Source: Bilabrum cf. latius
Lineage: Eukaryota
Reading direction: 5' to 3'
Assembly (NCBI GenBank): GCA_965178125.1
Contig: OZ237747.1
Coordinates: 806,001-870,000 of the forward strand
Length of the DNA stretch: 64,000 nt
Shown here: positions 1 to 64,000 of the stretch, in pieces
How positions within the stretch are numbered: the stretch's first letter is position 1
How the letters are laid out: every line of letters starts with the position of its first letter
Notes under the pieces: generated by a model
Database searches by the model: none
Seen by the model: only the letters and a program-made list of their open reading frames with translations
Told to the model about the DNA's origin: nothing
Position numbers and translations under genes: made by a program

Positions 1-146
1 TCACGTGAGCACCGCCTGCCGATCGGAACCACTTGCACTTGCTAGTCGATGCACGCACTACGTGCGTGCGTGTTTGCTTGCTTGCATCGGATGCGTAGCA
101 CATTATAGTGACTTATAATTTAATGATATCTGCACCGCACCATGCT

Positions 147-1329
147 TCAGTCACTGCCATCCATTGGCGCGCTGCCTGTCGCAGACCCCGCTCCCTCGCC
201 CTCGTCCTCGCCCTCGTCATCCCCGACCAAATCACTCAGCAGCTGCAGCATAAAGGCTGGCCCCGAGCTTGCATCGAAGTTGATGGTGTTGGCATCGTGC
301 CCGTGCATGAACTCAGGCAGGACCTCCACACCCTTCAGCACCTGCACCTCGATCAGCCCAACGTCGTCCTCGTCCTCCCCAGATGCATCGGCAGAGGCAC
401 CGGATCCTCCCGTGCCCTCCTGGTCTGCTGGCAGCAGTCGGATCTCCATCTCGGCTTCGCCGTCCTCCGTGTCAAGAGAGCAGCGGAACGACTTTCCATC
501 AGCCCCCACAGATTCGGGCCAAAGCCCCGTGAATCGGTTGAATAGCTGCTTGATGGCCTCCAGGTCAGCAGAGGCCCTGCCAGTGGCAACTGTACCTGTG
601 CCAGCGGCAGAGGATGCAGATGAGGCAGAGGACGAGGAGCTACCCTGCGAGTCCAGCACTTGCATCAATTCCTGCTTTGTTCTCTCTGAGTGCTCCAGCT
701 TTCCCTAGAGGTCTTCCGCTCTGCTGCGCCACCTGCTCGCCTCGCCGTCGGCGCTTTGAAATAGTGCCGTCGACCGAATAACAGCTTCTGACGGGGCCGG
801 CGGATTCTCCTTCAGCGAGCGCAATTTATGGGATGTCTTGGCAAGCTTCTCTCGCGTCTCTTCCAATTCTTGTCGCAAAGCATCGACTGCGGCGCGTTCT
901 GCTTCCCGCTCCGCCGAAACAGCAGCTTCAAGTTCAGCTAGCTGCTCGGCTGCCTTTGAATTCTTCAAAGAGCGAAATTCATCTATTCCTGACTTGACAT
1001 CTTCAGATGCTTTAGCATACTGCAGATGGAGTGGCATACATACTATGCGATTCGGGATGGGGTTTGTGTACGATGTTACCGCGAGCAGACCAACGCAGCG
1101 TTTCGCTCACTTTTTCCGTAACACCCGAGGTATCACAAAGATTATCAAGCACAGATAGTGCTCTTTCGTGATCAAAGCCTGGCAGCACCGACGCATCACC
1201 AGCCCTTCCAGCCTTCGGAACCTGAGCGAGCATTCGCCCATCGCCAGCAAACACGCTCACCCCCGTTGCATCTAGCGCATTAGGGATAGACTCAGCGCGA
1301 GACGACTTCTTACCGGCTTTCTTCGGCAT
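147..1329 (-). CDS. Coiled-coil protein with C-terminal Csm1/Pcs1 (monopolin)-like RWD domain; exons 1329-1111 and 1019-147; 1 in-frame TAG
   Basis: ATG at 1329; phase-0 intron 1110-1020 (GTGAGC...CTGCAG, 91 nt). ORFs 705-1037 and 147-668 share a frame and are separated only by TAG at 705-707. A coiled coil is followed by 'LFNRFTGL...FRC...LPEFM...INFD...PAFMLQLL', which resembles Csm1/Titan9. Ends TGA. Confidence 0.55.
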
Positions 1330-1444
1330 AGCACGGAAAGTCTGCATCTTGCAGTTCGTCGATGAAACGGTCGGCAACTCTTTTCAAAAGTGCACGCTAC
1401 CCTGCACAGTTGCACGTGGGCCAAACTACGGCAACAGCAGGGCC

Positions 1445-2138
1445 ATGTTTGCAGCTCCGCTTTGGTTATCATAGCTAGCAGGTAAAACTACTGGTGTTCT
1501 TGCCCGGCACAAGCAAGGGTTCTTTAATCTGTTTATTGGAACGAGTTGCATCGTCCTATCAGTCCGGAGTATCTCCAAGGAGGTAAGATTCGACTGAGCT
1601 GGAGACTCGTACGCCGTTTAGATTTAAGGAATGCACGATCAATGCGTGCTTCTATCCAATTACCCCGACGCAGCATAAAATTGCCAAGCTAGAGAGACGA
1701 GTAGCCCAACAGAAGGAGGAGGCAGCATACTTGAAGCACCTCCTTTGCGACGATAGCAGCGAATGGTCAAGAAGATTAGGAGGCGACTCACTAAGCGTAA
1801 TTCAGTACATTCGGTCGGGCTTCTAGCTTGCCGAAGCTAGAATTTAGGACGACGGTCGCGCCGTCAAGAGCATAGGATTCGACTACGATCGCGGCCAGAC
1901 GATTGAAGAGAAAGAACTCGTCCCTTCGCGGCCCGCTGGCAGCGCCCTTGGCCTATGGTAGTTGAGTAGCGAGGAGGATGAACAGGCTGGTGCCGTGGAG
2001 AGCGAGGGCAGGGACGGCGCGCAAGGGGGTGGGGCCGACCACACCACCCAGGACGCAAGGTAGGCTGCTGCTGCAGAACAAACGCAGGCCTCGAAAGGCA
2101 CCGCTAGAAAGACTGCTCCAGAAGGGGGCTTGTTGTGA
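1445..2138 (+). CDS. Hypothetical ~200 aa protein (N-terminal basic/hydrophobic segment then coiled coil), absent from the ORF track; exons 1445-1582 and 1674-2138; 5 in-frame TAG
   Basis: ATG 1445, phase-0 intron 1583-1673 (GTAAGA...CGCAG, 91 nt). The frame stays open to TGA 2136-2138 if TAG is sense: MFAAPLWLSQLAGK...SKE|HKIAKLERRVAQQKEEAAYLKHLL... Confidence 0.65.
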
Positions 2139-2486
2139 TCCGTGGGGTGCATAGCGAACAGACTTGCACAGACGTTGTGTCGGCTCAGCTCCTCCAACGC
2201 CAACACCCCCACCCTCTTGAAAATCCGATCAGATGAGGCTAAGCGAGTATTGCGTAGCTACCCTTGGATACAGCCACGTGTTGATTGGCGCACTCTAAAC
2301 AACTGGAATGTAGACTGGGACTGACCGAGCCTGTCTCGAAAATGAAACCGGAAGTGCGGCATGGCCGCGATTTTGCCGCCAGAGCGTTCCTGCGGCACAA
2401 GATTCGAGCAAATACCAAGCAATTTTCTCGGTAAAGACTGCATTGTTTGGGATAAATCGCATTTGAGCTCATTTAAGTGGATCGAA

Positions 2487-5400
2487 ATGAGTAAGGAAGG
2501 CCAGGGGTCGGCAGCAAAGCCATCTGAAGCCTCCGGAGCGGCGTTCTCACCCCCTCCCCTCCCACCGAGCGCACCACCGCGGCTGAATGCCGCGGACGAG
2601 CCATTTTTCATGGCATTTCCTAGTAATGAGGATTTAGGGGCTGCTGGGGGCGTAGACATTGACCTGGGCGGGGCTTGGGGGGTTCGCAACGCGCAGCCAG
2701 TCGGATCCTCCGTTCTTCCCGGGGTTGTTGTGGGGTCTGGAGATGTAGTGGGCGGCGATTCGCATGCCGCGCCCGAACCAAGTAAGGCTGAGGATGGGTC
2801 CGGCAAGTTGGAGACGGAGTATGTACGATTCAAGAAGCGAGGGCGCGGCACGAAGGGATCGAGCGGCAGCGACCACGAAAGCGACGGAGACGGCGATGAT
2901 GAAGCAGAAGACGCCGCCGACGACGGATCTGATAGACAATCAGGTCACGATCAAGCTGCGGGATAGCCAGCATCTGGTGCCGGCTCCAGCGGTGGCGCAA
3001 GCCGCGCTGCCGATGCGCGGGGCAGCGGCGCCTCCGATTCTAGGCAAGATGGCGCGGCTCCTGCCGGCGGAAAGCCGCGCGATGCCGCAGATGCATCACC
3101 AGAAAGGGGTTCTGCTTAGCGCGGCGGCAAGTCTGGCGCGAGTAGCCGCGGCCGGGACCGGAAGGGGTCCCACGGCGGCAGCGGGCACGGTTTCAGCGAG
3201 GAGCTGCAGGATGGAGAGGGCAAGGGTTCCGGAGGCGGCGGCAAGTTCGATCCTTTGTGGGCCTAGGAAGAGGCAAGGGCCGCGGTGGAGGCGGGCGAGC
3301 TCCTCCTCGGCCGCATCCGGATCAACGGCAAGAAGCGCGACCAGGCCTACGTGATCATCCCCGGCATGGACGTGGACGTGCTCGTGGACGGGGTGAGGGA
3401 GAGGAATCGCGTCCTGAACGGAGACGTGGTGGCCGTGCAGCTCTCCGCTCCCGATTCGTGGAAGGAGAAAGGCGTGAAGATGTCTTCTTCCGCCTCGGAG
3501 GCGGAGGCGCCCAAGGGCTTCCAGAGGAGGCGGACGGTTCCGGGCGGCATCGCTGCGAAGGGTGCATCGCACGGTGGTGCGGGCGGTGGTGAGGACGGCG
3601 AAGACGGCGGGTCCACGCCAGCGGCGCCCACGCCGCTGCCAAAGGCAGAGGTCATCGCCGACCCTGGGCATGCAGGCCCTGCCAGCGGCAGCGGTGCGGC
3701 CACGGCCGGCGACGGCACGTGGGTGGAGGGCGGCGAGGAAGAGGAAGAAGAAGTTGTGCCGCCCACTCGTCACTTCGACAACACCCGGCTGTACGGCGAA
3801 GAGCACGAGGCCAACCAGCTCTGGAGACCGCGGTTTGACGTGGTGGCCGCGGAGGCCAGGCGCCGGGAGGCCGCGAGGCTGACTGCCTAGCCCGACGGGG
3901 AGGATGGGCCTGCGCTGGAGATGCCCCTGCTGCCGAGCCAGCTGCGCGGAGTGCCCGTGCCCCGGGACTCGGACCCCTACAAGCTTGCGATCGCGCGCGC
4001 CAACAAGATGACCGACGGTGGCCGGTTCCGGCCAACAGCCAGGGTCAGGGCCCTCATGGGCCTGGGTCACAACCGCATCGCCGTGGGCCTCCTCAGACCG
4101 ATGGGATGCCCGCCCAAGAAGGTGGACCACGCGGCCCTTCGTGAGCCGGTGCCTGCCAGTGACTGGAACCTGAGGCTGGAGCCCCTGGACGACAGGGTAC
4201 CATTCGTGATGGTGTCGGTGAAGGACGCCCCCGAGGAGTTCCTCAAGTGCCCCCACGACTTCAAGACCACGGTGTTCAAGGCCCGGATCTCAACCCGGTG
4301 GAACATCAGGCATTCGTTCCCGCAGGGGCAGCTGGACGGCGTGATCGGCGTTTCCGGCCAGATCGCGGCGGAAGAGGAGATGTACCTGATCCAGAACGAC
4401 ATCAAGGATGAACCTTTCTCCGATGAAGTCAACGAGGAGATGCTTCCATTCGCCTCCAAGGAGGTGGAGAAGGAGGACGGCACGATGGACAAGGTGCCGT
4501 GGCGCGCACCAGAGGAAGAGAGGGCGAGGAGGAGGGACTTTAGGGAACACAGGGTGTTCACCATCGACCCCACGACGGCAAGGGACCTCGACGACGCCCT
4601 GCACATCAAGCCTCTGGGGGATGGGCTGTACGAGCTGGGCGTGCACATTGCCGACGTGTCCTACTTTGTGGAACCGCACACGAACGTCGACGAGGAGGCG
4701 AGGGACAGGTGCACCTCCACCTACCTCGTGGGCCGAGTGATCCCCATGCTGCCGCGCATCCTCTGCGAGGAGCAGTGCTCGCTGAACCCCAACGTGGAGA
4801 GGCTCACGTTCTCGGTGACGTGGGTGATGAAGGAGGACGGCACGATGGCAGAGGACCATAAGCCCTGGTTCGGGCGCGGGATGATCCGGAGCTGCTGCAA
4901 GCTGGACTACCCCACGGCGCAGCACATGATCGAGGGATCCATCCACGACGGCATTGCGGACGGGAAGGACGGCGGGGTGCCGGAAGAGCTGTGGGAGGCG
5001 GCGCGTCGGCCGGGCGGAAGCCACACGGAGGCCGGAGTCATCCACGACGTGCTGGCAATGAACACGATCGCGGTGGCTCGGCGGGCCAAGCGATTCGCCA
5101 ACGGCGCGCTGGCCCTGCACCGCAGCAAGCTGAGGCTCAAGCTGGGCGAGGACGGTCTCCCGCACCAGGCCGAGACGTATCCCATCAAGGACTCGAACCG
5201 TCTCATCGAGGAGTACATGCTCATGGCCAACTACCTCGTCGCGGAGAAGCTGTCCATGGAGTGCGGAGAGATCGCAGTGCTGAGGATGCACCCGCCGCCG
5301 CTGCCCGACCGCGCAGGCCAGGTGGTGCAGATGGCCAAGCAGCTGGGACTGGAGAACTTCCGCTGGGAGGACGCGGGCAGCCTCCACGAGTCGCTGACCA

Positions 5401-6518
5401 GGATCGGGAAGGTGGCTCCGCAGGTGAGGGAGTTCCTAGAGACGCTCACCATGGGACCCATGCAGTCTGCGCAGTACTTCTGCACGGGCGATGTGCCGCC
5501 CACAGCGTGGGCCCATTACGCGCTGGCCATTCCCTACTACACGCATTTCACCAGCCCGATCCGTCGGTACGCCGATGTGATGGTGCATCGGCTGCTTCAA
5601 GCCTCTCTGGACGGCGAGGAGGCGATCGCGGCACTGAAGGCCACGGACTCTGCCAACCACGTGCGGCAGCAGTGCGCCAGGTGCAACGAGAAGAAGGAGG
5701 CCGCGAAGAAGGCGGGCGACGATTCGTCCAAGGCCTACATGTGCGTGTACCTGCAGCACAACCCCACGATCCTCGATGCTGCTGTGCACGACGTGCGAGG
5801 CTCCCGCTTCGCCAAGGCTGCCATCCCTTCGTGGGGTCTGGAGGCCCGGCTTGAGTTCGAGAGGTTTGGGGCGGAGGCCGACTTCCACGAGGAGAGTGGG
5901 ACGGTGACTCTGCGTCCCATGGTGCCTCCCGACGCACCCGAGGCCAAGGCAGCGGTGGCTAGTCTCACGAGTGAGGAGCTGGAGGCCATGGGTGGATCCA
6001 TGGACCCGCCGGCGCCAGGCAGCCTCTCCTGGGTCGAGAAGGATGGTGCGGCTGACGGTGCTGCTGCCGGGAGCGGTTCCGGTGCGGCTGATCCTGGTGC
6101 TAGTGATGCTGCTGGAGGCGCTGATGGAAGCGGATCCGTCCCCGCTCGCGTGAAGCCGTACCCTCTTGCGGTGACCCTGGGGGCGCTCAGCACATGCAAG
6201 GTCCTGCTGCTGGCCCGCACTGACGTGGTGCCGATCTCCTTCGAGGCCGTGCCGATGCCGCTGCTGGCGTGGCGCCGCGCGTGCCCGCCGGAGCGCGTGG
6301 CAGGCATGAAGGAAGAGGAGGCCAAGCACAGGCGCGGGCGAGACGGTGGGCGTGGCCGCGGCGGTGGTGGCGGGCATGGGCATGGGCATGGGCATGGGCG
6401 GCGCCGTGATGGGCATCGGGGTGGGAGGCGGCAGGAGAGGGGCAGGCGGGGGTCTGGGGATGGTGGGTCGTCTGGCAGCAAGAAGGGTGGCAGTGGGGCT
6501 GGGAGCTGGAGGGGTTGA
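2487..6518 (+). CDS. DIS3L2: DIS3-like exonuclease 2 (RNase II/RNB family); 4 in-frame TAG; alternative start at 2361
   Basis: ORFs 2361, 3285 and 3921 are in one frame, broken only by TAGs at 2964, 3117, 3264 and 3888. CSD 'GRIRIN...RNRVLNGDVVAV', catalytic 'FTIDPTTARDLDDALH', 'HYALAIPYYTHFTSPIRRYAD'; no PIN domain; ends TGA. Confidence 0.9.
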
Positions 6519-6854
6519 TTTGCTCGTTCCAATAGCCTGGTCGTGGGTGTATGCATGGTAATTGCCTGCCAGCTTATCAACAGGTAATACAGTACAGGTT
6601 GTATGGCTAGACTTCAGGTCGCATCCTATGGTGTGGTGCGTATCCGTCTGGACCCTGCCGCTGGGTCGCGGTCAGGGTGCTACCGTCAGTAGCACTAGGG
6701 GTTGTCCATGGAGAATCCCGGATCCGGGTTCGGCTTCGATACCATACACAACTTCCACATCAACTGCACGACACACCGAATTAAACCGACATTGTAATCC
6801 CAAAATACTTAGTATTACATCTGAAGCCGGGGGTAATTCCTATCGCGGAGTCCA

Positions 6855-9800
6855 ATGCCAGGAATCGATGAGCTCGTTGCCCAGCTAGGCTCAAGCGAGG
6901 ACGGCCAGCCTGAAGCAGCAGCCGAACAGCTATCTGACTTGCTCGTAGACTCCAATGATCAGAAATGGCTTGCAGTGGAGGCGGGTGCGGTCCCTGCACT
7001 AGTGGGGCTGTTGCGATCAGAGATTGGCCAGCTGGCCGAGAGCGCTGCACGGGCAATCAGCCACATCGCATGGGGCGACGATGCATGCAAGCAGGCCATC
7101 GCCAACGCACCAGGCGCCATCGCTGCACTGGGCGCGCTCATGGCATCCACCAAGGGGCACGAGGCGGAGCATGCTGCCTCGGCGCTGGCTGGCTTTTGCC
7201 GCAGCTCTGTGTCTCTACGGCAAGCGGTGGCCCGCGATGGCCACCTGGAGCATGTGCAGCGCATGTTGGCATCTGCCAGGGGCAATGAGGCGGAGAATGC
7301 TGCGTTGCTGTGCATGAATGTGGCAGCAGACTGTCTCGAGGGCAGGCATGCCTCACTGGATGCTGGCGTGCTACCAGGGCTGGTCAGGCTGCTCGTGTCT
7401 GAGAGGGGCAAGGAGGCCGAGTATGCGGCACGGGCGGTGGGCAGAGTCGCATGGGGCAAGTATGCGCGCAATTCGCATTTATCAGAAACGAAAGGCGCCA
7501 TCGCTGTCCTGTGTCAATACATGGCTCATGCTAGATAGAAAGAGGTGGAGCGCATCACAAATGCGATCGGCTCAGTATGCATTGAGTGTCGGGGGGTACT
7601 CCAATCAGGTAGTTCTGTGTTATCCTTGATTGCAGAGATCGTCCACACCGACGGTGAACCTGAGGTGGCCCAAGCCGCCCGCATTTTAGCGAGCATTTCT
7701 AGGTGTAATCAAGCCTGCAAGTCCGTTGTGCTAGCAAGCGGAACGGTACCGCGCTTGGTGCAGCTGCTGCGTTCCGGTGTTGGAGATAGAGCGCAGTATG
7801 CCGTTGAGGCAGTGCAGGCATTGGCTAGTGGCAGCGCAAGTTGCAGGCAAGCGCTTGTTAATGCAGGTGCAGCTACAACTCTAAGCTGTATAATGGAATC
7901 ATGGCAGACACCATTGCGATTGTGCGCTGCTAGAGCGTTTGGAAGCCTGTGCAAAGGCAACGCAGTCCTACTCGCCAGAGCCATCCCAGGTGAGAAGATT
8001 GATGGGATTCTTGCTGGGCTGCTATCGAGCGACAATAGGCAGGCCACACGTTCTACATTGCTTTGCGTGGCCATCGCTTGCAGTGGAATAGCCGGAGCAC
8101 ATCGATTGATACAAGCAGGTGCGTTGGTAGGACTCACCAGACTACTTCGCAAGAATACGGGAGAGCCCGCCTAGTATGCCGCGATTGCCATCAGTACAAT
8201 GTCTTACAGAGACACTGCCTATGAAGTTGCCGCGCTTGGACTCTCAAATGAAGGGCAATCCGATTGTCCTGGATCTGCTGTATCCGAGCGCAGTCACAGA
8301 GTGCTTCAGGCCGTTGCAAGCCTAGAGCTGATGCGCAGAGGTTGCAAAGGCTACCAGCGGATGGTGGGTTGCGACGGAAAGCTAGCGTACCTCATCCACA
8401 TGTTGAATTCCTCTCAGGATAATGAAACAGCATATGCCGCCGAAATTTGCTATCATGTTGCTCTAGGAACCACTGTGGGATGCCGGGCTATACTGGACAT
8501 TGGCGCTCTACCGGGTCTCGTCCTTGCGTTGGACCGAAAGAAACACGGTTCCAAAGCAGTCCACAATGCTGCAGCCGCACTCCAAGCAATTGCAATGGCG
8601 CCTTTCGGCCCATCTGCAATTGCTGCTACGCCAGGTGCTATTCATGCACTAGTGGATGCAATGTCGCACAACCCAAGCGGTATGGTACAGAGGCAGGCAG
8701 CGGCAGCTCTTGCAGGGATTGCAGCAAGCAGGCTATATACTCGAGACGCCCTCGTGCAGCCAGACGTTATCAAGGCCCTCATCAGTGCCATGCAATCAGG
8801 CGACAATGTACTGCAAGAGACCTGCTGTCACATTTGCCACCTGCTCGTGGATCGAAATCGAAGATGCAAGTAGACTTTGATTGACCTCAACGCTATGCCG
8901 ACGCTAGCTCGACTCGCAGATGCGTCAAATAGCTGGCTCATAGCGGAAAACGCCCGTGCTACTCTGGAGGCTGTGGCATACGGCGATAATTTGTTGTGCT
9001 CGTCGCCAATGCCAACGCAGAAGCTGATTGCGATATAGTCTCAATTGATTGCTGGTGATGACGTGGAGGCCTCGCGAGCCACTTGGCAGATTCTAGTTAT
9101 GGCTGCATGCGGAGGGAAGAGATTGTAGACGATAGCCAGCTCCGAAGTAATACATGCCTTGTTTGTTCGCATGCATTCACTTCCCGATCTCGCGTATACC
9201 GATGCCGAGAAGGCCATCAGCGCAATCATCAAGGGATCACACGCACGCAAGCGAGTCAGGCTTCACGGTGACTTAATCGGTTGCCTTGCAGAGCAGATAG
9301 AAGCGGTTACGTCGCATGAGTCTGTCTTGAAGGCATGTAATGCACTCGTGCTGCTGATGCGCGAGTCCCTTCTGCGTGATAGCACATTCCGAGATCGAGT
9401 GCTACCTGGTGTGGTGCACGCGCTGGGCCTCCCCAGCGTCAATGTCAGAAGCAGCGCGCTGGAGGTACTGTTGGCCGCATGCTTTGCATCCATGGAAGGT
9501 GGCGCTTTGGTATCACAAACCGCAGTAGTGCCGGCTCTGCGACACTCCATGCTGCTATCAGGGGCAACTGAGGACCACAAGAGGCGATCGCTGCAGGTGA
9601 TGCTGCATGTGCTGCGTCAGAGCGACGATGCTCGCATGGAGCTTGCCGGGAGCGGCGAGACCCTGAGGGCGGTGGTCGATGCCAGCAGTAACAATGGCGG
9701 AGATGTCCAGGAACTGGCCTGTCTGTGCTTGTCCTGCTGCCTGATGGGATCCGACGAATGCAAGCGGGCGGTTTGCGATGTAGGCGGGCTGAAGCCTGTC

Positions 9801-9920
9801 GTGGAATGCCTGCAGACATGTCGGGGTTGCCTGTCTTTGGAGCTGCGAGACGCGTTGCAGAGAACTGCAGAGGCCTCAGAGGAGTTCAGGCAGTCTGTTG
9901 TAGCAGCTGGCTTCCGGTGA
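6855..9920 (+). CDS. Armadillo-repeat protein (~1,021 aa); 5 in-frame TAG
   Basis: ORFs 6855, 7545, 8199 and 9159 are in one frame, with TAGs at 7536, 8172, 8871, 9036 and 9126. Repeated 'AGAVPALVGLL...AA.A+..+A' ARM motifs run across the TAGs; ends TGA. Confidence 0.85.
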
Positions 9921-9983
9921 CCACGTGAGTCATTGAAACAAGCAAGTAGACCATACGAAGATCCTAGCTCATTCAATCGTGTA

Positions 9984-10662
9984 TCAAGCAAACGGTGGCT
10001 TCCCCATGTCTCTAAGCAGCCAAAGGTACTGCACTGTCCTGGCCCCCGTCTCGTCTCTCACTGTCACCACCTCGACTGCTTCTCCATAGATCGAACTGTG
10101 GACCCTGCCCTTGGCTGGCAGTGCAGCGTGCTTCTTGTGCGATACACCAGGAGTATCAGTGCCGAGTCCTCCTGGCACTGTGCTAGTTGCAGCAGCAGCT
10201 TGCTTCTCGCTTGCAGGTTTGGCATTCGGCCCCGCAGAGTCACTTCGAACCTCAGCATGTCGCCTTTTCATCACGAACACCTGGAAAAGAACGTCCTTGC
10301 CCACCTTCGGCACGACGTCTACTCTCCTTGTGATCTCTAGCCCGCTTGCCGCCGCTGCATGGTACACCCTGGCTCCCTCGAGGGCGGTCTCGCACACGAT
10401 GAAGCGGCCGCTGCCGTCCCACTGCTCCCGCTCCACGCGTCTCATTGCGTCTTGCACACCGTGCCTGCGGGCATGCTTTGACGCTGCTGCGGTCGATGAC
10501 GCACCAGCCCCGCTCGAGGCAGGGGCCTCTGGCTCGGCAATTGCTGGCATGATGTCAGGAATGGGAGGGTATTTATCGGGCCATCCTCCCTCTGTCGGCT
10601 CATCGTGCTTGCGGGTGGTGCTGCGACCAGACTCGCTAGAGGCACGGACTGTGCTGCTGCTG

Positions 10663-10694
<32 letters not shown>

Positions 10695-11867
10695 TGAAGC
10701 AGGACCAGGCGCCGAACACAACAAATCTCCAGCAGACGCAGTGAGCCCTGAAGAGCAGTCGCGACCAGAAACAGCAGCCGTGCCAGTAGCATCGTCCCCA
10801 GCAGCTGCTCCCCCAGCCATACCAGAGGAAGGAGACTATTCCAATGGTGCATCGATCAGCAAGCGTGCAGCAGTGTTGCAATATGCCTCGATGCCTCCAC
10901 GAGCCTCGAACAAGCAGGCGGCGCTCTCGGCGTCGGCGGGCGCGCCACCAGCGTTGGGCAGGAAGTAGGGCGGTGTGCCCGTGACCAGCTGGAACCGCCT
11001 GCCCTCCGGCAGCACCTTCTCAGGCTCACGGAGGTCACCATGCCGGATGCGGATGCGAGGCATCACTGATGGGGCGGTGCCTTCGCCTGCCGCTATGCCG
11101 CCTGCAGATTCGCCTGCAAATGCACCGCCAGATTCCGTGGGTCCGAAGTCGGTTGCCGTGTCAAGCAGCTCGGCCAGCTCACCAAACTCGGCTTTCTCGG
11201 CTGGGACGCTCGAAGATGCTTTCAATTCGATGCTAGAAGATGTGTCGGTGGGTTTTGCAGCCATGATGCCCATATTGAAGGCAGCCGATCGTCGGGCCAG
11301 CCGAACCCTCGCTGCCTGTGCCTCGACGCCGATGCTGCGGCTGGATGGCAACAACCAGTTAACGAAGAGCAGTACGCTTCCAATTCCACAACCAATATCA
11401 GCATGAAGAATTTCCGTCATTCCGAGCCTGTGGGCCTCTCTCCACGCCACCCAAGCGGTCACCACGTCGTCGGTCGAGTACCGATGGCGCTTCCTGGGCT
11501 AGAGTATGCGCTATTTTCCAAGCGCACCGCACCATTCTCCGTGCATATATCCCTCCTTTTCAATGTTTGTCTCTGCAGTAGGCTCTGGGCCAGGTGCGAT
11601 CCAGCCTTTCAAGTCTGCCAGTTTCATGGTGCGTGCCCTCTTTGCGGCTGGGGGAGCGCCGTCAGATTTCGGGGCGCTTCTTGCAAGCGTACCCCGTCCA
11701 TTACACACAGTACATGGCTGTTTTATTACTGGGCGAGGGCCCTTCTTGCCGGATTTCTTAAATTCCATTTTCTTCGGCCTTGTTTCAACATGCCCTAGTC
11801 CATTGCATTTCCAGCACTGCCCAGGCTTCTTGCCATCCGCATATGACCCTACAGCGGCATCGTCCAT
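9984..11867 (-). CDS. SAM-dependent methyltransferase, TrmN6/YfiC (tRNA1Val m6A37)-like, with N-terminal CxxCxG zinc-finger pair; 3 in-frame TAG
   Basis: 'CWKCNG...CTVCNG', 'RIL*PRKRHRYSTDDV', motif I 'DIGCGIGSV', motif IV-like 'TGTPPYF'; TAGs at 11511, 11499 and 10836; ends TGA. Confidence 0.75.
10652..10693. repeat. (CTG)n trinucleotide tract encoding poly-Ser in the methyltransferase
   Basis: Directly visible; reads (AGC)n on the coding strand. Confidence 0.85.
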
Positions 11868-12005
11868 ATTCGATTCAATGGTTTGCGTATCGGAGCGCAA
11901 CAAATTAATCACCAGTGATGCTTTAGTGGCCCTCTGGAATGTCGTGACAAGTGCAACTTGCTTGGTCCATGATTCCCGACATCGATAATAAATAAAACGG
12001 GCGCC

Positions 12006-14519
12006 ATGGCCGCCAATCCTTCTACTGCTGCGACGCCAGATCGCTCGGGCTCCGGCGACATCCCCAGTTTCGATTCAATGGGATACGTTGCAATGAAGCG
12101 GAGCTTTTCGGGGTTGTCGGCTTCGGTGCAAAAGCAGATCCTGGACGTTCTTTTGGAGTCTGAAGTTCGTTTGTGGAGTGTAGTTCTAGGGATAAGCTTT
12201 CTCTGGCAAGGCCTGCTCATGGCACTCTCCGTGGTTGTAAATGATAGGCTGCCTCTCAGCTACACCACGGATACGCCGCGAGTTGTCGACTCGACTGTGC
12301 TTGGTATCGCGATAGCTAGCTTGTGTGTTTGGGTTCTGTCTGTTGGACTTCTTGTTTTCTTGGTATCATCCGTATCTGAAGGGTGCTTGTGCTGTGCAGG
12401 CAGCGCTAGTCGTAGTGGCAAGACAGTGGTGGAAGGGCCAAACGTTCCGTTGATGTCTTCTGCAGAGAGAATGCAGGGCGAGTCTTCAAGCGCGCGTGCT
12501 GCTCAGGCAGGAATCTAGGCCATGGAAGTGCTGGCAAGCCCCAGCGCTCTTGAAAGAGGAGCTCAGGTACGTCCTAGTAGCGGGGCCAGCACAGCGTCGC
12601 TGACAGGAGACGCCTCGCCTGCAACTCAAAATGATTCCAGCAGCCAGGAAAGCGGGCGTATTCGCGTGGCGGCCTTACTAATGTACCCGATCCTTGTCGT
12701 GCTGCTCGTGCTCGCACAGCCTCAGTCGCCGATCAGGGGCAGCTCGCTCGTCGTGGCGACGCAGTTCTACGCCCTCGGGGCGTTCTTCTACTCTTTGCTC
12801 GCCTGGTTCGGAGCTGTGCTGGACGCCAAGTCCACCGGCCAGCAAGAAAGCAGCGAAAGCAATGCAGACGAACAGCTCAGGTGGCGCATCCGGACCGCTG
12901 CGGCAGCTGCGCCACAGTTGGTGGTCGGAAGCGCGGCCTCGGGACGGAAGGGACTTGATGCTATTGCCGAGGAGAGCGATAATACTAAGCCTTCCGTGGC
13001 CGCCCCATCCACGCAACAACAAAGTGCACAGAGCAACAGTGGCCTGCGACGAAGAAGCACCAAGCCAGCGAGCGCCTCTGTACTGGACCTGGTGCACCAG
13101 GAAGAAGGCTCCAACGGGAAACTGCTCGCTCGCTCACGAGCTGGTGCTCAGACGGCTTCCGTCAACCCGTTCATCCGAGCGCTGGACGTGCGTGTGGCGG
13201 CAGTCCAGCGAGCGGGGGGCGTGTACAGCCACATGATGAGCCAGAGGTCGGCTTTGCACGTGTCTGGATTCGTGCTCATCGTGCTGATCGCGATTGGTCG
13301 CAGCTTTCTGTCACCTGATGCGATCAGCTACCTGTCGAGTGCAAACACCAAGGAGATGATGGCTCATCTGGCCTGCTTTGCTGCGGCGCTTGCCGTGTAT
13401 TGGACGGTGCTGGCCATACTCACGGACTCCATGTTTAGTGCCGTCATAGTAAGCTATGTCTACTGCCGGGTGTGGGTGGAATCGATGCGCGACCTACTCA
13501 CGATCGTGCTCGTGGCCATCGAGCAGCGAGCCTGCGCGCTGGATGGGTACGCAGACATGGTCAAAGTGGTACTGTCAATGCGTAACATGACCTTTGGATA
13601 GTCGCAGGACGCCATGGACCGCGTGATGGGCAGGGCTTGCGAGGATTCTGGGGCCGAGACGACGGATGGCGAGCAAGCCGGCGGGTATGGGTCCTCTGCA
13701 GGCAGGACACGGCGAGCGAACTCGGTGGCAGGGATGGGAATGCAGCTTGGGATGAATGCAGGGTGGGCCTCAGCAGCAAGCATGGGCGGGGCGGGGGTCA
13801 TAATGGTGGAGGAGGACAGCGAGGAGGATGCTGACGATGCGGATGGCAGGGGGGAAGGAAAGCACCGCCGCAGTGGACAGCGGGCTGGCACGCCGCAGAA
13901 CGACCCGGTCCATGGAGCTCCGAGCAACCTGGGCATCCCGGATAAATCCGTGCTTTCCATTGCCATGTCGGAATGGTGGCGCGCGTTGGACGGACCTGTC
14001 ACGCAAGTGGTGCAGTCGCTGTACGCCAAGTCGCAATCCAGGCTTGCTCTCGTGGTCGCGTTCAGCGTGGTGCTGGCCATCTTGCTCGCGTCGAGGTACG
14101 TCTATCTCCAGGGTGACTTGGTGGCATTGTTCGAGGACGGTGTCACGCCGATCGCCTTTGTCGTGTCTTTGCTTTCCTTCGGGGCTGTGATCATGGTGCT
14201 GCTGGAGACCCTGCAGATCAAGTCCACGGTCGATGCTGGCCTGTGCGCCTCCATTGCGAGGGTGCAGCTGAATTCGAAGGTGGCCGCAGAGGCCCTCGAC
14301 TTGCGCAAGGTGGATGACACTGACAGTACCCTTTCGGAGATTCAGCACGCTCTAGAGCAGATGAAGCTGATCCAAGAGGCGCTGCAAGAGAGTCCGCGGG
14401 TCGTCCCGCTGGTGTTTGGCATCCACGTGCGGTACGAGCTGCTGTTTTCGTACGCGACGACTGCGCTCATCACGGCGCTTGTTCCGTTCGCACAGAGGGC
14501 GGTGGTGGGGGCGGAGTAA
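12006..14519 (+). CDS. Multi-pass membrane protein (~837 aa); C-terminal half resembles GR-like/DUF3537 7TM proteins; 2 in-frame TAG
   Basis: ORFs 12006, 12522 and 13614 are in one frame, with TAGs at 12516 and 13599. About 9 hydrophobic segments; ends TAA, followed by AT-rich non-coding sequence. Confidence 0.7.
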
Positions 14520-15894
14520 TTGCGATTTATATAATCGGAGGTGTCTGGGTGCAGGTAGGTGCTTGCGGGCCTTGGTCCTAGCTGGCCCTCGGCTTGAAGG
14601 TCCGCAACACTCGCTGCCAGCAGCAGATGTTCATTCATGCAAATTGGTAGCGTCTTTAATTAATAGCGAATCTATGGGTAAGTTTGAAATGCCCATCATG
14701 CCAGTCCCCTACCCTGTAGTCTTGGGGGCAACCTCCGTCCGTGCCGAGGCCCCAAAAGTGGGCCCTGCGCCAGCCGGGGCGAGTCAGCCAGGGGAAAAAA
14801 GCAACAAGACATGCATGGAGCGATGGGTGGAGGTGGGGAATCATCACTACGCATTGTATTTTCAGACACTCAGGAATGCTCGTGGACCAGCTGCAATTGC
14901 ACTACGGTCCGAGTCGGCGAAGCGTTTCAGATTGATACAATATTGACGCCACATATCCAACTGGGTGCCGAAATTGTTCTGTTCCATTGCCATACATAAT
15001 GAAAGACATCAGCGATTTCTGATCTGAGACTTTGAAGGAAGCCGGACATTGGCAGATGCAGGGGTAGGATTCCAAAACAGCGTCGACTCTTCATGGGGAT
15101 AGGCCGGAATCCACGTTAGCATCGATTTTGGTATACGTCTTTGAGACTTGTTACTAGGCATGGAGTGGACATGGGTACAGGCGTGTTCCAACTAGCGCAA
15201 GCGCAAGCGACTCAGTTGGGAGTTGCTCAAGACGGTACGTTGTCTACTATAATGACCTCGCCATGCAAGTAGTGCTCAGTCGGGTCGGAAAATCATACAA
15301 ATTCGAACTAAGTAAGGCTGAAGAAGTCACGAAGCTGGATTAGACGCGGCAGTGCGTCAAGACGTTCTGATCCTAACGCCGGATGGGGTTCGGTGTTGAT
15401 GCCAGAGTGGGAGCGCGTGAACGTCTCGTTGGGTTCCGATGGCGGTTGCGACCGGGAAGGTGCGACCAAGCCAACGGATTGCTTGCGATGACGCGCATAC
15501 CCTCTCTGTGTTCAGGAGAGGGGCGGAGATTGGGTAATTTTTGTACACTCTGGCATCAGGGTAGTACTACGATGAAATGGTGGCACAGCACCGTAGGGCT
15601 GGGATTACCAAAGTGCTTGGGCACGACTGGGCGATTGCATGGTTTCGGCAATGCTGCAAGCCTATACCTATAGACGCTGCGGGTGAAATGAAGGCTAGGC
15701 GTGGACTTCGTCTTCCAAAGGGTGCTCGCGACGCCAATCTTGTGTTTCACTCGCCAGCTCAGGTCATGAATGACACACTCATGACATGACTATGACCGTG
15801 ATATTTTTTGTTGGATAAGCCTTATGGCTCATTGGTCGCAGATGCCTCAATCGCCATGAACAGTTTCACGTATGCCTCGAGACGCCCAGCTGAA

Positions 15895-18800
15895 TCACCG
15901 CACCGACAGCCCCACCGCCCCCTTCGCGGCAGCCTGCGCCGCAGTTCGATCGAGAGCCGCCGTGTCTGCCCCGGCCAGGTTCTTCTCTACCTCCTCGCGA
16001 ATGGCAGGGATGCCCCTGACGACAGCCTCCGGGAGAAGAAGCGTCAGCCCGCGCACCCGCTTCATCTCCGTGTCGAGAGCCTGGATCGCCGTGCGGTTGG
16101 ACCACAGGTGCACGGCACCCAGCGCCACCACGAACAGGACGCAGGCCGTCAGCTGCCATCCTAAGAACCGCCTCACGACGTCTCGCGCCAGCTGCCTGTG
16201 AATGGCGGTCGCCTCGTACAGGCCGCTGTCGACGAAAGTGCCGGCCAGTTTTTTGAACTGCTGGGCCTTTGTGGCGGTGAATCGTCCTAGCAGACGGTCG
16301 CGGCTGTCCCCCTGAGCAACCAGACCTCCTGCCGAGGCGGCCTCGGCTTTGTACGTCCCGACGATGTCGAGCGCATCTTCCGTCAGGTGCTGGATGGCTC
16401 CATGCAGACCAGTGCCCAGCAAGCCATCCATGAATGCGGAGCAGTCCTCGTGCGAGAAGGTGGTCTCGGCCTGCATGACGTACCCCAGGCTGCGGCCCTG
16501 CGCAAGTGCAAAGTGCGTCTCGTTCTGTCCTGACTCAGGAGCTGACTCGCCCGTCGGGTGAGACGCCGGGGAGAAGCCGCCTCCCTTGGACAAGCAACCA
16601 TCCTCTAACATCAGGTGGTGCATCTTGTCGCTTGCCTTAAGGGTGCCGTCAACGTGCATCACCTCCGAGCCGTACAGCAGCCCGTTCTGCAGCCGAATCA
16701 CCGCAGCAGCACGATCGTGAACGGCAGAGGCATAGAAGTCAATCGCTGCGGCAGTCTCCGACTCAAGCGTCCTCGCCACGTAGTACTCCAGCTGCAGAAC
16801 TGCAGCGTGCCTCTGCTCCGAGTAGTACACGGCGTTGTCCAGCCGCTCGATGTCGTCGAAGCTTGCCGTGGTCCACTCGCGTAGCAGTGCGAAGCATGCA
16901 GCAGCCACGAGCACGGGCATGCAGAACCGCACCAGGTTGAGTATCACCCTGCTCGAGTCCTTGGTGGACTCCCTCTCCTCTGCGCGGTTCTTCTTGAACC
17001 TGATCTTGGACCAGTCCATCTCCTCGACCTGAGAGCCAGCACCTTGCCCGCCCTATCCGTTGCCTGCGTTGTCTCCGCGCACGGACACGACAGCGTCCTG
17101 GTATCCCCCGGTGGCGTCGTCATCAATGCCGTCTTCCTCCGCCTGTATTTCGTCGAGCCTCTTCTGCGCGTCGTTCCGAAGAAACTTGACCACCTTGCGA
17201 GGGACGTGGAAGAAGATCCGATGGATCCCATCGCGGGCTCCTTCCACCCCTACGATGATCGGGATGACGACGCCGATGAGACTCAGCATCAAAATGCCAA
17301 TGCTCGACATGGTGATGCAAAGCTCAATCAGCTCGTTTCTCTCCTTGTGCTCCTCCGTTCTCTTGTGCAGCAGCTGAGAGCTCTCGTTTGCGCCCGCAGC
17401 CACCGATTCGGGCCCGTTGGCGCGGACGAAGAACACGATGGAGGATCGGTCGTACAGTGCCCACTTGGAGGGATCGATGGCCTCCGAAAGTCTAACCTTG
17501 GTCCCAAATTCCACGCCTGCATCCAGCAGGCCAGTCGGTCGCACCACCTCCTCGCCGGCTTGGAGGTTTCTCACCGGCAGCACGTCCTTCACGTACAGCG
17601 AGTGCAGGGCAACGGAGGACTTAATGCCGTCGTTGAGTCCCATCGAGTCGATCGCTGCCTAAGAATAGCCCCTGCTCGTCGCATGCACCCACTGCGTGAA
17701 GTTCACTGGCACGTTCGGCTCGAACGTCTTGGACCCGCTCGTCTCTGCAGCTTCAAGGTATAGCTCGTTGTGGATCTATGCGTACTCGCTGCGATGCACC
17801 TCCAGTCTGTGCACCATCCCATCCCACCTGTCTTGCGTGTCCGAGATGGCTTGGCTGCTCAGTACGAGGGATTGGCTGTCCAGCAGCAGCTCTTGCATCA
17901 CCACCTGCCTCTCACCCGACCTCGCGACCAGCTCAATGTCGGACAGCAGGCCTAGCAGAAGCACGCGATTCAAAGTAACGTAGACCGCAGCCAACACCCC
18001 AACGACGATAAACAGGACAAACAGCGCCGTGTTGAGGAGCTGCAGGCTGGTCTCCTTCACGTTGGACATGCGACGGAGAGTCCGCCGCAGCTGGGAGGTG
18101 GCGCTCGTGCGACTGGTCTTGGACGTGATTGAAGACCGCTCCCCATCGTTGTGATGGCGCTAGTACGGATCACTGGGGGGATCCCTCCGGCCAGCCACGT
18201 GCAGCCTCGAGTCACCTCCGGTCGCTCGCGTTGAGAGTCCGGGCGATTTCCTTTGACCTCGCTTGGCGAGCGCAGACTTTGGACCTCCCTGGTCTGGATG
18301 GATGCTGAACGTAACGTGCGCTTTCCCCGGCTCCATGTGTGTCCCAGACACATCCGAGTTGTCGGTTCGGCCGGATAGCATCTCGGCACTGCCACGGGCG
18401 TCGCTCCTTGTGATGCGATCCAGTGTGCCGCTGCCCTCTGCGAAGGTCCCCTCGAAGGTGTGCAGGCTCTCGACATCCACGTGGGTGCTTCCGCCTTCTG
18501 AGCCGCGCTCGACGGTTTGCAGACGTGGAACAGCATCGCTGGCATTCGACGGCTTGTGCGGCGATGATGTTGCTCCAAGGAGGGCAGCGGCACCGTTGGT
18601 CGAAGGAGCGAGGAGGCCATCCGCTAGCGCGTGCTAGACGTGCGCTATGCCAGCGTTTGACACAGCTTCGGATAGCTCTGCTGACCCCTGGCTGTTTGAA
18701 GCAGCCAATGCATGCACTACATTTGCAGCTGAAGCCGATTCGACCCCATCCACGCTCGCACTCCTCCTTCTCTGCCCGGTGCCAGAGTGTGCCTGCTGCA

Positions 18801-21800
18801 GCTGGACACGTCGCTCCCTTGCAGACACAGGGGCCTCCTCCGCCTCTTTGCTCTCGACAATAGGCATGCCCCTCTTGCTCTTCTTCTTCTTCTCCTTCTA
18901 CATGGAGTGCTTGGAGTGAGTCAGCGCTAGCGAGCTGCCCCCCCCCTGGCTGCCTGACCCCTGCTCGAGCTTCTCCAGATCAGCCAGCAGACTGTCCCCA
19001 CCTGCGGTAGAACCAGTGGCCCCAGAGACCCGCTTGATGTGTTTTGTCCCCGATGATGAGCTGCTCCTGTGGTGCTACGGGTGCGGACGTGGAGCATTCA
19101 CGGCGTACGATAGGCGCACTGATGGACTTGCCGAGCGCGGCTGCCCAGCAGGAAACTTCTCGCGGTCCTACTCCCGCTCGTGTTCATCGTCTTCGTCGTC
19201 AACGTCAGTGCTACAGATCTGAATGGCCCCGCTCTGACCGAGACCTGCCGCCAGCTGCACCCAGGAAGGATCAGGCCTTGGAGGCCTCGCGTCCACGGCC
19301 TCGTCTCGAAGCGGCATGCCAGGAATGCTAGGTTTTCTCTTCTTCTGCAGCAGCGACCCCTCCTTATCGGCACCAGGATGACGACGATTAGAGGCAGCTC
19401 TGGCTTCCCCAAGTCCGGCAGCTGACGAGGCTGTGTTGCCATGTTTTGACGAGGTTTCGCCGTGATGTTCTTGACCGCTCTGCTTTCCACCAGAAGCGGT
19501 CTAATCGTGCTCTGCGTGTGCAAGCTGCCGCTGCAAGGAGCGGGCATTCGGGGTTCCCCCGCTGCCACCGACCAGCGAGGCTCCACCCATGTGAGACGCA
19601 GCAACGGACGAGCTGTCTTCCTCGGCCCAGGGTCTCCACTTCAAAAGACACACTTGCAGCATGTCCGGCGGTGTGCTGAGGTCAGCACCTCGACGAGCGC
19701 GCCGTCCGCGCCCAGCTGCCCTGCTGTCGGAGCCGTACTCGCTCGGCATGGCCTTTCCAATTGCACCCAGCATGCTGGCACGCATGGGCATGCTCGTTTG
19801 CAGCTGCAGCCACACCTTCATGTGGTTGTGTGGCAGGATAGCGTGCCTGGGCAGCGTCTGCCCAGCGGAGGACTTCATGAATTGCCTGCTGGGCCACAGC
19901 ACGCCGGGGGCACCGAGCTCCGTATCGGTGTCGTCCGTCTCTTCCAGCATTGCGAGCTCGTCCGCTCCGACAAGGTGCGGCCGGTGCCCGCTGCGGGTGC
20001 TCCTACCGCCGCCGCTGCTCTTGCTCTCCTTTCGAGAGCTGCTGCCTCTTGAGGAGGGTGTGGTGGCGATGGCATCGACGTCTGAGCTCTTCCCACTAGG
20101 CCCAGCAACGCTGTGTCGACGAGATTGCTTGCCGCTCGATTTCACAGCCGAGGCTGCCTTGGCCACCACGCCATGCAGCTTCGTGGTTGCCACCGTTGGC
20201 TGCGACTCTGCGAGGTCGAGGGCGAGTGGCAGGCCGTTCTCGATCCCCCTCGCCTCGAGAAACTGACCCAGCTGAGGCATGTACTTGTGAAGGAAGACCC
20301 CGCCGCGCCCGATGTTGTCTCGTGAGATCCGGAGAGCCCGCTACGATCTGGGGCAGGCTCCGGTGACGACTCCCGTGGGAGCCATGAAGAGGATGAAGCC
20401 GGTGTTGTCGCTGATCGGAAGCGGCTGCATGATGCCTCCGAATCCTTCCTCCATCTGGCGCACCGACAGCAACACAGGGAAGATGTGCCCGGCCTTGTGA
20501 AGGCCGAAGACCTGCCGCGAGGAATTGAGCATCTCCTCTTTCCCGGATGCCAGGAATCGACGAAGGAAGTGATCGTGCGCGGCGGCGAAAGGCTAGGGTA
20601 GCACGGTCGACAGGTTCTGACCGACGAGCTCTCGCTTGGTGTACCCGAACATGCTGGTGGCAGGCTGGTTCACGGAGACCATGTTGCCGAGGGTGTTTGG
20701 GTCCTGGGAGGCGACGAGCACAGCGACATTTTCGCTCTGTGTGGCGACTTCCAGCTGCTGCCCCATCATGTCAAAGTCAGCCCCAGAGATGCCCCTGGTG
20801 TGCAGCCTGGTGGCTTCCTCCTCCAGCACGTCTGCCTGCTCCACGTACTTGGCCGCGAGCATCGGGTCGTTCTTGATCTCGATCAGAAAGAGGGCGTACT
20901 GCCTGAGTGCCACCACGGAGCTAGGGTTGATCCTCAGGAGCAGCTGATACGCCGCGTCAGCCGCCTCGGTGCTGTCGTGGATCCTAGCTCCGATCTCCGA
21001 GAGCCGGTCGACATTGACCACCGTGTCCGTCAGCCGTTGCCAGAAGTCTCGGATGGCAGACCGTGCTCGCATTGCTTCCATGCTCGCGGCCTCCTTGGTC
21101 TTTTCGAAGCGGACGCGCGCCTGGACGGAGACACGACCGCCCACCGATTGCTCCAGCGCGGCCGCTGAGATCTGCTGCTGCCTGCAGAATACGAGGCACT
21201 GCGTGTCGATGGGCGGCTGCAGGGCAAGGGCTGCTTGCAGGTGCGTCTGTTCGAGGTGTCTGTTCCCTCGGATGTCTCGGAGGAAATCAGCTGCGATGAT
21301 GTGCATGCTCGGGTCGCCCTGGAAGAACTCGAGCGCCTCTGCGAGCAGGTGCTCGGCCTCTTCTGCTCCGTCAGAATGCTCGAAGAGAGCGGCGTTCCCG
21401 TCCAAGGTGGACCCGGCGGCACCGCCCCGCCCTCCGAACCTCTTCTTGCGGGCGTGTCCGATAGCAGCTGCGGATGCGAGGCCACCCGCTTCGCCAGTCC
21501 CCGGGGAGGAGGACACGTGCCCGGTGCGCATGTCTAATTCGGCTTGGGCGAGCATGCGGCGGAGCTTCACCTGCACCATCTGCGGGGACGAGAGCTCGAA
21601 CACGTCATCGAAGCTGCGCCAGCGCATGTCGGTGACTGTCCAGCCGGCGAATGCCACGAAGGGCAGCGCCATGAGGAACGCTAAGCCAGCTCCATCCCGG
21701 CTTGTAGGCACGAGCAGCAGCGAAGCGCACTGGCACACTGCCGCCCAGATGATGACCCCGCCGAGCGAGACGAACCACTGGTTCGCCTCGTGAGCCGAGA

Positions 21801-22793
21801 AGGGGAGCCCAGCCAGGTGCTGGTACACGAGATACACGCCGAGCGCGAGGGAAGCGATTGAGAGGACCCACGGCGACACGTATTCGACCAACGAGAAGGC
21901 AGCACAGGCAATGGCGATGGCAATGAGCGCATATGCATGCACTCGTCCATCTGCCCTCGCAAGCGGTTGGGAGCTCGCCCGCCTTCTGTCCATCAGCGTG
22001 GTCGCAGCCACACACGCGAAGGCTACCCACGCCACGCAAAGCAGCAGGGCCAAACCGATCATGACTATATGACCACCATCGTAGCAATCTAAGCTACTCG
22101 AGAACCAGGTTTCATTCCCTTCGACTCGCTCGCATGCCACAGTAGCAAGAAGGGATCGCAGCACTGGGATGAATAAGACGGTACACGCTCCATCCGCGGA
22201 AATCCGAAGCACCTGCACTAATAATTAGAGAATCAGATCGCCCGTAGTCGCTTAAAGCAAAGCCATTTGCATTACTCCGATTCAACACCAGCAAACAATC
22301 GCTAGTCTCGGTGCCATGTGTTAAAACATCCTCTGGCAGCTAAACTCACCCGGATTGCCACCGATGGGGAATTGGAGAACTGAAATTCTTCAGAATCGGC
22401 GTAAATCTTGCCAAGGATCAAGAACAGCGCGATGACGATGGCAACAATGCTTGCAGAAGCCGAGAACAGTACAACCACGGCTTTGCTAGCGGGTGAGCCG
22501 GCCGAAGCGAGCCCTGTCATGTCACCTGACACGGCACCTAGAGCAAAGCTGATGTATTTCATTGCCTCCATGTCATGCCAATGGAAAGGGGCAGCTGCCG
22601 ACAGCGGGAACGCCAGTACCTGAGGTGAAGTACCGAGAAGAAGGCGGGTGCAGCCGCTGATGGGAAGCAAACACTGCGCCCTCGGCACAAACGTACGCCC
22701 CGAAAGACTCACTTGCAGGCTGAAGAGAAGGATAAATACCATCATTATCCAACGAGGCGTGCGAATTCCTTTCGAACCGCTTAGCGCTGCCAT
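15895..22793 (-). CDS. Large PAS-domain transmembrane protein (TmcB/TmcC-like, ~2,220 aa); exons 22793-22713, 22619-22350, 22212-15895; 11 in-frame TAG; true start may lie further upstream
   Basis: Introns 22712-22620 (GTGAGT..CTCAG) and 22349-22213 (GTGAGT..TGCAG). N-terminal TM block, TPR-like 'YQLLLRINPSSVVALRQYALFLIEIKND', PAS 'VNQPATSMFGYTKRELVGQNLSTVLP*PFAAAHDHFLRRF...FGLHKAGHIFPV', further TMs. Eight ORF-track pieces share one frame; ends TGA. Confidence 0.85.
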
Positions 22794-23247
22794 TAAGCGC
22801 TTCAATCCGAGAGCAGCCCATCGCACAAGCTCCTCCGAGGCGTCCGACTAGTCTTGGAGCTGTAACGTTGGTGTGCGATGCGCCTGCGCGGCTTCGATCC
22901 TACGATGGGTGGGAGAATGAGCTGAACTTTTTATTTGCCCGCCGGCATTGCTACCAGATGGCTGCTCGTCTTGTCGAGATGGCTGGATGCGAAATGAGCG
23001 CACTGCGAGGATTCGAGAGGCTTACAGCGCACCAGAAGGTAAAATAGCTCATTATTTTCGTCGTGGACTATCACCAACATACTTCAAATAACTCTCACTT
23101 GCGCGAAAGCTCCTGTTTGACTTCATGGCTGCACTGAATGCTTCGGGATGAAGCAGTGTCGCGAGGTGACGCGCTCTGCAGGATTGGTCGCAAGCGCGGC
23201 GCCTAATGTTCCGCAAAAGCATCAGCTGGGATCGGCTTCACGCACGA

Positions 23248-26200
23248 TCAGGCTCGTATCGAGTTCAGAACCGCAGAGCCACTCTGCTGCCCCTGCCAGG
23301 ATGGCACACCGGCGGATTGCCTGTTCATATCGATGAATTCCTTGCTCGAGGTCCTCTTGAGCGTGGTCAGGAACTGCGGCAGGACGCCACGCTCCGACTC
23401 ATCTGCTTCCACGTCTGGGCTGCCCGGCACCGATGGCCCCAGGGTCGATTCCGAGAAGGAGTCATCATCCGTGCCAGACCTGGGAGTCTGGACCTCTTCT
23501 GCCCCGAGGTTCCCGAGGTCCTTGGACCAACGCGCCGAGTTGAGCTCGTGCACCTCCTCGTCCTCGTCCTCGTCCTCATCATCGTCATCGTCAGACACAA
23601 CAGCCCTGTCGCCTGTTGGGCTTGAAATAACGGCACGATTGTGGTGCACGCCGCTGCCGCCGTCGCTCAGACCGGTTGCTTTGCTCACTTGAGCCTGCTC
23701 GGCCCCCACTGACTGCTTCGAAGCTCTCCTCGCCAGCCCCCGCTTGGAGGACGTCCGGGGCAATTCCCGTTTCGAGGATTTCTTGGCCAGCTCTCGCTTG
23801 GAAGACTTTCGTTGCATCGCCGAGTTCCGCTCTATGTGCTTTTCCACCTTTGCGATGAGCTCGGCTGCCTTGGCGGCGACCTCGCCCGGTGTCGCGAGCA
23901 TGCTCACCTTGGCAGTTGCTCGCTTGCCTCGAGCAAGTGCTTGCTCCCTCGACTGCGCCTCGGCCTCCCACGCAGCCGACAGGTCGCCGTAGAACAGCCT
24001 TGACTTTGGCGCAGCCACCAGCTCCACCGACTCCCCCCGATCCAAGCACCCTCTTGCGTCTACCTTGCCGGGCAGCAAGTGCGCCGACTCGGAGCCGCTA
24101 CCGGCAACACCGCCCGGTGCCGTCCGGGATCCGATCCGTCGAAGCGCCCCGTGACTGGCAGCGCCGGCACCGCCTCTACTCGAGGCGAGGCCCGGGCCTG
24201 GACCAGCCCCAAATCCACCGGTGGGTGCGGCAGCCATCCAGGCAGGCCTCAACCCTGAGGCGGCCGCCAGCTGTCGCAGCACTGCCGCCTGCTTCTCCGA
24301 GTCGTATGAGTACGCCGCCGTGCCGCCGTGCCGGCCACTGGTTGCCTTAAACTCGGCATCTCTGTCTTCCAATGAATCCTTGGGATCCGCAAGCGCCGTG
24401 GGGCGCCGCTGCGAAGCACGCAGAGGAGACACGAGCGGATCCAGCCTGCGAGCACCTGTTTGCTACTTGCTCTCGGCAATGGGCCCTCGTTCTACTCCTC
24501 CTCCTGAATTCGCATCGATGGGGTAGTCCCCTGCCGCTGACCCTCGCCTGCTGGTGGACCCACTCCTCACCCTGAACTTGTCGCCTGCTTGCTGCTGCCC
24601 CCCTCTCAGACTCTCTCGCCGCTCCTGCAGGAGCTTGCGTCCCAGCTCGCCCAGTTCTCCATCGCGCACCCCTGTTCCTGCAGCAACACCGGCTGCGCGT
24701 GTGCCAGAAAACGCATCCGCCTAGGAAGTCGAACTCTTCCTTCTGTGCTGTCTTCTGCCATGGGTGTCCGTTGAGTTTTTACCTCCGCTGGCCCGAACCA
24801 GCCGTCGGACAGCCGCTTCCCTCCGTCGAGTCGATTTCGCCGCGAGCTCTGCCCTGGCTGCGTGCCTGACCCTGGTGCCTGGCGCGATGGCCCGCACAGC
24901 CGGAGGGGTCCCCCTCTGTGGGGGGGCCCGCGGCGCAGCGACGGGGCTTCGAACGTCTTTCGAGAGGCGCCGCACGGGGCTTCGCCGCTGGCTGCCCTGG
25001 CCGGCCACGCCGCCGGCTCGCCTTCCTTTCCCTGTGCCTGCAGAGGCGCCGGGACGAGGCGGTGAGCCGCCCAGCCGGCTCCGATCGCCGGGCCGCATGC
25101 CGCCAGCCGGCTCGGCGGGTTCCTGCTTGATGAACGACTGGAACCGACGCAAACCGACGTGCACCTGGCCCGCCTGATCCGATCCCTATTGATCCGATCC
25201 CCCGCCCCTCGCGCTGTTCCTCCTCGAGCCCGCAAGCGAGGCCTCATTCAGGAGCCGCTCCCTTCCCGCCCGCGTCCCCGAGAGGACCTCCTCCACGCCC
25301 GCGACCACCACCCCGTCCCTCGGCGTCTCCTCCTCGGGGTCTTCCGCCGACTGACCTTCCGTGAGCATGGGCCTGGAGCCAGACCGCTGCAGAGCGAAGG
25401 ATGGCACCCGGATCACGCCCACCCCGGCGCTGGAGCTCCGCCTCCTCCCCCCCTTGGCCCCCTTGAAATCGCCCTCGCTGGACCCGTCCGACCCGATCTC
25501 TTCCTCTCTCGAGTCCCGGTGGTTGGACGAGCTGCCGTGGCTGGCCGCCCCACCGCTTCCATGCGTGGTCTGTGAGGTGCCCCCCAGGCTGCCACGACGA
25601 CCCACCGGCAGAATGGGGACACCCTCCTCCGTCAAATTGACGGAGTCGTGCCCCCTCTGCACAGCAAGCCTCCGCTGCCCCTTTCCGCTAGCTCTAAGCT
25701 GCTCCTTGAGCGGGTTGGACCGAGCATCCACGAGCAGTTTGCCCACCCTACCGCTCATGTGCACGCTCGAGATGTTCTCCTCTTCTTCTTCTTCATAGCC
25801 CGTGCTGTCCCCACCAAGCAGCGAGTCTGCCGCCGCATACAATGAATCGCTGCCAGAGGTGGGAGTCGAGCCCAAGCCCGCACCTGCTGGATCGCTACCA
25901 TCCGTCGCGCGCGCCTTCAAGTCTGACAGTGGCGCGGTGGTGCTCGAGGTGCCCATGCCTCCTGCTGCATGCCCCGCTGACGGGCCCTGCCTCTCCCTTG
26001 CGATCGCTTCCGCAAGCAACCTGCTCTCGACAGTGGCGTTGGATGGCATGGGGGGTCCCCACGCCGCGTCCTCCACGCTGATACGGTGGCTGCGCTTCGG
26101 GCTAGGGCCCTGCCAAACGGGTTGCTGGCCCCGCCTGCCGCCTGCAGCACCACCAGCGCCGCCCAGGTGAGAAGCGGCTCGGCCCAGTCGCCGGTCCCTC

Positions 26201-27435
26201 TCCTCTTGTTCCTTGGAAATGCCCTCGATGTTGGACCGGACACGTTTGGCTGCAAGCACCTGTCTCATGAACGTCTGGTCTACGTCTTTGTCGGCTCCGT
26301 AGCCCATGGCCTGGTCGTGCAGTTTTTCCAGTGCTCCGTGGTGCAGGAGCTGCAGCAGCTGGGAAGACGGCAGGGAAAGGACCTCGCAGGCTGTGGTGCA
26401 GACCACGTCAGCGAACCTTCGCGTGCCCCTGAAGATGGCACCCTCGCCGAACACGGAGCCCGGGGACACCTCGCCCAAAGTTGCGATGCGACGGACGCTC
26501 CTGGTGCCCGCCCCCGCGGATCCCCTCGAAAACTTTACCGTTTCGACGTGGCTGCGCTGCACCTCGCACCTGCCTCTCTTCAGAAAGTAGATGGCTTTCG
26601 GTGTCTCGCCCTGCCTGCAGACAATGGCGCCTTGGGGCATTACCTGCCGACCCATCCTACGAAGCAACACCAGCAGCTCGAATCGAGACCAGCCGGAAAA
26701 GAGGGGGACGGACTGAAGGAAATCGCAGTCCTCCCATACCAGTTTCGTCGCAAGGTGGGCAAGAGCTTCCCGCGCTTCGCTGCGCTGCACTACGAGCAAA
26801 TCCGCCCCACGCTTTCCTGCGGTGACCCGAAGCGATGAGAGGTATTCGGGGCATTTTGGTAGAGCTGTGCCGCTCACAACGGCATCAGTGTCACCCAGTC
26901 GAGGAGTTGTCCTGTTGCTGCTCGGCGCAGCACCCACTGCAGCGTCAGATATGCGCCGTTGGTGCAGACCGTCCACCACGCTGCAGTACATTTCATCAAG
27001 TTTTCCTACGGACAAGCCCGGTCCAATGCGTGCTATAAATTCAGCCGGACGGGTGGATTCATCAAACGCTGACATGCTTCCGCTGAACACCACAATGAAC
27101 TGTTCCAGCAACACTCCTCCGCCACCTGGTTGCAGCAGGTTCTCGCCAGGTGCCAAATATTTATGCCGGACATTCTTGCCGATCGCCAGCAGCCTTGCGG
27201 CGCTTGCAAAGTTAAGCACGCCCACTTTCGAGAGCCACTCTGCAACTATCTCAACTTCGCTTTGCTACCGCTCTGAAGGTTCCTGGCGACAAACTCGAGC
27301 TGGATGCGACTATTTTGAAATATCGCTAAACTCCTTGCGCTTGGTCACCCATGCTGGTAAATAGCTGCGCGCCTGCGTCCGACTTAGGTCCAGCTTGCCT
27401 GTTCGAGAGGCCCGTAGAGCGGTGCTGCCTGCCAT
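23248..27435 (-). CDS. Cyclic-nucleotide-binding domain protein (~1,395 aa) with long low-complexity C-terminus; 5 in-frame TAG
   Basis: 'FLQSVPLFSGW...IVCRQGETPKAIYFLKRGRCEV...GSVFGEGAI...RRFADVVCTTACEVLSL' is a cNMP domain, preceded by a degenerate one. ORFs 27310, 25186, 24721, 24463 and 23248 share one frame; ends TGA. Confidence 0.8.
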
Positions 27436-27965
27436 GGCAGGCCGCGGAGATGCTGCTGTCCAACGAGAAATACCGTCACTTGTTTGTTCGCTTCCGTCGC
27501 GCCATGCTTGATTAGTAACTGCGAACCGTCCAGGCTCCGGTGGGCTGGCGTTTGTGTGATGATGCAACGGACGAAAAATCGGAATCGCGACAGCAATGGC
27601 ACCAGATCTGAATGGCACAAAGCAGGCTTACTGAAATCGGGCGTAAACATACATGCTAACATGCGACTGACTCACAAACGTTCGCTATCCAAACTGTGAA
27701 GACGCCGTGAGGGTGTTGCATAAGCAGCAGCCGGGCTGTCTACCCGCCCCGAATATTTGTCTGCAACGACAGCAAGTTGTCTCCCTTTCCCGCACAATCA
27801 GCATGCTCCTGGAATCCCCGATGCCCGCCATTTCGTTTCGCAGGCCCTGAGCTGGATTAAATAGTTTCAAAGCTAGTTGCGGTTCGTTTCTCGTGGCGGC
27901 GAATCGGTCTACAAGCCCTAATTATGTGCGATTGCTGTACCAAGTTTTCTTTGGGGGAATGTGGA

Positions 27966-30029
27966 ATGTCTTAGATTCGGCTGGTAGGAACGACAATCAT
28001 ATCTACCGCCGACGTATGCACAGACATTGCGTTTTGGGCGCTGTTGGATCCTTCTAATGATCAGCTTCTGTTCGCTCTAGCTACGGCTTTCATATTTGTC
28101 CCAATAGCCGTGGTTCTTTGCCTTGAGCTGATAGTGGTCGCCAATCGGTGCGGCTGCTTTGACGAGAAGGACTCCGTTGCACCTAGCGACCGAGGCAGCT
28201 GGGTGTGGCCGGCCGCCAGGGCCATCTTGTCCCCCGTGTACCCGCTGATTTACTTGTTCTCAGAGACGCCCATGGATGCGACAGAGGTCGTGGACGGAGT
28301 GCCGAGGCAAGCGTGGGCGTCCCAACTCATCGAGCTGCTGCTTGAAGCCCTGCCGCAAGTGCTCGTGCAGAGCAGGTTGGCGTTCCTAGAAGGCAGGCTG
28401 AACAACCCACTGTACCTTACCAGCGTATTTGCAGCACTGGTCAGCCTGTCAGATAAGGTGTTCCGGCTACGACCGCGCGGGTGGCGCTCTTCAGTCGCGC
28501 TGCAGGCATTTGCGGGGGTTTTCCTGTGCTGCCTGTGCGTCGGTGGCATCGTGCCGGCGATGCTTCTCGCCATTCTGCAGGAGCACACGCCACTGGAGCT
28601 TTTCGCAGTGCACGCCACAGTAGCTGTTATATCGGCAGCATTTGGCCTGCACGGCTGGGCGGGAAGGGTGAGCAAGCAAGGTGCTGAGGCGCTGCTGTCT
28701 CTCTGCTGGCCATCCTGGTTCCTGCATGCCGAAGCTCAGCGCTCAAGGATGGTTGGAAGGGCCAGCGAGAGGAAAAGCAGAAGAAAAACGAAAAGGCAAA
28801 ATCGATAGGTGGGATCGAACCAAGTTACTAGTAGGGCCAGTCCTGAATCCGCCGCGACGCCGTCCTCAGTATCAGCTCTACAGTCCGCAAGCAGCAGCGG
28901 CCGCCATAGCATCGCTGGCAGCAGGTCTCCGAGGTCGACGACCACAGCGCGTAAAGTTGCAGTTGGTCGCAAAGTAGCTGTCCGTGCAGGACCCAAATCG
29001 TCTGCCACGGGACTTGATTCATATGGCTCGAGCCACTCAATGTCTGGGCGAGGGGTGCAGTCAGGGGGAGCTATAGTCCAGGCGGCAGGCGGCTTGCCCG
29101 AGGATCCCGTGGCGGCGATCTTGGCCAGGATGCAGGGCACTGCAGTTGCGCCACTGGATGACCCGATCCCGTTTGACGAGCCCGCGCCGTCACCGCCAAG
29201 GGCGAGTCCAACGGTCGGAAGTGCGCAATCAGCGTCGGCGAGTCCCCCGGCCGACCAGCTCAGGCTGCCGTCTGCCACGAGGCACTCACCGGTAGCAAGC
29301 AGCAGGGTGGTGTATGGCCCAGACGACTTAGAAGCAAGCCCCGCGATCGTCAAGCCTGTCACGGCGGTCGGCCCGGGGGGTCAGACTTTTGGTTCTGCAA
29401 CGAAGCCGGGGGACGGGAGCGAATTGGAAGGCGAGACAGCGTGCGAGTGCTGCGAGGACCTGGTGGAGGAGGGTTGCACTGCATTGCAGTGCAACGTAGC
29501 GGGCTGCGTGATCGGCACCACTCGAGGGTGCATCGTCTTGGCTGCGATTATCGTGGCGTGCATTTCGCCAGCTCTTGTGTTTCTGCCGGTGGTGGTTGAA
29601 AGCCAGTGGTTGGGAGCTGGCCGACCGGCGGAGCAAGCTCTGCTCATGGGTCACAACTCGTTCCGTGCCTGGAAGCGGTCCCTCACTGGGCTTGTTCTAG
29701 TTGGCTGTATCGTGCTTTTGGCGCAAGGAACTGTCCATGGGTTGGTTTTGGGCGGCGTTGCAAGCGGCCTGTCGGTGTCGGGCAATCCGACAGACGTTGC
29801 ACGTGTGGGGATTCAGCTGTCGGTTGGCAGTGATCCGTCTCGTTGGTTCACCCGAGGCTGCAGCGCCGAAGACTAGTCCCAGTTCGAGTGCGATGAGAAT
29901 GCGAGCGTGTTTGTGAGAGCAGCTATGACGATGCACGCCATGGTTGCGACGGTGGGCGTGCTGGCGGCGCTTGGGTCGTGCCTGTCGATGAGGGGCTCCA
30001 CATTGAGGCAGACTTGCGGGCTCGATTGA
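27966..30029 (+). CDS. XK-related (Xkr-like) multi-pass membrane protein (~687 aa); 3 in-frame TAG
   Basis: Begins ATG-TCT-TAG. 'ADVCTDIAFW' and 'IELLLEALPQVLVQ' match the Xkr D..TD and E...E..PQ..+Q motifs. Continues through TAGs at 28806 and 29874 to TGA 30027-30029. Confidence 0.65.
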
Positions 30030-30167
30030 CTGAGGCTGGCGTGGCATTGCACGATGCGATGCGATCAATAATGACATACATCAGGATGGTATAGTTGGGC
30101 TAGTGTCAAGGCGCAAAAAGCTCGGGCCGCCGTCTCAATTCAGGTGTTGGCCAGGACCTGATCACGA

Positions 30168-30971
30168 TCACGCCGGGATCCGCTCGAAGGCATAGTCGTA
30201 CACGTGTCCCGTGTGCTCGGGCTCTAGCCTGGATATGACGTCCACGAGCATGGAGGCGGATTTGTCCGCATCGAATAGCTTCTCAGGCTTCACGTTTCTC
30301 TAAAACGGTTTGCTGAGGTCAGTCGCAACGGTGCCTGGGTGGAGGCCGACGACCACGGCCTTCTTCTTCGACCGCCTGTGCATCTCGATTGAGAAGGTCT
30401 TGGTGAACTGATTCTGGGCCGCCTTGGCTGCCCTGTACGAGTACCACCCCCCGATCCCGTTGTCAGTGATAGATCCAACGCGGGCGCTCATGGAAGCGAA
30501 CACTGGCCGCCCGCCGGCCACTCCCGTGTCAGCCAGCAGCTTGCCAAAGTGCTTGCCGAGCAGCATAGGTCCCATCGTGTTGACCTAGAAGTTCGCCATC
30601 ATGCCCTCGATTGAAATGTCCTCGAATCGCCGTTCCGGCTCAATATCGCTCTATCCTCCGATATTTCCATGCAGCACTCCAGCCACATTGAACAGGAGCC
30701 CCAGCCTGATTTCGTCAATCTTGAGCTACTCCTCGACGTGATTCTTCGCTGATGCAATGGATTCTTCATCTAACAGATCCATAACAAGCGGCTCTATCCT
30801 GGTCGATGTTCCAAGCTCACCGCGGAGGCTAGAAGCCACATCCTCTGCAGATGCTCTGGATCGGCAACTCGCGAACACTACACCGTATTGGCCTCCCTGA
30901 ACCAGCTACCTGACAACCGCCCGGCCTATTCCTCTGTTTGCCCCTGTAACAATTCCAGCAACGCGATTCAT
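30168..30971 (-). CDS. Short-chain dehydrogenase/reductase, CsgA/C-factor-like (267 aa); 5 in-frame TAG
   Basis: 'IVTGANRGIGRAVVR*L', 'NVAGVLH', 'F*VNTMGPML', 'SARVGSITDNGIGGWYSYRAAKAAQNQ', 'LHPGTVATDLSKPF*RNV'; ends TGA. Confidence 0.9.
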
Positions 30972-31115
30972 GCCCTACCTGCAGAGAAATGAAGCGACAG
31001 AAAGTACATCAAACACGTCATCGCGATGCCAAGGTTGATGAATGACGAGTGAGATTTCGACCGGAAACGACTGCTCAATTTGTATTGCATAGGATAAAGC
31101 CTGGACGTGAATGAA

Positions 31116-33077
31116 ATGGTCTCAAGACTCCGTTTTGGTGTGCTGAAGTTCTTGCGGGATCGCCCCATATGGAGGTCGTCTGCAGCGTTGCGAATCCCAG
31201 CAGGGGCCAGCAAGTCCAAGTTCAGCACGATTAGCCAGGAAATTTCAAAGGAAGAGAGTATTTTAGAAGCAATTCAAGACATATCTATACCCCCTGTTGG
31301 AGAAAGTGCGGGGGGGCTCGGTAGTATCAAGCAGGTGTCGGTGCGATCGGCGGGAAAGGCAACAGTCCTGGTACAAGAGCCATCTGCAGCGTTCGGTCAC
31401 CGCACTTCTGTCGCGAACAGCGTGTTCAAGGCGCTGTAGTCTGGCTAGCATGACCTTTCTTCAGTTGAGGTGGAGTTCAGGCCTCCACCTCCTGCTCCCG
31501 CAAAGCAAACTGGGCTCACGAGGCTCGCAGACGGTCTCGCGGAAGTATCCAACGTGATTGCGGTCTCGAGCGCAAAAGGTGGCGTCGGCAAATCAACTGT
31601 TGCTGTGAATTTAGCGTACGCTCTAAGAAGAATGGGGGCTCGGGTCGGTCTGCTCGACGCCGACATTTACGGCCCCTCGCTGCCGTACATGATCAGCCCA
31701 TAGGATGTGGCAGTTGTGCGCAAAGAGAACGGCAGGATGCAGCCAGTTGAACACGATGGTGTACAGTGCATGTCATACGGCTGGGTCGCCAGGAAAGACG
31801 AGCACGGGGAGCGAACGGGCGGTGTGATGCGCGGCCCTCTCGTCTCCACCGTGGTGCAGCAGCTGGCCTCGCTGACCGACTGGGGCCCCCTGGACTACTT
31901 GATCGTGGACATGCCCCCCGGCACCGGCGACATTTAGATCACGCTGGGGCAGAAACTCGCGCTCGCCGGAGCCGTGGTCGTGTCCACCCCTCACGCCCTC
32001 TCAACCGAAGACGCAACCAAAGGGATCCGGCTGTTCGAATCCATGCGCGTCCCTGTTTTGGCTTTGGTGGAGAACATGAGCTACTTCGTGGGAGACGATG
32101 GGAAAGTATACAAACCGCTGGGAAGGGGACGCACGGACGAGATCGTGAAGACCTTCGGGGTCAAGCTCAAGGTTCAGCTGCCCATGCACCCGGCGGTGGC
32201 TGGCTCCTGCGACGGGGTGGGGGATCCGGAGCCGGATTCATCCACCCAGGGAGTGAGCTCCCAATCGTGGCAGCAATTTGCCTCGAGGAGCCGCCCGGAG
32301 CCGATGGTCATGTGGCGTGAAGGGCTAGGCAAGGACAGAGAACTCGGCCTCCCCGTTCCTGGTGCATCCATTCGGGCCAGCACACCCACCTCAGGTGCCG
32401 GCAGAGGTGAAAGAGGGTGTGATGAGTGGGAAGACCCGTTCGGCCCCGAGTCGCTCAGCCGAGCGAGCGATGCCTTGTTTGAGACCGGGAACAGGAGCAC
32501 CCAGGGAACAAAGCATGGAACAGCTGCATCTGGTGCTCCAAGCAACAACCCGATCCGGCCTTTTTACCAGCTAGCCGCGGGAATCAGCGACGCGTGCTCT
32601 CTCAAGAAGTACGGAGGGTCGCAGGCAACCACCACCGTGGGTTGGAACCAGTCCCGCGGGGCCTGGGACTGGCTGTTTCCTGGCGATGCTGCGCCCCGCG
32701 GGTCGCGCGGCGCCCTTGTGCTGCGGCAGTTCCGCAGGACCGGCGCGGAGGAAATGCTCCTTCCTGCTGCTCTAGTGCGGGCTGCCTCGAGGTCAGCGGA
32801 TGCCGAGGAGGACAGGCGGAGCCGGGGGGTTGGCAACGGTGCGGCTGCGACCGTTGGTGAAGTTAGCGGTGCAGACGGTGGTGGTGCGCTTGCTGATTGG
32901 TCTACGTTGGTCGAAGAGGCGCAACGGCACGCCGACTGCGTGCCCCTGAGCGTGGAAGCGCAGGGTCTGTACGCTGTGCAGATCGAGTGGAGCGACGGAC
33001 ACAGCAGCAGCATATACTCGTATGAGCTGCTGCAGAGGATTGGCAGGGCGGTACAAATGCATCAGCCGAAGAAGTGA
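31116..33077 (+). CDS. HCF101: HCF101-type Mrp/NBP35 Fe-S cluster carrier ATPase (DUF59-like + P-loop + DUF971), probably the mitochondrial form; 3 in-frame TAG
   Basis: '[18 protein letters not shown]', 'DADIYGPS', 'MRGP', '[12 protein letters not shown]', 'VENMSYF', C-terminal '[20 protein letters not shown]'; Arg-rich N-terminal presequence; ends TGA. Confidence 0.88.
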
Positions 33078-33633
33078 TTGATATTTTAGGCTAGGTTGGG
33101 CGTGTCCCAGGAAAAGGCAAGTGCATGTGATTCAAACTACACGCTACCCAGGCTAAGAAGTCACCCGAAGGCTACTTCGGCCGGGAGGAAACATCTCACT
33201 GACCAGCTCAAGCTCCAGCAGCTGCCAGCTGTGCTGCTTCTCCATGGAGGTTCTGCACATCTGTAACTCCCACTGCGAGTGCTACCAGTAGGGGATGTAA
33301 GAGACCAGCAAGGTCGGGATCAAGGCCGCCTGCCTAGCCCCAAGCACTCCCAGAGCCACCACCTGGTTGTGCACCTGCCGGGATCGCAGCCAACGCTGTC
33401 AGCTTCCGCCACCACGCACCCGCCAAGTGAGGATGACAGGAACGAGTCTCTAGTCCTAGTAGTTTGGTCAATAGCACTGCAAGCAGTGATGCTCGTTTTG
33501 CCCAAGCATTCTCGTGTTCGATTCCCTACGTAGCGAAAGTTCCTTGAATGCAAGACCGGAACTACCTAGATCTGTTGGGGCGGGGAAAGCTGTGGCTCAC
33601 TCTCAACTCAGAAATACAGCACTTGGTGAAGGC

Positions 33634-34396
33634 ATGGCAGCTGCTGGTCCGGGCGATGTAGATGCTGCAGCAGAAATCGAGACACCTGCGCTACGCCGTC
33701 TCCGGGAAGTGAGGATTCAGAGTAGATTTGGCTTGGAAATCGCAATTTGTACCACCAAGTCCTATCTTTCTATATTTACCGCAATTTTGCCGCAGGAGCA
33801 AGCTCGATGGGAAACGGATGAGTTTATAATGCAAGCAAGTGGATGCACGATTGAATGGGATGAGACTAACGCCGCAGCGCCCATCACAATCCATCTTGCT
33901 CTCCCAGTAAGCAGCAGGACGGCCGATTCTCTTGGCTGCTTGCTACCGGTGTTGAACCGCAAGTACAGCTTGTTCCGAGCAGATCCAATAATTTTTCGAA
34001 GATTTTGTTGAATTCGCTTTATTTACGCAATGGCAGGACAAAATTAAGATCTTGGATGGTCCCGAAGAGGAGAGCCCGTACGGAGGGCGCACCCTGGAAG
34101 TTGCCGTATCGATATCCGCTCATTATCCCAAAGAAAGGCCCTTCGTCCGCTTTAAGACGATTCCGTATCATCCCCAAGTACTTGCTTCTGGATTTATTTG
34201 CCCCGACCACGCGAACGGTGGTCTCAGGTGGAGCGAGGAGATGACCATGCTTGGTTTGATTCACTATCTCCGCGGACTCTTCGGCCGGATCGAACCATGC
34301 ACTTGCATTTCCAGGCAAGAAATCTTGGATGAAATCCTCAGTAACAAGGGAGAATTTCTGAAGAAAGCCAGGAAGGACGTTGAGCCAGCAGCCTAA
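33634..34396 (+). CDS. Ubiquitin-conjugating enzyme E2 family protein (~181 aa); exons 33634-33708, 33796-33906, 34037-34396
   Basis: 'ALRRLRE|E', 'GPEEESPYGG...YPKERPFVRFKTIPYHPQVLASGFICPD'; introns GTGAGG..CGCAG (87 nt) and GTAAGC..GGCAG (130 nt); ends TAA at the normal end of the E2 fold. Confidence 0.8.
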
Positions 34397-35233
34397 AGAG
34401 CTGCGATCAGGAGGCAAGCCGGTTGGTGAGCATCACCAGCAGCCCAAGCAACTCGCCGACGCCGAGGCCAACAAGGTCTCTGAGATTGAGGTCGCGCGGT
34501 GGGCGCAGTACCCGCTCGAGGTGCAGGCCCAGATGCGACATAGAGAAGCAGAGGAAGGAGCGCGATTGATGATGCCAGGCCAGTGAGGTACGAGCAGGAA
34601 CGGCGACTAGGGATAGGCGAGGACGGGGTGAATGCGGAGTAGGGAGGGTTGACGGGGAAGGAGGGAGAGGTGAGGGGGGGTTGAGCAGAGAGGGGTGACG
34701 GTTCACCAAGCGGGTGAGGTAGTAGTCGAGGAGAAGATGATTGGTGGGGTCATCTGGTTGATACGGCGGATAGGAAGGGGAGGGTACACGCCGGGCAGGT
34801 GGAGGTGTGGGCGTGCGGGTGACGAGTGACTCGGATCAAGGGATCGGATCACCCGACCACATGCGGATGAGCAAATTGGGAGAATCAAACCGCGTGCTAT
34901 TCGGGCGCTGAAGGGCAGCATTCGGCAGTTTTTCCTTTTTTTTGGGGGGGTGGTAAGCTCCTCCAACCATTGAGGATGGAGTACGCAGATCTGCCGTTGC
35001 TGGCTTCGTGCCCTCAGGCTACGCCGGGTGTGTTTCTGCCAGTCATTATAATAACGCGGTTCAATCAGTGGACAGCACACAAGCGCACCAACGTCCGCCA
35101 TAAACACCAGTCTTTGATTCCACCGCAGACAGTATGCCGGCCGTGGACTACCCCCGCCACGCCGTTACCTAGAAAACAAAATTGTACATGCAGCCTTCCA
35201 GGGAAATGAGTGCCCGAGATGCGGCATGCCTAG

Positions 35234-38200
35234 TCATAATAGCACGCCCTTCGATGAGGGACCTGATGCACTGCCTCTTGAAGTGGAGGCAGACGAGCTG
35301 CTGCTGCTGCTTGCAACTGCCTTTGGAGCCAGGGCATGCGAGCCTGCTAGCGGCCCAGCCGCATCGCCGACGGGCTCCTACCTCTCGCGCACGCCAAGAT
35401 CCTTGCCACGGTTTCCCTCCTATAAGCTTACCTCCTATCGCCTCTGCTCCGAAGCCAGGTCACGCACCACGTGCGCAGCCAGCTTGGAAGCGACGGGCAG
35501 GCGGGCACTCGTCAGCGCAATCGAAGTGGAGACCCTGCAGATAGGGTGCACCGGAACTGGCTCTTCGTGCCAGACTCTGCTTTGACCCGATCCAGCCTCC
35601 CCCGCCCCCGCCCCCGCTTGGTCTTGTTCTTGTTCCCCAGCCATCGGGCACAGCCCGGTGAGGGCCCCCATCGCGCCCCCCAGCTGTGCCCTGAGCCCCG
35701 CCAGCACAGAGGCCGTCCCAGTGCTGTCGCTGGCATCGATCGCAGCGGCGATCTGCTTCCGCATGGGGGCTCCCAGGGAGCAAACGATCGGATCAAATCG
35801 CCCCCGGACTCTCACAAGCCCACCAAAGGCAGTCACGGGCTCGACAGCAGCCCAGCTGGTCCCACTGCCACCACCCCGACCCGGGCAGCCAGCCTGCGCG
35901 TCCGCGCCGCACGCTGATTGCCGCTTGCTGAGCGCATCGACCCAGCTGCCCTCTGCACCCGCGCGCCCGTCCATGGAACCAGCCCTTCCGCTGCTGCTTG
36001 CAAACCTGAGCTGCGCATCGATGTCTCTGAAGGCTACACACACCGCTGATTCGTTCGGAAGTTCGCCACGAGCAGCAGGGGACACCACCGAGCCGTCCCT
36101 TCCAGCAGGCTCTATCCCCACTGCAGCACTGGAAACGCCTGTGCCGCCGGCACCGATGAGCCCACTGCTGCCCGATAACCCCTGCCCCGACCCGACGCTC
36201 TCGGTGCCCACATGCTGAGCCACTAGATCTCTCTCAAGAGCACCGGCCTGAAGCACGCACGATGCCGCGAAACGCACGTGGCCAGTGGCCATTAGCTACT
36301 CGCTGCCCTCACCAAACTCGCTCGATTCCCTCGTGCCGCCTAAGTCGGCAACACCGGCCTCGTCGCTCATATCGTCAAGGTCCTTCCAGGACACTGACTT
36401 TGAAGGCTTCATGCATGCAGCCTGCTTGGCTGCTGCAACGGCCGAGGCGCTCTCCTTCGCTACAGAGAGAGGCGCGCTTCCACGGCTGGAGGTCGACGCC
36501 TCCGCCTCGGACAGCTTCTGCTTCGCTTCCTGCGGGGACTAACCCACGGTCGTGCCGTCCCTGTATGTGCACTGCACGATCATATCGGCCAGCACAGGAA
36601 CTACCAAAAGCCATCGGCCCGACCCCAGCGGGATGGGGGGGTGGTTCCCCGGCTGCGGGGTGGCATTCCGATTTTCAGCGTCCTTGCTAGCAGCAGCTCC
36701 CGACGATGAGGATGCAGACGATGAGGATGCAGACGATGAGGATGAGGAAGATGCCGTGAGTGGCGGGGGTGGGCCCATCCTGGTCGCCGGGGCCCCCTGG
36801 CTCCTCGCGTGCAATGCCAGCTACGATGCAACAAGGACCCGACCAGCCGAAACTGCTTGCACGACCTCGTCTGCGGTCAGCATGCCATCTACCGAGGGTG
36901 CGTCGGAGGTGGAGGATCCCGTATGCCCCGGCATGGTTCTCGCTACAAGCCTGAGAATCTACGCCCCCGGAAACAGTACGGACCTTCGAGACAGCATCGC
37001 GTTCAGCATACCCGCCAGCTGGAATCCGCCGGCGTTCTCCATCGCGAATATAGGATCCCTGTGTCCGTACCCTTCGGTCTGTCCGTGCTAGGCCACGTTG
37101 TATCCGAGTAGCCCGCAGAGGGAGGGGCTGGCCGCCCACGAGTGCATGGCCAAGACAGAATCGACCGTTTGGTTCTGGTCATCCTTATCGTTTTGTCCAT
37201 TGGATACAGTATTGCCAGGTGGTTCCGCGCGATGTGCCGGACTAGACGCCAGCGTCTCTGACACGGGCATTGATGCCATCTACCGATCGGCATGCGCTAA
37301 GGCTGGCTTCATATTAGCTCCTGTGACTGCGCTGGTTCGCCCGAGCTGCTGCTGAATCTCTGGTACAGAAGTGTCTGCGAGCATCCCATGCGCTCGCAGC
37401 ATCCGCTCCATAGCAGTGTCGAGCTTCTTGTCACGCTCAGCCTGCTGGAGGACACCCTGCATAGCGACTCGGATGCTCGACCTGGGCACACAGCTGGGCG
37501 TGTGGCCTGACAGAATTGGCACAGGACAGTAGTCCAAGATAGCCTGTATTGTGGCTTGCATCTTTGAATCCACCGGTATCCCGTAGGGAGACATCGAGAC
37601 TCGCTCAAGGGAGCCGTTGCCTCTGCTCCCCGCATCGATGCACTGCACTGCGGTTCGAAGAGCCGTGCAGAACAATCTGGCCGAGTGTGCCTGCAACTCG
37701 ACCGGCATGCCACCGAAAATGGGTGCACCGCGAGTCAGCAAACCACCAGCCGAGTGTGCTATCTCCTTCAGCTCGCTCGCGAGCCAAGCAGCCGCTTTCC
37801 GCAATGCCGCCTCGACGCCGCCCCTCCTTTTGCCCATGGAGACCGCCGTGGCGATCTAAAGCTCAACCTCCGCGCATGTCGGCAGCTGCCTTATGAGATC
37901 AGTGACGCGAGCCGAGTCGAGTGGGACGCGATCGTTCTACGTTGCCTAGGCAGGCACGGTCTGGGATTCGACTCCCATGGGGAGCGTGCGAGGACGCTTT
38001 ACCATCGGCTCTGGGGTCGTGCTGTGCACAATATCCAGACCGAGGCCCCTCCATCCAGCAGATGGGGCTGTTTGTCCGCCGATTTGTTTGCCTAGGTACC
38101 CAGATGCGCTGGCGGGTCCATTCCACGGCTGGCTAGACGCTGCACCTCTACCCGACAGGGAAGCCTCCCTGGCTCGCTTGATCCCCGCTAGCGCAATTCG

Positions 38201-39244
38201 CAGCGAAGCAGGGTCACGTAATGCGCCAGCTGAGGGGAAACTCGCCTGCAATGTTCCTGCTGATAGCAAATCACCAGCATTTCGCGCCGAATGAACAGCC
38301 AACTGTTGGCTGCAACGTGTCTCTGACGGCATTCCCGGGCCGAGCACTGGAGATGCGTCCTTCGAATCGAAATCCAAAACAATAGGTCTAATTGCTGTCC
38401 CAGTTCTGCCGGCATCCACCCGTACAGGTTGCGTCCAGCGGCCATTTTGTTTTCGGGCGTTGCCGCCTCCAGAGTGGCCAGCATCTGTCAAAGCCAATAG
38501 CCCTGCAAGAGCTCTAGAGTTCTTATCATCTCTTTCCTAGGATGTCTTCTTCTATGTCGACGGGGCCGAAGGCGAGTCAGCTGGCGCGGAATCGCCCTGC
38601 ATTGCTTGCTGCTGGTAGCCACCCGAAGTTGCAGGGCTAGGCAGAGGTCGTCCAGTGGTGCCATGTCTGGGGAATATCACTTGCTTCGCACTACTCTAAG
38701 TGCCATCAGGCATGACTGCGGCGGAATTATTCGTATCAAATCCAAAAAGTCGCCCCATTGGGAGCCCGAGAGGGCTTGATGCAGGCAAGGTAGTCATAAG
38801 TCTGTTTCGAGCCTCGAGGTTGGTATGGGCGGCTACGGAAACCTACTACGACACGTGTCGCTGCAATAGCGAGTGCTGGGTAAGCCCATTATAGCTCGCC
38901 AATGGCGAATAGTTTGAGCCAGCACCATACATGCCGCCGAGTGAAATGGTTCCGTCTGCTTGCGGCCCGACGATGCCTGAGCCTGGCAAGAGCGCACCAG
39001 GGTGAGTCCCACGAGGTGCATGATGCCCCAATGGATTCAACACCTAGCCCCAGTGATGCATAGGCGGGTATCCCACTCCTCGCGATCGACGCGCGGCTCC
39101 TTCGGGCCTCTCAACGCATTCTTCAGGTATCCCAAGCTTGATGCAGCGTGGGCACGGTCGAGCATCAGCACAACGGCGCTTCGACATAGAGCAAGGCAAG
39201 CATGCTTTCTTAGCAATGCTTGGCTTGCCTGCACCTCCGTCCAT
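35234..39244 (-). CDS. Zn(II)2Cys6 binuclear-cluster transcription factor, paralog A (~1,336 aa); about 18 in-frame TAG
   Basis: 'KKACLPCSMSKRRCADARPCPRCIKLGIPEEC' (C-x2-C-x6-C-x5-C-x2-C-x8-C). One frame from ATG 39244 to TGA 35234 if TAG is sense; colinear homology to the gene at 44021-48306. Confidence 0.8.
35582..35805 (-). repeat. Copy 1 of a ~220 bp near-identical inverted repeat (copy 2 at 47633-47850), inside the two Zn2Cys6 paralogs
   Basis: The reverse complement matches 47633-47850 with about 6 substitutions and one 6-nt indel (read by eye). Confidence 0.92.
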
Positions 39245-39600
39245 GCCTCTAACGTTTTGCACCGCGTTTTCGTTTACGAAACGCCGCAGCTTTCTATTCG
39301 AAGCAAGCACTACAGCCAGCAATGGCGGTAGTTTTACCAGATGATTTCTAAAGCAAGTATGAACCTCACTACAGCTGCACTCTTGCTCTTCGCGTCGTAG
39401 GAAGTCTGCGGCTGGTGCGGCGATGAGCCGTGTGCTGCGGCCGCGGCCGCCGGGCGCCGCGCAATTCAACGGGACACGTGGGGCCTCTAGGCCTACCCGG
39501 AGCAATATGGGATTCAACACATGTCACTGTTGCCAAGGAGGCCATCGAGTCGCACCAGACCCAATACAATTCGGCCCATCAAGAACTATGAGCGGCACTC

Positions 39601-41297
39601 TCACGCCACCACGCACGAGTCGGCGCTGCACAGCCAGCTTGCACTGGCTCTGCCCCCCTCCCCCTCCTCGTCGTGCCCCACGTGCGCCACGCGGTGACCG
39701 CTCACCTCCTTCACCACAGCACCGCCGTCCCCTGCCACCACGCCACCCGAGTTCCCTCCCGAACCCCCTTCTGGTGCCACCGCCCCGCCGGCGCCCTCGG
39801 TCCCAGGAGCATCTGCCACTGAGCCTGCAGCCCCTGCACCGGCTCCATCGCCCGAAGCAGCATCACCGACATCAGCTCCCCCACCCACGCCCAGACGCGC
39901 CGCCGAGGCCCCGTACTCGTTCGCATCCGCAGTCCGGGAACCATCCCCGGTTTTCGCTCCTGACCTTCTTTCAGATCTCGCTCCCTCCCTGCTCCTAGCT
40001 CTGCTCCTGGCAGTCGCACCGCCGCTGCTGCTGCTGCTGCTGCCGGTTGCAACCTCAGAATCATCGGTTGCAGCCCCAGATCCCGCTCCCGCTCCGCGCC
40101 TAGCATCGCCGGCCCTGGATCCAGACGAGGCCGAAGCGGCCGGCGAGCGGGAGGGTCGCAGGGAGCCGTACACGACCTCGGGCGGTGTCCACCCGAGCGC
40201 AGACGCGGCTGCCACGAGAGGAAAATCAGATCCACACCTTATTTTCAGGTCCTCTTTCGAGGAATCCATGCCCTTCGCATCCCCTGCGCTGGCACCGCCG
40301 GCAGCGGCGCCGTCGCTGCCTCTGCTCGTGCTGGCCACGGTTCCAGCTCTGGCGAGCAGCGGAGCAGCTGCTCCAGCCGCGCCTGCCGCCAGAGCGAGCA
40401 TGTCACTGACGGCCCCAAGAATCTCTTCCCCGTGCCGCAGAAACGTGTCATTGTGGCCGCTATCAGAGAATAGCATGATTCGCTTTCTCTCACTGGGTGC
40501 AGAGCTGGAGCGATGCAGCTGAGCTCCTTGGTCGTGCGGAGAGATTTGGTCCTTCTTGCCGTGCACTACCAGTAACGGCAGCGGAATGCTCCTCAGCTTG
40601 CTCGCGTTCGAGAAAGGGCACCCAAGCATGCCAGAGTTGATCAGCTGCTTCGCCACAGGCACTTGGTCGGCGAGCATGCGCACCATTGGCAACTTCGAAA
40701 TGTCTGCGATTGCAGAGTCCAAACACAGAGCCTTCACACGGGGGTTTCCCATCTTTGCTGCGTGTACCGCCGCCCCGCTGCCCATAGATCTCCCATACAG
40801 TACTAAGGGGGCGTCGTCACGAATACCAGCCCAGCTCAGTATCTTGCTGAGGCTGTTCATGGCAGCTTCTGCGTCACTGAGAACGACCGTAAAGTTTGGT
40901 TCACCTGTACTCCATCCGTAGCCACGAAAATCGAACACAATAAGACTGCAACCAATCAGGTGGTACTGGTGCGCGAACATATCGTAGTCGGAAGCAGTCT
41001 GCGATATGAGCGGGATAAAAAAAATAGCAGTCGTGCCATGTTGCTTCCGTTTACTGCTCTCGTGGCGACGACTGGTTCGATCAGGCTCACCTCTCCATTC
41101 CCATGCCACATTAAAACACAGGGAAGCAAAGCAGTATCAGCAGCAGCTGGGTGTGGGTAGGCTCGCATTCCAATTTTTTCCTTCTTGTCAGTGGAGTAGT
41201 GGACAGCGTCCTTTGCCCCAGGAATACGCGACGTCCCTGGTCTCGTACGTCTAGGAAAGAAGCCGACATGTGCAAAGTTGTCCCAAATAGAGGACAT
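39601..41297 (-). CDS. Alpha/beta hydrolase (ABHD13/BEM46-like, ~534 aa); exons 41297-41091 and 40998-39601
   Basis: Splicing intron 41090-40999 (GTGAGC..CGCAG, 92 nt) gives 'WHGNGE|TASDYD'; 'DFRGYGWSTG', nucleophile 'GRSMG', 'HGKKD', 'GHND'; ends TGA. Confidence 0.88.
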
Positions 41298-41427
41298 TGT
41301 CCCTTCAGTGTCGCGGGGTGAATGCTTGAAGTTATTGTCACCCTACAAAGTGCCGCGAGTCTGGTATTGGTGCGACCACCCGCATCGCGATGTCCCGTGC
41401 GATCCAAAGTTCTCGTCGGGATTTACA

Positions 41428-43709
41428 ATGGGCTGTGGAGCCAGCAACTTGGGCCAAGAAGCCAATAGTACGGCTAGATCCGCAGGTGCACCTGCTGATG
41501 CCAACGTCCAGGCCCCACGCGACGGGTTGAAGACTGGAACACCTGCAGTTGCTGTCAGCCGAGAATCAATCCTTGATGGCTCTGTTGAGGTATACGTAGC
41601 GTAGAGTGACGGAACAGGGGCAAGTGCAGCCCTGCGACTTGCACTTGTTCTGTGTGGCGCTAAGGTACGAGATATTCCCGAATAGCAGGCTGTGAGAGAC
41701 GGTTCGGCAGTTGCCTGGGTTGGACAGACACTAGGAGTAGTTTGGCAGGCAGCCCCAGGAGTACCGTGTACGGCAATTGATAATTATCTGAAAGTTCATG
41801 CTTGACTCTCGCGTCGCAGAAACATGGCGCTCCTGGAGCCCTGTGCGCAATCGACTCATCAAGCGGCACGCTGGCTCCGGTTGAGGGAGCTGCCGATTCT
41901 CCTTCAGCGGTACGCTTCATCATCGGCACCTCGGTCCCTCCCAAGCCTTCTAAGGAATGGGCGACAACTGTTCAAAATGCAGGCAAAGCTGTGGCCATTG
42001 CGTCCGGGGAGCTCATGGAACTCGCAGAGCAAGTCGCTTGCGATTCAAGGCCGCCCATGCAGAAGAAGCTGCGTCCAAAGCTGCGCGCAGCAGTGCAAGA
42101 ACTGGAGCAAGCTGTTAAATCGGCCGCAGCTGTAGCTCGAAGCGGGCACGACGAACAAGACGAGGACTTCGCGGCCACCGGCGGCTGGCTCTTCAGCTCA
42201 AAGGAGGGTGCATGGGGCCAGAACCCCACCGAGGCAGACCTCTGGGTGATCGCGGCTCTCCAGGCGCTCGAACGGGTGCGTGCGGTGCGGCAGTGGGATG
42301 CACTCACTGGCAGGCAGGTGGATGAGAGCTGCGGTCCCCCCGAAGCACAGGCCGTGCTGAAGCAGGGCAAGGCGATCAAACGGGCGCTTGAGGCGCGCGG
42401 TGTGCACATGGGGCGAAGCAAGGACGAGGGGGGTGCGGGGGAGGGGGAGAAGAGGGGCCAACTCGAGTCCAAGGAAGGTGAGGAGGAGAGCAAATCCGGC
42501 GATGCAGCCGCCGGTGATGAAAGCCAAGGGATGGTCGGGGGGGGAGGGGCTGCTGCCGCCGCTGCTGCCGGGGAGGTGGCGCAGGGCACAGCGGATGCAG
42601 GAACCGCAGACCCCAGCCAGATCAAGGCCCAGACAAACGGCTCGGGTGGCGGTGGGGCTTGCGCTGAGCTAAAGGCCCGCTGGGATTGGGCAAAGTTGCA
42701 GCCGTTCGCTAAAGATGTGCTGCTAACCGACGAGGCCCAAATCGTGGCCGCTGCGGTTGCCTCTGGCAAGGTGAAGATGCTGGCGCCCCTCAGCGCGGGG
42801 AGATGCCAGCACGAGTCCATCAGGTTCTGGAAGGCCTACTGCGTTGAGCTGGCGCGCATCGCTGCTTTCGGAAAAGGTCGGGGGGAGGACACTGGTGGGG
42901 CGGATCCCGATGCCATCAAGGCCTGCAGGGAGATCGAAGGACCTCTCGATTCGAAGCAGGCGCTGGCGCACCTCGCAAAGTACTACCGCCTTCTGACGGA
43001 TCTGCTCAAAGGCCACTCCGAGATGGAGGACGATGCTCTGTACCCTGCCTTCGAGAAGAGACACCCGGGGATGACTGCGGCGCCTTCTGCTGATCACGAG
43101 AGGGAGATTCCGATGATGCAGGATCTGTGCGGGAGGATTGTAGCAGCTGCTCAGGCTGATTTGGAGGGCGGAGCGATGCCAGAGGGCACCACGCAGGAGG
43201 TCCCGGCCTGGGGCGGGCAGCAAGAGGGCAGCTCCGGTGATACTGTTAGCGTTCTTGCGGGGTTGTTTATGGAAGTGGACCACCTCGCCGACGCGATGGA
43301 GGAGCACCTGCGTTTGGAGGAGCGCACTCTCTTCCCGCTGCTCAAGGAGCTCAACCCGAAGAAGGACCACCCGGCGCTGTTTGCGGCTGCTTTTGGGAAG
43401 TGTGATACTTATCGCAAGGACCTGTTTCCGTTCGTAATAGCTGGCATGCCGGGGCATTGGGCGGGGCAGTACCTCTTCAACGTGCAGCGTCATATGAAGG
43501 GCGAGCATGGCGACCTGGCGGATCTCGATGGGCATTGCGATTTTATAGCAGCTGGAGAGGCAGACGAACGGATACAACCGGACAAGGTGCGGCTGGCTTG
43601 CATGTGGGCACCCATGTACGCTCGGGGTATCACACAAGCGAGAGAGCGACTCCGCGCAGCCGGCAGTGGCGGTGCCGTAGCGTCAGCCGCCGGCGAGGCA
43701 CAGGGGTGA
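41428..43709 (+). CDS. Putatively N-acylated (MGCGAS) protein with GST-like region and hemerythrin HHE domain (~708 aa); exons 41428-41664 and 41820-43709; 1 in-frame TAG
   Basis: Intron 41665-41819 (GTACGA..CGCAG). GST_C-like 'GGWLF...PTEADL'; hemerythrin 'HESIR...HSEMEDDALYP...DHERE...HLRLEERTLFPLL'; ends TGA. Confidence 0.75.
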
Positions 43710-44020
43710 ATCTGCATGACTACTGTCTTGCGCGCTATACCTCGACACTTTTATTCCTCAAGTACGATAGAATTATCAGCTCATGATGAGCCAAACATAC
43801 CTGTAGCACATACTATGCATTCATGCTGCGTCGCACATATCCCCGTCACACCGTGACCCCTTCGCCGTCCCGGTTCCGGCTCGGCGCTCGGGTCCGCCGG
43901 CGGCATCACTTAAAGCAGCGTCTCGGGATATACCATTCAAGCACTTTATAGGCCATATCATTAATTGGGGTTGCTATCAAGTATTTGAGACGCGATTGCA
44001 GCCTCTAAAGGGTTGAAAAC

Positions 44021-47000
44021 ATGGACTAGTAGCCCGAACCGAGCATTGCAGAAACCAAAGTCCCAATCGCGAAGAAAGCCTGCCAGCCGTGTGCAGATGC
44101 CAAGCGTAAATGCTCAGATTCAAGACCGTGCCCAAGATGCGTCCGCCTCGGTATCGCCTAGCAATGTGTGGAGCGGGTGCGAGGCCTAACACGCGCAGAG
44201 TTGCGAGCTCAGCGGGAGATGCAGCAGGTGCACCATCTAACGCAGCACGGCATGCAGTTCGGGCTGCCTAGTAATCCATTCGGACATGGTCCACACCCTT
44301 CTGGCGACCCACTTGGCGTTTCGAGCGCGGCCTTTAACCACAATACTCGGCCTGTTTTGCAGTCAACACCAGGTTCGCAATATTGGTAGCAGCTGCACGC
44401 ACAGCAGCAGCTGGATATGCAAAATTAGCTATTGGAGCAAGCAAGGCGGTAGAATGCGCACTTAGAGATGGAACTCCTCGCAAGGCAGCGAGCAGCGGCG
44501 CTCATGCATACATAGCACGGAGGCCTTTCAAGCTACTCCACCCTGCTTGCAGATGGAACCAGCGCGTTGAATCAGTCGGTGCTTACAGGCTAGACTGGCA
44601 CCATGGGCCGAGCTTTGACGTTCCAAGGCCCTGCTGCGCCGGCTATGGCAGCATCTGAAATTCCGCAGAATCTTGGTTTGCCTCTCACCATCAGAGACCG
44701 TGAGCAAAGCCAACACGCGCGAAATCAAAAGAGCAGGATCTCTCTGTGCAAGGATTGTGTCGCTTGACGCGCTTTGCACCGACCTTGCGATCTGCCCGCA
44801 TCGTTCAGCTTGAATTCTGATCTGCAAATCTCGCAGCTGGAGTGGTACCGAACGACACGATGAGACGTGACGTTGGTGAAACTCGTGGTCAACTTGCAGC
44901 CGCTGCTAAGCAGCTTCGCGAGGCCCTGGAAAACGCTGCAGCCGGGCATGTAGCCACCTCTGCCTCTGGTATGCATCCCGGCCGAAACTGGATGATTGAC
45001 TGCGATTCTGCTGCCGGCCTGCCCGTGACCACAGCACAACATTCAATTGAATCGCACTCAAGCAAGCCCGCCAGCGTTGGAGTTTCTTCTGCGCTCAGCG
45101 GCGGCGGAGAGCTTGGACGGCACCATGCAGGGGCCACGAGCACTGTGCTGTCGAGTGGAGGTCCACCAGTCGGTGCGAAGCGCGATAGAGTGGCCGTTGG
45201 TGAGGCTTCAAGTCACCATCTTGTGCTCAATATGCCGCAGCATGGTGTGAGCAGTCTCGTCGACGAGCCACCAGCGCCGAAGCGCGCTCGCACGGCACCG
45301 GCCGCCGATGCGGCAGTCATGCAGACTGATTCACCGACGCTCAGTGCTCGGCCTCGAGCGCAACCTGCCCCACAAGATGCACAGCAGACTTACGCCAGTG
45401 CTAAGGCAACTAGCAGCCTGGATCTCCCCACTGTGCAGGCCAATGATATTGGCAGCAGCGCGCCGTCGACAGCACAGGAGCCATCATCTACAGGAATGTC
45501 TGCCGAGAAGTTGGGAGAGATCGTGGACGAGCTTCCCACATGCGCGGAAATTGAGCTCCGAGTTGCCTCCGTCGTGTCTATGGGCCGAAGGAGGGGCGGA
45601 GTCGAGGCGGCATTGCGGAATGCTTCGGCAGCAATCGCTCGAGAGATCCGGAGCACAGGGTCAAGGCACATAGATGGCCTGACACCCAGCCCGGGTGCCT
45701 TCGGAGATCTTGCGGCGGAGCTGCAGGCGCACACCGCGCGCCTTTACAGTGCAGCACTCCGCGCAGCAGTGCAATGCAGCCGTTTGCAGCAGCGCCGCCG
45801 TCCCATGGCCGGACAAAAGGCCCAGGCCCAGCACGGCTCATCGTCCGGCTCGGGAGCCGGTTCGCCTCCTCCTGCTGCACCTATCCCGCAGCACGAGCTG
45901 GATTGCTGCGTCGCCGCCGCCGTGCTTTCATCGTGCCCCGTGCCCATCATGTCGGTGTACATGCCCAAGGAGCTGGACCCCGCGCAGATCCAGGGATCCC
46001 TTCAGTCGCTGATGAAGCAGGTCCGACGTGACGCGAGTCTGGACCGTGCCATGGAAACCACCCTCGAACAGCAGGAGCCCCGTTCGGCCGAGCCGCCAGA
46101 CTTGAATGTACCGTCGTCCTCTTCAGTGGGTAGAGGGACTCCCGGCTCTGCCACTGGTGCGTATGTGCAGCTATCTTGGGATCCGGCGACTGCAGGGCTG
46201 GAGGCAGCGCTGGCGACGCACGCCTGGTGCAGCAGCCCCGCCATGTCGGCCGTGCTTGGCTACGACCTGCGGAGGCACGGTCATTTGGAGAGTCAAGGCG
46301 TGAGGGACGTGAGCCTGAATGAGGGCAATGGGGCCGGTTCACAGCTACTAATTCTAATTGTGAGTCAGCTGAGGGCGCGCACTGCCCTTGTGCCCAACTG
46401 TCGCGTGCTACAGATAGCTGCCTAGACGGAGACTATGGCTGCCTAGCAGAACACCCGCCTGAATGCTGACGAAGTTGCGTAGGCAGTGTCAGCTGGCCGC
46501 ATTTTCCACAGGCGGAGGGTTGCGGCTGAGCAGGGCGGCAGGCAGGCAGCAGCCGGAAGTGCGGGGCTGTCCTCTTCGTCCCCTGGTGTCGTGTCATCGT
46601 GGCGACAAATGCTGCAGGCCGCAGCCGCACAGGAAGGTGCTGCAACGACAGCTAATGCTGGTACCAGCAGCGGGGCGACACGGACTACCACCGCCACACA
46701 AGAGCCCAGCATCCGCCTGGGGACCGGGCGCAAGCTAGCCGTGGTTGAGCTCGCGTCTGATGTAGTCCTGTCGTTCTCGTACCACCCTGCAACCCGCCGC
46801 GCCTTGACAGCAGCACAAGCGGCAGACACGCTCAGCCGCACAGACCCGCTGGAAGAGACAGATATCCCGGCGAACGCACTGGCAGGCAATGAAGACAAGC
46901 CGAGCTTTCCGTTTGGTGCCATCGCATTCCCGCGCGCAGAAGCCAGCACAACGGCACGGTCGCGTGTAGACCCAGAAACGGGCGGAATGGATCGTCGCGA

Positions 47001-48306
47001 CGAAGCGGGGGCCGACTCCGCTTCGACTTCAGTGGCATCTGACTCGGGGGGTGATGCTGCCACTGTGGACGCTCCGGATGCACAGCGCGACGGGTCCGTT
47101 GGGGTGCCCGCTGGCCTGTCTGGAGCTGCAAGGCAGCGCAGGGGTGCGGCACATGGCGACTCCTCTGGGGAACAAGAATCAGAAGATAGTGCCCTACCCA
47201 CAGAAGGAGGCGAGCTGGCAGCGATGAGCTAGGACCTGCGCTCTGTGACGGCTTGCTACCTGGACCGTGGGGCCATCGATCGAGACGTGATGGCACTCTG
47301 GGCAGAGCAGCAGCTCAAGCGAAGGTCGAGAGATGCGGGTGTGCCACCCACGTCCCTCCCTTCTTCGAGCACGCAGTCGCTGCAAGCACCGGGCAACGCC
47401 AGTGGGGCGCCCGTGCTGCTGGAGCGCGAGTCCGCGGTCTGCGCCGCGTTCCGCGACCTGGACGCAGAGATAGGCGAGCAGACTACTCTTGCGGGTGACT
47501 CCAGCAGCGAGGGGGCCTGGTGTGAGCTGACCGGTATCAAGATCGAAGAATCGATCCAAGACAGGTTCCGTGTTGACTTGGGGGCAGACCGGGCGGACGT
47601 GTGCACGGCGATGGGGGGTCTAATCCGGGTAAGGGGGCGATTTGATCCGATCGTTTGCTCCCTGGGAGCCCCCATGCGGAAGCAGATCGCCGCTGCGATC
47701 GATGCCTGCGACAGCACTGGGACGGCCTCTGTGCTTGCGGGGCTCAGGGCACAGCTGGGGGGCGCGATGGGGGCCCTCACCGGGCTGTGTCCCATGGCTG
47801 GGGAACAAGAGCAAGCGGGGGCGGGGGCGGGGGAGGCTGGATCGGGCCAAGGCAAGGGCTCAAGGCCAGTATCCCCAGCCAGCGTGCTGAATTTGTTCGG
47901 AACCGACGAGTCAGTGCGAGCCACCACCGCGGTGCCAACGCAGGTCGCCTCAAGCGCAACTTCCAGCAGCTCCATCTCCAGCGGCAGCACGCAGCAAGAC
48001 AGCCTGCAAATCCCTGCTCTGTGCAGCGTTGCCACATCGCTCGGTATGGTTCGTTCGAGGCTGCCAATCTGCTCCAAGTTGGCCGCGCGCGTCATCGTAG
48101 ATCTGGCCGAGCAAGAAAGGCAGCGGGTGGTTTCACGCAGCGCCCAACTGGCGTCAGCTGGCGGCGCAGATGACGGCCCAGGCTGCGGCGTTCAGGCAGA
48201 GATGGACGGTGTCAGTGGCAAGCAGGGGTCTTCATCTATAGGCACTGCTGCGTTAAGGCGCCAGGATGAGCTGGATGCATCTGGAGGCGCGATTTCGCTC
48301 TCATGA
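44021..48306 (+). CDS. Zn(II)2Cys6 transcription factor, paralog B (~1,382 aa); exons 44021-44699 and 44837-48306; about 12 in-frame TAG
   Basis: Begins ATG GAC TAG TAG; 'KKACQPCADAKRKCSDSRPCPRCVRLGIA*QC'; Gln-rich region; phase-1 intron 44700-44836 (GTGAGC..CGCAG, 137 nt); ends TGA. Confidence 0.8.
47633..47850 (+). repeat. Copy 2 of the ~220 bp near-identical inverted repeat
   Basis: Matches the reverse complement of 35582-35805. Confidence 0.92.
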
Positions 48307-48568
48307 GCGAGTCGACGTTGGGACCAGCAGGCCGATGATTGGGGAGGGGCCGCTGAGTAAAGACTAAGAGAAATGAGCTGTAGCACTGATACGGACTGAT
48401 ACTGGTACTGATACTGATACCAATACAGCGGTGAAGTGCCTTAGTACCAGCTTAGAATGACTCGAACAAAGGCTGCACCAGACGCACGCCAGTTTTTGGG
48501 TTGCTCCGCTCATCACACGCAAGCACTGTTGCCAAAATTCCTGTCGGCTTGGAAAGCCACAATAGAGC

Positions 48569-51500
48569 ATGGCACACACTGTAGATCTTGACACACTGGA
48601 AAAAATCCAGAGATCTTCGTCTCATGTGCGTAATATCTGCGTGCTAGCACATGTTGACCACGGGAAAACTACGTGAGACAACATCCAGAGTGGTTCTTGA
48701 AGTAACACTACAACATCAGTCAGCAGTACTCCTTCTCAGATAAGCAAAATCTTTCGCAGACTGTCTGATAGTTTGATTGCGTCTAATGGTATTATCAGCC
48801 CGACCCTTGCCGGACAGCTTCGCTACATGGATTCAACGGAGGAAGAGCAACTCCGCGGTATCACTATGAAAAGCAGCGCAATCACGCTCCTACACTACGA
48901 TAGGCCGTTTAGAGACATTAAGAAAAAGCTCAAGGCCAAGGCTGCTGCGCGAGCCGATGAAATGCTGTCCAAAGGAGCGACCGTATCGGAGTGCGAGCTG
49001 GTTCGAGCTACGTTGCCACAGCGGGTACCGTACCTGGTTAATTTAATTGACTCACCCGGCCATGTAGATTTTTCAGCGGATGTTTCGACAGCTGTTCGCA
49101 TGTGTGACGGGGCTCTTGTTGTCGTTGACGTGGGAGAAGGCGTGTGTTCTCAGACGCACGCCGTTCTGAAGGCGGCTTGGTCCGAGCGTGCTCGCATGGT
49201 TCTGGTCCTTAACAAGGTAGACAGACTCATAGTTGAACTTGGTATGACTCCAGATGATGCCTACGAACACTTGCGGCAGATTATCCAGGAAGTGAACGTG
49301 ATCTGCAGCAACCATTTCCGGGCTGGGCTGCTTGAATCCGAGCAGGAAGACAGTGACGCTGCACTAGGAACCGAGAGATCCTCATCGACTCCAGCTCTAT
49401 CCCAAGCAGCAGCTGCTGCTTCCGAAGGCGACCCGGGCAAGATTGCGGTCGGGGAGAGCAAATCGGGCGATGAGCCAAAATCACTCGATTCCGACTTGTT
49501 CGCTCGCTGGGCTGTCGACGTGGACGAGAAGCAAGAGAGCAAGAGCTTCTTCGACCCTTGCAAAGGGAACGTGGTTTTTGCGTCTGCGAACACATCGTGG
49601 GCGTTCGGTATTGAGGATTTCGTTGGGCCGGTTGCAAGCAAAACGGGGCTGTCCGAGCAGCTGCTCCGTAACACTCTCTGGGGAGATTTTGCCCTGAAGC
49701 TTCCCGATTCCGATAAAACCAAGGGGAAAAGCGCAAAGGGAAAGGGAAAGGGCAAGTTGAAGAGCAAAGGCAAGGGTGCTTCGAAGGCTGACGAGACATC
49801 GGAATCAAGCGCTCCCAAAGTCGTTCAGATTAAGAGACGAAGCGCGGCTCTTGCTGGCGGAGCTACAGCCGTGGGATTGGGTGCGATATCAGATCCTGGT
49901 ACCAAGAAGGCGCGGCGCCCGATGGCAGCGGAACTCGTCCTGGACAGCCTCTGGAGGGCATACCGGTACGCTAAGCAGGAACCGAACCCGAAAAAAGCGA
50001 GCAAGCTGGCGAAGCAATTCGGAGCTGAAATCACGGAGGGCGAGCTAGCGGGGTGCAAGGACGCCACGGCCATGCTCAGGTGCCTCATGCGCGCGTGGCT
50101 GCCACTACCAAAGGCGATCATGCGCGCCGTGGCCAAATCGCTGCCTTCGCCCGACGAGGCAGCGCCGATCCGAGTCGATCGGATCATGCCTGAGGTTCCG
50201 CAGCGAATGGCGCCGCGCCTTCGCAGCCACGTGGAGCGAGTGCGCCGCGCGGTGGCTGCGTGTGACGGATCGGACGACGCTCCGTGCGTGGCCTTTGTGA
50301 GCAAGATGGTGGCTGTTCCCCAGAAGCAAGTGCCTGCTCCCTTGCACGCAGCCTCGTCGAGTGGGGGCGATGCACAGGTGGCCGCATCTTCATCTTCATC
50401 TCCTGGTGCTGCGGCGAGCGGGGCCTCCTCCACCCGCCCCCCAGGGGATCGAAGCGGCCTGGGGGGGTTCCCCGGCAGCGACCTGCAGGGATTCGAGAAG
50501 CAGATCGTGCGGAACCTCGGCGGCGCCGCGGCGGACGCCTGGGGAGGGGGTGGCGATGCAGGAAAGTGCCCAGAGGTGCGGGCTCAGCTGTTTGCGCGCG
50601 GCGCCTCGGATGTTCCGCTCGCCGAGTCGCCAGAAGGATCCACTCGAGATGCCGCGGAGATTGCTGGCTCCGGTGTACGCGATTCCAGCGGTTCCAGCGG
50701 CCTGAATTCCAGAAGCGACGAGGATTCCGAGGTGTTTGTAGGATTTGCGAGGGTGTTCAGCGGCGTGCTTCGGCCGAACCGCCCTGTGTTTGTGCTGGGG
50801 CCCAAGTACGACCCCTCGAGAGCGTACCGCCAAGGGGGGCAGCACATTTCCCAGACGTGGGCCCCTCTGGGCCTCTACATGATGATGGGCAGGGAGCTCA
50901 GCGCGCTGCGGTGCGTCCCCGCCGGGTGCGTCGCGGCTATTTCCGGTTTGGAGGGTCACGTGCTCAAGGCTGCGACGGTGTGCAGCACCCCTGCCTGCCT
51001 GCCCCTGAGCCCCATGGCGTTCTAGACCATCCCGCTGGTGCAGGTATCCGTTGAGCCTGGCGACGTGGCCGACCTGCCCAAGTTGAGGCGGGGGCTGCAG
51101 CTCCTGAACCAGTCAGATCCGTGCGTGGAAGTATCCGTTGACTCGAGTGAGTTTGTCGGTCCGCAGTTGCTCCGTTGTTCCCTTCCCACCGCCGATCCGA
51201 CAGGTGTCGACTGTTTTCGCTGTGCATGTTTCTCGGGATCCGCCGCGGATGGCTGTGCCGTAGCATGCCTTTTTCTTCATTTTTAGAGCTGCATCAAATG
51301 GTCCCTTGCATTCCTTCCTGCGTCCGCTTTCATTGCGCAGATGGTGCCTTGCTCGTGGCTGCCCTCGGGGAGCTGCACCTGCAGCGGTGCCTCAAGGAAC
51401 TCGAGAGAAGGTTCGCTAGGTGCAAGGTACTTCCCTCTGACCCCATCGTGAATCTCAAAGAGACCATCGTCGGGCCGGCGCCGAGAAGCACTGCATTGCA

Positions 51501-53439
51501 GCGCTGGAAGGAGGCGAGGGAAGCCGCCTTGGAGATTCACAGAGGAGCGCAGCTGGCGGCCACCCTCCCTGCCGAGCAGCAGGACGATGGCGATGACGCA
51601 GCTGCGGCGGCAGCCGAACCTCAATCGAAGGAAGTCGATGTCGACGCGGATGCCGCGAAGACAGACGACAAGGCGGCATTCGAATTAGCCGCGAAGAAGA
51701 GGTGGCTCTACCAGGCAGGTGCTAGGCTGGACCCGAGCAGCGGCACAACCACAGTGCTTAGCACAACCCCAGTCGGGGACTGCACGGTTCGACTCCGGGT
51801 CATCCCGCTCCCCGATCCGATCCGGGATGCACTGACCAAACATGCCAAGGAAGTCGCGGAATTGCGCGGCGCCAGCGGAACCGACGAGATCGGAGCGGAC
51901 GGCACCCCTACAACACTGGACCGCAAGACGAGCGGTCCGGAGGAAGACGACTCGGAGCCGGAAACACCGACGAAGGAGCGCAGCACCGGCTCCAGGGCGA
52001 GCAGCAGGAGCCATCAGGACGCTCGTCACACCGCGTCGGCCCGCCGACTCCGGGACGCCCTTCTGACCGCAGCCGAGGAGGCCGGCGGGGCATGGCCAAG
52101 GAGGGTTGCCCTTGCCATGGAGATAGGCGACGCGGCCGTTGGACCGAACCTGCTCTGCTTCGAGGGGCGTCCAGACGGTACGGAGCCTGAGGGTCCAGCC
52201 GGCAGTGTGGCGGCGGCACTCACAGGCCGGGCGTGGCAGGGCGTTGCCGGTGGAAATGTAGGCAGCAGTGCCAGCGCGGAAAGCGGCGAGGCTCGGACCG
52301 CGGAAAGTGCAGGTCTAAGTGAAGGTTCCCCAGAGGGTTCCCCAGAGGACACCAACGTTGCCGTCGCGCCCTCGCTTCCAGCAACGGTAGATGCCGCCGC
52401 GGGATCGGTGTTTTCCTGCTGGGGCCGGGCGGGGATCAGCGGGGAACACATGGAGGCCGCATGCAGGGAGGCGGCATCGTCTGGGGCATCGCATGCCAGC
52501 GCAGCCTCCACTGCAGACGGCAACGGAACCGGTGCCTGTTCCGGTGCAGGTGCAAGCAACGGCGGCGCAGGTGCATCACGGGCTGCTGCATCAGCATCGG
52601 CACCTGGCGGGCATGCAGCGGGCCTGGATGGGCAAGCAGCGAGCACATCACCCTGGGACAGGTCTCCATGGAGAACAGACACGCCGTCGGGTCGGTCCGC
52701 CTTGTCCGTCCTCGCCCAAGTCGCAGGCGCAATGAGACAGGGTTTCGAGCTGGCTCTGAGGGCCGGGCCCTTGTGCGGCGAGCCCGTGTGGGGCGTATGC
52801 GTGTCCGTACACGACGTCATTCTGCACGGCGAAGAATGGGCAGGGGCGCTTAGCCCCGCCAGGGAACAAGAAACCGGTGTGACGAGTGATTCTACCGTCG
52901 CCATGGGAGGAAGCGTGCTTGGCTACTTGCTGGGGTGCACGCGGGTCGGCAGTGTCCTGGGGCTGGAGACGGGGCAGCGTCGCGTGGTGGAAGCCCTGTA
53001 TGCCTGCGAGCTGCACTGCTCCGCGGGGATGGGCGGCGGGGGCGAATTCCTCGGCCGGTTGCACGGGGTGGTGGCTCGTCGAAGGGGCGAGGTCAGGTCC
53101 GAGGAGGTGATTCCAGGCACAGAGACTTTCGTGGTGCGTGCAGAGCTGCCCGTGGCCGAGTCGTTCGGGTTTGCGACCGAGGTGAGGGATCGGACCAGCG
53201 GCCTTGCGACGTCCCCCCAGATGGTGCTTGCCCGCTGGCAGGTGCTCGATCAGGACCCGTACTTTGTTCCCCGCACTGCCGCGGAACGAGAGGAGCATGG
53301 CGACACGCTGCACAGGGGGTAGGCGAGGAACGTCGCGAGGGAGATGGTCGACGCGGCCAGGAGGAGGAAGGGCCTCAGGGTGGAGGAGCAGCTCGTGCAG
53401 AGCGGGGAGAAATAGAGGACGCTCGCGAGGAAGAAGTGA
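48569..53439 (+). CDS. EFL1: Elongation factor-like GTPase 1 (EFL1/RIA1), ~1,529 aa; exons 48569-48672, 48760-51146, 51341-53439; 3 in-frame TAG
   Basis: '[28 protein letters not shown]', 'RGITMKSS', '[11 protein letters not shown]', 'NKVD', '[11 protein letters not shown]', 'GELHLQRC', '[10 protein letters not shown]...RTSG.A..PQ', C-terminal '[22 protein letters not shown]'; introns of 87 and 194 nt; ends TGA. Confidence 0.93.
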
Positions 53440-53675
53440 CTGAGGTGCTCGGACGCGACACGGACCGCCTTTGGTTAATGTTCGGCGGCTATTGCACCTT
53501 GAGACTGAGGGAGGGGCGTGTGGCGCTGGTGCCGATTGGAGGGTACGGTGGGGTGCTTTACGAACGAACCTGCTCATGAATGTAGGTCGTGAAAGGTCGT
53601 GAAAGCTCTTGCATGATGTTCTGAGCAGAACAGCTGTTCAGGCTCAAGTGGACGACGAACACTGCAGCATCCGTA

Positions 53676-54441
53676 TCATCCACGGCCGGCTGCCGGGTCC
53701 TGGCTGCCAGCGTCCTCCTCCGACAAATCAACTTCTAGCGCCTCTTCCAGCTCCTTGGACGCTGCTGCAACTGCATCCTCAATATCATCAGCGGACTCCG
53801 CTGCACCAGTTCCTACCGACAGCTGTGCCTCCAGCTCTGCCGTCTCCCTCATGACATCCTCTGCAGTGAACTCTGGCAGCAGCTCAATCCATGTCTTTGG
53901 CTCGCCGCGCGCCTCTCTTTGGTCCCTATGCAATTTCAAGTATTCGCGAAGCTGCAACGCTTTCACCGATTTAAGCTTCTGCTCGGGAGTGTTTAGGATG
54001 TAGTTGTCGAAGCCGCCAACCTTATCCATCCATTTCATCACGTGGCTTGTGACAAGAACCTTGACGGGCTACTCAAGAGTATCACTCCAAATATGCTTCC
54101 ACCGGGCGTTCGGCTTCCATGATCTTCGGCTACTGCGATGCTTGAAAATAATGGAGACAGCCAGACAGCCAACGATGGCAACAACAATACTCAGAAAGAC
54201 TTTTCGGTTTGGAGAACTTTTCTCACGCATTCATGGCATGTGAGCGCTTGTTACCAAAACGAATCCGTTTTCCAGCCATTAGCCCTCGCTATCCTTTTCT
54301 GTATGGCACAGAGGGAATCTCAAGACCATTCAATTCTGGAAGAGATGGCAGTCGCTTCCAATATCCTTTTGGCAGACGCTTCCTCAAGCCTCGCTACAGC
54401 GGCTGTACTTTGCCAATCTTGTAGGCAACTTTAAGCGGCAT
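53676..54441 (-). CDS. MRPL28: Mitochondrial ribosomal protein bL28 (~223 aa); exons 54441-54227 and 54132-53676; 3 in-frame TAG
   Basis: 'RKG*RGLMAGKRIRFGNKRSHAMNA|SRRSWKPN...IWSDTLE*PVKVLVTSHVMKWMDKVGGFDNYILNT'; phase-2 intron 54226-54133 (GTGAGA..CGCAG, 94 nt); ends TGA. Confidence 0.85.
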
Positions 54442-54646
54442 TATGTGATTGGAACGTGAGAAAGAGCCGTGGCGATGAGGTGCACTTCGTCCATTTATAC
54501 AGTGCTGTATACGGTTTTGCAACACCGCGTGACATCGTGCGACCAAGAATACCGCGATTGGGGGACAGCGACCGCGAAGATGCGAGGCGCAGTTGCTCCT
54601 ACGCAACGCTTTGCGTAATCCTACGACTTGCATCAATTGATCCAGT

Positions 54647-57600
54647 ATGGGATGTTTTCCATCCTCGCAAGTGACGTAGGACATCGAATCCCTCCAAGGA
54701 GGCTAGATCGCTTCGAAATGCTCCGACGCGTCGAGCGAACCGGTGAGCACAAACATTCGATTCCTTGAACATGTGGTGCCGTTTAGTTGAACAAAGGCTA
54801 AGAATCATTTGATTGTTGCGCTGATTATGATGAATACCAAAGTTGATAGCGGAGAAAGTGCATAGCGCGCGTTCCTGGCGAGCTCGTACGTTGTTCCATA
54901 CCTGTCGACTACTGCCGTTCATTGCCGCAGGTACTCGCCGACGTACGCAATCTTGACTTCAGCAGACAATTGGATTATGCTTCAGGTGGCTACGTGCCTT
55001 CTGATGCTTTGGATGGCGTGTATCGCGGAAATGGACCCGCTACTGAGTCGGTCTTCCTGGCAGTTTGCGCGGCCAGAACGGAGGGTTCTCGGGCTTTTTT
55101 CCAGCCCAGCTACGGTGATTGTGACATAGTAGCTTAGTACTTGCTCCAGAAGGTATGGGGCGAAAGGGTTCTTCGGAAAGCAGGTCAGGGAGCTGAATCG
55201 ACTGGCAGCCAAGAGGGACCCACAACCATCTCAACTTCGTCTTCACATGGTGCTGTGAATCCTCACCTTCATGACGAGCGCCTTTTAGAAGTCCTTCCGT
55301 TCATTGCAAAAGGCGGCGAAGGCGCAGGTACCTTCTACCTGCAGGTCCAGTGGAAGCAGGATTGCCTCGGTTCGGGTGAAGAAATGGACCCAGCACAAGC
55401 CTCGCCCGGCGGCTCTAGTGGATTCTGGGTACTTCCCAGAAGGCATTTGCCACCTCTTGTGCGGTCTCCTAGTCTAATTGGCTTGTACGCCCAGCTTTAC
55501 CCGCTTTTGGGGCGAGGAAGCCTTGAGCTACCCACCGCAATGGACGCTGTTGGTCGGGCAGTAGCCTCCGCTGCGGTACCTGGACAGGGCGTTAGCGCAA
55601 GCCAGAAGGAATAGCAATCGGACAAGAAAGATTCATTGGTGGCAGGAGGGCTGGGCACAAATGGAACCGCCCGATCCTCGTCTCTCCTTGGAGAGAGTTT
55701 TGCTAATGCGACCAGCGACTCCAACGCAGCGATTCGCGTTCGACATTCTGAGCTGCGATCCAGCAGCCGTGTAATCACCCGCGCGTCTTCCCGGGTCCTT
55801 GCAGAGAATTCAAGCTTTCCCTGCAACTAGTCTGAGGTGACCGACGCAAGCCAGCTTCAGCGTTCCGGTGCAGCAACGGGTGTCTGGAGCGCATCGCTGG
55901 CGAAGCAGATGACCTCTGGCATGATCACGGACGCTCTGCCGCGATACGATTCGACGTGCTCTGACGCTGACAGATCAGCGGCATAGTCTTGCATGGATGC
56001 GCCGGGCGCCTCCTCCAAGGGCAGGACCCCCGTGAGAGCAAAGGATCGAGACACTGCATCCCAGAACGTCGACAAGGCCTCGTCCCCTACGTCGCAGGCG
56101 GCGGGGCGGGCAGCGAGCGCACTCGGAAATGCTTCTAGCATTAGATGCGAGAACAAGCAGGAGAACGCTTCGTCGTCGTCCTTCCTAGCAGCAGCAAGCC
56201 GAGGCATGGACGCTCAGCTCTAGCACCAGCACTCTCGCGATGCAGAGCTTGCGACATCGAACAGCACTGAGAGCCGAGCTCGGGCTGGGTCTATGGCCTC
56301 GCTGAGCTCGTCTGGGAAGCGCAGGACGCATCGCTGGGCAAAGCACGTGTCGGGACATGGCGGCGAGAGCCTTGGTGCGTCCGCCTCTGCGGCTGCTCGG
56401 CGAGCTTCCGCTGGCATAGAGGCGGAAATGCGCGGCGGTGACCTGGACCAGGCAGCGAATGAGACGAATGAAGGGGTTGCACAGGCCCGGAACTCCAACA
56501 ACTTGGCCACTTCTCCCTCAAATGGCGCATACAATGTCCCGATCGGGGCGGAGGTGGGCCAGCGGACAGCCAGCGGGGCGGGTACGCCTGGGCTGGCTGG
56601 ATCTGACGAAGTTACCACGGCCGGACTCAACAACGTGGTGTCTGTGACCTCTGCAGGCGGCAGCCTCGGCCATCTCTCTGAGAATTACAGCAAAGAAGGT
56701 TCTGGTTCTGGAGACTTCCAGATGAACGTGAACATGTAGCAGTGTACGGTGGGACCAGGGCGGTCCAAGCTGACTCTGCCTGGTATTGCTAGCAAAGGGC
56801 AGAAGCTGGGACAGCGGGCACCAGCCGGCAGCAAGAACTAGCTCCAAGCCAGCAAGAAGTACGCCCCCTTGCTCATCCACGAGCGCGCAGCCGCGCACAC
56901 TTCGTCGTCTCGCCGGGTTACCGCGGCTTTCTCCATCAGTGGTGCTGGCGGGGTGCCGAGGCGCCGCGGTGACGCCGGTGCCGGCTGTGCCGCGCTACTG
57001 CAGAGAAAGCCAGCGGCGATCTACTCGAAGCGGCCAACGAGCAAGTTACCTTCTCGCGACCGTGGAGATTCAGGATATTCCTCATCGTAGACGGGGACAA
57101 AGGAGGCCAGCAGCTCGCTCGCTAGCCTAGGGGACATGTCAAAGGAAGAGTTCGCGGCTGCGCCTGGCATGTTCGGTTCCTACGATGGCGCAATATCCAT
57201 GCCTGGGTCCGTGACGGCTCGTTCGGCCGAGGCATCGTCATTGGCTGATCTATCGGAGCATGGCACGATCGCCGCGTTGTCCCGCGGTCGGCAGACTAGA
57301 GAGGTCACATCGGGATCGGCAGGATCTCATTTGGGCCTCTCCGTGAATGCAAGCACTGCGGTGCACAGCTCAAGCGACAACGTGATCGCCCCCTACAGCG
57401 AGGCAGGCAGCATGGGGAACGGTTGGATCGGATCAGCCCGCGCACCGATCCGATCTGATCCGTCAGATCCAGGCGAGGACAGGGAGTCTTCCTAGGAGGC
57501 TGCAGTCAGGGACGGCAACAGCATGGAAGGTGGCATCGTCATGATGGCGCGCCACAGCCGCACTGGTAGTGGTGGCAAGAACCCCCACGGCCGCCGTGGC

Positions 57601-59199
57601 GTGTTTGCTCTGGCCGTGGAGCAGCTGGAGCCCGTCGACGAGACGAACGGAGGGTCTGCTTCCTGCCCCGAGCAGGACTCCATGAGCACCAGCGGGATCG
57701 TGAACTCGAGCGAGAGCAGGCAGGGCTCGTCTACCACTGGGTCGGGCGGGCGCCCTTCGCACACGCGCAGCAGAAACGGCAGTACGGGAGCTCGCAGTGA
57801 CCGGAGTGGCACCATTCAGACCAGTCAGAAAGACAAGGAAGGCAATAACAACAGCAGCAGCAGCCGGTCACAGAAGACGCCCACTGGATCCACATGCAGC
57901 GGTGAGGCAACTGGAGGTCCCAGTGGGCCGGGTAGTCATCACTCTGGCCCTCTGCGGAGCAGGGACTCATCCGGGATCATCAATCGTCTCATGCACGGCT
58001 CGAGCTCAAGCACGGGCTCCGGCTCAATAGCCGGAGTGGCCAGCAAGTCTGCTGTACTGCACCAAGCCAGTGCCAGGACGAGGATACAGGCAGGGAGGCG
58101 TGCTGCTTCAGTGTCCCGCAGCCAAGACAAGGAGGGCAGTGGTCGTTCTGTGGCCTGCAAGCAGTCCGATGGGGCTGTCAGGGGCTCTGAAGGCTCCCAG
58201 CTCTCCCGCACGAACGGGAGCACGAGGGGCCTGCATCACGTGCAGCAGCTGGCCATAGAAGAGAGCAAAGGAGCCGACGAGGCAGCGAGTGGCAGTTCTA
58301 CTGGCAGAAAGGCGAAGCCTGTCTCCGATGGGGCTGTCACGGATGGCAACAAAGGCCTTTCTGCCGGGGTCGACGAGGAACAGCACGGTAACCCGTTCGG
58401 CTCCTCTGACGAGAGCTCTTCGTCTTCGCGGGCGAGTCGCGGCCGGTCATATTCTATGGCTCGCATGCTACCAGGCACTGCCGGTCCCCTCGGGCAGCAC
58501 CGCTTCAAGCAAGCTCTGCAGTTCCGACAGAGTTTCGACGGGCATGGCAGCAGTCTAGCTATGCAGGGCCTGGGCACGCATTCCGAGGCGGTGCCGACGG
58601 ACGGCATGGCATCGACAAAGGAGGACTCAAAGCCCACATGGTTGCCCAGGCGGAAGAAAGCCCCATCGCAGAGGGCGTACGGCTTCAGGTTCAGGTATGC
58701 GAGGTGCCGCGTGACTGCGGCTCCATCCCGTGCTGCAGACGGCATGCGGTCAGTTCTCACGCTGCGCGTGCAGAAGCCAAGCATTGCAGGCAATGGCATG
58801 CCTTCGATTGCTGGGGCGTCGATGGAAGTTGCGATGGGGTCTGCCGAAAGCGGGGGCAACGGGAGCGATAGGTATCAGCTCCAGGCACCCCAGAGGCCTG
58901 AATCGCCTCCGATATTGCGTGCCAAGAGCCAAGCCGTTTCGCCCGGGCAAGCGGTGGAAGAAGAGGTCAGCTCGACACTCCTGAGGCCGATCGAGGCGCT
59001 TGCATTGCAGCGCGTGGCGATGGGAAAGGACAAGGACATGGCGGAGCACGCAGTAATTGCGATGACTCCGCTGTTTCTGATGCGAATCCCCAAGCTCCAC
59101 GCTGGCAAGTGGCTCGAGTATTTCAGGAAACAGGAGAACCAGGAGGCGCTGGACGGCGCGCTTGGGATTCAGGGCGGCGTGGTGGTCTCGATCATGTGA
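54647..59199 (+). CDS. Hypothetical ~1,454 aa Ser/Gly-rich protein with MGC N-terminus (possible myristoylation/palmitoylation); exons 54647-54742 and 54931-59199; about 11 in-frame TAG
   Basis: Phase-0 intron 54743-54930 (GTGAGC..CGCAG). Eight ORF-track fragments share one frame, separated only by TAG; ends TGA. Confidence 0.72.
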
Positions 59200-59709
59200 T
59201 CCGTGCATGTTGTACCTGGATCCGGCAGGAACCGTGCGACAGATCTAGCGTGATTTCTAGTAGGCCTCCATGCGCACTTGGGAGCTGGCTCGAGCGGCGC
59301 GACTCGCGGCAGAATTGAAATAGGTAGATGGCACCCACGAGGTGTCAATAGTGAAGTATTGGCGCGCACTCATTTGAGCGGTGCGCGCAAAACTGCTGGC
59401 TTGGCCAAAGCAGCGGCATGCAGTGGCGCGTGGAGACTCGGAAGTTTGCTTCCTATGGCCCCGCGCTGCGCCTGTCCGCCCTTGCCGGCAGCGATTATCA
59501 TGGGCGCTTTTTCGAAGCGTCGCGTTATGTTTGTGATTCCCAGCTAAATGTAGTTCGGTGATGTGCATTTACTGGTATGGTTATTGTGTTCGCTCGAAGC
59601 AAGGCCTCAGTGATTTTGGATGACCCTCACGAAGAACAATTGGATCCAAACCAGGAAAGCGCGATGTGCTCCCACTCCTGCGCTCAGCCTAGCTCGGCCA
59701 CGTTGCTCA

Positions 59710-62700
59710 TTACTGTCCGATGCGCCTGCGCTTTCTGCTGCGACCATTGCGAGGTCGTCCGGCTTCAGCCTCCCTTTCTTGGTCGAGATCCGGATCCTAT
59801 CGCTCGACACCTTCTGTCGATGCTACCTCGCCCCCCCCAGCATATTGTGACTGTGCCGCCTCATCCGGATGGCCGATCCCCCCACCTATTCTACGCCTTG
59901 CTAGGCCCCGGCCCCGGCCCCGACCCCGGCTCGATCTGGCAGACGGCCGGTGAGCCCGCCGCCTCTCCGCAGCTGTTTGCGCACGAGCTCCATCGCCGCC
60001 GTGTGCGGCAGTGCCAATGCCACCGCGTCCGGCTGTGGCGTTGGTCGTGTCACCACGACTGGCATCAATTGCAGGCTCTTCTCCTCCTTCCTCGTCTTCT
60101 TCCTGTTCATGTCTCCGCTTCCGACCCCTGCTTCCAGTGAAGCTGATCAGCGAGCCCGGTGCAGCTGGAGCACCCACCGACGCCGGGCTAGCACTCTGGC
60201 CAGTCTCTACCGCTGGCCTGCTCTGCTGTATGTCGCCCACACCGGAATCCTAGTGGGGGTCTGAGCTGGAGCTGGAGCTGGAGCTGGAGCTGGAGCTGGA
60301 GCTGGAGCTGGAGCTGGAGCTGGAGCTGGAGCTGGAGCTGGACGCAGCCGGAAAATCGGTGCCTTCACCGCTGGTTGATGCACCAGTCGCTGGATATGAT
60401 TCATCAAGTAGTCCAGCGGCTGCGTGCAATCTAGGTGGCGTCCACTCTGACCTCTCTCCTGAGCTTGTACCTGCACGTGTCGATACCATGAAGGCCCTGC
60501 GGCGGCCGGCGGTCCCAGAATCGATGGATTGACTCCCCATACCCTCTGATTCATGCGCTGGACCCCCAACAGGATCATCCTACCTCGCTCGACCTGAAGT
60601 TGTCCTGCGTGCTACAGGTGCAGGTGCAGGTGCAGGTGCAGGTGCAGGTGCAGGTGCAGGTGCAGGTGCAGGTGCAGGTGCAAGTGCAAGTGCAAGTGCA
60701 GGTGCAGGTGTAAGCATGAAATCGGCAACTGAGGCCTGATGCTACTCGCGAGGCACCATTCGGTCAACACTGCTAGTGCGATACCGGGTGCGCGATTGAT
60801 CGCTTGGCTCTCCCAGCATATCCCCTGCCAGTGGCGACGACCTAAAGTCGATAAAGTCATCCGCCGCTGTAGTTGCCATTGCTTCAGCCGATTCGATCCC
60901 GTATATATCAGAATCCAGGGACATGATCGACGCAGGGGAGGAGCTGCCGCGCATCCGCTCGTGAACGAGGGGACTGTCTCGTCCAGATTCGTCGTTCAAG
61001 CCGCTAGCAGTCGTCTCTTCCATCTAGCTTCGAAAGCGCTCGCCGTAGATAGCAGGTGGTGGCGAGCCGGCACCAGAGGCATATCCGAACGGACTGAGGT
61101 CAACTACATCAGCTACTAGGTTGGCATTGTGGCCCGCTGGCATTCCTAGTTCGTGCGCTCGACCAGCTCTTGGCCCAACAATGCGCAGCCTGGCACGATC
61201 TGCTTGGGGCGACTGATTGCCTGCGACCTCTTCTGCAACACCATTACTTTGCCAAGCGCGTGTAGAGGCAGGTTGTGGTCTGCATACCATGGGTGCAGAA
61301 GGTGACAGCCACTACAATAGTCTGTCAATGGGCCCCAAAAAAGGACCAGAAGACCCAGAGCAGGGCTGAGAGCGGCTGATTCTTGCCAGAATTCTATCAA
61401 TGCCAGCTTCACGGAGTCTATCCAGGTCGACTAGGCACAGGTCGACCCAGCGAATCAGGATGTCAGCTGCATTGCTACACAATCCAGGCAACGCTTGCAC
61501 TTGCGGGTCGTGCAGAGCTCGAAATATCCACTTCAAGATCGTATCGCTATACAGCCGCGATGCCGGCACCCCTTCATGTTCCGTGATGCGACAAAGCAGG
61601 GAGCACACAGAGCTTGTCATTGCCACCGACTGGCCAGGTGATGGCTATGAGAACAACGAACAAGCTCTGAGGCCGGCCGGCAAAACGCTTCGACTGCAAC
61701 TCAAGCTTGATGCAAGCCTATGCAAAATATCACAAGCCTATACGCGGTCCTGAACAGAGTAGGTGGATGTATCAATGCCTTGCACCACTGTCGGGATGAT
61801 TGCAGGTGCAACATATTCCACAAAGTAGCCTGGAATCTGCTCAACAAATCGCTGAAGGGGGGATAGCAGGCGCTGAAATCCCACCTAGTGACCTCGAACA
61901 AGTATGCTTACCATCGAATCGCTAAATACATGTGATGCAATCCCACGATGTGCTAGGGCGAGCGCATACAGCAGCTCAGATGCACATGGAAACCACTCTG
62001 CAGGTGCTTCACTAGATGCTGCCGAGAGCAACTGGATCAAGCCAAGACGCACAAGCTGCTTTTTAGCACTGTGCTTGAATCGCTTCTAGCTCAAACAGCA
62101 TTGAATGAGCTTCAAGGCTGCTCCCCAGACACGCTGACCATGATCGCTGCCGCCTTCTGGGGGCAGTCTGCGTAGCAGTCGAACGAGACTACGGAGTCCT
62201 CCTGAGGCAGCAAACGTTCCGAAGCAAACGGAGTTTGCTTCCAGCAGCTTTGTAGCAGCACCAATCGACCTAATACACACTTCGTGCGATTTAGCTTCAA
62301 ACTGCTGCACCAAGGCCAGAACAAGGCCAGACTTCCAGGCGTCCTTTGGTCGCACTTGAGGAGCCCGTGGCCCGGCGATGAGGCACAATACTGACTTGAC
62401 TTCGTGCTGGGAGCCCGATCGAAGATGGTCGCGCAGCTGTGTGTGCACAAGGGCAGCTCTGGTGGACTGCAGAACCACATCGGACATCGGCAAGCTTCGC
62501 AGCGCGCACATTGCGAGCTCCGCTCCGGCACCCTGCAGGTTGTCCAACATGGAATACACTAGGGTTGGGCAGCGCTCGAGGCGCTGCAGCAGCAGCCTCT
62601 TGAAGATCCGCGACAGGTGAGTCGCCGCCTGAGGCGCAGGATATGCAAGCCTGCCTTCACGTCGTAGTCGCTGCTCCGTGCTGTCTGTGATCCAGACTAG

Positions 62701-63999
62701 CTCCATGGCAGTCACGATGTGCCAGCCGCCGAACCTGTTGATGCCTCGGAGCAGATCCAGGACGTCGTTTGATGCCTCGACTGACCCTAGATAGGCTCGT
62801 TCTACTTGCTGCGCGACAATGCTCATGACAGGGGCCGGAAGACGCACAGTGTGACTCCTGAGTCTGCCGCTCATAACGAAAGCCATCTTCAGCTGGTGCG
62901 CTGCTTCGTGCACGGTCATCCTCTCCTTCGGGTCGCCGCGCAGCAGAGCGGTCACCACATTGACAATCTCATCTACCTGACAGTACAGCGCGGACCCGCC
63001 CGCCAGGTGAACGGGACCGTCCTCGATTGCCTGCTGGATGGTGCCGTACGTGAGCGCAGTGCCGTCGTGAAGGGCTGCGGGGTATGCCTCCCCGAACGGA
63101 TGCATTCCGCCGGTGACCAGCATATGGAGGAGAATGCCGAGCGACCACGACGCCTGCTTGCCGTACGGAATGCACATGTCATCGCTGCTTGACTGCGCCA
63201 TGCGCCATGCGTCCAGCACCTCGGGTGCCAGCATCGAGTGGTCTGGCCCTGCCGAGTCCCCTCCGCCGACCAGGTCTCTGTACTTGACCGCATTGAAGCT
63301 GGCCTCGATCGCAGCTTTTGTGTGAGGCGAGGTCGATGGTGAGGACGAATCGCCTGCCCTCACGAGGGGGAGCTCCACCATCAATGCGTCTTCCATCTTC
63401 GCGATGACTGGGGTACCCGCCGCAGCCTAGAGATCGTTCGCCTCCCCTCGGTTCATGTCCAGCAGCACGCTCTGCATGCCCAGGTTGCGGTGCACCACCC
63501 CGCGATCGAACATCGTCTACACTGTTTGGGCCAGGCTGGAAGCCCAGTGCATCAGCTGCTCGCTGGTGGGCGGGCATGTCGAGCTCCTGGCGGCAGCTGC
63601 AATGGTCGGGGCAACTGGCACCAGCCCCATGACATGGGCGAGTCGGACGCCGTCTGGCTCCGCAGCGCCACTGGCAGCGGATGGAGCTGCATCGTGTGAC
63701 TGTTGTGTCCAGCTTGGAGGGTATGCAAAGCCGGCCGGGATGGCCAGGTGTTCCACATTGGCGTCTTTAGGCAGCCTGTCGAGGATGTCGACCTTCCGCT
63801 TGCGCTTGTTGAGCTAGGACTGAGATGCAGCTGAGCTCGGATCCCATAGTATGCTTAGTTGAAGCTCACACGCGCTGTGTAGTTGCGCGGGGTTTTCGTC
63901 GCTCCCAAAAGCTGCACCAATCTCGTCAGGAACACGGTAGCACCTGAACGACAGCTCGGCGCCTTGCTTGGACAGGATCAACTTGCCTCTCTGCGGACA
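59710..63999 (-). CDS. 5'-partial protein: kinase-fold (probable pseudokinase) domain, ARM/HEAT-like repeats and a low-complexity tail with basic NLS-like motifs; about 13 in-frame TAG
   Basis: One frame open from the window edge to TAA(TGA) at 59712-59710. 'GVVHRNLGMQSVLLD', 'MLAPEV', 'KQASWSLGILLHMLVTG..HPF', 'LLRGDPKERMT'; 'SGGLRSLVRLL'; C-terminus RKRRRIGQ. Confidence 0.75.
60263..60342. repeat. (GAGCTG)n hexamer microsatellite, about 13 units, encoding poly-Ser on the minus strand
   Basis: Directly visible. Confidence 0.9.
60615..60710. repeat. (CAGGTG)n hexamer microsatellite, 16 units including three CAAGTG variants, encoding Pro-Ala repeats on the minus strand
   Basis: Directly visible. 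Confidence 0.9.
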
Positions 64000-64000
64000 T

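Follow-up and report, generated by a model that had tools for sequence, protein, structure and literature searches.

UAG very probably encodes glutamine, with UGA and UAA kept as terminators, in a 64-kb window of Bilabrum cf. latius

The window, that is, the whole stretch of DNA analysed here, comprises 64,000 nt of contig OZ237747.1 from Bilabrum cf. latius, whose genome has a GC content of about 60%. The following genes, introns and open reading frames (ORFs) were delineated with TAG read as a sense codon.

147..1106, minus strand: coiled-coil/acidic protein ORF (319 aa), no Pfam match; one TAG (codon first base 707); ends in TGA.
1587-2138: small ORF; four TAGs, outside the count of 99 given below.
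2346..6518, plus strand: DIS3L2-like exoribonuclease (CSD2 + RNB; Pfam RNB, E=1.2e-91; OB_Dis3, E=2.3e-15); four TAGs (2964, 3117, 3264, 3888), all within the low-complexity N-terminal part; ends in TGA.
6837..9920, plus strand: Armadillo-repeat protein (Pfam Arm, E=7.7e-27); five TAGs (7536, 8172, 8871, 9036, 9126); ends in TGA.
9984..12074, minus strand: methyltransferase-like ORF; three TAGs (first bases 11513, 11501, 10838); ends in TGA.
11973..14519, plus strand: membrane-protein-like ORF (848 aa); two TAGs (12516, 13599); ends in TAA.
15895..22224, minus strand: TmcB-TPR + PAS ORF (2109 aa; Pfam TPR_TmcB, E=8.3e-26; PAS_9, E=5.9e-9); 11 TAGs; ends in TGA.
23248..27627, minus strand: cyclic-nucleotide-binding-domain protein (1459-aa ORF; Pfam cNMP_binding, E=2.4e-15); five TAGs; ends in TGA.
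27861..30029, plus strand: membrane-protein-like ORF (722 aa); three TAGs; ends in TGA.
30168..31121, minus strand: short-chain dehydrogenase (SDR, sniffer/CsgA-like; Pfam adh_short, E=6.8e-21); six TAGs (first bases 30977, 30908, 30728, 30653, 30587, 30302); ends in TGA.
31098..33077, plus strand: HCF101-type Fe-S carrier (Pfam ParA, E=7.6e-73; GBBH-like_N, E=1.1e-9), laid out as N-terminal region, Mrp/NUBPL ParA domain and DUF971/GBBH-like_N; four TAGs (31437, 31446, 31701, 31935); ends in TGA.
33709-33795 and 33907-34036, plus strand: two GT..AG introns of a small gene; joints in transcript contigs of runs X6 and X7.
35234..39523, minus strand: Zn(2)Cys(6)-type regulator-like ORF (1429 aa; weak Zn_clus match, E=8.2e-4); 18 TAGs; ends in TGA.
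40999..41090, minus strand: intron of the gene in ORF 39601-41136, which has no TAG; GT..AG on the minus strand (CT..AC on the plus strand); joints in X5, X6 and X7.
41692..43709, plus strand: hemerythrin-domain gene (Pfam Hemerythrin, E=6.5e-9); intron 41692-41819, then the ORF; no TAG among 32 glutamine codons; ends in TGA.
44009..48306, plus strand: paralog of the 35234-39523 gene; two exons, ending at 44699 and 48306, flank intron 44700-44836; eight in-frame TAGs in the first exon and four in the second; ends in TGA.
48673..53439, plus strand: EFL1/Ria1 ribosome-assembly GTPase (Pfam GTP_EFTU, EFG_C); introns 48673-48759 and 51147-51340; exons 48760-51146 and 51341-53439; coding TAGs 51023, 53320 and 53413; ends in TGA.
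54223..54804, minus strand: ORF with a bL28-like N-terminal motif at its end; three TAGs.
54847..59199, plus strand: serine-rich ORF (1450 aa); ten TAGs, the first (54847) at the ORF border; ends in TGA.
59710..63999, minus strand: kinase-like/ARM-like ORF leaving the window (weak Pkinase match, E=5.9e-5); 13 TAGs; ends in TAA.

A sequence-only reading of this DNA had placed in-frame TAGs inside conserved housekeeping genes. This stands for EFL1, whereas the TAGs of the DIS3L2-like gene lie outside its CSD2 and RNB domains and the proposed identity of bL28m is weak (PDB match to the bL28 N-terminal motif at E=0.3, with no match in Pfam or NCBIfam). The label 'TrmN6-like' for ORF 9984..12074 is backed by weak NCBIfam methyltransferase matches, with no Pfam or PDB match.

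Reading TAG as sense changed the coding landscape of the window. The longest ORF measured 2109 aa and eight ORFs reached at least 1000 aa, as opposed to a maximum of 875 aa and no ORF of that size under the standard code; reading TAA as sense left ORF lengths unchanged. With TAG likewise taken as sense, ORFs in 100 dinucleotide-preserving shuffles reached at most 587 aa (the maxima averaged 411), implying that the in-frame TAG pattern exceeds chance. Over 17,354 codons in 18 ORF segments (~16 genes), we counted 99 TAG, 0 TAA and 0 TGA in frame; off-frame, the same DNA yielded 7.5 TAG, 3.2 TAA and 16.2 TGA per 1000. TAG makes up 12.9% of Gln-family codons in these segments. Almost every gene of the window has in-frame TAGs, the hemerythrin-domain gene being without any. 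Together with the TAGs of the bL28-like ORF (3) and ORF 1587-2138 (4), the count comes close to the ~108 proposed earlier. The individual positions named at the time were correct: 31935 in Mrp/HCF101; 30906-30908, 30585-30587 and 30300-30302 in the SDR; 51023 and 53413 in EFL1; 54289-54291 in the bL28-like ORF; 11499-11501 in the methyltransferase-like ORF; and 44387, 44426 and 44450. A claimed TAG-TAG doublet is present at 38848/38845 in the 35234-39523 gene. Pfam domains run across TAGs in ParA, adh_short and PAS_9, the last (residues 510-597 of the 2109-aa ORF) containing a TAG at aa 544 (first base 20595).

The TAGs persist in transcripts. Transcript contigs derived from runs X5-X7 of two studies (X5/X7; X6), and DNA contigs from run X1 of a separate study. 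GT..AG joints were found at seven introns in X5-X7 contigs, whereas the DNA was continuous through five of the seven (contigs 35776-47662 and 47817-53499); no splice joint occurred anywhere in X1, whose listed contigs do not span the introns at 33.7-34.0 kb. A spliced X5 contig of EFL1 matched the window with 0 differences and holds all three coding TAGs. For the 44009-48306 gene, both X5 and X7 contain the joint 44699/44837; the spliced X5 contig (3694 nt) showed 0 differences over its listed part, 44837-47662, including TAGs 46423, 46444, 46480 and 47230, and an X6 contig (43931-44650; 0 differences) carries eight TAGs of this gene. Of the 18 TAGs in the 35234-39523 gene, 15 lie on an unspliced X5 contig (35776-39414; 0 differences). 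At no TAG in the genes covered was a difference between DNA and transcript contigs listed. Since the TAGs are unchanged in spliced transcript contigs, editing and splicing-out are excluded for these genes. The expectation that TAG is retained in mRNA, neither as CAG nor spliced away, is therefore borne out there, with the exception of TAG 51284: taken earlier as coding, it falls within intron 51147-51340 of EFL1.

Homolog columns point to the amino acid. Glutamine occupies the HCF101 GTGDI[TAG] column in 90/120 homologs, the SDR KPF[TAG]RNV column in 99/150 representatives, and the EFL1 EK[TAG]RTL column in 59/59 homologs, human EFL1 included. It is also the commonest residue at SDR VR[TAG]L (48/150) and at a further SDR column (16/150); one SDR TAG sits in a gap-rich loop. 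The earlier proposal that several TAGs lie where homologs typically carry glutamine stands for 31935, 30906, 30300 and 53413, and less clearly for 30585 (first base 30587; A 35 vs Q 29 among 150 representatives). It applies in part to 51023 in EFL1 MAF[TAG], with Q in 5/5 nearest relatives and E in 52/79 distant homologs, mostly Mortierella-type fungi. A Codetta-like log-odds sum over ten TAG columns of the window returned +12.1 bits for Q, the sole residue above zero (next, H -5.2 and K -5.6), as codon inference had been expected to do; as a control, the procedure regained the standard meaning of 53/55 sense codons with at least four columns.

Relatives exchange the same codons. L001 and L002, metagenome contigs that overlap by 895 nt at 100% identity, encode an EFL1 of 67-72% amino acid identity to that of the window. 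Three of their in-frame TAGs face CAG in the window, and one CAG faces window TAG 51023, so that 4/4 pairs are TAG-CAG. In a closer relative, the protein predictions are interrupted where the window has TAG: an SDR fragment (P0280; 92% identical over 83 aa) carries Q at TAG 30728, starts two codons past TAG 30908 and ends directly before 30653, while an EFL1 fragment (P0121; 85% identical) stops precisely at TAG 53320. At least two further related lineages share in-frame TAG, one of them known from environmental contigs alone.

UAG is a sense codon, and all independent lines tested indicate glutamine: homolog columns, the Codetta-like sum, the TAG/CAG exchanges with two relatives and the retention of TAGs in spliced transcripts. 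We consider it very likely that, in cytoplasmic translation, UAG means glutamine and UGA (mostly) and UAA still terminate; its genome-wide extent is extrapolated from one 64-kb window plus fragments of relatives. Such a UAG-only stop-to-Gln reassignment would involve a tRNA-Gln(CUA), one base from tRNA-Gln(CUG), that reads UAG but not UAA, and an eRF1 N-domain that may have lost affinity for UAG while retaining recognition of UAA and UGA. Both steps are proposed because other such codes work so, according to the accessible text of Panek et al. (2017; PMC5304391). The 64-kb window contains no tRNA gene of any kind.

Alternatively, an ordinary tRNA-Gln (CUG or UUG) could read UAG near-cognately, without a dedicated suppressor tRNA and with an eRF1 blind to UAG. 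Readthrough by tRNA-Gln is described in standard-code organisms in the accessible part of PMC13192750, yet TAG accounts here for a sizeable share of Gln-family codons, at conserved sites, and a UUG-anticodon tRNA would be expected to read UAA as well, whereas TAA is never in frame. Moreover, the tRNA identified in the UAG(+UAA)=Gln lineages Tetrahymena, Condylostoma and Spironucleus is tRNA-Gln(CUA) (PMC5304391, accessible text). We therefore regard near-cognate reading as unlikely.

With respect to termination, 14 of 16 gene ends in the window are TGA and two are TAA. Homologs anchor the ends of two genes: the EFL1 TGA coincides with the end of human EFL1, and the SDR TGA lies within one residue of the end of its best homolog. 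Calling TAA a stop relies on the lack of any in-frame TAA and on two gene ends that no homolog backs. It is quite improbable that UAG is ambiguous, specifying glutamine inside genes and also terminating near some 3' ends, as in Condylostoma and karyorelict ciliates. Nothing speaks directly in its favour, although the ORF calls would silently extend any gene truly ending at TAG as far as the following TGA or TAA, only two ends are anchored, and transcript contigs cannot show transcript ends. Against it, TGA and TAA both remain in use as terminators, and EFL1 TAG 53413 lies only eight codons before the TGA. The uniform glutamine in this column and the alignment of the tail RTLARKK to the human EFL1 end argue that UAG near a 3' end is read as sense.

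That UAG encodes another amino acid, for example Glu, Arg or Leu, is highly improbable. The three other HCF101 TAG columns have V, L and E (39/120) as commonest residues, E thus leading, with EFL1 51023, at two columns among distant homologs and L at one; within the window's divergent paralog pair, the residue opposite 21 aligned TAG sites is R six times, S five, L three, Q once and five others once each. Yet the three strongly conserved columns and the summed score favour glutamine, and close relatives swap TAG only with CAG (4/4) or Q (1/1). Sequencing or assembly errors, pseudogenes, RNA editing to CAG or intron removal have a negligible chance of explaining the pattern and are already contradicted. 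One of the TAGs named earlier, 51284, is indeed intronic, but X1 DNA and X5/X7 and X6 transcript contigs agree letter for letter over the genes covered, TAG sites are conserved in relatives, and pseudogenes at off-frame proportions would carry ~215 TGA and 42 TAA per 99 TAG, where none of either was seen.

In an HCF101 tree, a five-tip clade including Cafeteria roenbergensis received an SH-aLRT of 83, and a wider clade including oomycetes and Tribonema one of 88. This single gene places the organism, with moderate support, near Cafeteria within stramenopiles, consistent with the earlier guess of a Cafeteria-like stramenopile.

The UAG-only=Gln pattern is NCBI table 15, and the UAR=Gln code is table 6. 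As for close counterparts, Iotanema spirale (Fornicata) reads UAG as Gln and terminates at UAA and UGA (Panek et al. 2017, PMC5304391; accessible text, as for all Iotanema statements here). Its three codon assignments and predicted mechanism, tRNA-Gln(CUA) plus altered eRF1, are the same, although that paper predicts such a tRNA for Iotanema and had not found it; with UAG alone reassigned and UAA kept as terminator, the two UAR codons are decoupled in both organisms. Iotanema, however, belongs to Metamonada, a supergroup unrelated to the probable stramenopile studied here; its main stop is UAA, in contrast to the predominance of TGA in this GC-rich genome; and it is known from a transcriptome, as opposed to genomic DNA with introns and related lineages. 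According to the accessible text of McGowan et al. (2024; PMC11687900), Protocruzia tuzeti and two phyllopharyngean ciliate lineages also read UAG as Gln without reassigning UAA, with independent, fairly recent origins, but they are ciliates, a known hotspot of code change. The same text lists UAR=Gln codes in many ciliates, hexamitin diplomonads, Ulvophyceae, Streblomastix and Amoeboaphelidium; these share the stop-to-Gln reassignment and the TAG-CAG interchange, whereas UAA also means glutamine there and here TAA is absent from 17,354 codons and ends two genes. Ambiguous codes (Condylostoma, karyorelicts, Blastocrithidia) likewise place standard stop codons inside genes, but here two stops are dedicated, and the UAG eight codons from the EFL1 end is a conserved glutamine. 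In line with the sequence-only reading, which knew of no UAG=Gln code in stramenopiles, the open-access literature text that was searched yielded no nuclear stop-codon reassignment in that group. The code variant (UAG=Gln, UAA and UGA stops) is already known and its occurrence in this lineage appears new: apparently a known kind of code change on a previously unreported branch of life, probably within the stramenopiles.

Eukaryotic genes are densely packed on either strand of the 64 kb, whose GC content is ~60% throughout. The longest stop-to-stop frame under the standard code measures 875 aa, and no frame attains 1000 aa. Once TAG is taken as sense, eight frames are longer than 1000 aa (2109, 1459, 1450, 1429, 1429, 1390, 1161 and 1027 aa), and the largest frame obtained in 100 dinucleotide-preserving shuffles read in the same way was 587 aa. 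Reading TAA as sense lengthened no gene ORF, and, as TGA outnumbers the other stop trinucleotides, reading it as sense stretched frames without distinction. Pfam domains extend across in-frame TAGs; the genes identified by Pfam are the following.

Genes of the window with Pfam assignments (coordinates, strand, content)
2346-6518, + strand: RNB and Dis3 CSD2 domains
6837-9920, + strand: Armadillo repeats
15895-22224, - strand: TmcB-TPR and PAS domains
23248-27627, - strand: cNMP-binding domain
30168-31121, - strand: short-chain dehydrogenase (SDR)
31098-33077, + strand: HCF101-type Mrp/NUBPL ATPase with DUF971
41784-43709, + strand: Hemerythrin domain
48.7-53.4 kb, + strand: EFL1/Ria1

Across 18 ORF segments from ~16 genes (17,354 codons), we counted 99 in-frame TAGs, no TAA and no TGA; the other two frames of the same DNA hold 7.5 TAG, 3.2 TAA and 16.2 TGA per 1000. 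TAG makes up 12.9% of all TAG, CAG and CAA codons. This in-frame pattern is genuine and goes well past what chance would give. At 1587-2138 (+ strand), a small ORF (183 aa), with a coiled-coil-like start and located between the 147-1106 gene and DIS3L2, contains four in-frame TAGs, which were left out of the count of 99. Every TAG coordinate named in the sequence-only reading, which had proposed UAG=Gln throughout, proved to be a TAG in the frame it was assigned to. Some of its details were corrected: the TAG at 51284, taken as coding, is intronic; the TAGs quoted from DIS3L2 as a conserved gene are located in its low-complexity N-terminal part; and the identities bL28m and TrmN6-like could not be established.

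What the remaining stop codons mean was judged from the gene ends, 14/16 of which are TGA and 2/16 TAA; in two ORF segments the TGA taken for the end lies within an intron. EFL1 terminates with TGA where human EFL1 ends, and the SDR with TGA within a residue of the end of its best homolog. UGA remains a terminator. As for UAA, ten TAA junctions are flanked on both sides by 100 aa or more, and every one of them is off frame or antisense to genes, or else upstream of a small gene. At 1584, a TAA in frame between two + strand ORFs was considered as evidence for TAA as sense and dismissed, as the upstream ORF looks non-coding. A code in which UAG and UAA both encode glutamine (table 6 type) predicts ~37 in-frame TAAs if TAA:TAG equalled CAA:CAG (184:487), against the 0 found, and was rejected. 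With moderate confidence, UAA is thus a terminator and not a sense codon, the two TAA gene ends being without a homolog anchor.

Homolog alignments bear directly on the amino acid read at UAG. In the HCF101-type protein, the TAG in GTGDI[TAG]ITLG aligns with Q in 90/120 homologs; in the three TAG columns beyond the ATPase core, V, L and E, rather than Gln, are the commonest residues. Among 150 SDR representatives, Q occupies the KPF[TAG]RNV column in 99 and is the commonest residue at VR[TAG]L (48) and EE[TAG]LK (16), the NF[TAG]VN column is split between A (35) and Q (29), and one further TAG sits in a gap-rich loop. EFL1 columns gave Q in 59/59 sequences at EK[TAG]RTL, where human EFL1 (PDB 5anb) also has Q; Q in 3/5 nearest relatives at HRG[TAG]AR; and, at MAF[TAG]T (BLAST-anchored), Q in 5/5 nearest relatives and E in 52/79 distant homologs. 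PDB alignments alone, tried for the SDR and Mrp domains, were too distant to settle the columns.

A Codetta-like log-odds sum, restricted to columns with at least 20 aligned homologs and excluding sequences of more than 80% identity, yielded +12.1 bits for Q over ten TAG columns, as compared to -5.2 for H and -5.6 for K. When the sense codons in the same 770 columns were treated as a control, the standard meaning was recovered for 53/55 codons with at least four columns, the two misses (AGT and CTT) having four columns each; CAA scored +7.1 for Q from seven columns. Codon inference on the window columns therefore assigns TAG to Q, as had been anticipated from the sequence.

One TAG in EFL1 lies only 8 codons before the terminal TGA and corresponds to a universally conserved Gln, which argues against a position-dependent termination at UAG, with the reservation that contigs do not map transcript ends.

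Two divergent Zn(2)Cys(6)-like regulator paralogs (35234-39523, - strand; 44009-48306, + strand) lie 4.5 kb apart in divergent orientation. With 363/909 and 70/189 identical positions they proved too divergent to test the meaning of TAG, their 21 TAG pairs being uninformative. Close to the C-termini the two are almost the same over one stretch (GGLVRVRGRFDPIVCSLGAPMRKQIAAAIDA...), against only ~40% identity in the rest, which suggests that this segment may have undergone recent gene conversion.

To follow the TAGs into transcripts, sequencing runs X1, X5, X6 and X7 were compared with the window over 33500-53499. X1-X4 are DNA-type runs under one coded organism label; X5 and X7 stem from one other study and X6 from another, and the kind of these three is guessed only. 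They are taken as transcript-derived solely from GT..AG joints absent from the DNA run, none being on record as RNA and X5 having been guessed automatically as 'probably DNA'. Such joints were present in X5-X7 contigs at 33708/33796, 33906/34037, 40998/41091 (minus strand), 41691/41820, 44699/44837, 48672/48760 and 51146/51341. Two X1 contigs (35776-47662 and 47817-53499; 0 differences) run uninterrupted through five of these seven introns; the X1 contigs listed do not reach across the two introns at 33.7-34.0 kb, and joints of this kind occur nowhere in X1. Since the joints are found in X5-X7 and not in X1, the joined contigs come from spliced RNA.

A spliced X5 contig (48760-51146 joined to 51341-53499; 0 differences) contains the three coding TAGs of EFL1. 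For the 44009-48306 gene, a spliced X5 contig of 3694 nt, with 0 differences over its listed part (44837-47662), includes four TAGs, and an X6 contig (43931-44650; 0 differences) the other eight. An unspliced X5 contig (35776-39414; 0 differences) covers 15/18 TAGs of the 35234-39523 gene, unspliced X5 contigs being indistinguishable from DNA. The sole letter differences listed in the compared 20 kb fall within a repeat at 34.5-34.8 kb. UAG is thus present in RNA-derived sequence, as the sequence-only reading had expected, with the TAGs kept in spliced transcript contigs. Because they are unchanged there, it is excluded that the TAGs of the genes covered are edited to CAG or spliced out, to the extent that contigs, which drop rare variants, can tell.

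The repeat itself (34464-34840) is multi-copy, with a word depth in the DNA run X1 of ~378 as compared to ~19 elsewhere, and high values in the transcript runs too. Many contigs stop there with differing flanks. It matched no Rfam family and no tRNA, and its appearance is that of a dispersed repeat or of an exon end conserved within a family.

Taken together, evidence from DNA, from mRNA and from comparisons gives good support to a code in which UAG encodes glutamine and UGA and UAA are stops. In-frame UAGs occur in conserved, expressed genes and at positions where homologs have Gln, as expected of a UAG-only stop-to-Gln reassignment of the Iotanema or table 15 type.

The same code can be traced in relatives. 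A database protein of 712 aa (P0121), the single match of a protein search with the C-terminal exon of EFL1 that was swamped by low-complexity words, is 85% identical to the second EFL1 exon, and its last residue directly precedes the window TAG at 53320. A second protein of 83 aa (P0280) is 92% identical to the SDR; it begins two codons after the TAG site at 30908, ends directly before the site at 30653 and has Q at the position of the TAG at 30728. Both are what standard-code gene calling yields from a genome with TAG at the same places.

Scanning metagenomes with the EFL1 alignment returned 61 loci. Two of these (L001 and L002), from different public metagenomes, overlap by 895 nt at 100% identity and are 67-72% identical to the window EFL1; this TAG-reading relative thus occurs in more than one environmental data set. 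Three in-frame TAGs of the pair lie opposite CAG in the window (LAG[Q]LRYMD, RxII[Q]EVNV and GQHxS[Q]T), and the window TAG at 51023 lies opposite CAG in the pair, so that 4/4 TAG sites pair with CAG. Among the 59 loci aligned to a full-length relative, only L001 and L002 had in-alignment stops that were all TAG and all opposite a query residue. A single TAA in L023 lay opposite an alignment gap only, as did the TAGs of L012 and L023, and the remaining aligned loci had either no in-alignment stops or mixed stops as expected at introns. Five GC-rich EFL1 loci (L017, L024 and L027-L029) contained no in-frame TAG. The lineage comprises three or more diverged members: the organism of the window, a relative whose proteins are 85-93% identical, and the environmental one, with ~70% identity in EFL1. 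In L002, an intron directly precedes a conserved 13-residue stretch, at the same place as the window intron 48673-48759.

With no rRNA in the 64-kb window, placement of the organism drew on the HCF101-type protein, whose best named eukaryotic matches were oomycetes, Cafeteria roenbergensis and Tribonema. A FastTree analysis of its ATPase (ParA) domain placed the query in a 19-tip clade (support 0.95) with Cafeteria roenbergensis as the only named member. IQ-TREE (LG+C20+F+G4, quick) on the ParA domain recovered a 5-tip clade with Cafeteria (SH-aLRT 83), nested in a 38-tip clade with oomycetes and Tribonema (SH-aLRT 88). The query branch is long (0.61). A bicosoecid-like stramenopile, as the sequence-only reading had proposed, is plausible from this one gene; the grouping with Cafeteria speaks for it, and the single gene and long branch weaken it. 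A region-restricted EFL1 search was discarded for taxonomy, its named matches being mostly fungal, and an ESM Atlas search with the RNB domain returned generic RNB clusters only, with no taxonomic lead. The HCF101-type protein (ATPase plus DUF971) has a long low-complexity insert between both domains (~residues 380-600), groups with Cafeteria and unnamed environmental sequences and not with plastid HCF101, and has an N-terminus that looks like a putative targeting peptide.

Turning to the decoding machinery, ARAGORN and Rfam searches detected no tRNA or other Rfam family in the window, and an eRF1 gene is absent from the 64 kb. We infer that decoding would involve a tRNA-Gln(CUA) and a change in eRF1, expected at the codon-reading motifs of its N-domain (GTS, NIKS, YxCxxxF). 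According to PMC5304391, a UAG-only=Gln code depends on a tRNA with a CUA anticodon, which a single mutation separates from tRNA-Gln(CUG); the same text draws attention to T32G in the GTS motif of eRF1 from Iotanema.

In practical terms, standard-code gene callers break proteins at each TAG, and P0121 and P0280 are such fragments in public protein collections. The clade's proteins are therefore systematically fragmented in such databases, and annotations, BUSCO-type completeness scores and phylogenomic matrices will be wrong unless a TAG=Gln table is used.

Searches of open-access text and bioRxiv yielded no case of a reassigned nuclear stop codon among stramenopiles, Bigyra or bicosoecids; the stramenopile review PMC11412368 has 'genetic code' in its reference list only, and the P10K database paper, in the part available, discusses codes for ciliates only. 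The code variant has already been described, and its presence in what is probably a Cafeteria-related clade of stramenopiles appears undescribed. We see an even chance that the case is the first of a nuclear stop codon reassigned in Stramenopiles and that the rare 'decoupled' UAG=Gln/UAA=stop code arose independently in a GC-rich, TGA-terminating, Cafeteria-related lineage of heterotrophs with at least three diverged members. If so, the clade's culturable or assembled genomes would allow the tRNA-Gln(CUA) and eRF1 changes behind UAG/UAA decoupling to be dated, and a comparison to be made with neighbours that use the standard code.

Nuclear code changes are rare outside ciliates, and split meanings of UAG and UAA are rarer still, with only a handful of such lineages named in PMC11687900 and PMC5304391. 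PMC11687900 gives UAG-only reassignment to Gln as reported for Iotanema spirale, Protocruzia tuzeti and two phyllopharyngean ciliate lineages, and UAR=Gln for many ciliates, Ulvophyceae, Hexamita, Streblomastix and Amoeboaphelidium. Another independent instance would help to show how the evolution of eRF1 and tRNA-Gln separates UAG from UAA, with relevance to genetic-code engineering, and the present one offers genomic DNA with its introns, as well as transcripts and relatives of differing divergence.

Follow-up and report, generated by a model that had tools for sequence, protein, structure and literature searches.

The window, as we call the whole 64-kb stretch of DNA analysed here, has a GC content of ~60% and comes from the nucleus of a eukaryote with densely packed genes and few introns. 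We assembled 19 gene models, 14 of which are single open reading frames (ORFs) and five of which have GT..AG splice joints that appear in the transcript-like contigs of runs X5-X7. Seven such joints occur in X5-X7 contigs, whereas the DNA run X2 shows none of them. These spliced joints, together with genes of housekeeping type (EFL1, mitochondrial L28, E2, and DIS3L2), identify the source as a cellular eukaryote. The joints of the ubiquitin-conjugating enzyme (E2) gene (33708/33796 and 33906/34037, in X6 and X7 contigs) leave a spliced frame that is open from ATG to TAA, and those of the EFL1-type GTPase (introns 48673-48759 and 51147-51340, joints in X5-X7) likewise leave an open frame. The single joint in ZnB (intron 44700-44836) is seen in X5 and X7, and its paralogue ZnA is matched by an unspliced X5 contig (35776-39414, 0 differing letters) that covers 15 of the 18 TAG triplets in its frame. 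Three ORFs with neither a family match nor a matching contig were left out of the models and are listed at the end of Table 1.

Table 1. Genes, codons and omitted ORFs of the window discussed in the text
Feature	Position	Strand	Codons	In-frame TAG	Terminal codon	Basis
DIS3L2-type RNB exoribonuclease	2361..6518	+		4	TGA	Pfam RNB 1.2e-91
g05, membrane protein of no known family	12006..14519	+	837	2	TAA	
TAA terminator of g05	14517..14519	+				Orthologue stop at same aligned position
PAS/TmcB-TPR membrane protein	15895..22062	-	2055	11	TGA	
Short-chain dehydrogenase	30168..30971	-		5	TGA	Pfam adh_short 6.8e-21
Mrp/NUBPL ATPase fused to DUF971 (HCF101-like)	31116..33077	+		4	TGA	Pfam ParA 7.6e-73 and GBBH-like_N
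TAG at conserved Gln of PPGTGDIQ in this ATPase	31935..31937	+				Aligns with Q in 8zkc_A
E2 gene (exons 33634-33708, 33796-33906, 34037-34396)	33634..34396	+	181		TAA	Spliced contigs
TAA terminator of E2 gene	34394..34396	+				End of UQ_con match
ZnA, Zn2Cys6-like large gene	35234..39244	-	1336	18	TGA	
ZnB, ZnA paralogue	44021..48306	+	1382	12	TGA	
EFL1-type GTPase	48569..53439	+	1529	3	TGA	Pfam GTP_EFTU, EFG_IV, EFG_C
TAG at conserved Gln, 8 codons before EFL1 stop	53413..53415	+				Alignment with 5anb_K
Kinase-like g19 ORF, past window's end, no in-frame TAA	59710-63999	-		13	TAA	
TAA terminator of g19 (59712-59710), then directly TGA (59709-59707)	59707..59712	-				Sequence read
Omitted ORF	1012-1383	-			TAA	
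Omitted ORF	1587-2138	+			TGA	
Omitted ORF	22272-23021	-			TAA	

Across the 17,800 sense codons of the 19 models, TAG occurs in frame 100 times, spread over 17 models, whereas TAA and TGA do not occur at all; in-frame UAG is thus frequent in genuine expressed genes. Sixteen models end in TGA, three in TAA, and none in TAG. An earlier note on this DNA had likewise seen no TAA within any gene and no gene ending in TAG, and both statements hold for our models. Its count of three TAA ends was also reproduced, but it had listed 17 TGA ends where we find 16, a difference of one that turns on how weak ORFs are treated. The sequence contained in ORFs of 300 codons or longer amounts to 34,059 nt; it more than doubles, to 78,426 nt, when TAG alone is treated as sense, but reaches no more than 36,582 nt when only TAA is. 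UAG makes up ~13% of the Gln codons in the window. The CAA:CAG ratio in the models is 182:486, so that CAA contributes 27% of CAR codons, and a Gln-coding TAA used in the manner of TAG should therefore appear in frame ~37 times (Poisson probability of zero ~5e-17). The two off-frames of the same models contain 113 TAA in 35,600 triplets, as against none in frame. When 18 long ORFs were extended with TGA as the sole stop, their frames contained 12 in-frame TAA, nine of them upstream of the opening ATG and three at or after the 3' end. The absence of in-frame TAA is beyond chance, is not accounted for by GC bias, and is not an artefact of defining ORFs with TAA as a stop. In the compared stretch, 30 of 35 TAG are covered by the listed X5-X7 pieces with 0 differing letters and are therefore not removed by editing; the contigs that carry these unchanged TAG also carry spliced joints.

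The meaning of TAG was assessed from aligned residues. Only two TAG fall in strongly conserved columns, and both fall on Q. One lies near the C terminus of the EFL1-type GTPase, where it aligns with the Q of 'aekqrtl' (EFL1 "EKQRTL") in chain 5anb_K, named in its PDB entry 'Elongation factor Tu GTP-binding domain-containing protein 1'. The other is the "GDIQ" position of the HCF101-like ATPase, a column in which 150 homologues have Q 91 times, H 37 times, and P 8 times. The column of a second TAG in the ATPase domain is variable (E 21, A 19, S 17, and Q 9 among the 150 homologues), and the TAG positions of the short-chain dehydrogenase are uninformative as to the amino acid. In the alignment of the paralogues ZnA and ZnB, a TAG faces CAA where 9/10 of the surrounding residues are identical, and a TAG-TAG pair of codons faces CAG-CAG. 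Eight TAG of a related gene on the metagenome contig L001 face a sense codon of the window (CAA, CAA, CAG, GAG, GAT, AAG, GGA, and TCT). Q is thus the commonest single partner of TAG, with three of these eight cases and three further cases in the paralogue pair. Together, these alignments indicate that TAG means Gln.

We confirmed the three terminal TAA at the positions previously reported (Table 1). In both g05 and the E2 gene, the stretch from the last conserved residues to the TAA is free of TGA and TAG. In g05, a second in-frame TAA follows at 14532-14534, and the next TGA is 26 codons on from the terminal TAA. The orthologue of g05 on L001 (440/831 identical residues, 53% at the protein level) ends at the same aligned position, ..VPFAQRAVVGAE-TAA in the window corresponding to ..VPFAQQLIVGRT-TGA in L001, and the more remote homologue P0123 extends 2 residues beyond the g05 TAA. 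In the E2 gene, the Pfam UQ_con match extends to model position 138/140, 6 residues before the TAA, and alignments with E2 structures in the PDB extend to residues 144/152 and 146/150. The earlier note's placement of this TAA at the precise end of the E2 fold is therefore correct approximately, but not to the residue. The same TAA is unchanged in the spliced X6 and X7 contigs covering 34037-34501 (0 differing letters), and the next in-frame stop is a TGA at 34427-34429, 11 codons after it. The end of g19 alone cannot distinguish TAA from TGA because the two stops stand in tandem. Orthology confirms one of the three TAA stops, that of g05, and its placement at the orthologous stop position indicates that UAA terminates. 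Termination at UGA is evident from the 16 models that end in TGA and from the EFL1 alignment, which reaches the final residue of 5anb_K (1120/1120).

The L001 orthologue comprises 1,055 codons and contains 10 in-frame TAG and no TAA; its comparison with g05 is the strongest test of UAA as a stop. Because this orthologue shows the same pattern at 53% identity, the reassignment is older than the organism of the window. Among database proteins of close relatives, P0001 ends where the window has TAG, and P0122 and P0237 end where it has CAG. Each of these proteins breaks off at a TAG, evidently because TAG was taken as a stop when they were predicted. By best matches, for which the DIS3L2-type exoribonuclease was used, Cafeteria and other stramenopiles are the nearest relatives with a name; the best matches of the window genes are not to ciliates.

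The nuclear code of this organism very probably uses UAG as a regular Gln codon and retains UAA and UGA as terminators. The earlier note had proposed that UAG is sense and that UAA is not, and still terminates, and this is borne out by TAG at conserved Gln positions, by the zero count of in-frame TAA, by the orthologous stop of g05, and by the E2 TAA 6 residues past the UQ_con match, which is to say by all the tests carried out. An alternative code in which UAA also specifies Gln (UAR = Gln, NCBI table 6), at a frequency too low to show in a GC-rich genome, would fit with a GC3 of 0.67 and with TAA being the rarest of the three stop triplets on the two strands of the window (206 and 185, as against 450 and 483 for TAG). 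The use of A-ending codons (CAA 27%, GAA 31%, AAA 22%) nevertheless predicts 25-40 in-frame TAA, whereas none was observed in the window models or in L001. In-frame TAA are confined to ORF ends or to positions upstream of starts, and one of them stands opposite an orthologous TGA stop. A code of that kind is characterized by UAA at Gln positions and UGA as its sole stop, and here three genes end in TAA; we regard it as highly improbable. Little more can be said for the idea that UAA is avoided and effectively unassigned, with the terminal TAA being read through or causing stalling until the next TGA. In its favor, a TGA follows each of the three TAA within 26 codons (26, 11, and 1). On the other side, the L001 gene stops exactly at the g05 TAA and P0123 within 2 residues of it, and avoidance to less than one TAA per ~6,000 codons would make three of them in the last 38 codons of three genes very unlikely. 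Recognition of UGA but not of UAA by eRF1, in a cell lacking a tRNA to decode UAA, would also be costly, and we give this idea hardly any weight.

Two further readings concern UAG itself. It might carry two context-dependent meanings, Gln within genes and stop at some gene ends, as in codes of the Condylostoma or karyorelict type. The last TAG lies at most 51 codons from the annotated stop in five models, and gene ends were taken here from DNA rather than from transcript 3' ends or ribosome profiling, both of which leave some room for such a code. Against it, none of the 19 models in the window, with 3' ends taken from ORFs, needs TAG as a terminator, and the TAG 8 codons before the EFL1 stop stands at a conserved Gln with the alignment continuing to the true C terminus. 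The known codes of this type deplete dual-use codons near true stops, according to PMC11687900. TAA and TGA are never in frame here, unlike in those codes; only TAG is, and no model ends in it. A context-dependent UAG is accordingly unlikely, if slightly less so than the other alternatives. Finally, UAG could encode another amino acid, such as Glu, Lys, or Leu, given that E, K, R, or L stands opposite several TAG in the paralogue and the orthologue and that E, A, and S are the leading residues in the column of one ATPase TAG. This we consider very doubtful, because Q occupies both strongly conserved positions and is the commonest partner, and because the stops of relatives fall on CAG codons of the window, one transition away from TAG. 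UAG as Gln with UAA and UGA as stops is thus the reading that we retain, on the evidence of 64 kb and 19 genes of one organism and a single 4.3-kb contig from a relative. UAG may terminate now and then, and UAA may at times be read through.

The pattern is that of NCBI table 15, a UAG-only stop-to-glutamine code, a kind already known from a few unrelated protists. The meanings of UAA and UAG nearly always shift together and separations are rare; the earlier note had given this background correctly, as judged by what PMC5304391 and PMC11687900 report. The closest counterpart in PMC5304391 is Iotanema spirale, in which UAG alone changed to Gln, UAA was kept as a stop, and tRNA-Gln(CUA) is the predicted decoder. 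That organism is a fornicate (Metamonada), and thus of an unrelated lineage, its evidence comes from a transcriptome rather than from genomic DNA, and UAA is its dominant stop, whereas TGA ends 16 of 19 genes here. UAG is also Gln, with widespread sense use, in Hartmannula sinica, Trochilia petrani, and Protocruzia tuzeti, which PMC11687900 describes as ciliates with AT-richer genomes that prefer UAA, in contrast to the preference for UGA here. UAG is likewise decoupled from UAA, with UAA and UGA kept as stops, in the rhizarian exLh, in uncultured phyllopharyngean ciliates, and in Scotinosphaera, but it encodes Leu in the first two and Ser in the last (PMC5304391, PMC11687900). The UAR = Gln codes listed in the same two sources (Tetrahymena, hexamitid diplomonads, some ulvophytes, Streblomastix, and Amoeboaphelidium protococcarum) share the stop-to-glutamine change at UAG but extend it to UAA and leave UGA as the sole stop, whereas TAA ends genes here. 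Condylostoma, karyorelicts, and Blastocrithidia also have standard stop codons inside coding sequence, although all three stops, or UAA, are dual in these organisms (PMC11687900) and only TAG is in frame here.

By analogy with the systems described in PMC5304391 and PMC11687900, UAG would be decoded by a tRNA-Gln with the anticodon CUA, as the earlier note had also proposed. Such a tRNA could be obtained from tRNA-Gln(CUG) via one anticodon change and would not pair with UAA, and a tRNA with a UUA anticodon would be absent. The eRF1 would have lost effective competition at UAG while keeping recognition of UAA and UGA. The 64-kb window contains no tRNA gene and no Rfam match, and an eRF1 gene is present neither in the window nor in L001. 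PMC5304391 reports that the eRF1 of exLh, in which UAG is Leu, has GTS, NIKS, and YxCxxxF motifs without obvious change, so that an eRF1 of ordinary appearance would be no refutation of the code proposed here.

Two features set the present case apart. The genome is GC-rich and prefers UGA, while UAA is dominant or preferred in Iotanema, exLh, and phyllopharyngean ciliates, according to PMC5304391 and PMC11687900. Best matches moreover place the organism among stramenopiles, a large group for which our literature searches found no report of a nuclear code variant. It is quite possible, if somewhat less likely than not, that the organism of the window, its 85-91% identical relatives, and the lineage of L001 form an environmental clade with the first nuclear stop-codon reassignment in stramenopiles. 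All members of such a clade would read UAG as Gln with UAA and UGA kept as stops, and they would be heterotrophic flagellates. If the standard code is used to annotate this genome or metagenome contigs related to it, most long proteins will be fragmented, and in the database P0001, P0122, P0124, and P0237 are cut short in just this manner. Each independent separation of UAG from UAA provides a test of whether a CUA-anticodon tRNA and a narrowed release factor suffice to free UAG.

Under the standard code the window holds few long open reading frames: those of at least 300 codons amount to 34,059 nt when all three stop codons are respected. The sum rises to 78,426 nt when TAG is read as sense and TAA and TGA terminate, but only to 36,582 nt when TAA is read as sense and TAG and TGA terminate, so that freeing TAA alone brings almost no gain. 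The gene models take up about 88% of the window, which has a GC content of 57-63%, and family matches identify the products of the long frames as ordinary eukaryotic proteins (see the table). Contigs of the public sequencing runs X5, X6 and X7, whose kind is only presumed and which serve as evidence only for what their contigs bridge, span seven short GT..AG introns; the contigs of the DNA run X2 are without these joints. Once the introns are removed, the frames of E2, the hydrolase, the hemerythrin-domain protein, ZnB and EFL1 are open from ATG to stop. The spliced introns and the frames open after splicing identify the window as cellular nuclear DNA, and an origin from a giant virus is rejected in view of these introns and the cellular housekeeping genes. 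ARAGORN found no tRNA genes in the 64-kb window, and no Rfam family matched it at gathering thresholds.

Products of the long reading frames, and introns bridged by contigs of runs X5-X7
Feature	Position (nt)	Strand	Remark
DIS3L2-type RNB exonuclease	2361-6518	+	long-frame product
Armadillo-repeat protein			long-frame product
PAS/TmcB-TPR membrane protein			long-frame product
Cyclic-nucleotide-binding protein			long-frame product
Short-chain dehydrogenase	30168-30971	-	long-frame product
Mrp/NUBPL ATPase + DUF971 fusion, HCF101-like	31116-33077	+	long-frame product
E2 ubiquitin-conjugating enzyme	33634-34396	+	long-frame product
Two Zn2Cys6-like paralogues (ZnA; ZnB)	35234-39244; 44021-48306	-; +	long-frame products
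Alpha/beta hydrolase			long-frame product
Hemerythrin-domain protein			long-frame product
EFL1-type GTPase	48569-53439	+	long-frame product
Mitochondrial L28			long-frame product
Kinase-like protein (g19)	ending at 59710	-	long-frame product
Intron	33709-33795		GT..AG joint
Intron	33907-34036		GT..AG joint
Intron	40999-41090	-	GT..AG joint
Intron	41692-41819		GT..AG joint
Intron	44700-44836		GT..AG joint
Intron	48673-48759		GT..AG joint
Intron	51147-51340		GT..AG joint

Codon and stop usage was counted in 19 gene models with 17,800 sense codons. TAG occurs in frame 100 times, TAA and TGA not once; 16 models end in TGA, three in TAA and none in TAG. The earlier note had described three genes ending in TAA, at 14517-14519, 34394-34396 and 59712-59710, the last followed directly by TGA, and reading the sequence confirms all three. 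Its statement that no traced gene contains an in-frame TAA holds throughout the 17,800 codons; its count of 17 genes ending in TGA exceeds ours by one weak ORF, and the counts of TAA and TAG endings agree. Three ORFs with neither family match nor contig coverage, 1587-2138 (+), 1012-1383 (-) and 22272-23021 (-), were left uncounted, and the latter two both end in TAA. The last, of 249 codons, scores moderately for coding and has two hydrophobic segments; if a real gene, it would be the fourth terminated by TAA.

ORFs bounded by TAA lack this codon by definition, and we therefore applied tests that do not depend on the definition. When 18 long ORFs were extended with TGA as the sole stop, 12 in-frame TAA appeared, nine of them upstream of the opening ATG, three at or after the 3' end and none inside. 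The two off-frames of the 19 models contain 113 TAA among 35,600 triplets. Codons ending in A are common (CAA makes up 27% of CAR, and GAA and AAA 31% and 22% of their pairs), and a TAA used as a glutamine codon in the manner of TAG would be expected in frame about 37 times, the probability of finding none being about 5e-17; GC bias thus cannot conceal a reassigned TAA.

Termination at TAA is further addressed by the ends of the three genes. The last 305 residues of the product of g05, a membrane protein gene, retrieved three proteins, one of which is encoded on the 4,286-bp metagenome contig L001 (GC 0.545) of a relative. The orthologue of g05 at 147-3314 (+) of L001 shares 440 of 831 aligned residues, and its 1,055 codons include ten in-frame TAG and no TAA. 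The window gene ends in ..VPFAQRAVVGAE-TAA and the orthologue in ..VPFAQQLIVGRT-TGA, with the stops at exactly the same aligned position; the end of P0123, a more remote homologue, lies two residues further on. We consider this alignment decisive for termination at UAA. In E2, the match to the UQ_con family reaches position 138 of the 140 in the model, which leaves six residues ahead of the TAA, and E2 enzymes in the PDB align up to 4-8 residues from their ends. The last exon has no TAG or TGA ahead of the TAA, which is retained in contigs of X6 and X7 that run on beyond it. Readthrough would add just 11 codons, so the E2 stop is not decisive, but it is consistent with termination. The third TAA, in g19, cannot by itself discriminate, being followed at once by TGA. 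On the combined evidence, TAA behaves as a stop, neither as a rare sense codon nor as an avoided or unassigned one, and the earlier claim that UAA still terminates is upheld by the shared stop position in g05 and by the lack of the in-frame TAA expected.

Several features of these loci were observed in passing. A second ORF of L001, 3525-4286 (-), has two in-frame TAG and a TGA end and converges on the g05 orthologue across a spacer that is AT-richer and contains TAA. Between E2 and ZnA, at 34335-35001, the summed contig depth of X2 is about 1,275 versus about 50 elsewhere, and contigs of all runs break or have loose ends there (34464, 34712, 34839, 34871). The contigs ending near E2 stop at 34501 in both X6 and X7 and at 34493 in X2, and loose ends cluster at 34464-34871. 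A repeat present in multiple copies is the probable explanation; searches of this segment for a tandem repeat, a tRNA or an Rfam family found none. A 232-nt inverted repeat with 90% complementarity (35602-35833 versus 47605-47836) lies in the C-terminal coding parts of ZnA and ZnB, where a block of about 70 residues is nearly identical, as against about 38% identity elsewhere, a pattern suggestive of a recent gene conversion or of strong constraint. In the ATPase, DUF971 (GBBH-like_N) stands at the C-terminus, and there is also a long linker of low complexity; this architecture is HCF101-like, and proteins of Cafeteria and Aphanomyces have the same ATPase-DUF971 fusion.

By the aligned sequences, the amino acid read at TAG is glutamine. 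In EFL1, the TAG at 53413-53415, eight codons before the stop, aligns with the Q of 'aekqrtl' in 5anb_K, and the alignment extends through the last residue of that chain. The ATPase TAG at 31935-31937 aligns with the Q of PPGTGDIQ in 8zkc_A, a column occupied by Q in 91, H in 37 and P in 8 of the best 150 representatives of 16,436 matches; a second TAG in this domain falls in a variable column. One TAG lies opposite CAA between ZnA and ZnB with nine of ten neighbouring residues identical, and a TAG-TAG pair lies opposite CAG-CAG. Most other pairings are uninformative because these paralogues are identical at only 445 of 1179 positions, and the TAG codons of the dehydrogenase, all in variable columns, give no information on the amino acid. 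In the stretch compared with the runs, 35 TAG lie in frame; the listed pieces of X5-X7 contigs cover 30 without a single differing letter, so RNA editing does not remove them.

None of the 19 models needs TAG as a stop. Even the TAG in EFL1, very close to the true end, is read as sense. Rare termination at UAG may nevertheless occur.

Three database proteins bear on the reading of TAG in close relatives. P0001 is 85% identical to the product of 51343-53436 and breaks off where the window has TAG; P0122 (91%, 13602-14516) and P0237 (88%, 31515-32297) break off where it has CAG, which is one transition away from TAG. The gene calls behind all three evidently took TAG for a stop. Proteins at 85-91% identity derive from Logan, ENA and JGI data, and their truncation at a TAG or CAG of the window points to a sister strain, sister species or diverged haplotype with the same code in public data, mis-annotated under the standard code.

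The organism is provisionally placed as a stramenopile, perhaps a heterotrophic one, the placement being provisional because it draws on two genes with sampling biased to best matches. The 120 best RNB matches listed have 42-52% identity, except two flatworm proteins at 33%, and are mostly without taxon name or stramenopile (diatoms, brown algae, MAST-4, Chrysoparadoxa). The best named match among them is labelled Symbiodinium sp. KB8 and falls in one 90% cluster together with proteins of Cafeteria roenbergensis. In a quick tree of this single gene with 32 rows, the window protein pairs with Cafeteria (SH-aLRT 92, not starred), a row flagged for unusual composition, inside a group of sequences without names adjoining other stramenopiles. 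The named proteins among the best 20 of the 16,436 ATPase matches are from Cafeteria (56%) and Aphanomyces (54%), plus two that are probably mis-binned proteins of MAGs. Amoeboaphelidium as the source, an idea prompted by its UAR=Gln code, was set aside, the best named matches for the two genes being stramenopiles.

Decoding can be outlined from passages of earlier reports, according to which reading UAG but not UAA requires a CUA anticodon, tRNA-Gln(CUA) is a single anticodon change from tRNA-Gln(CUG), and a UUA anticodon reads both UAA and UAG by wobble (PMC5304391, PMC11687900). UAG would here be decoded by tRNA-Gln(CUA), and a tRNA with a UUA anticodon would have to be absent because wobble would read both codons. 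The eRF1 would lose at UAG and still recognise UAA and UGA. In the rhizarian with UAG=Leu, the classical eRF1 motifs are described as unchanged (PMC5304391), so that eRF1 of this organism may look unremarkable in sequence.

The same sources list UAG=Gln with UAA as a stop in Iotanema spirale, Protocruzia tuzeti, Hartmannula sinica and Trochilia petrani; elsewhere UAG stands for Leu, in a rhizarian and in some ciliates, or for Ser, in Scotinosphaera (PMC5304391, PMC11687900). Full-text searches of the main texts of openly accessible papers returned no report of nuclear stop-codon reassignment in stramenopiles; PMC6733595 concerns plastid codes, and the Carbon-A preprint Tetrahymena only. The code pattern is that of the first four species and is not new, nor does it establish a new principle, but the lineage differs from the described cases, and UGA is favoured over UAA as the stop (16 of 19). 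The case is of interest to those who specialise in genetic codes and has consequences for annotation.
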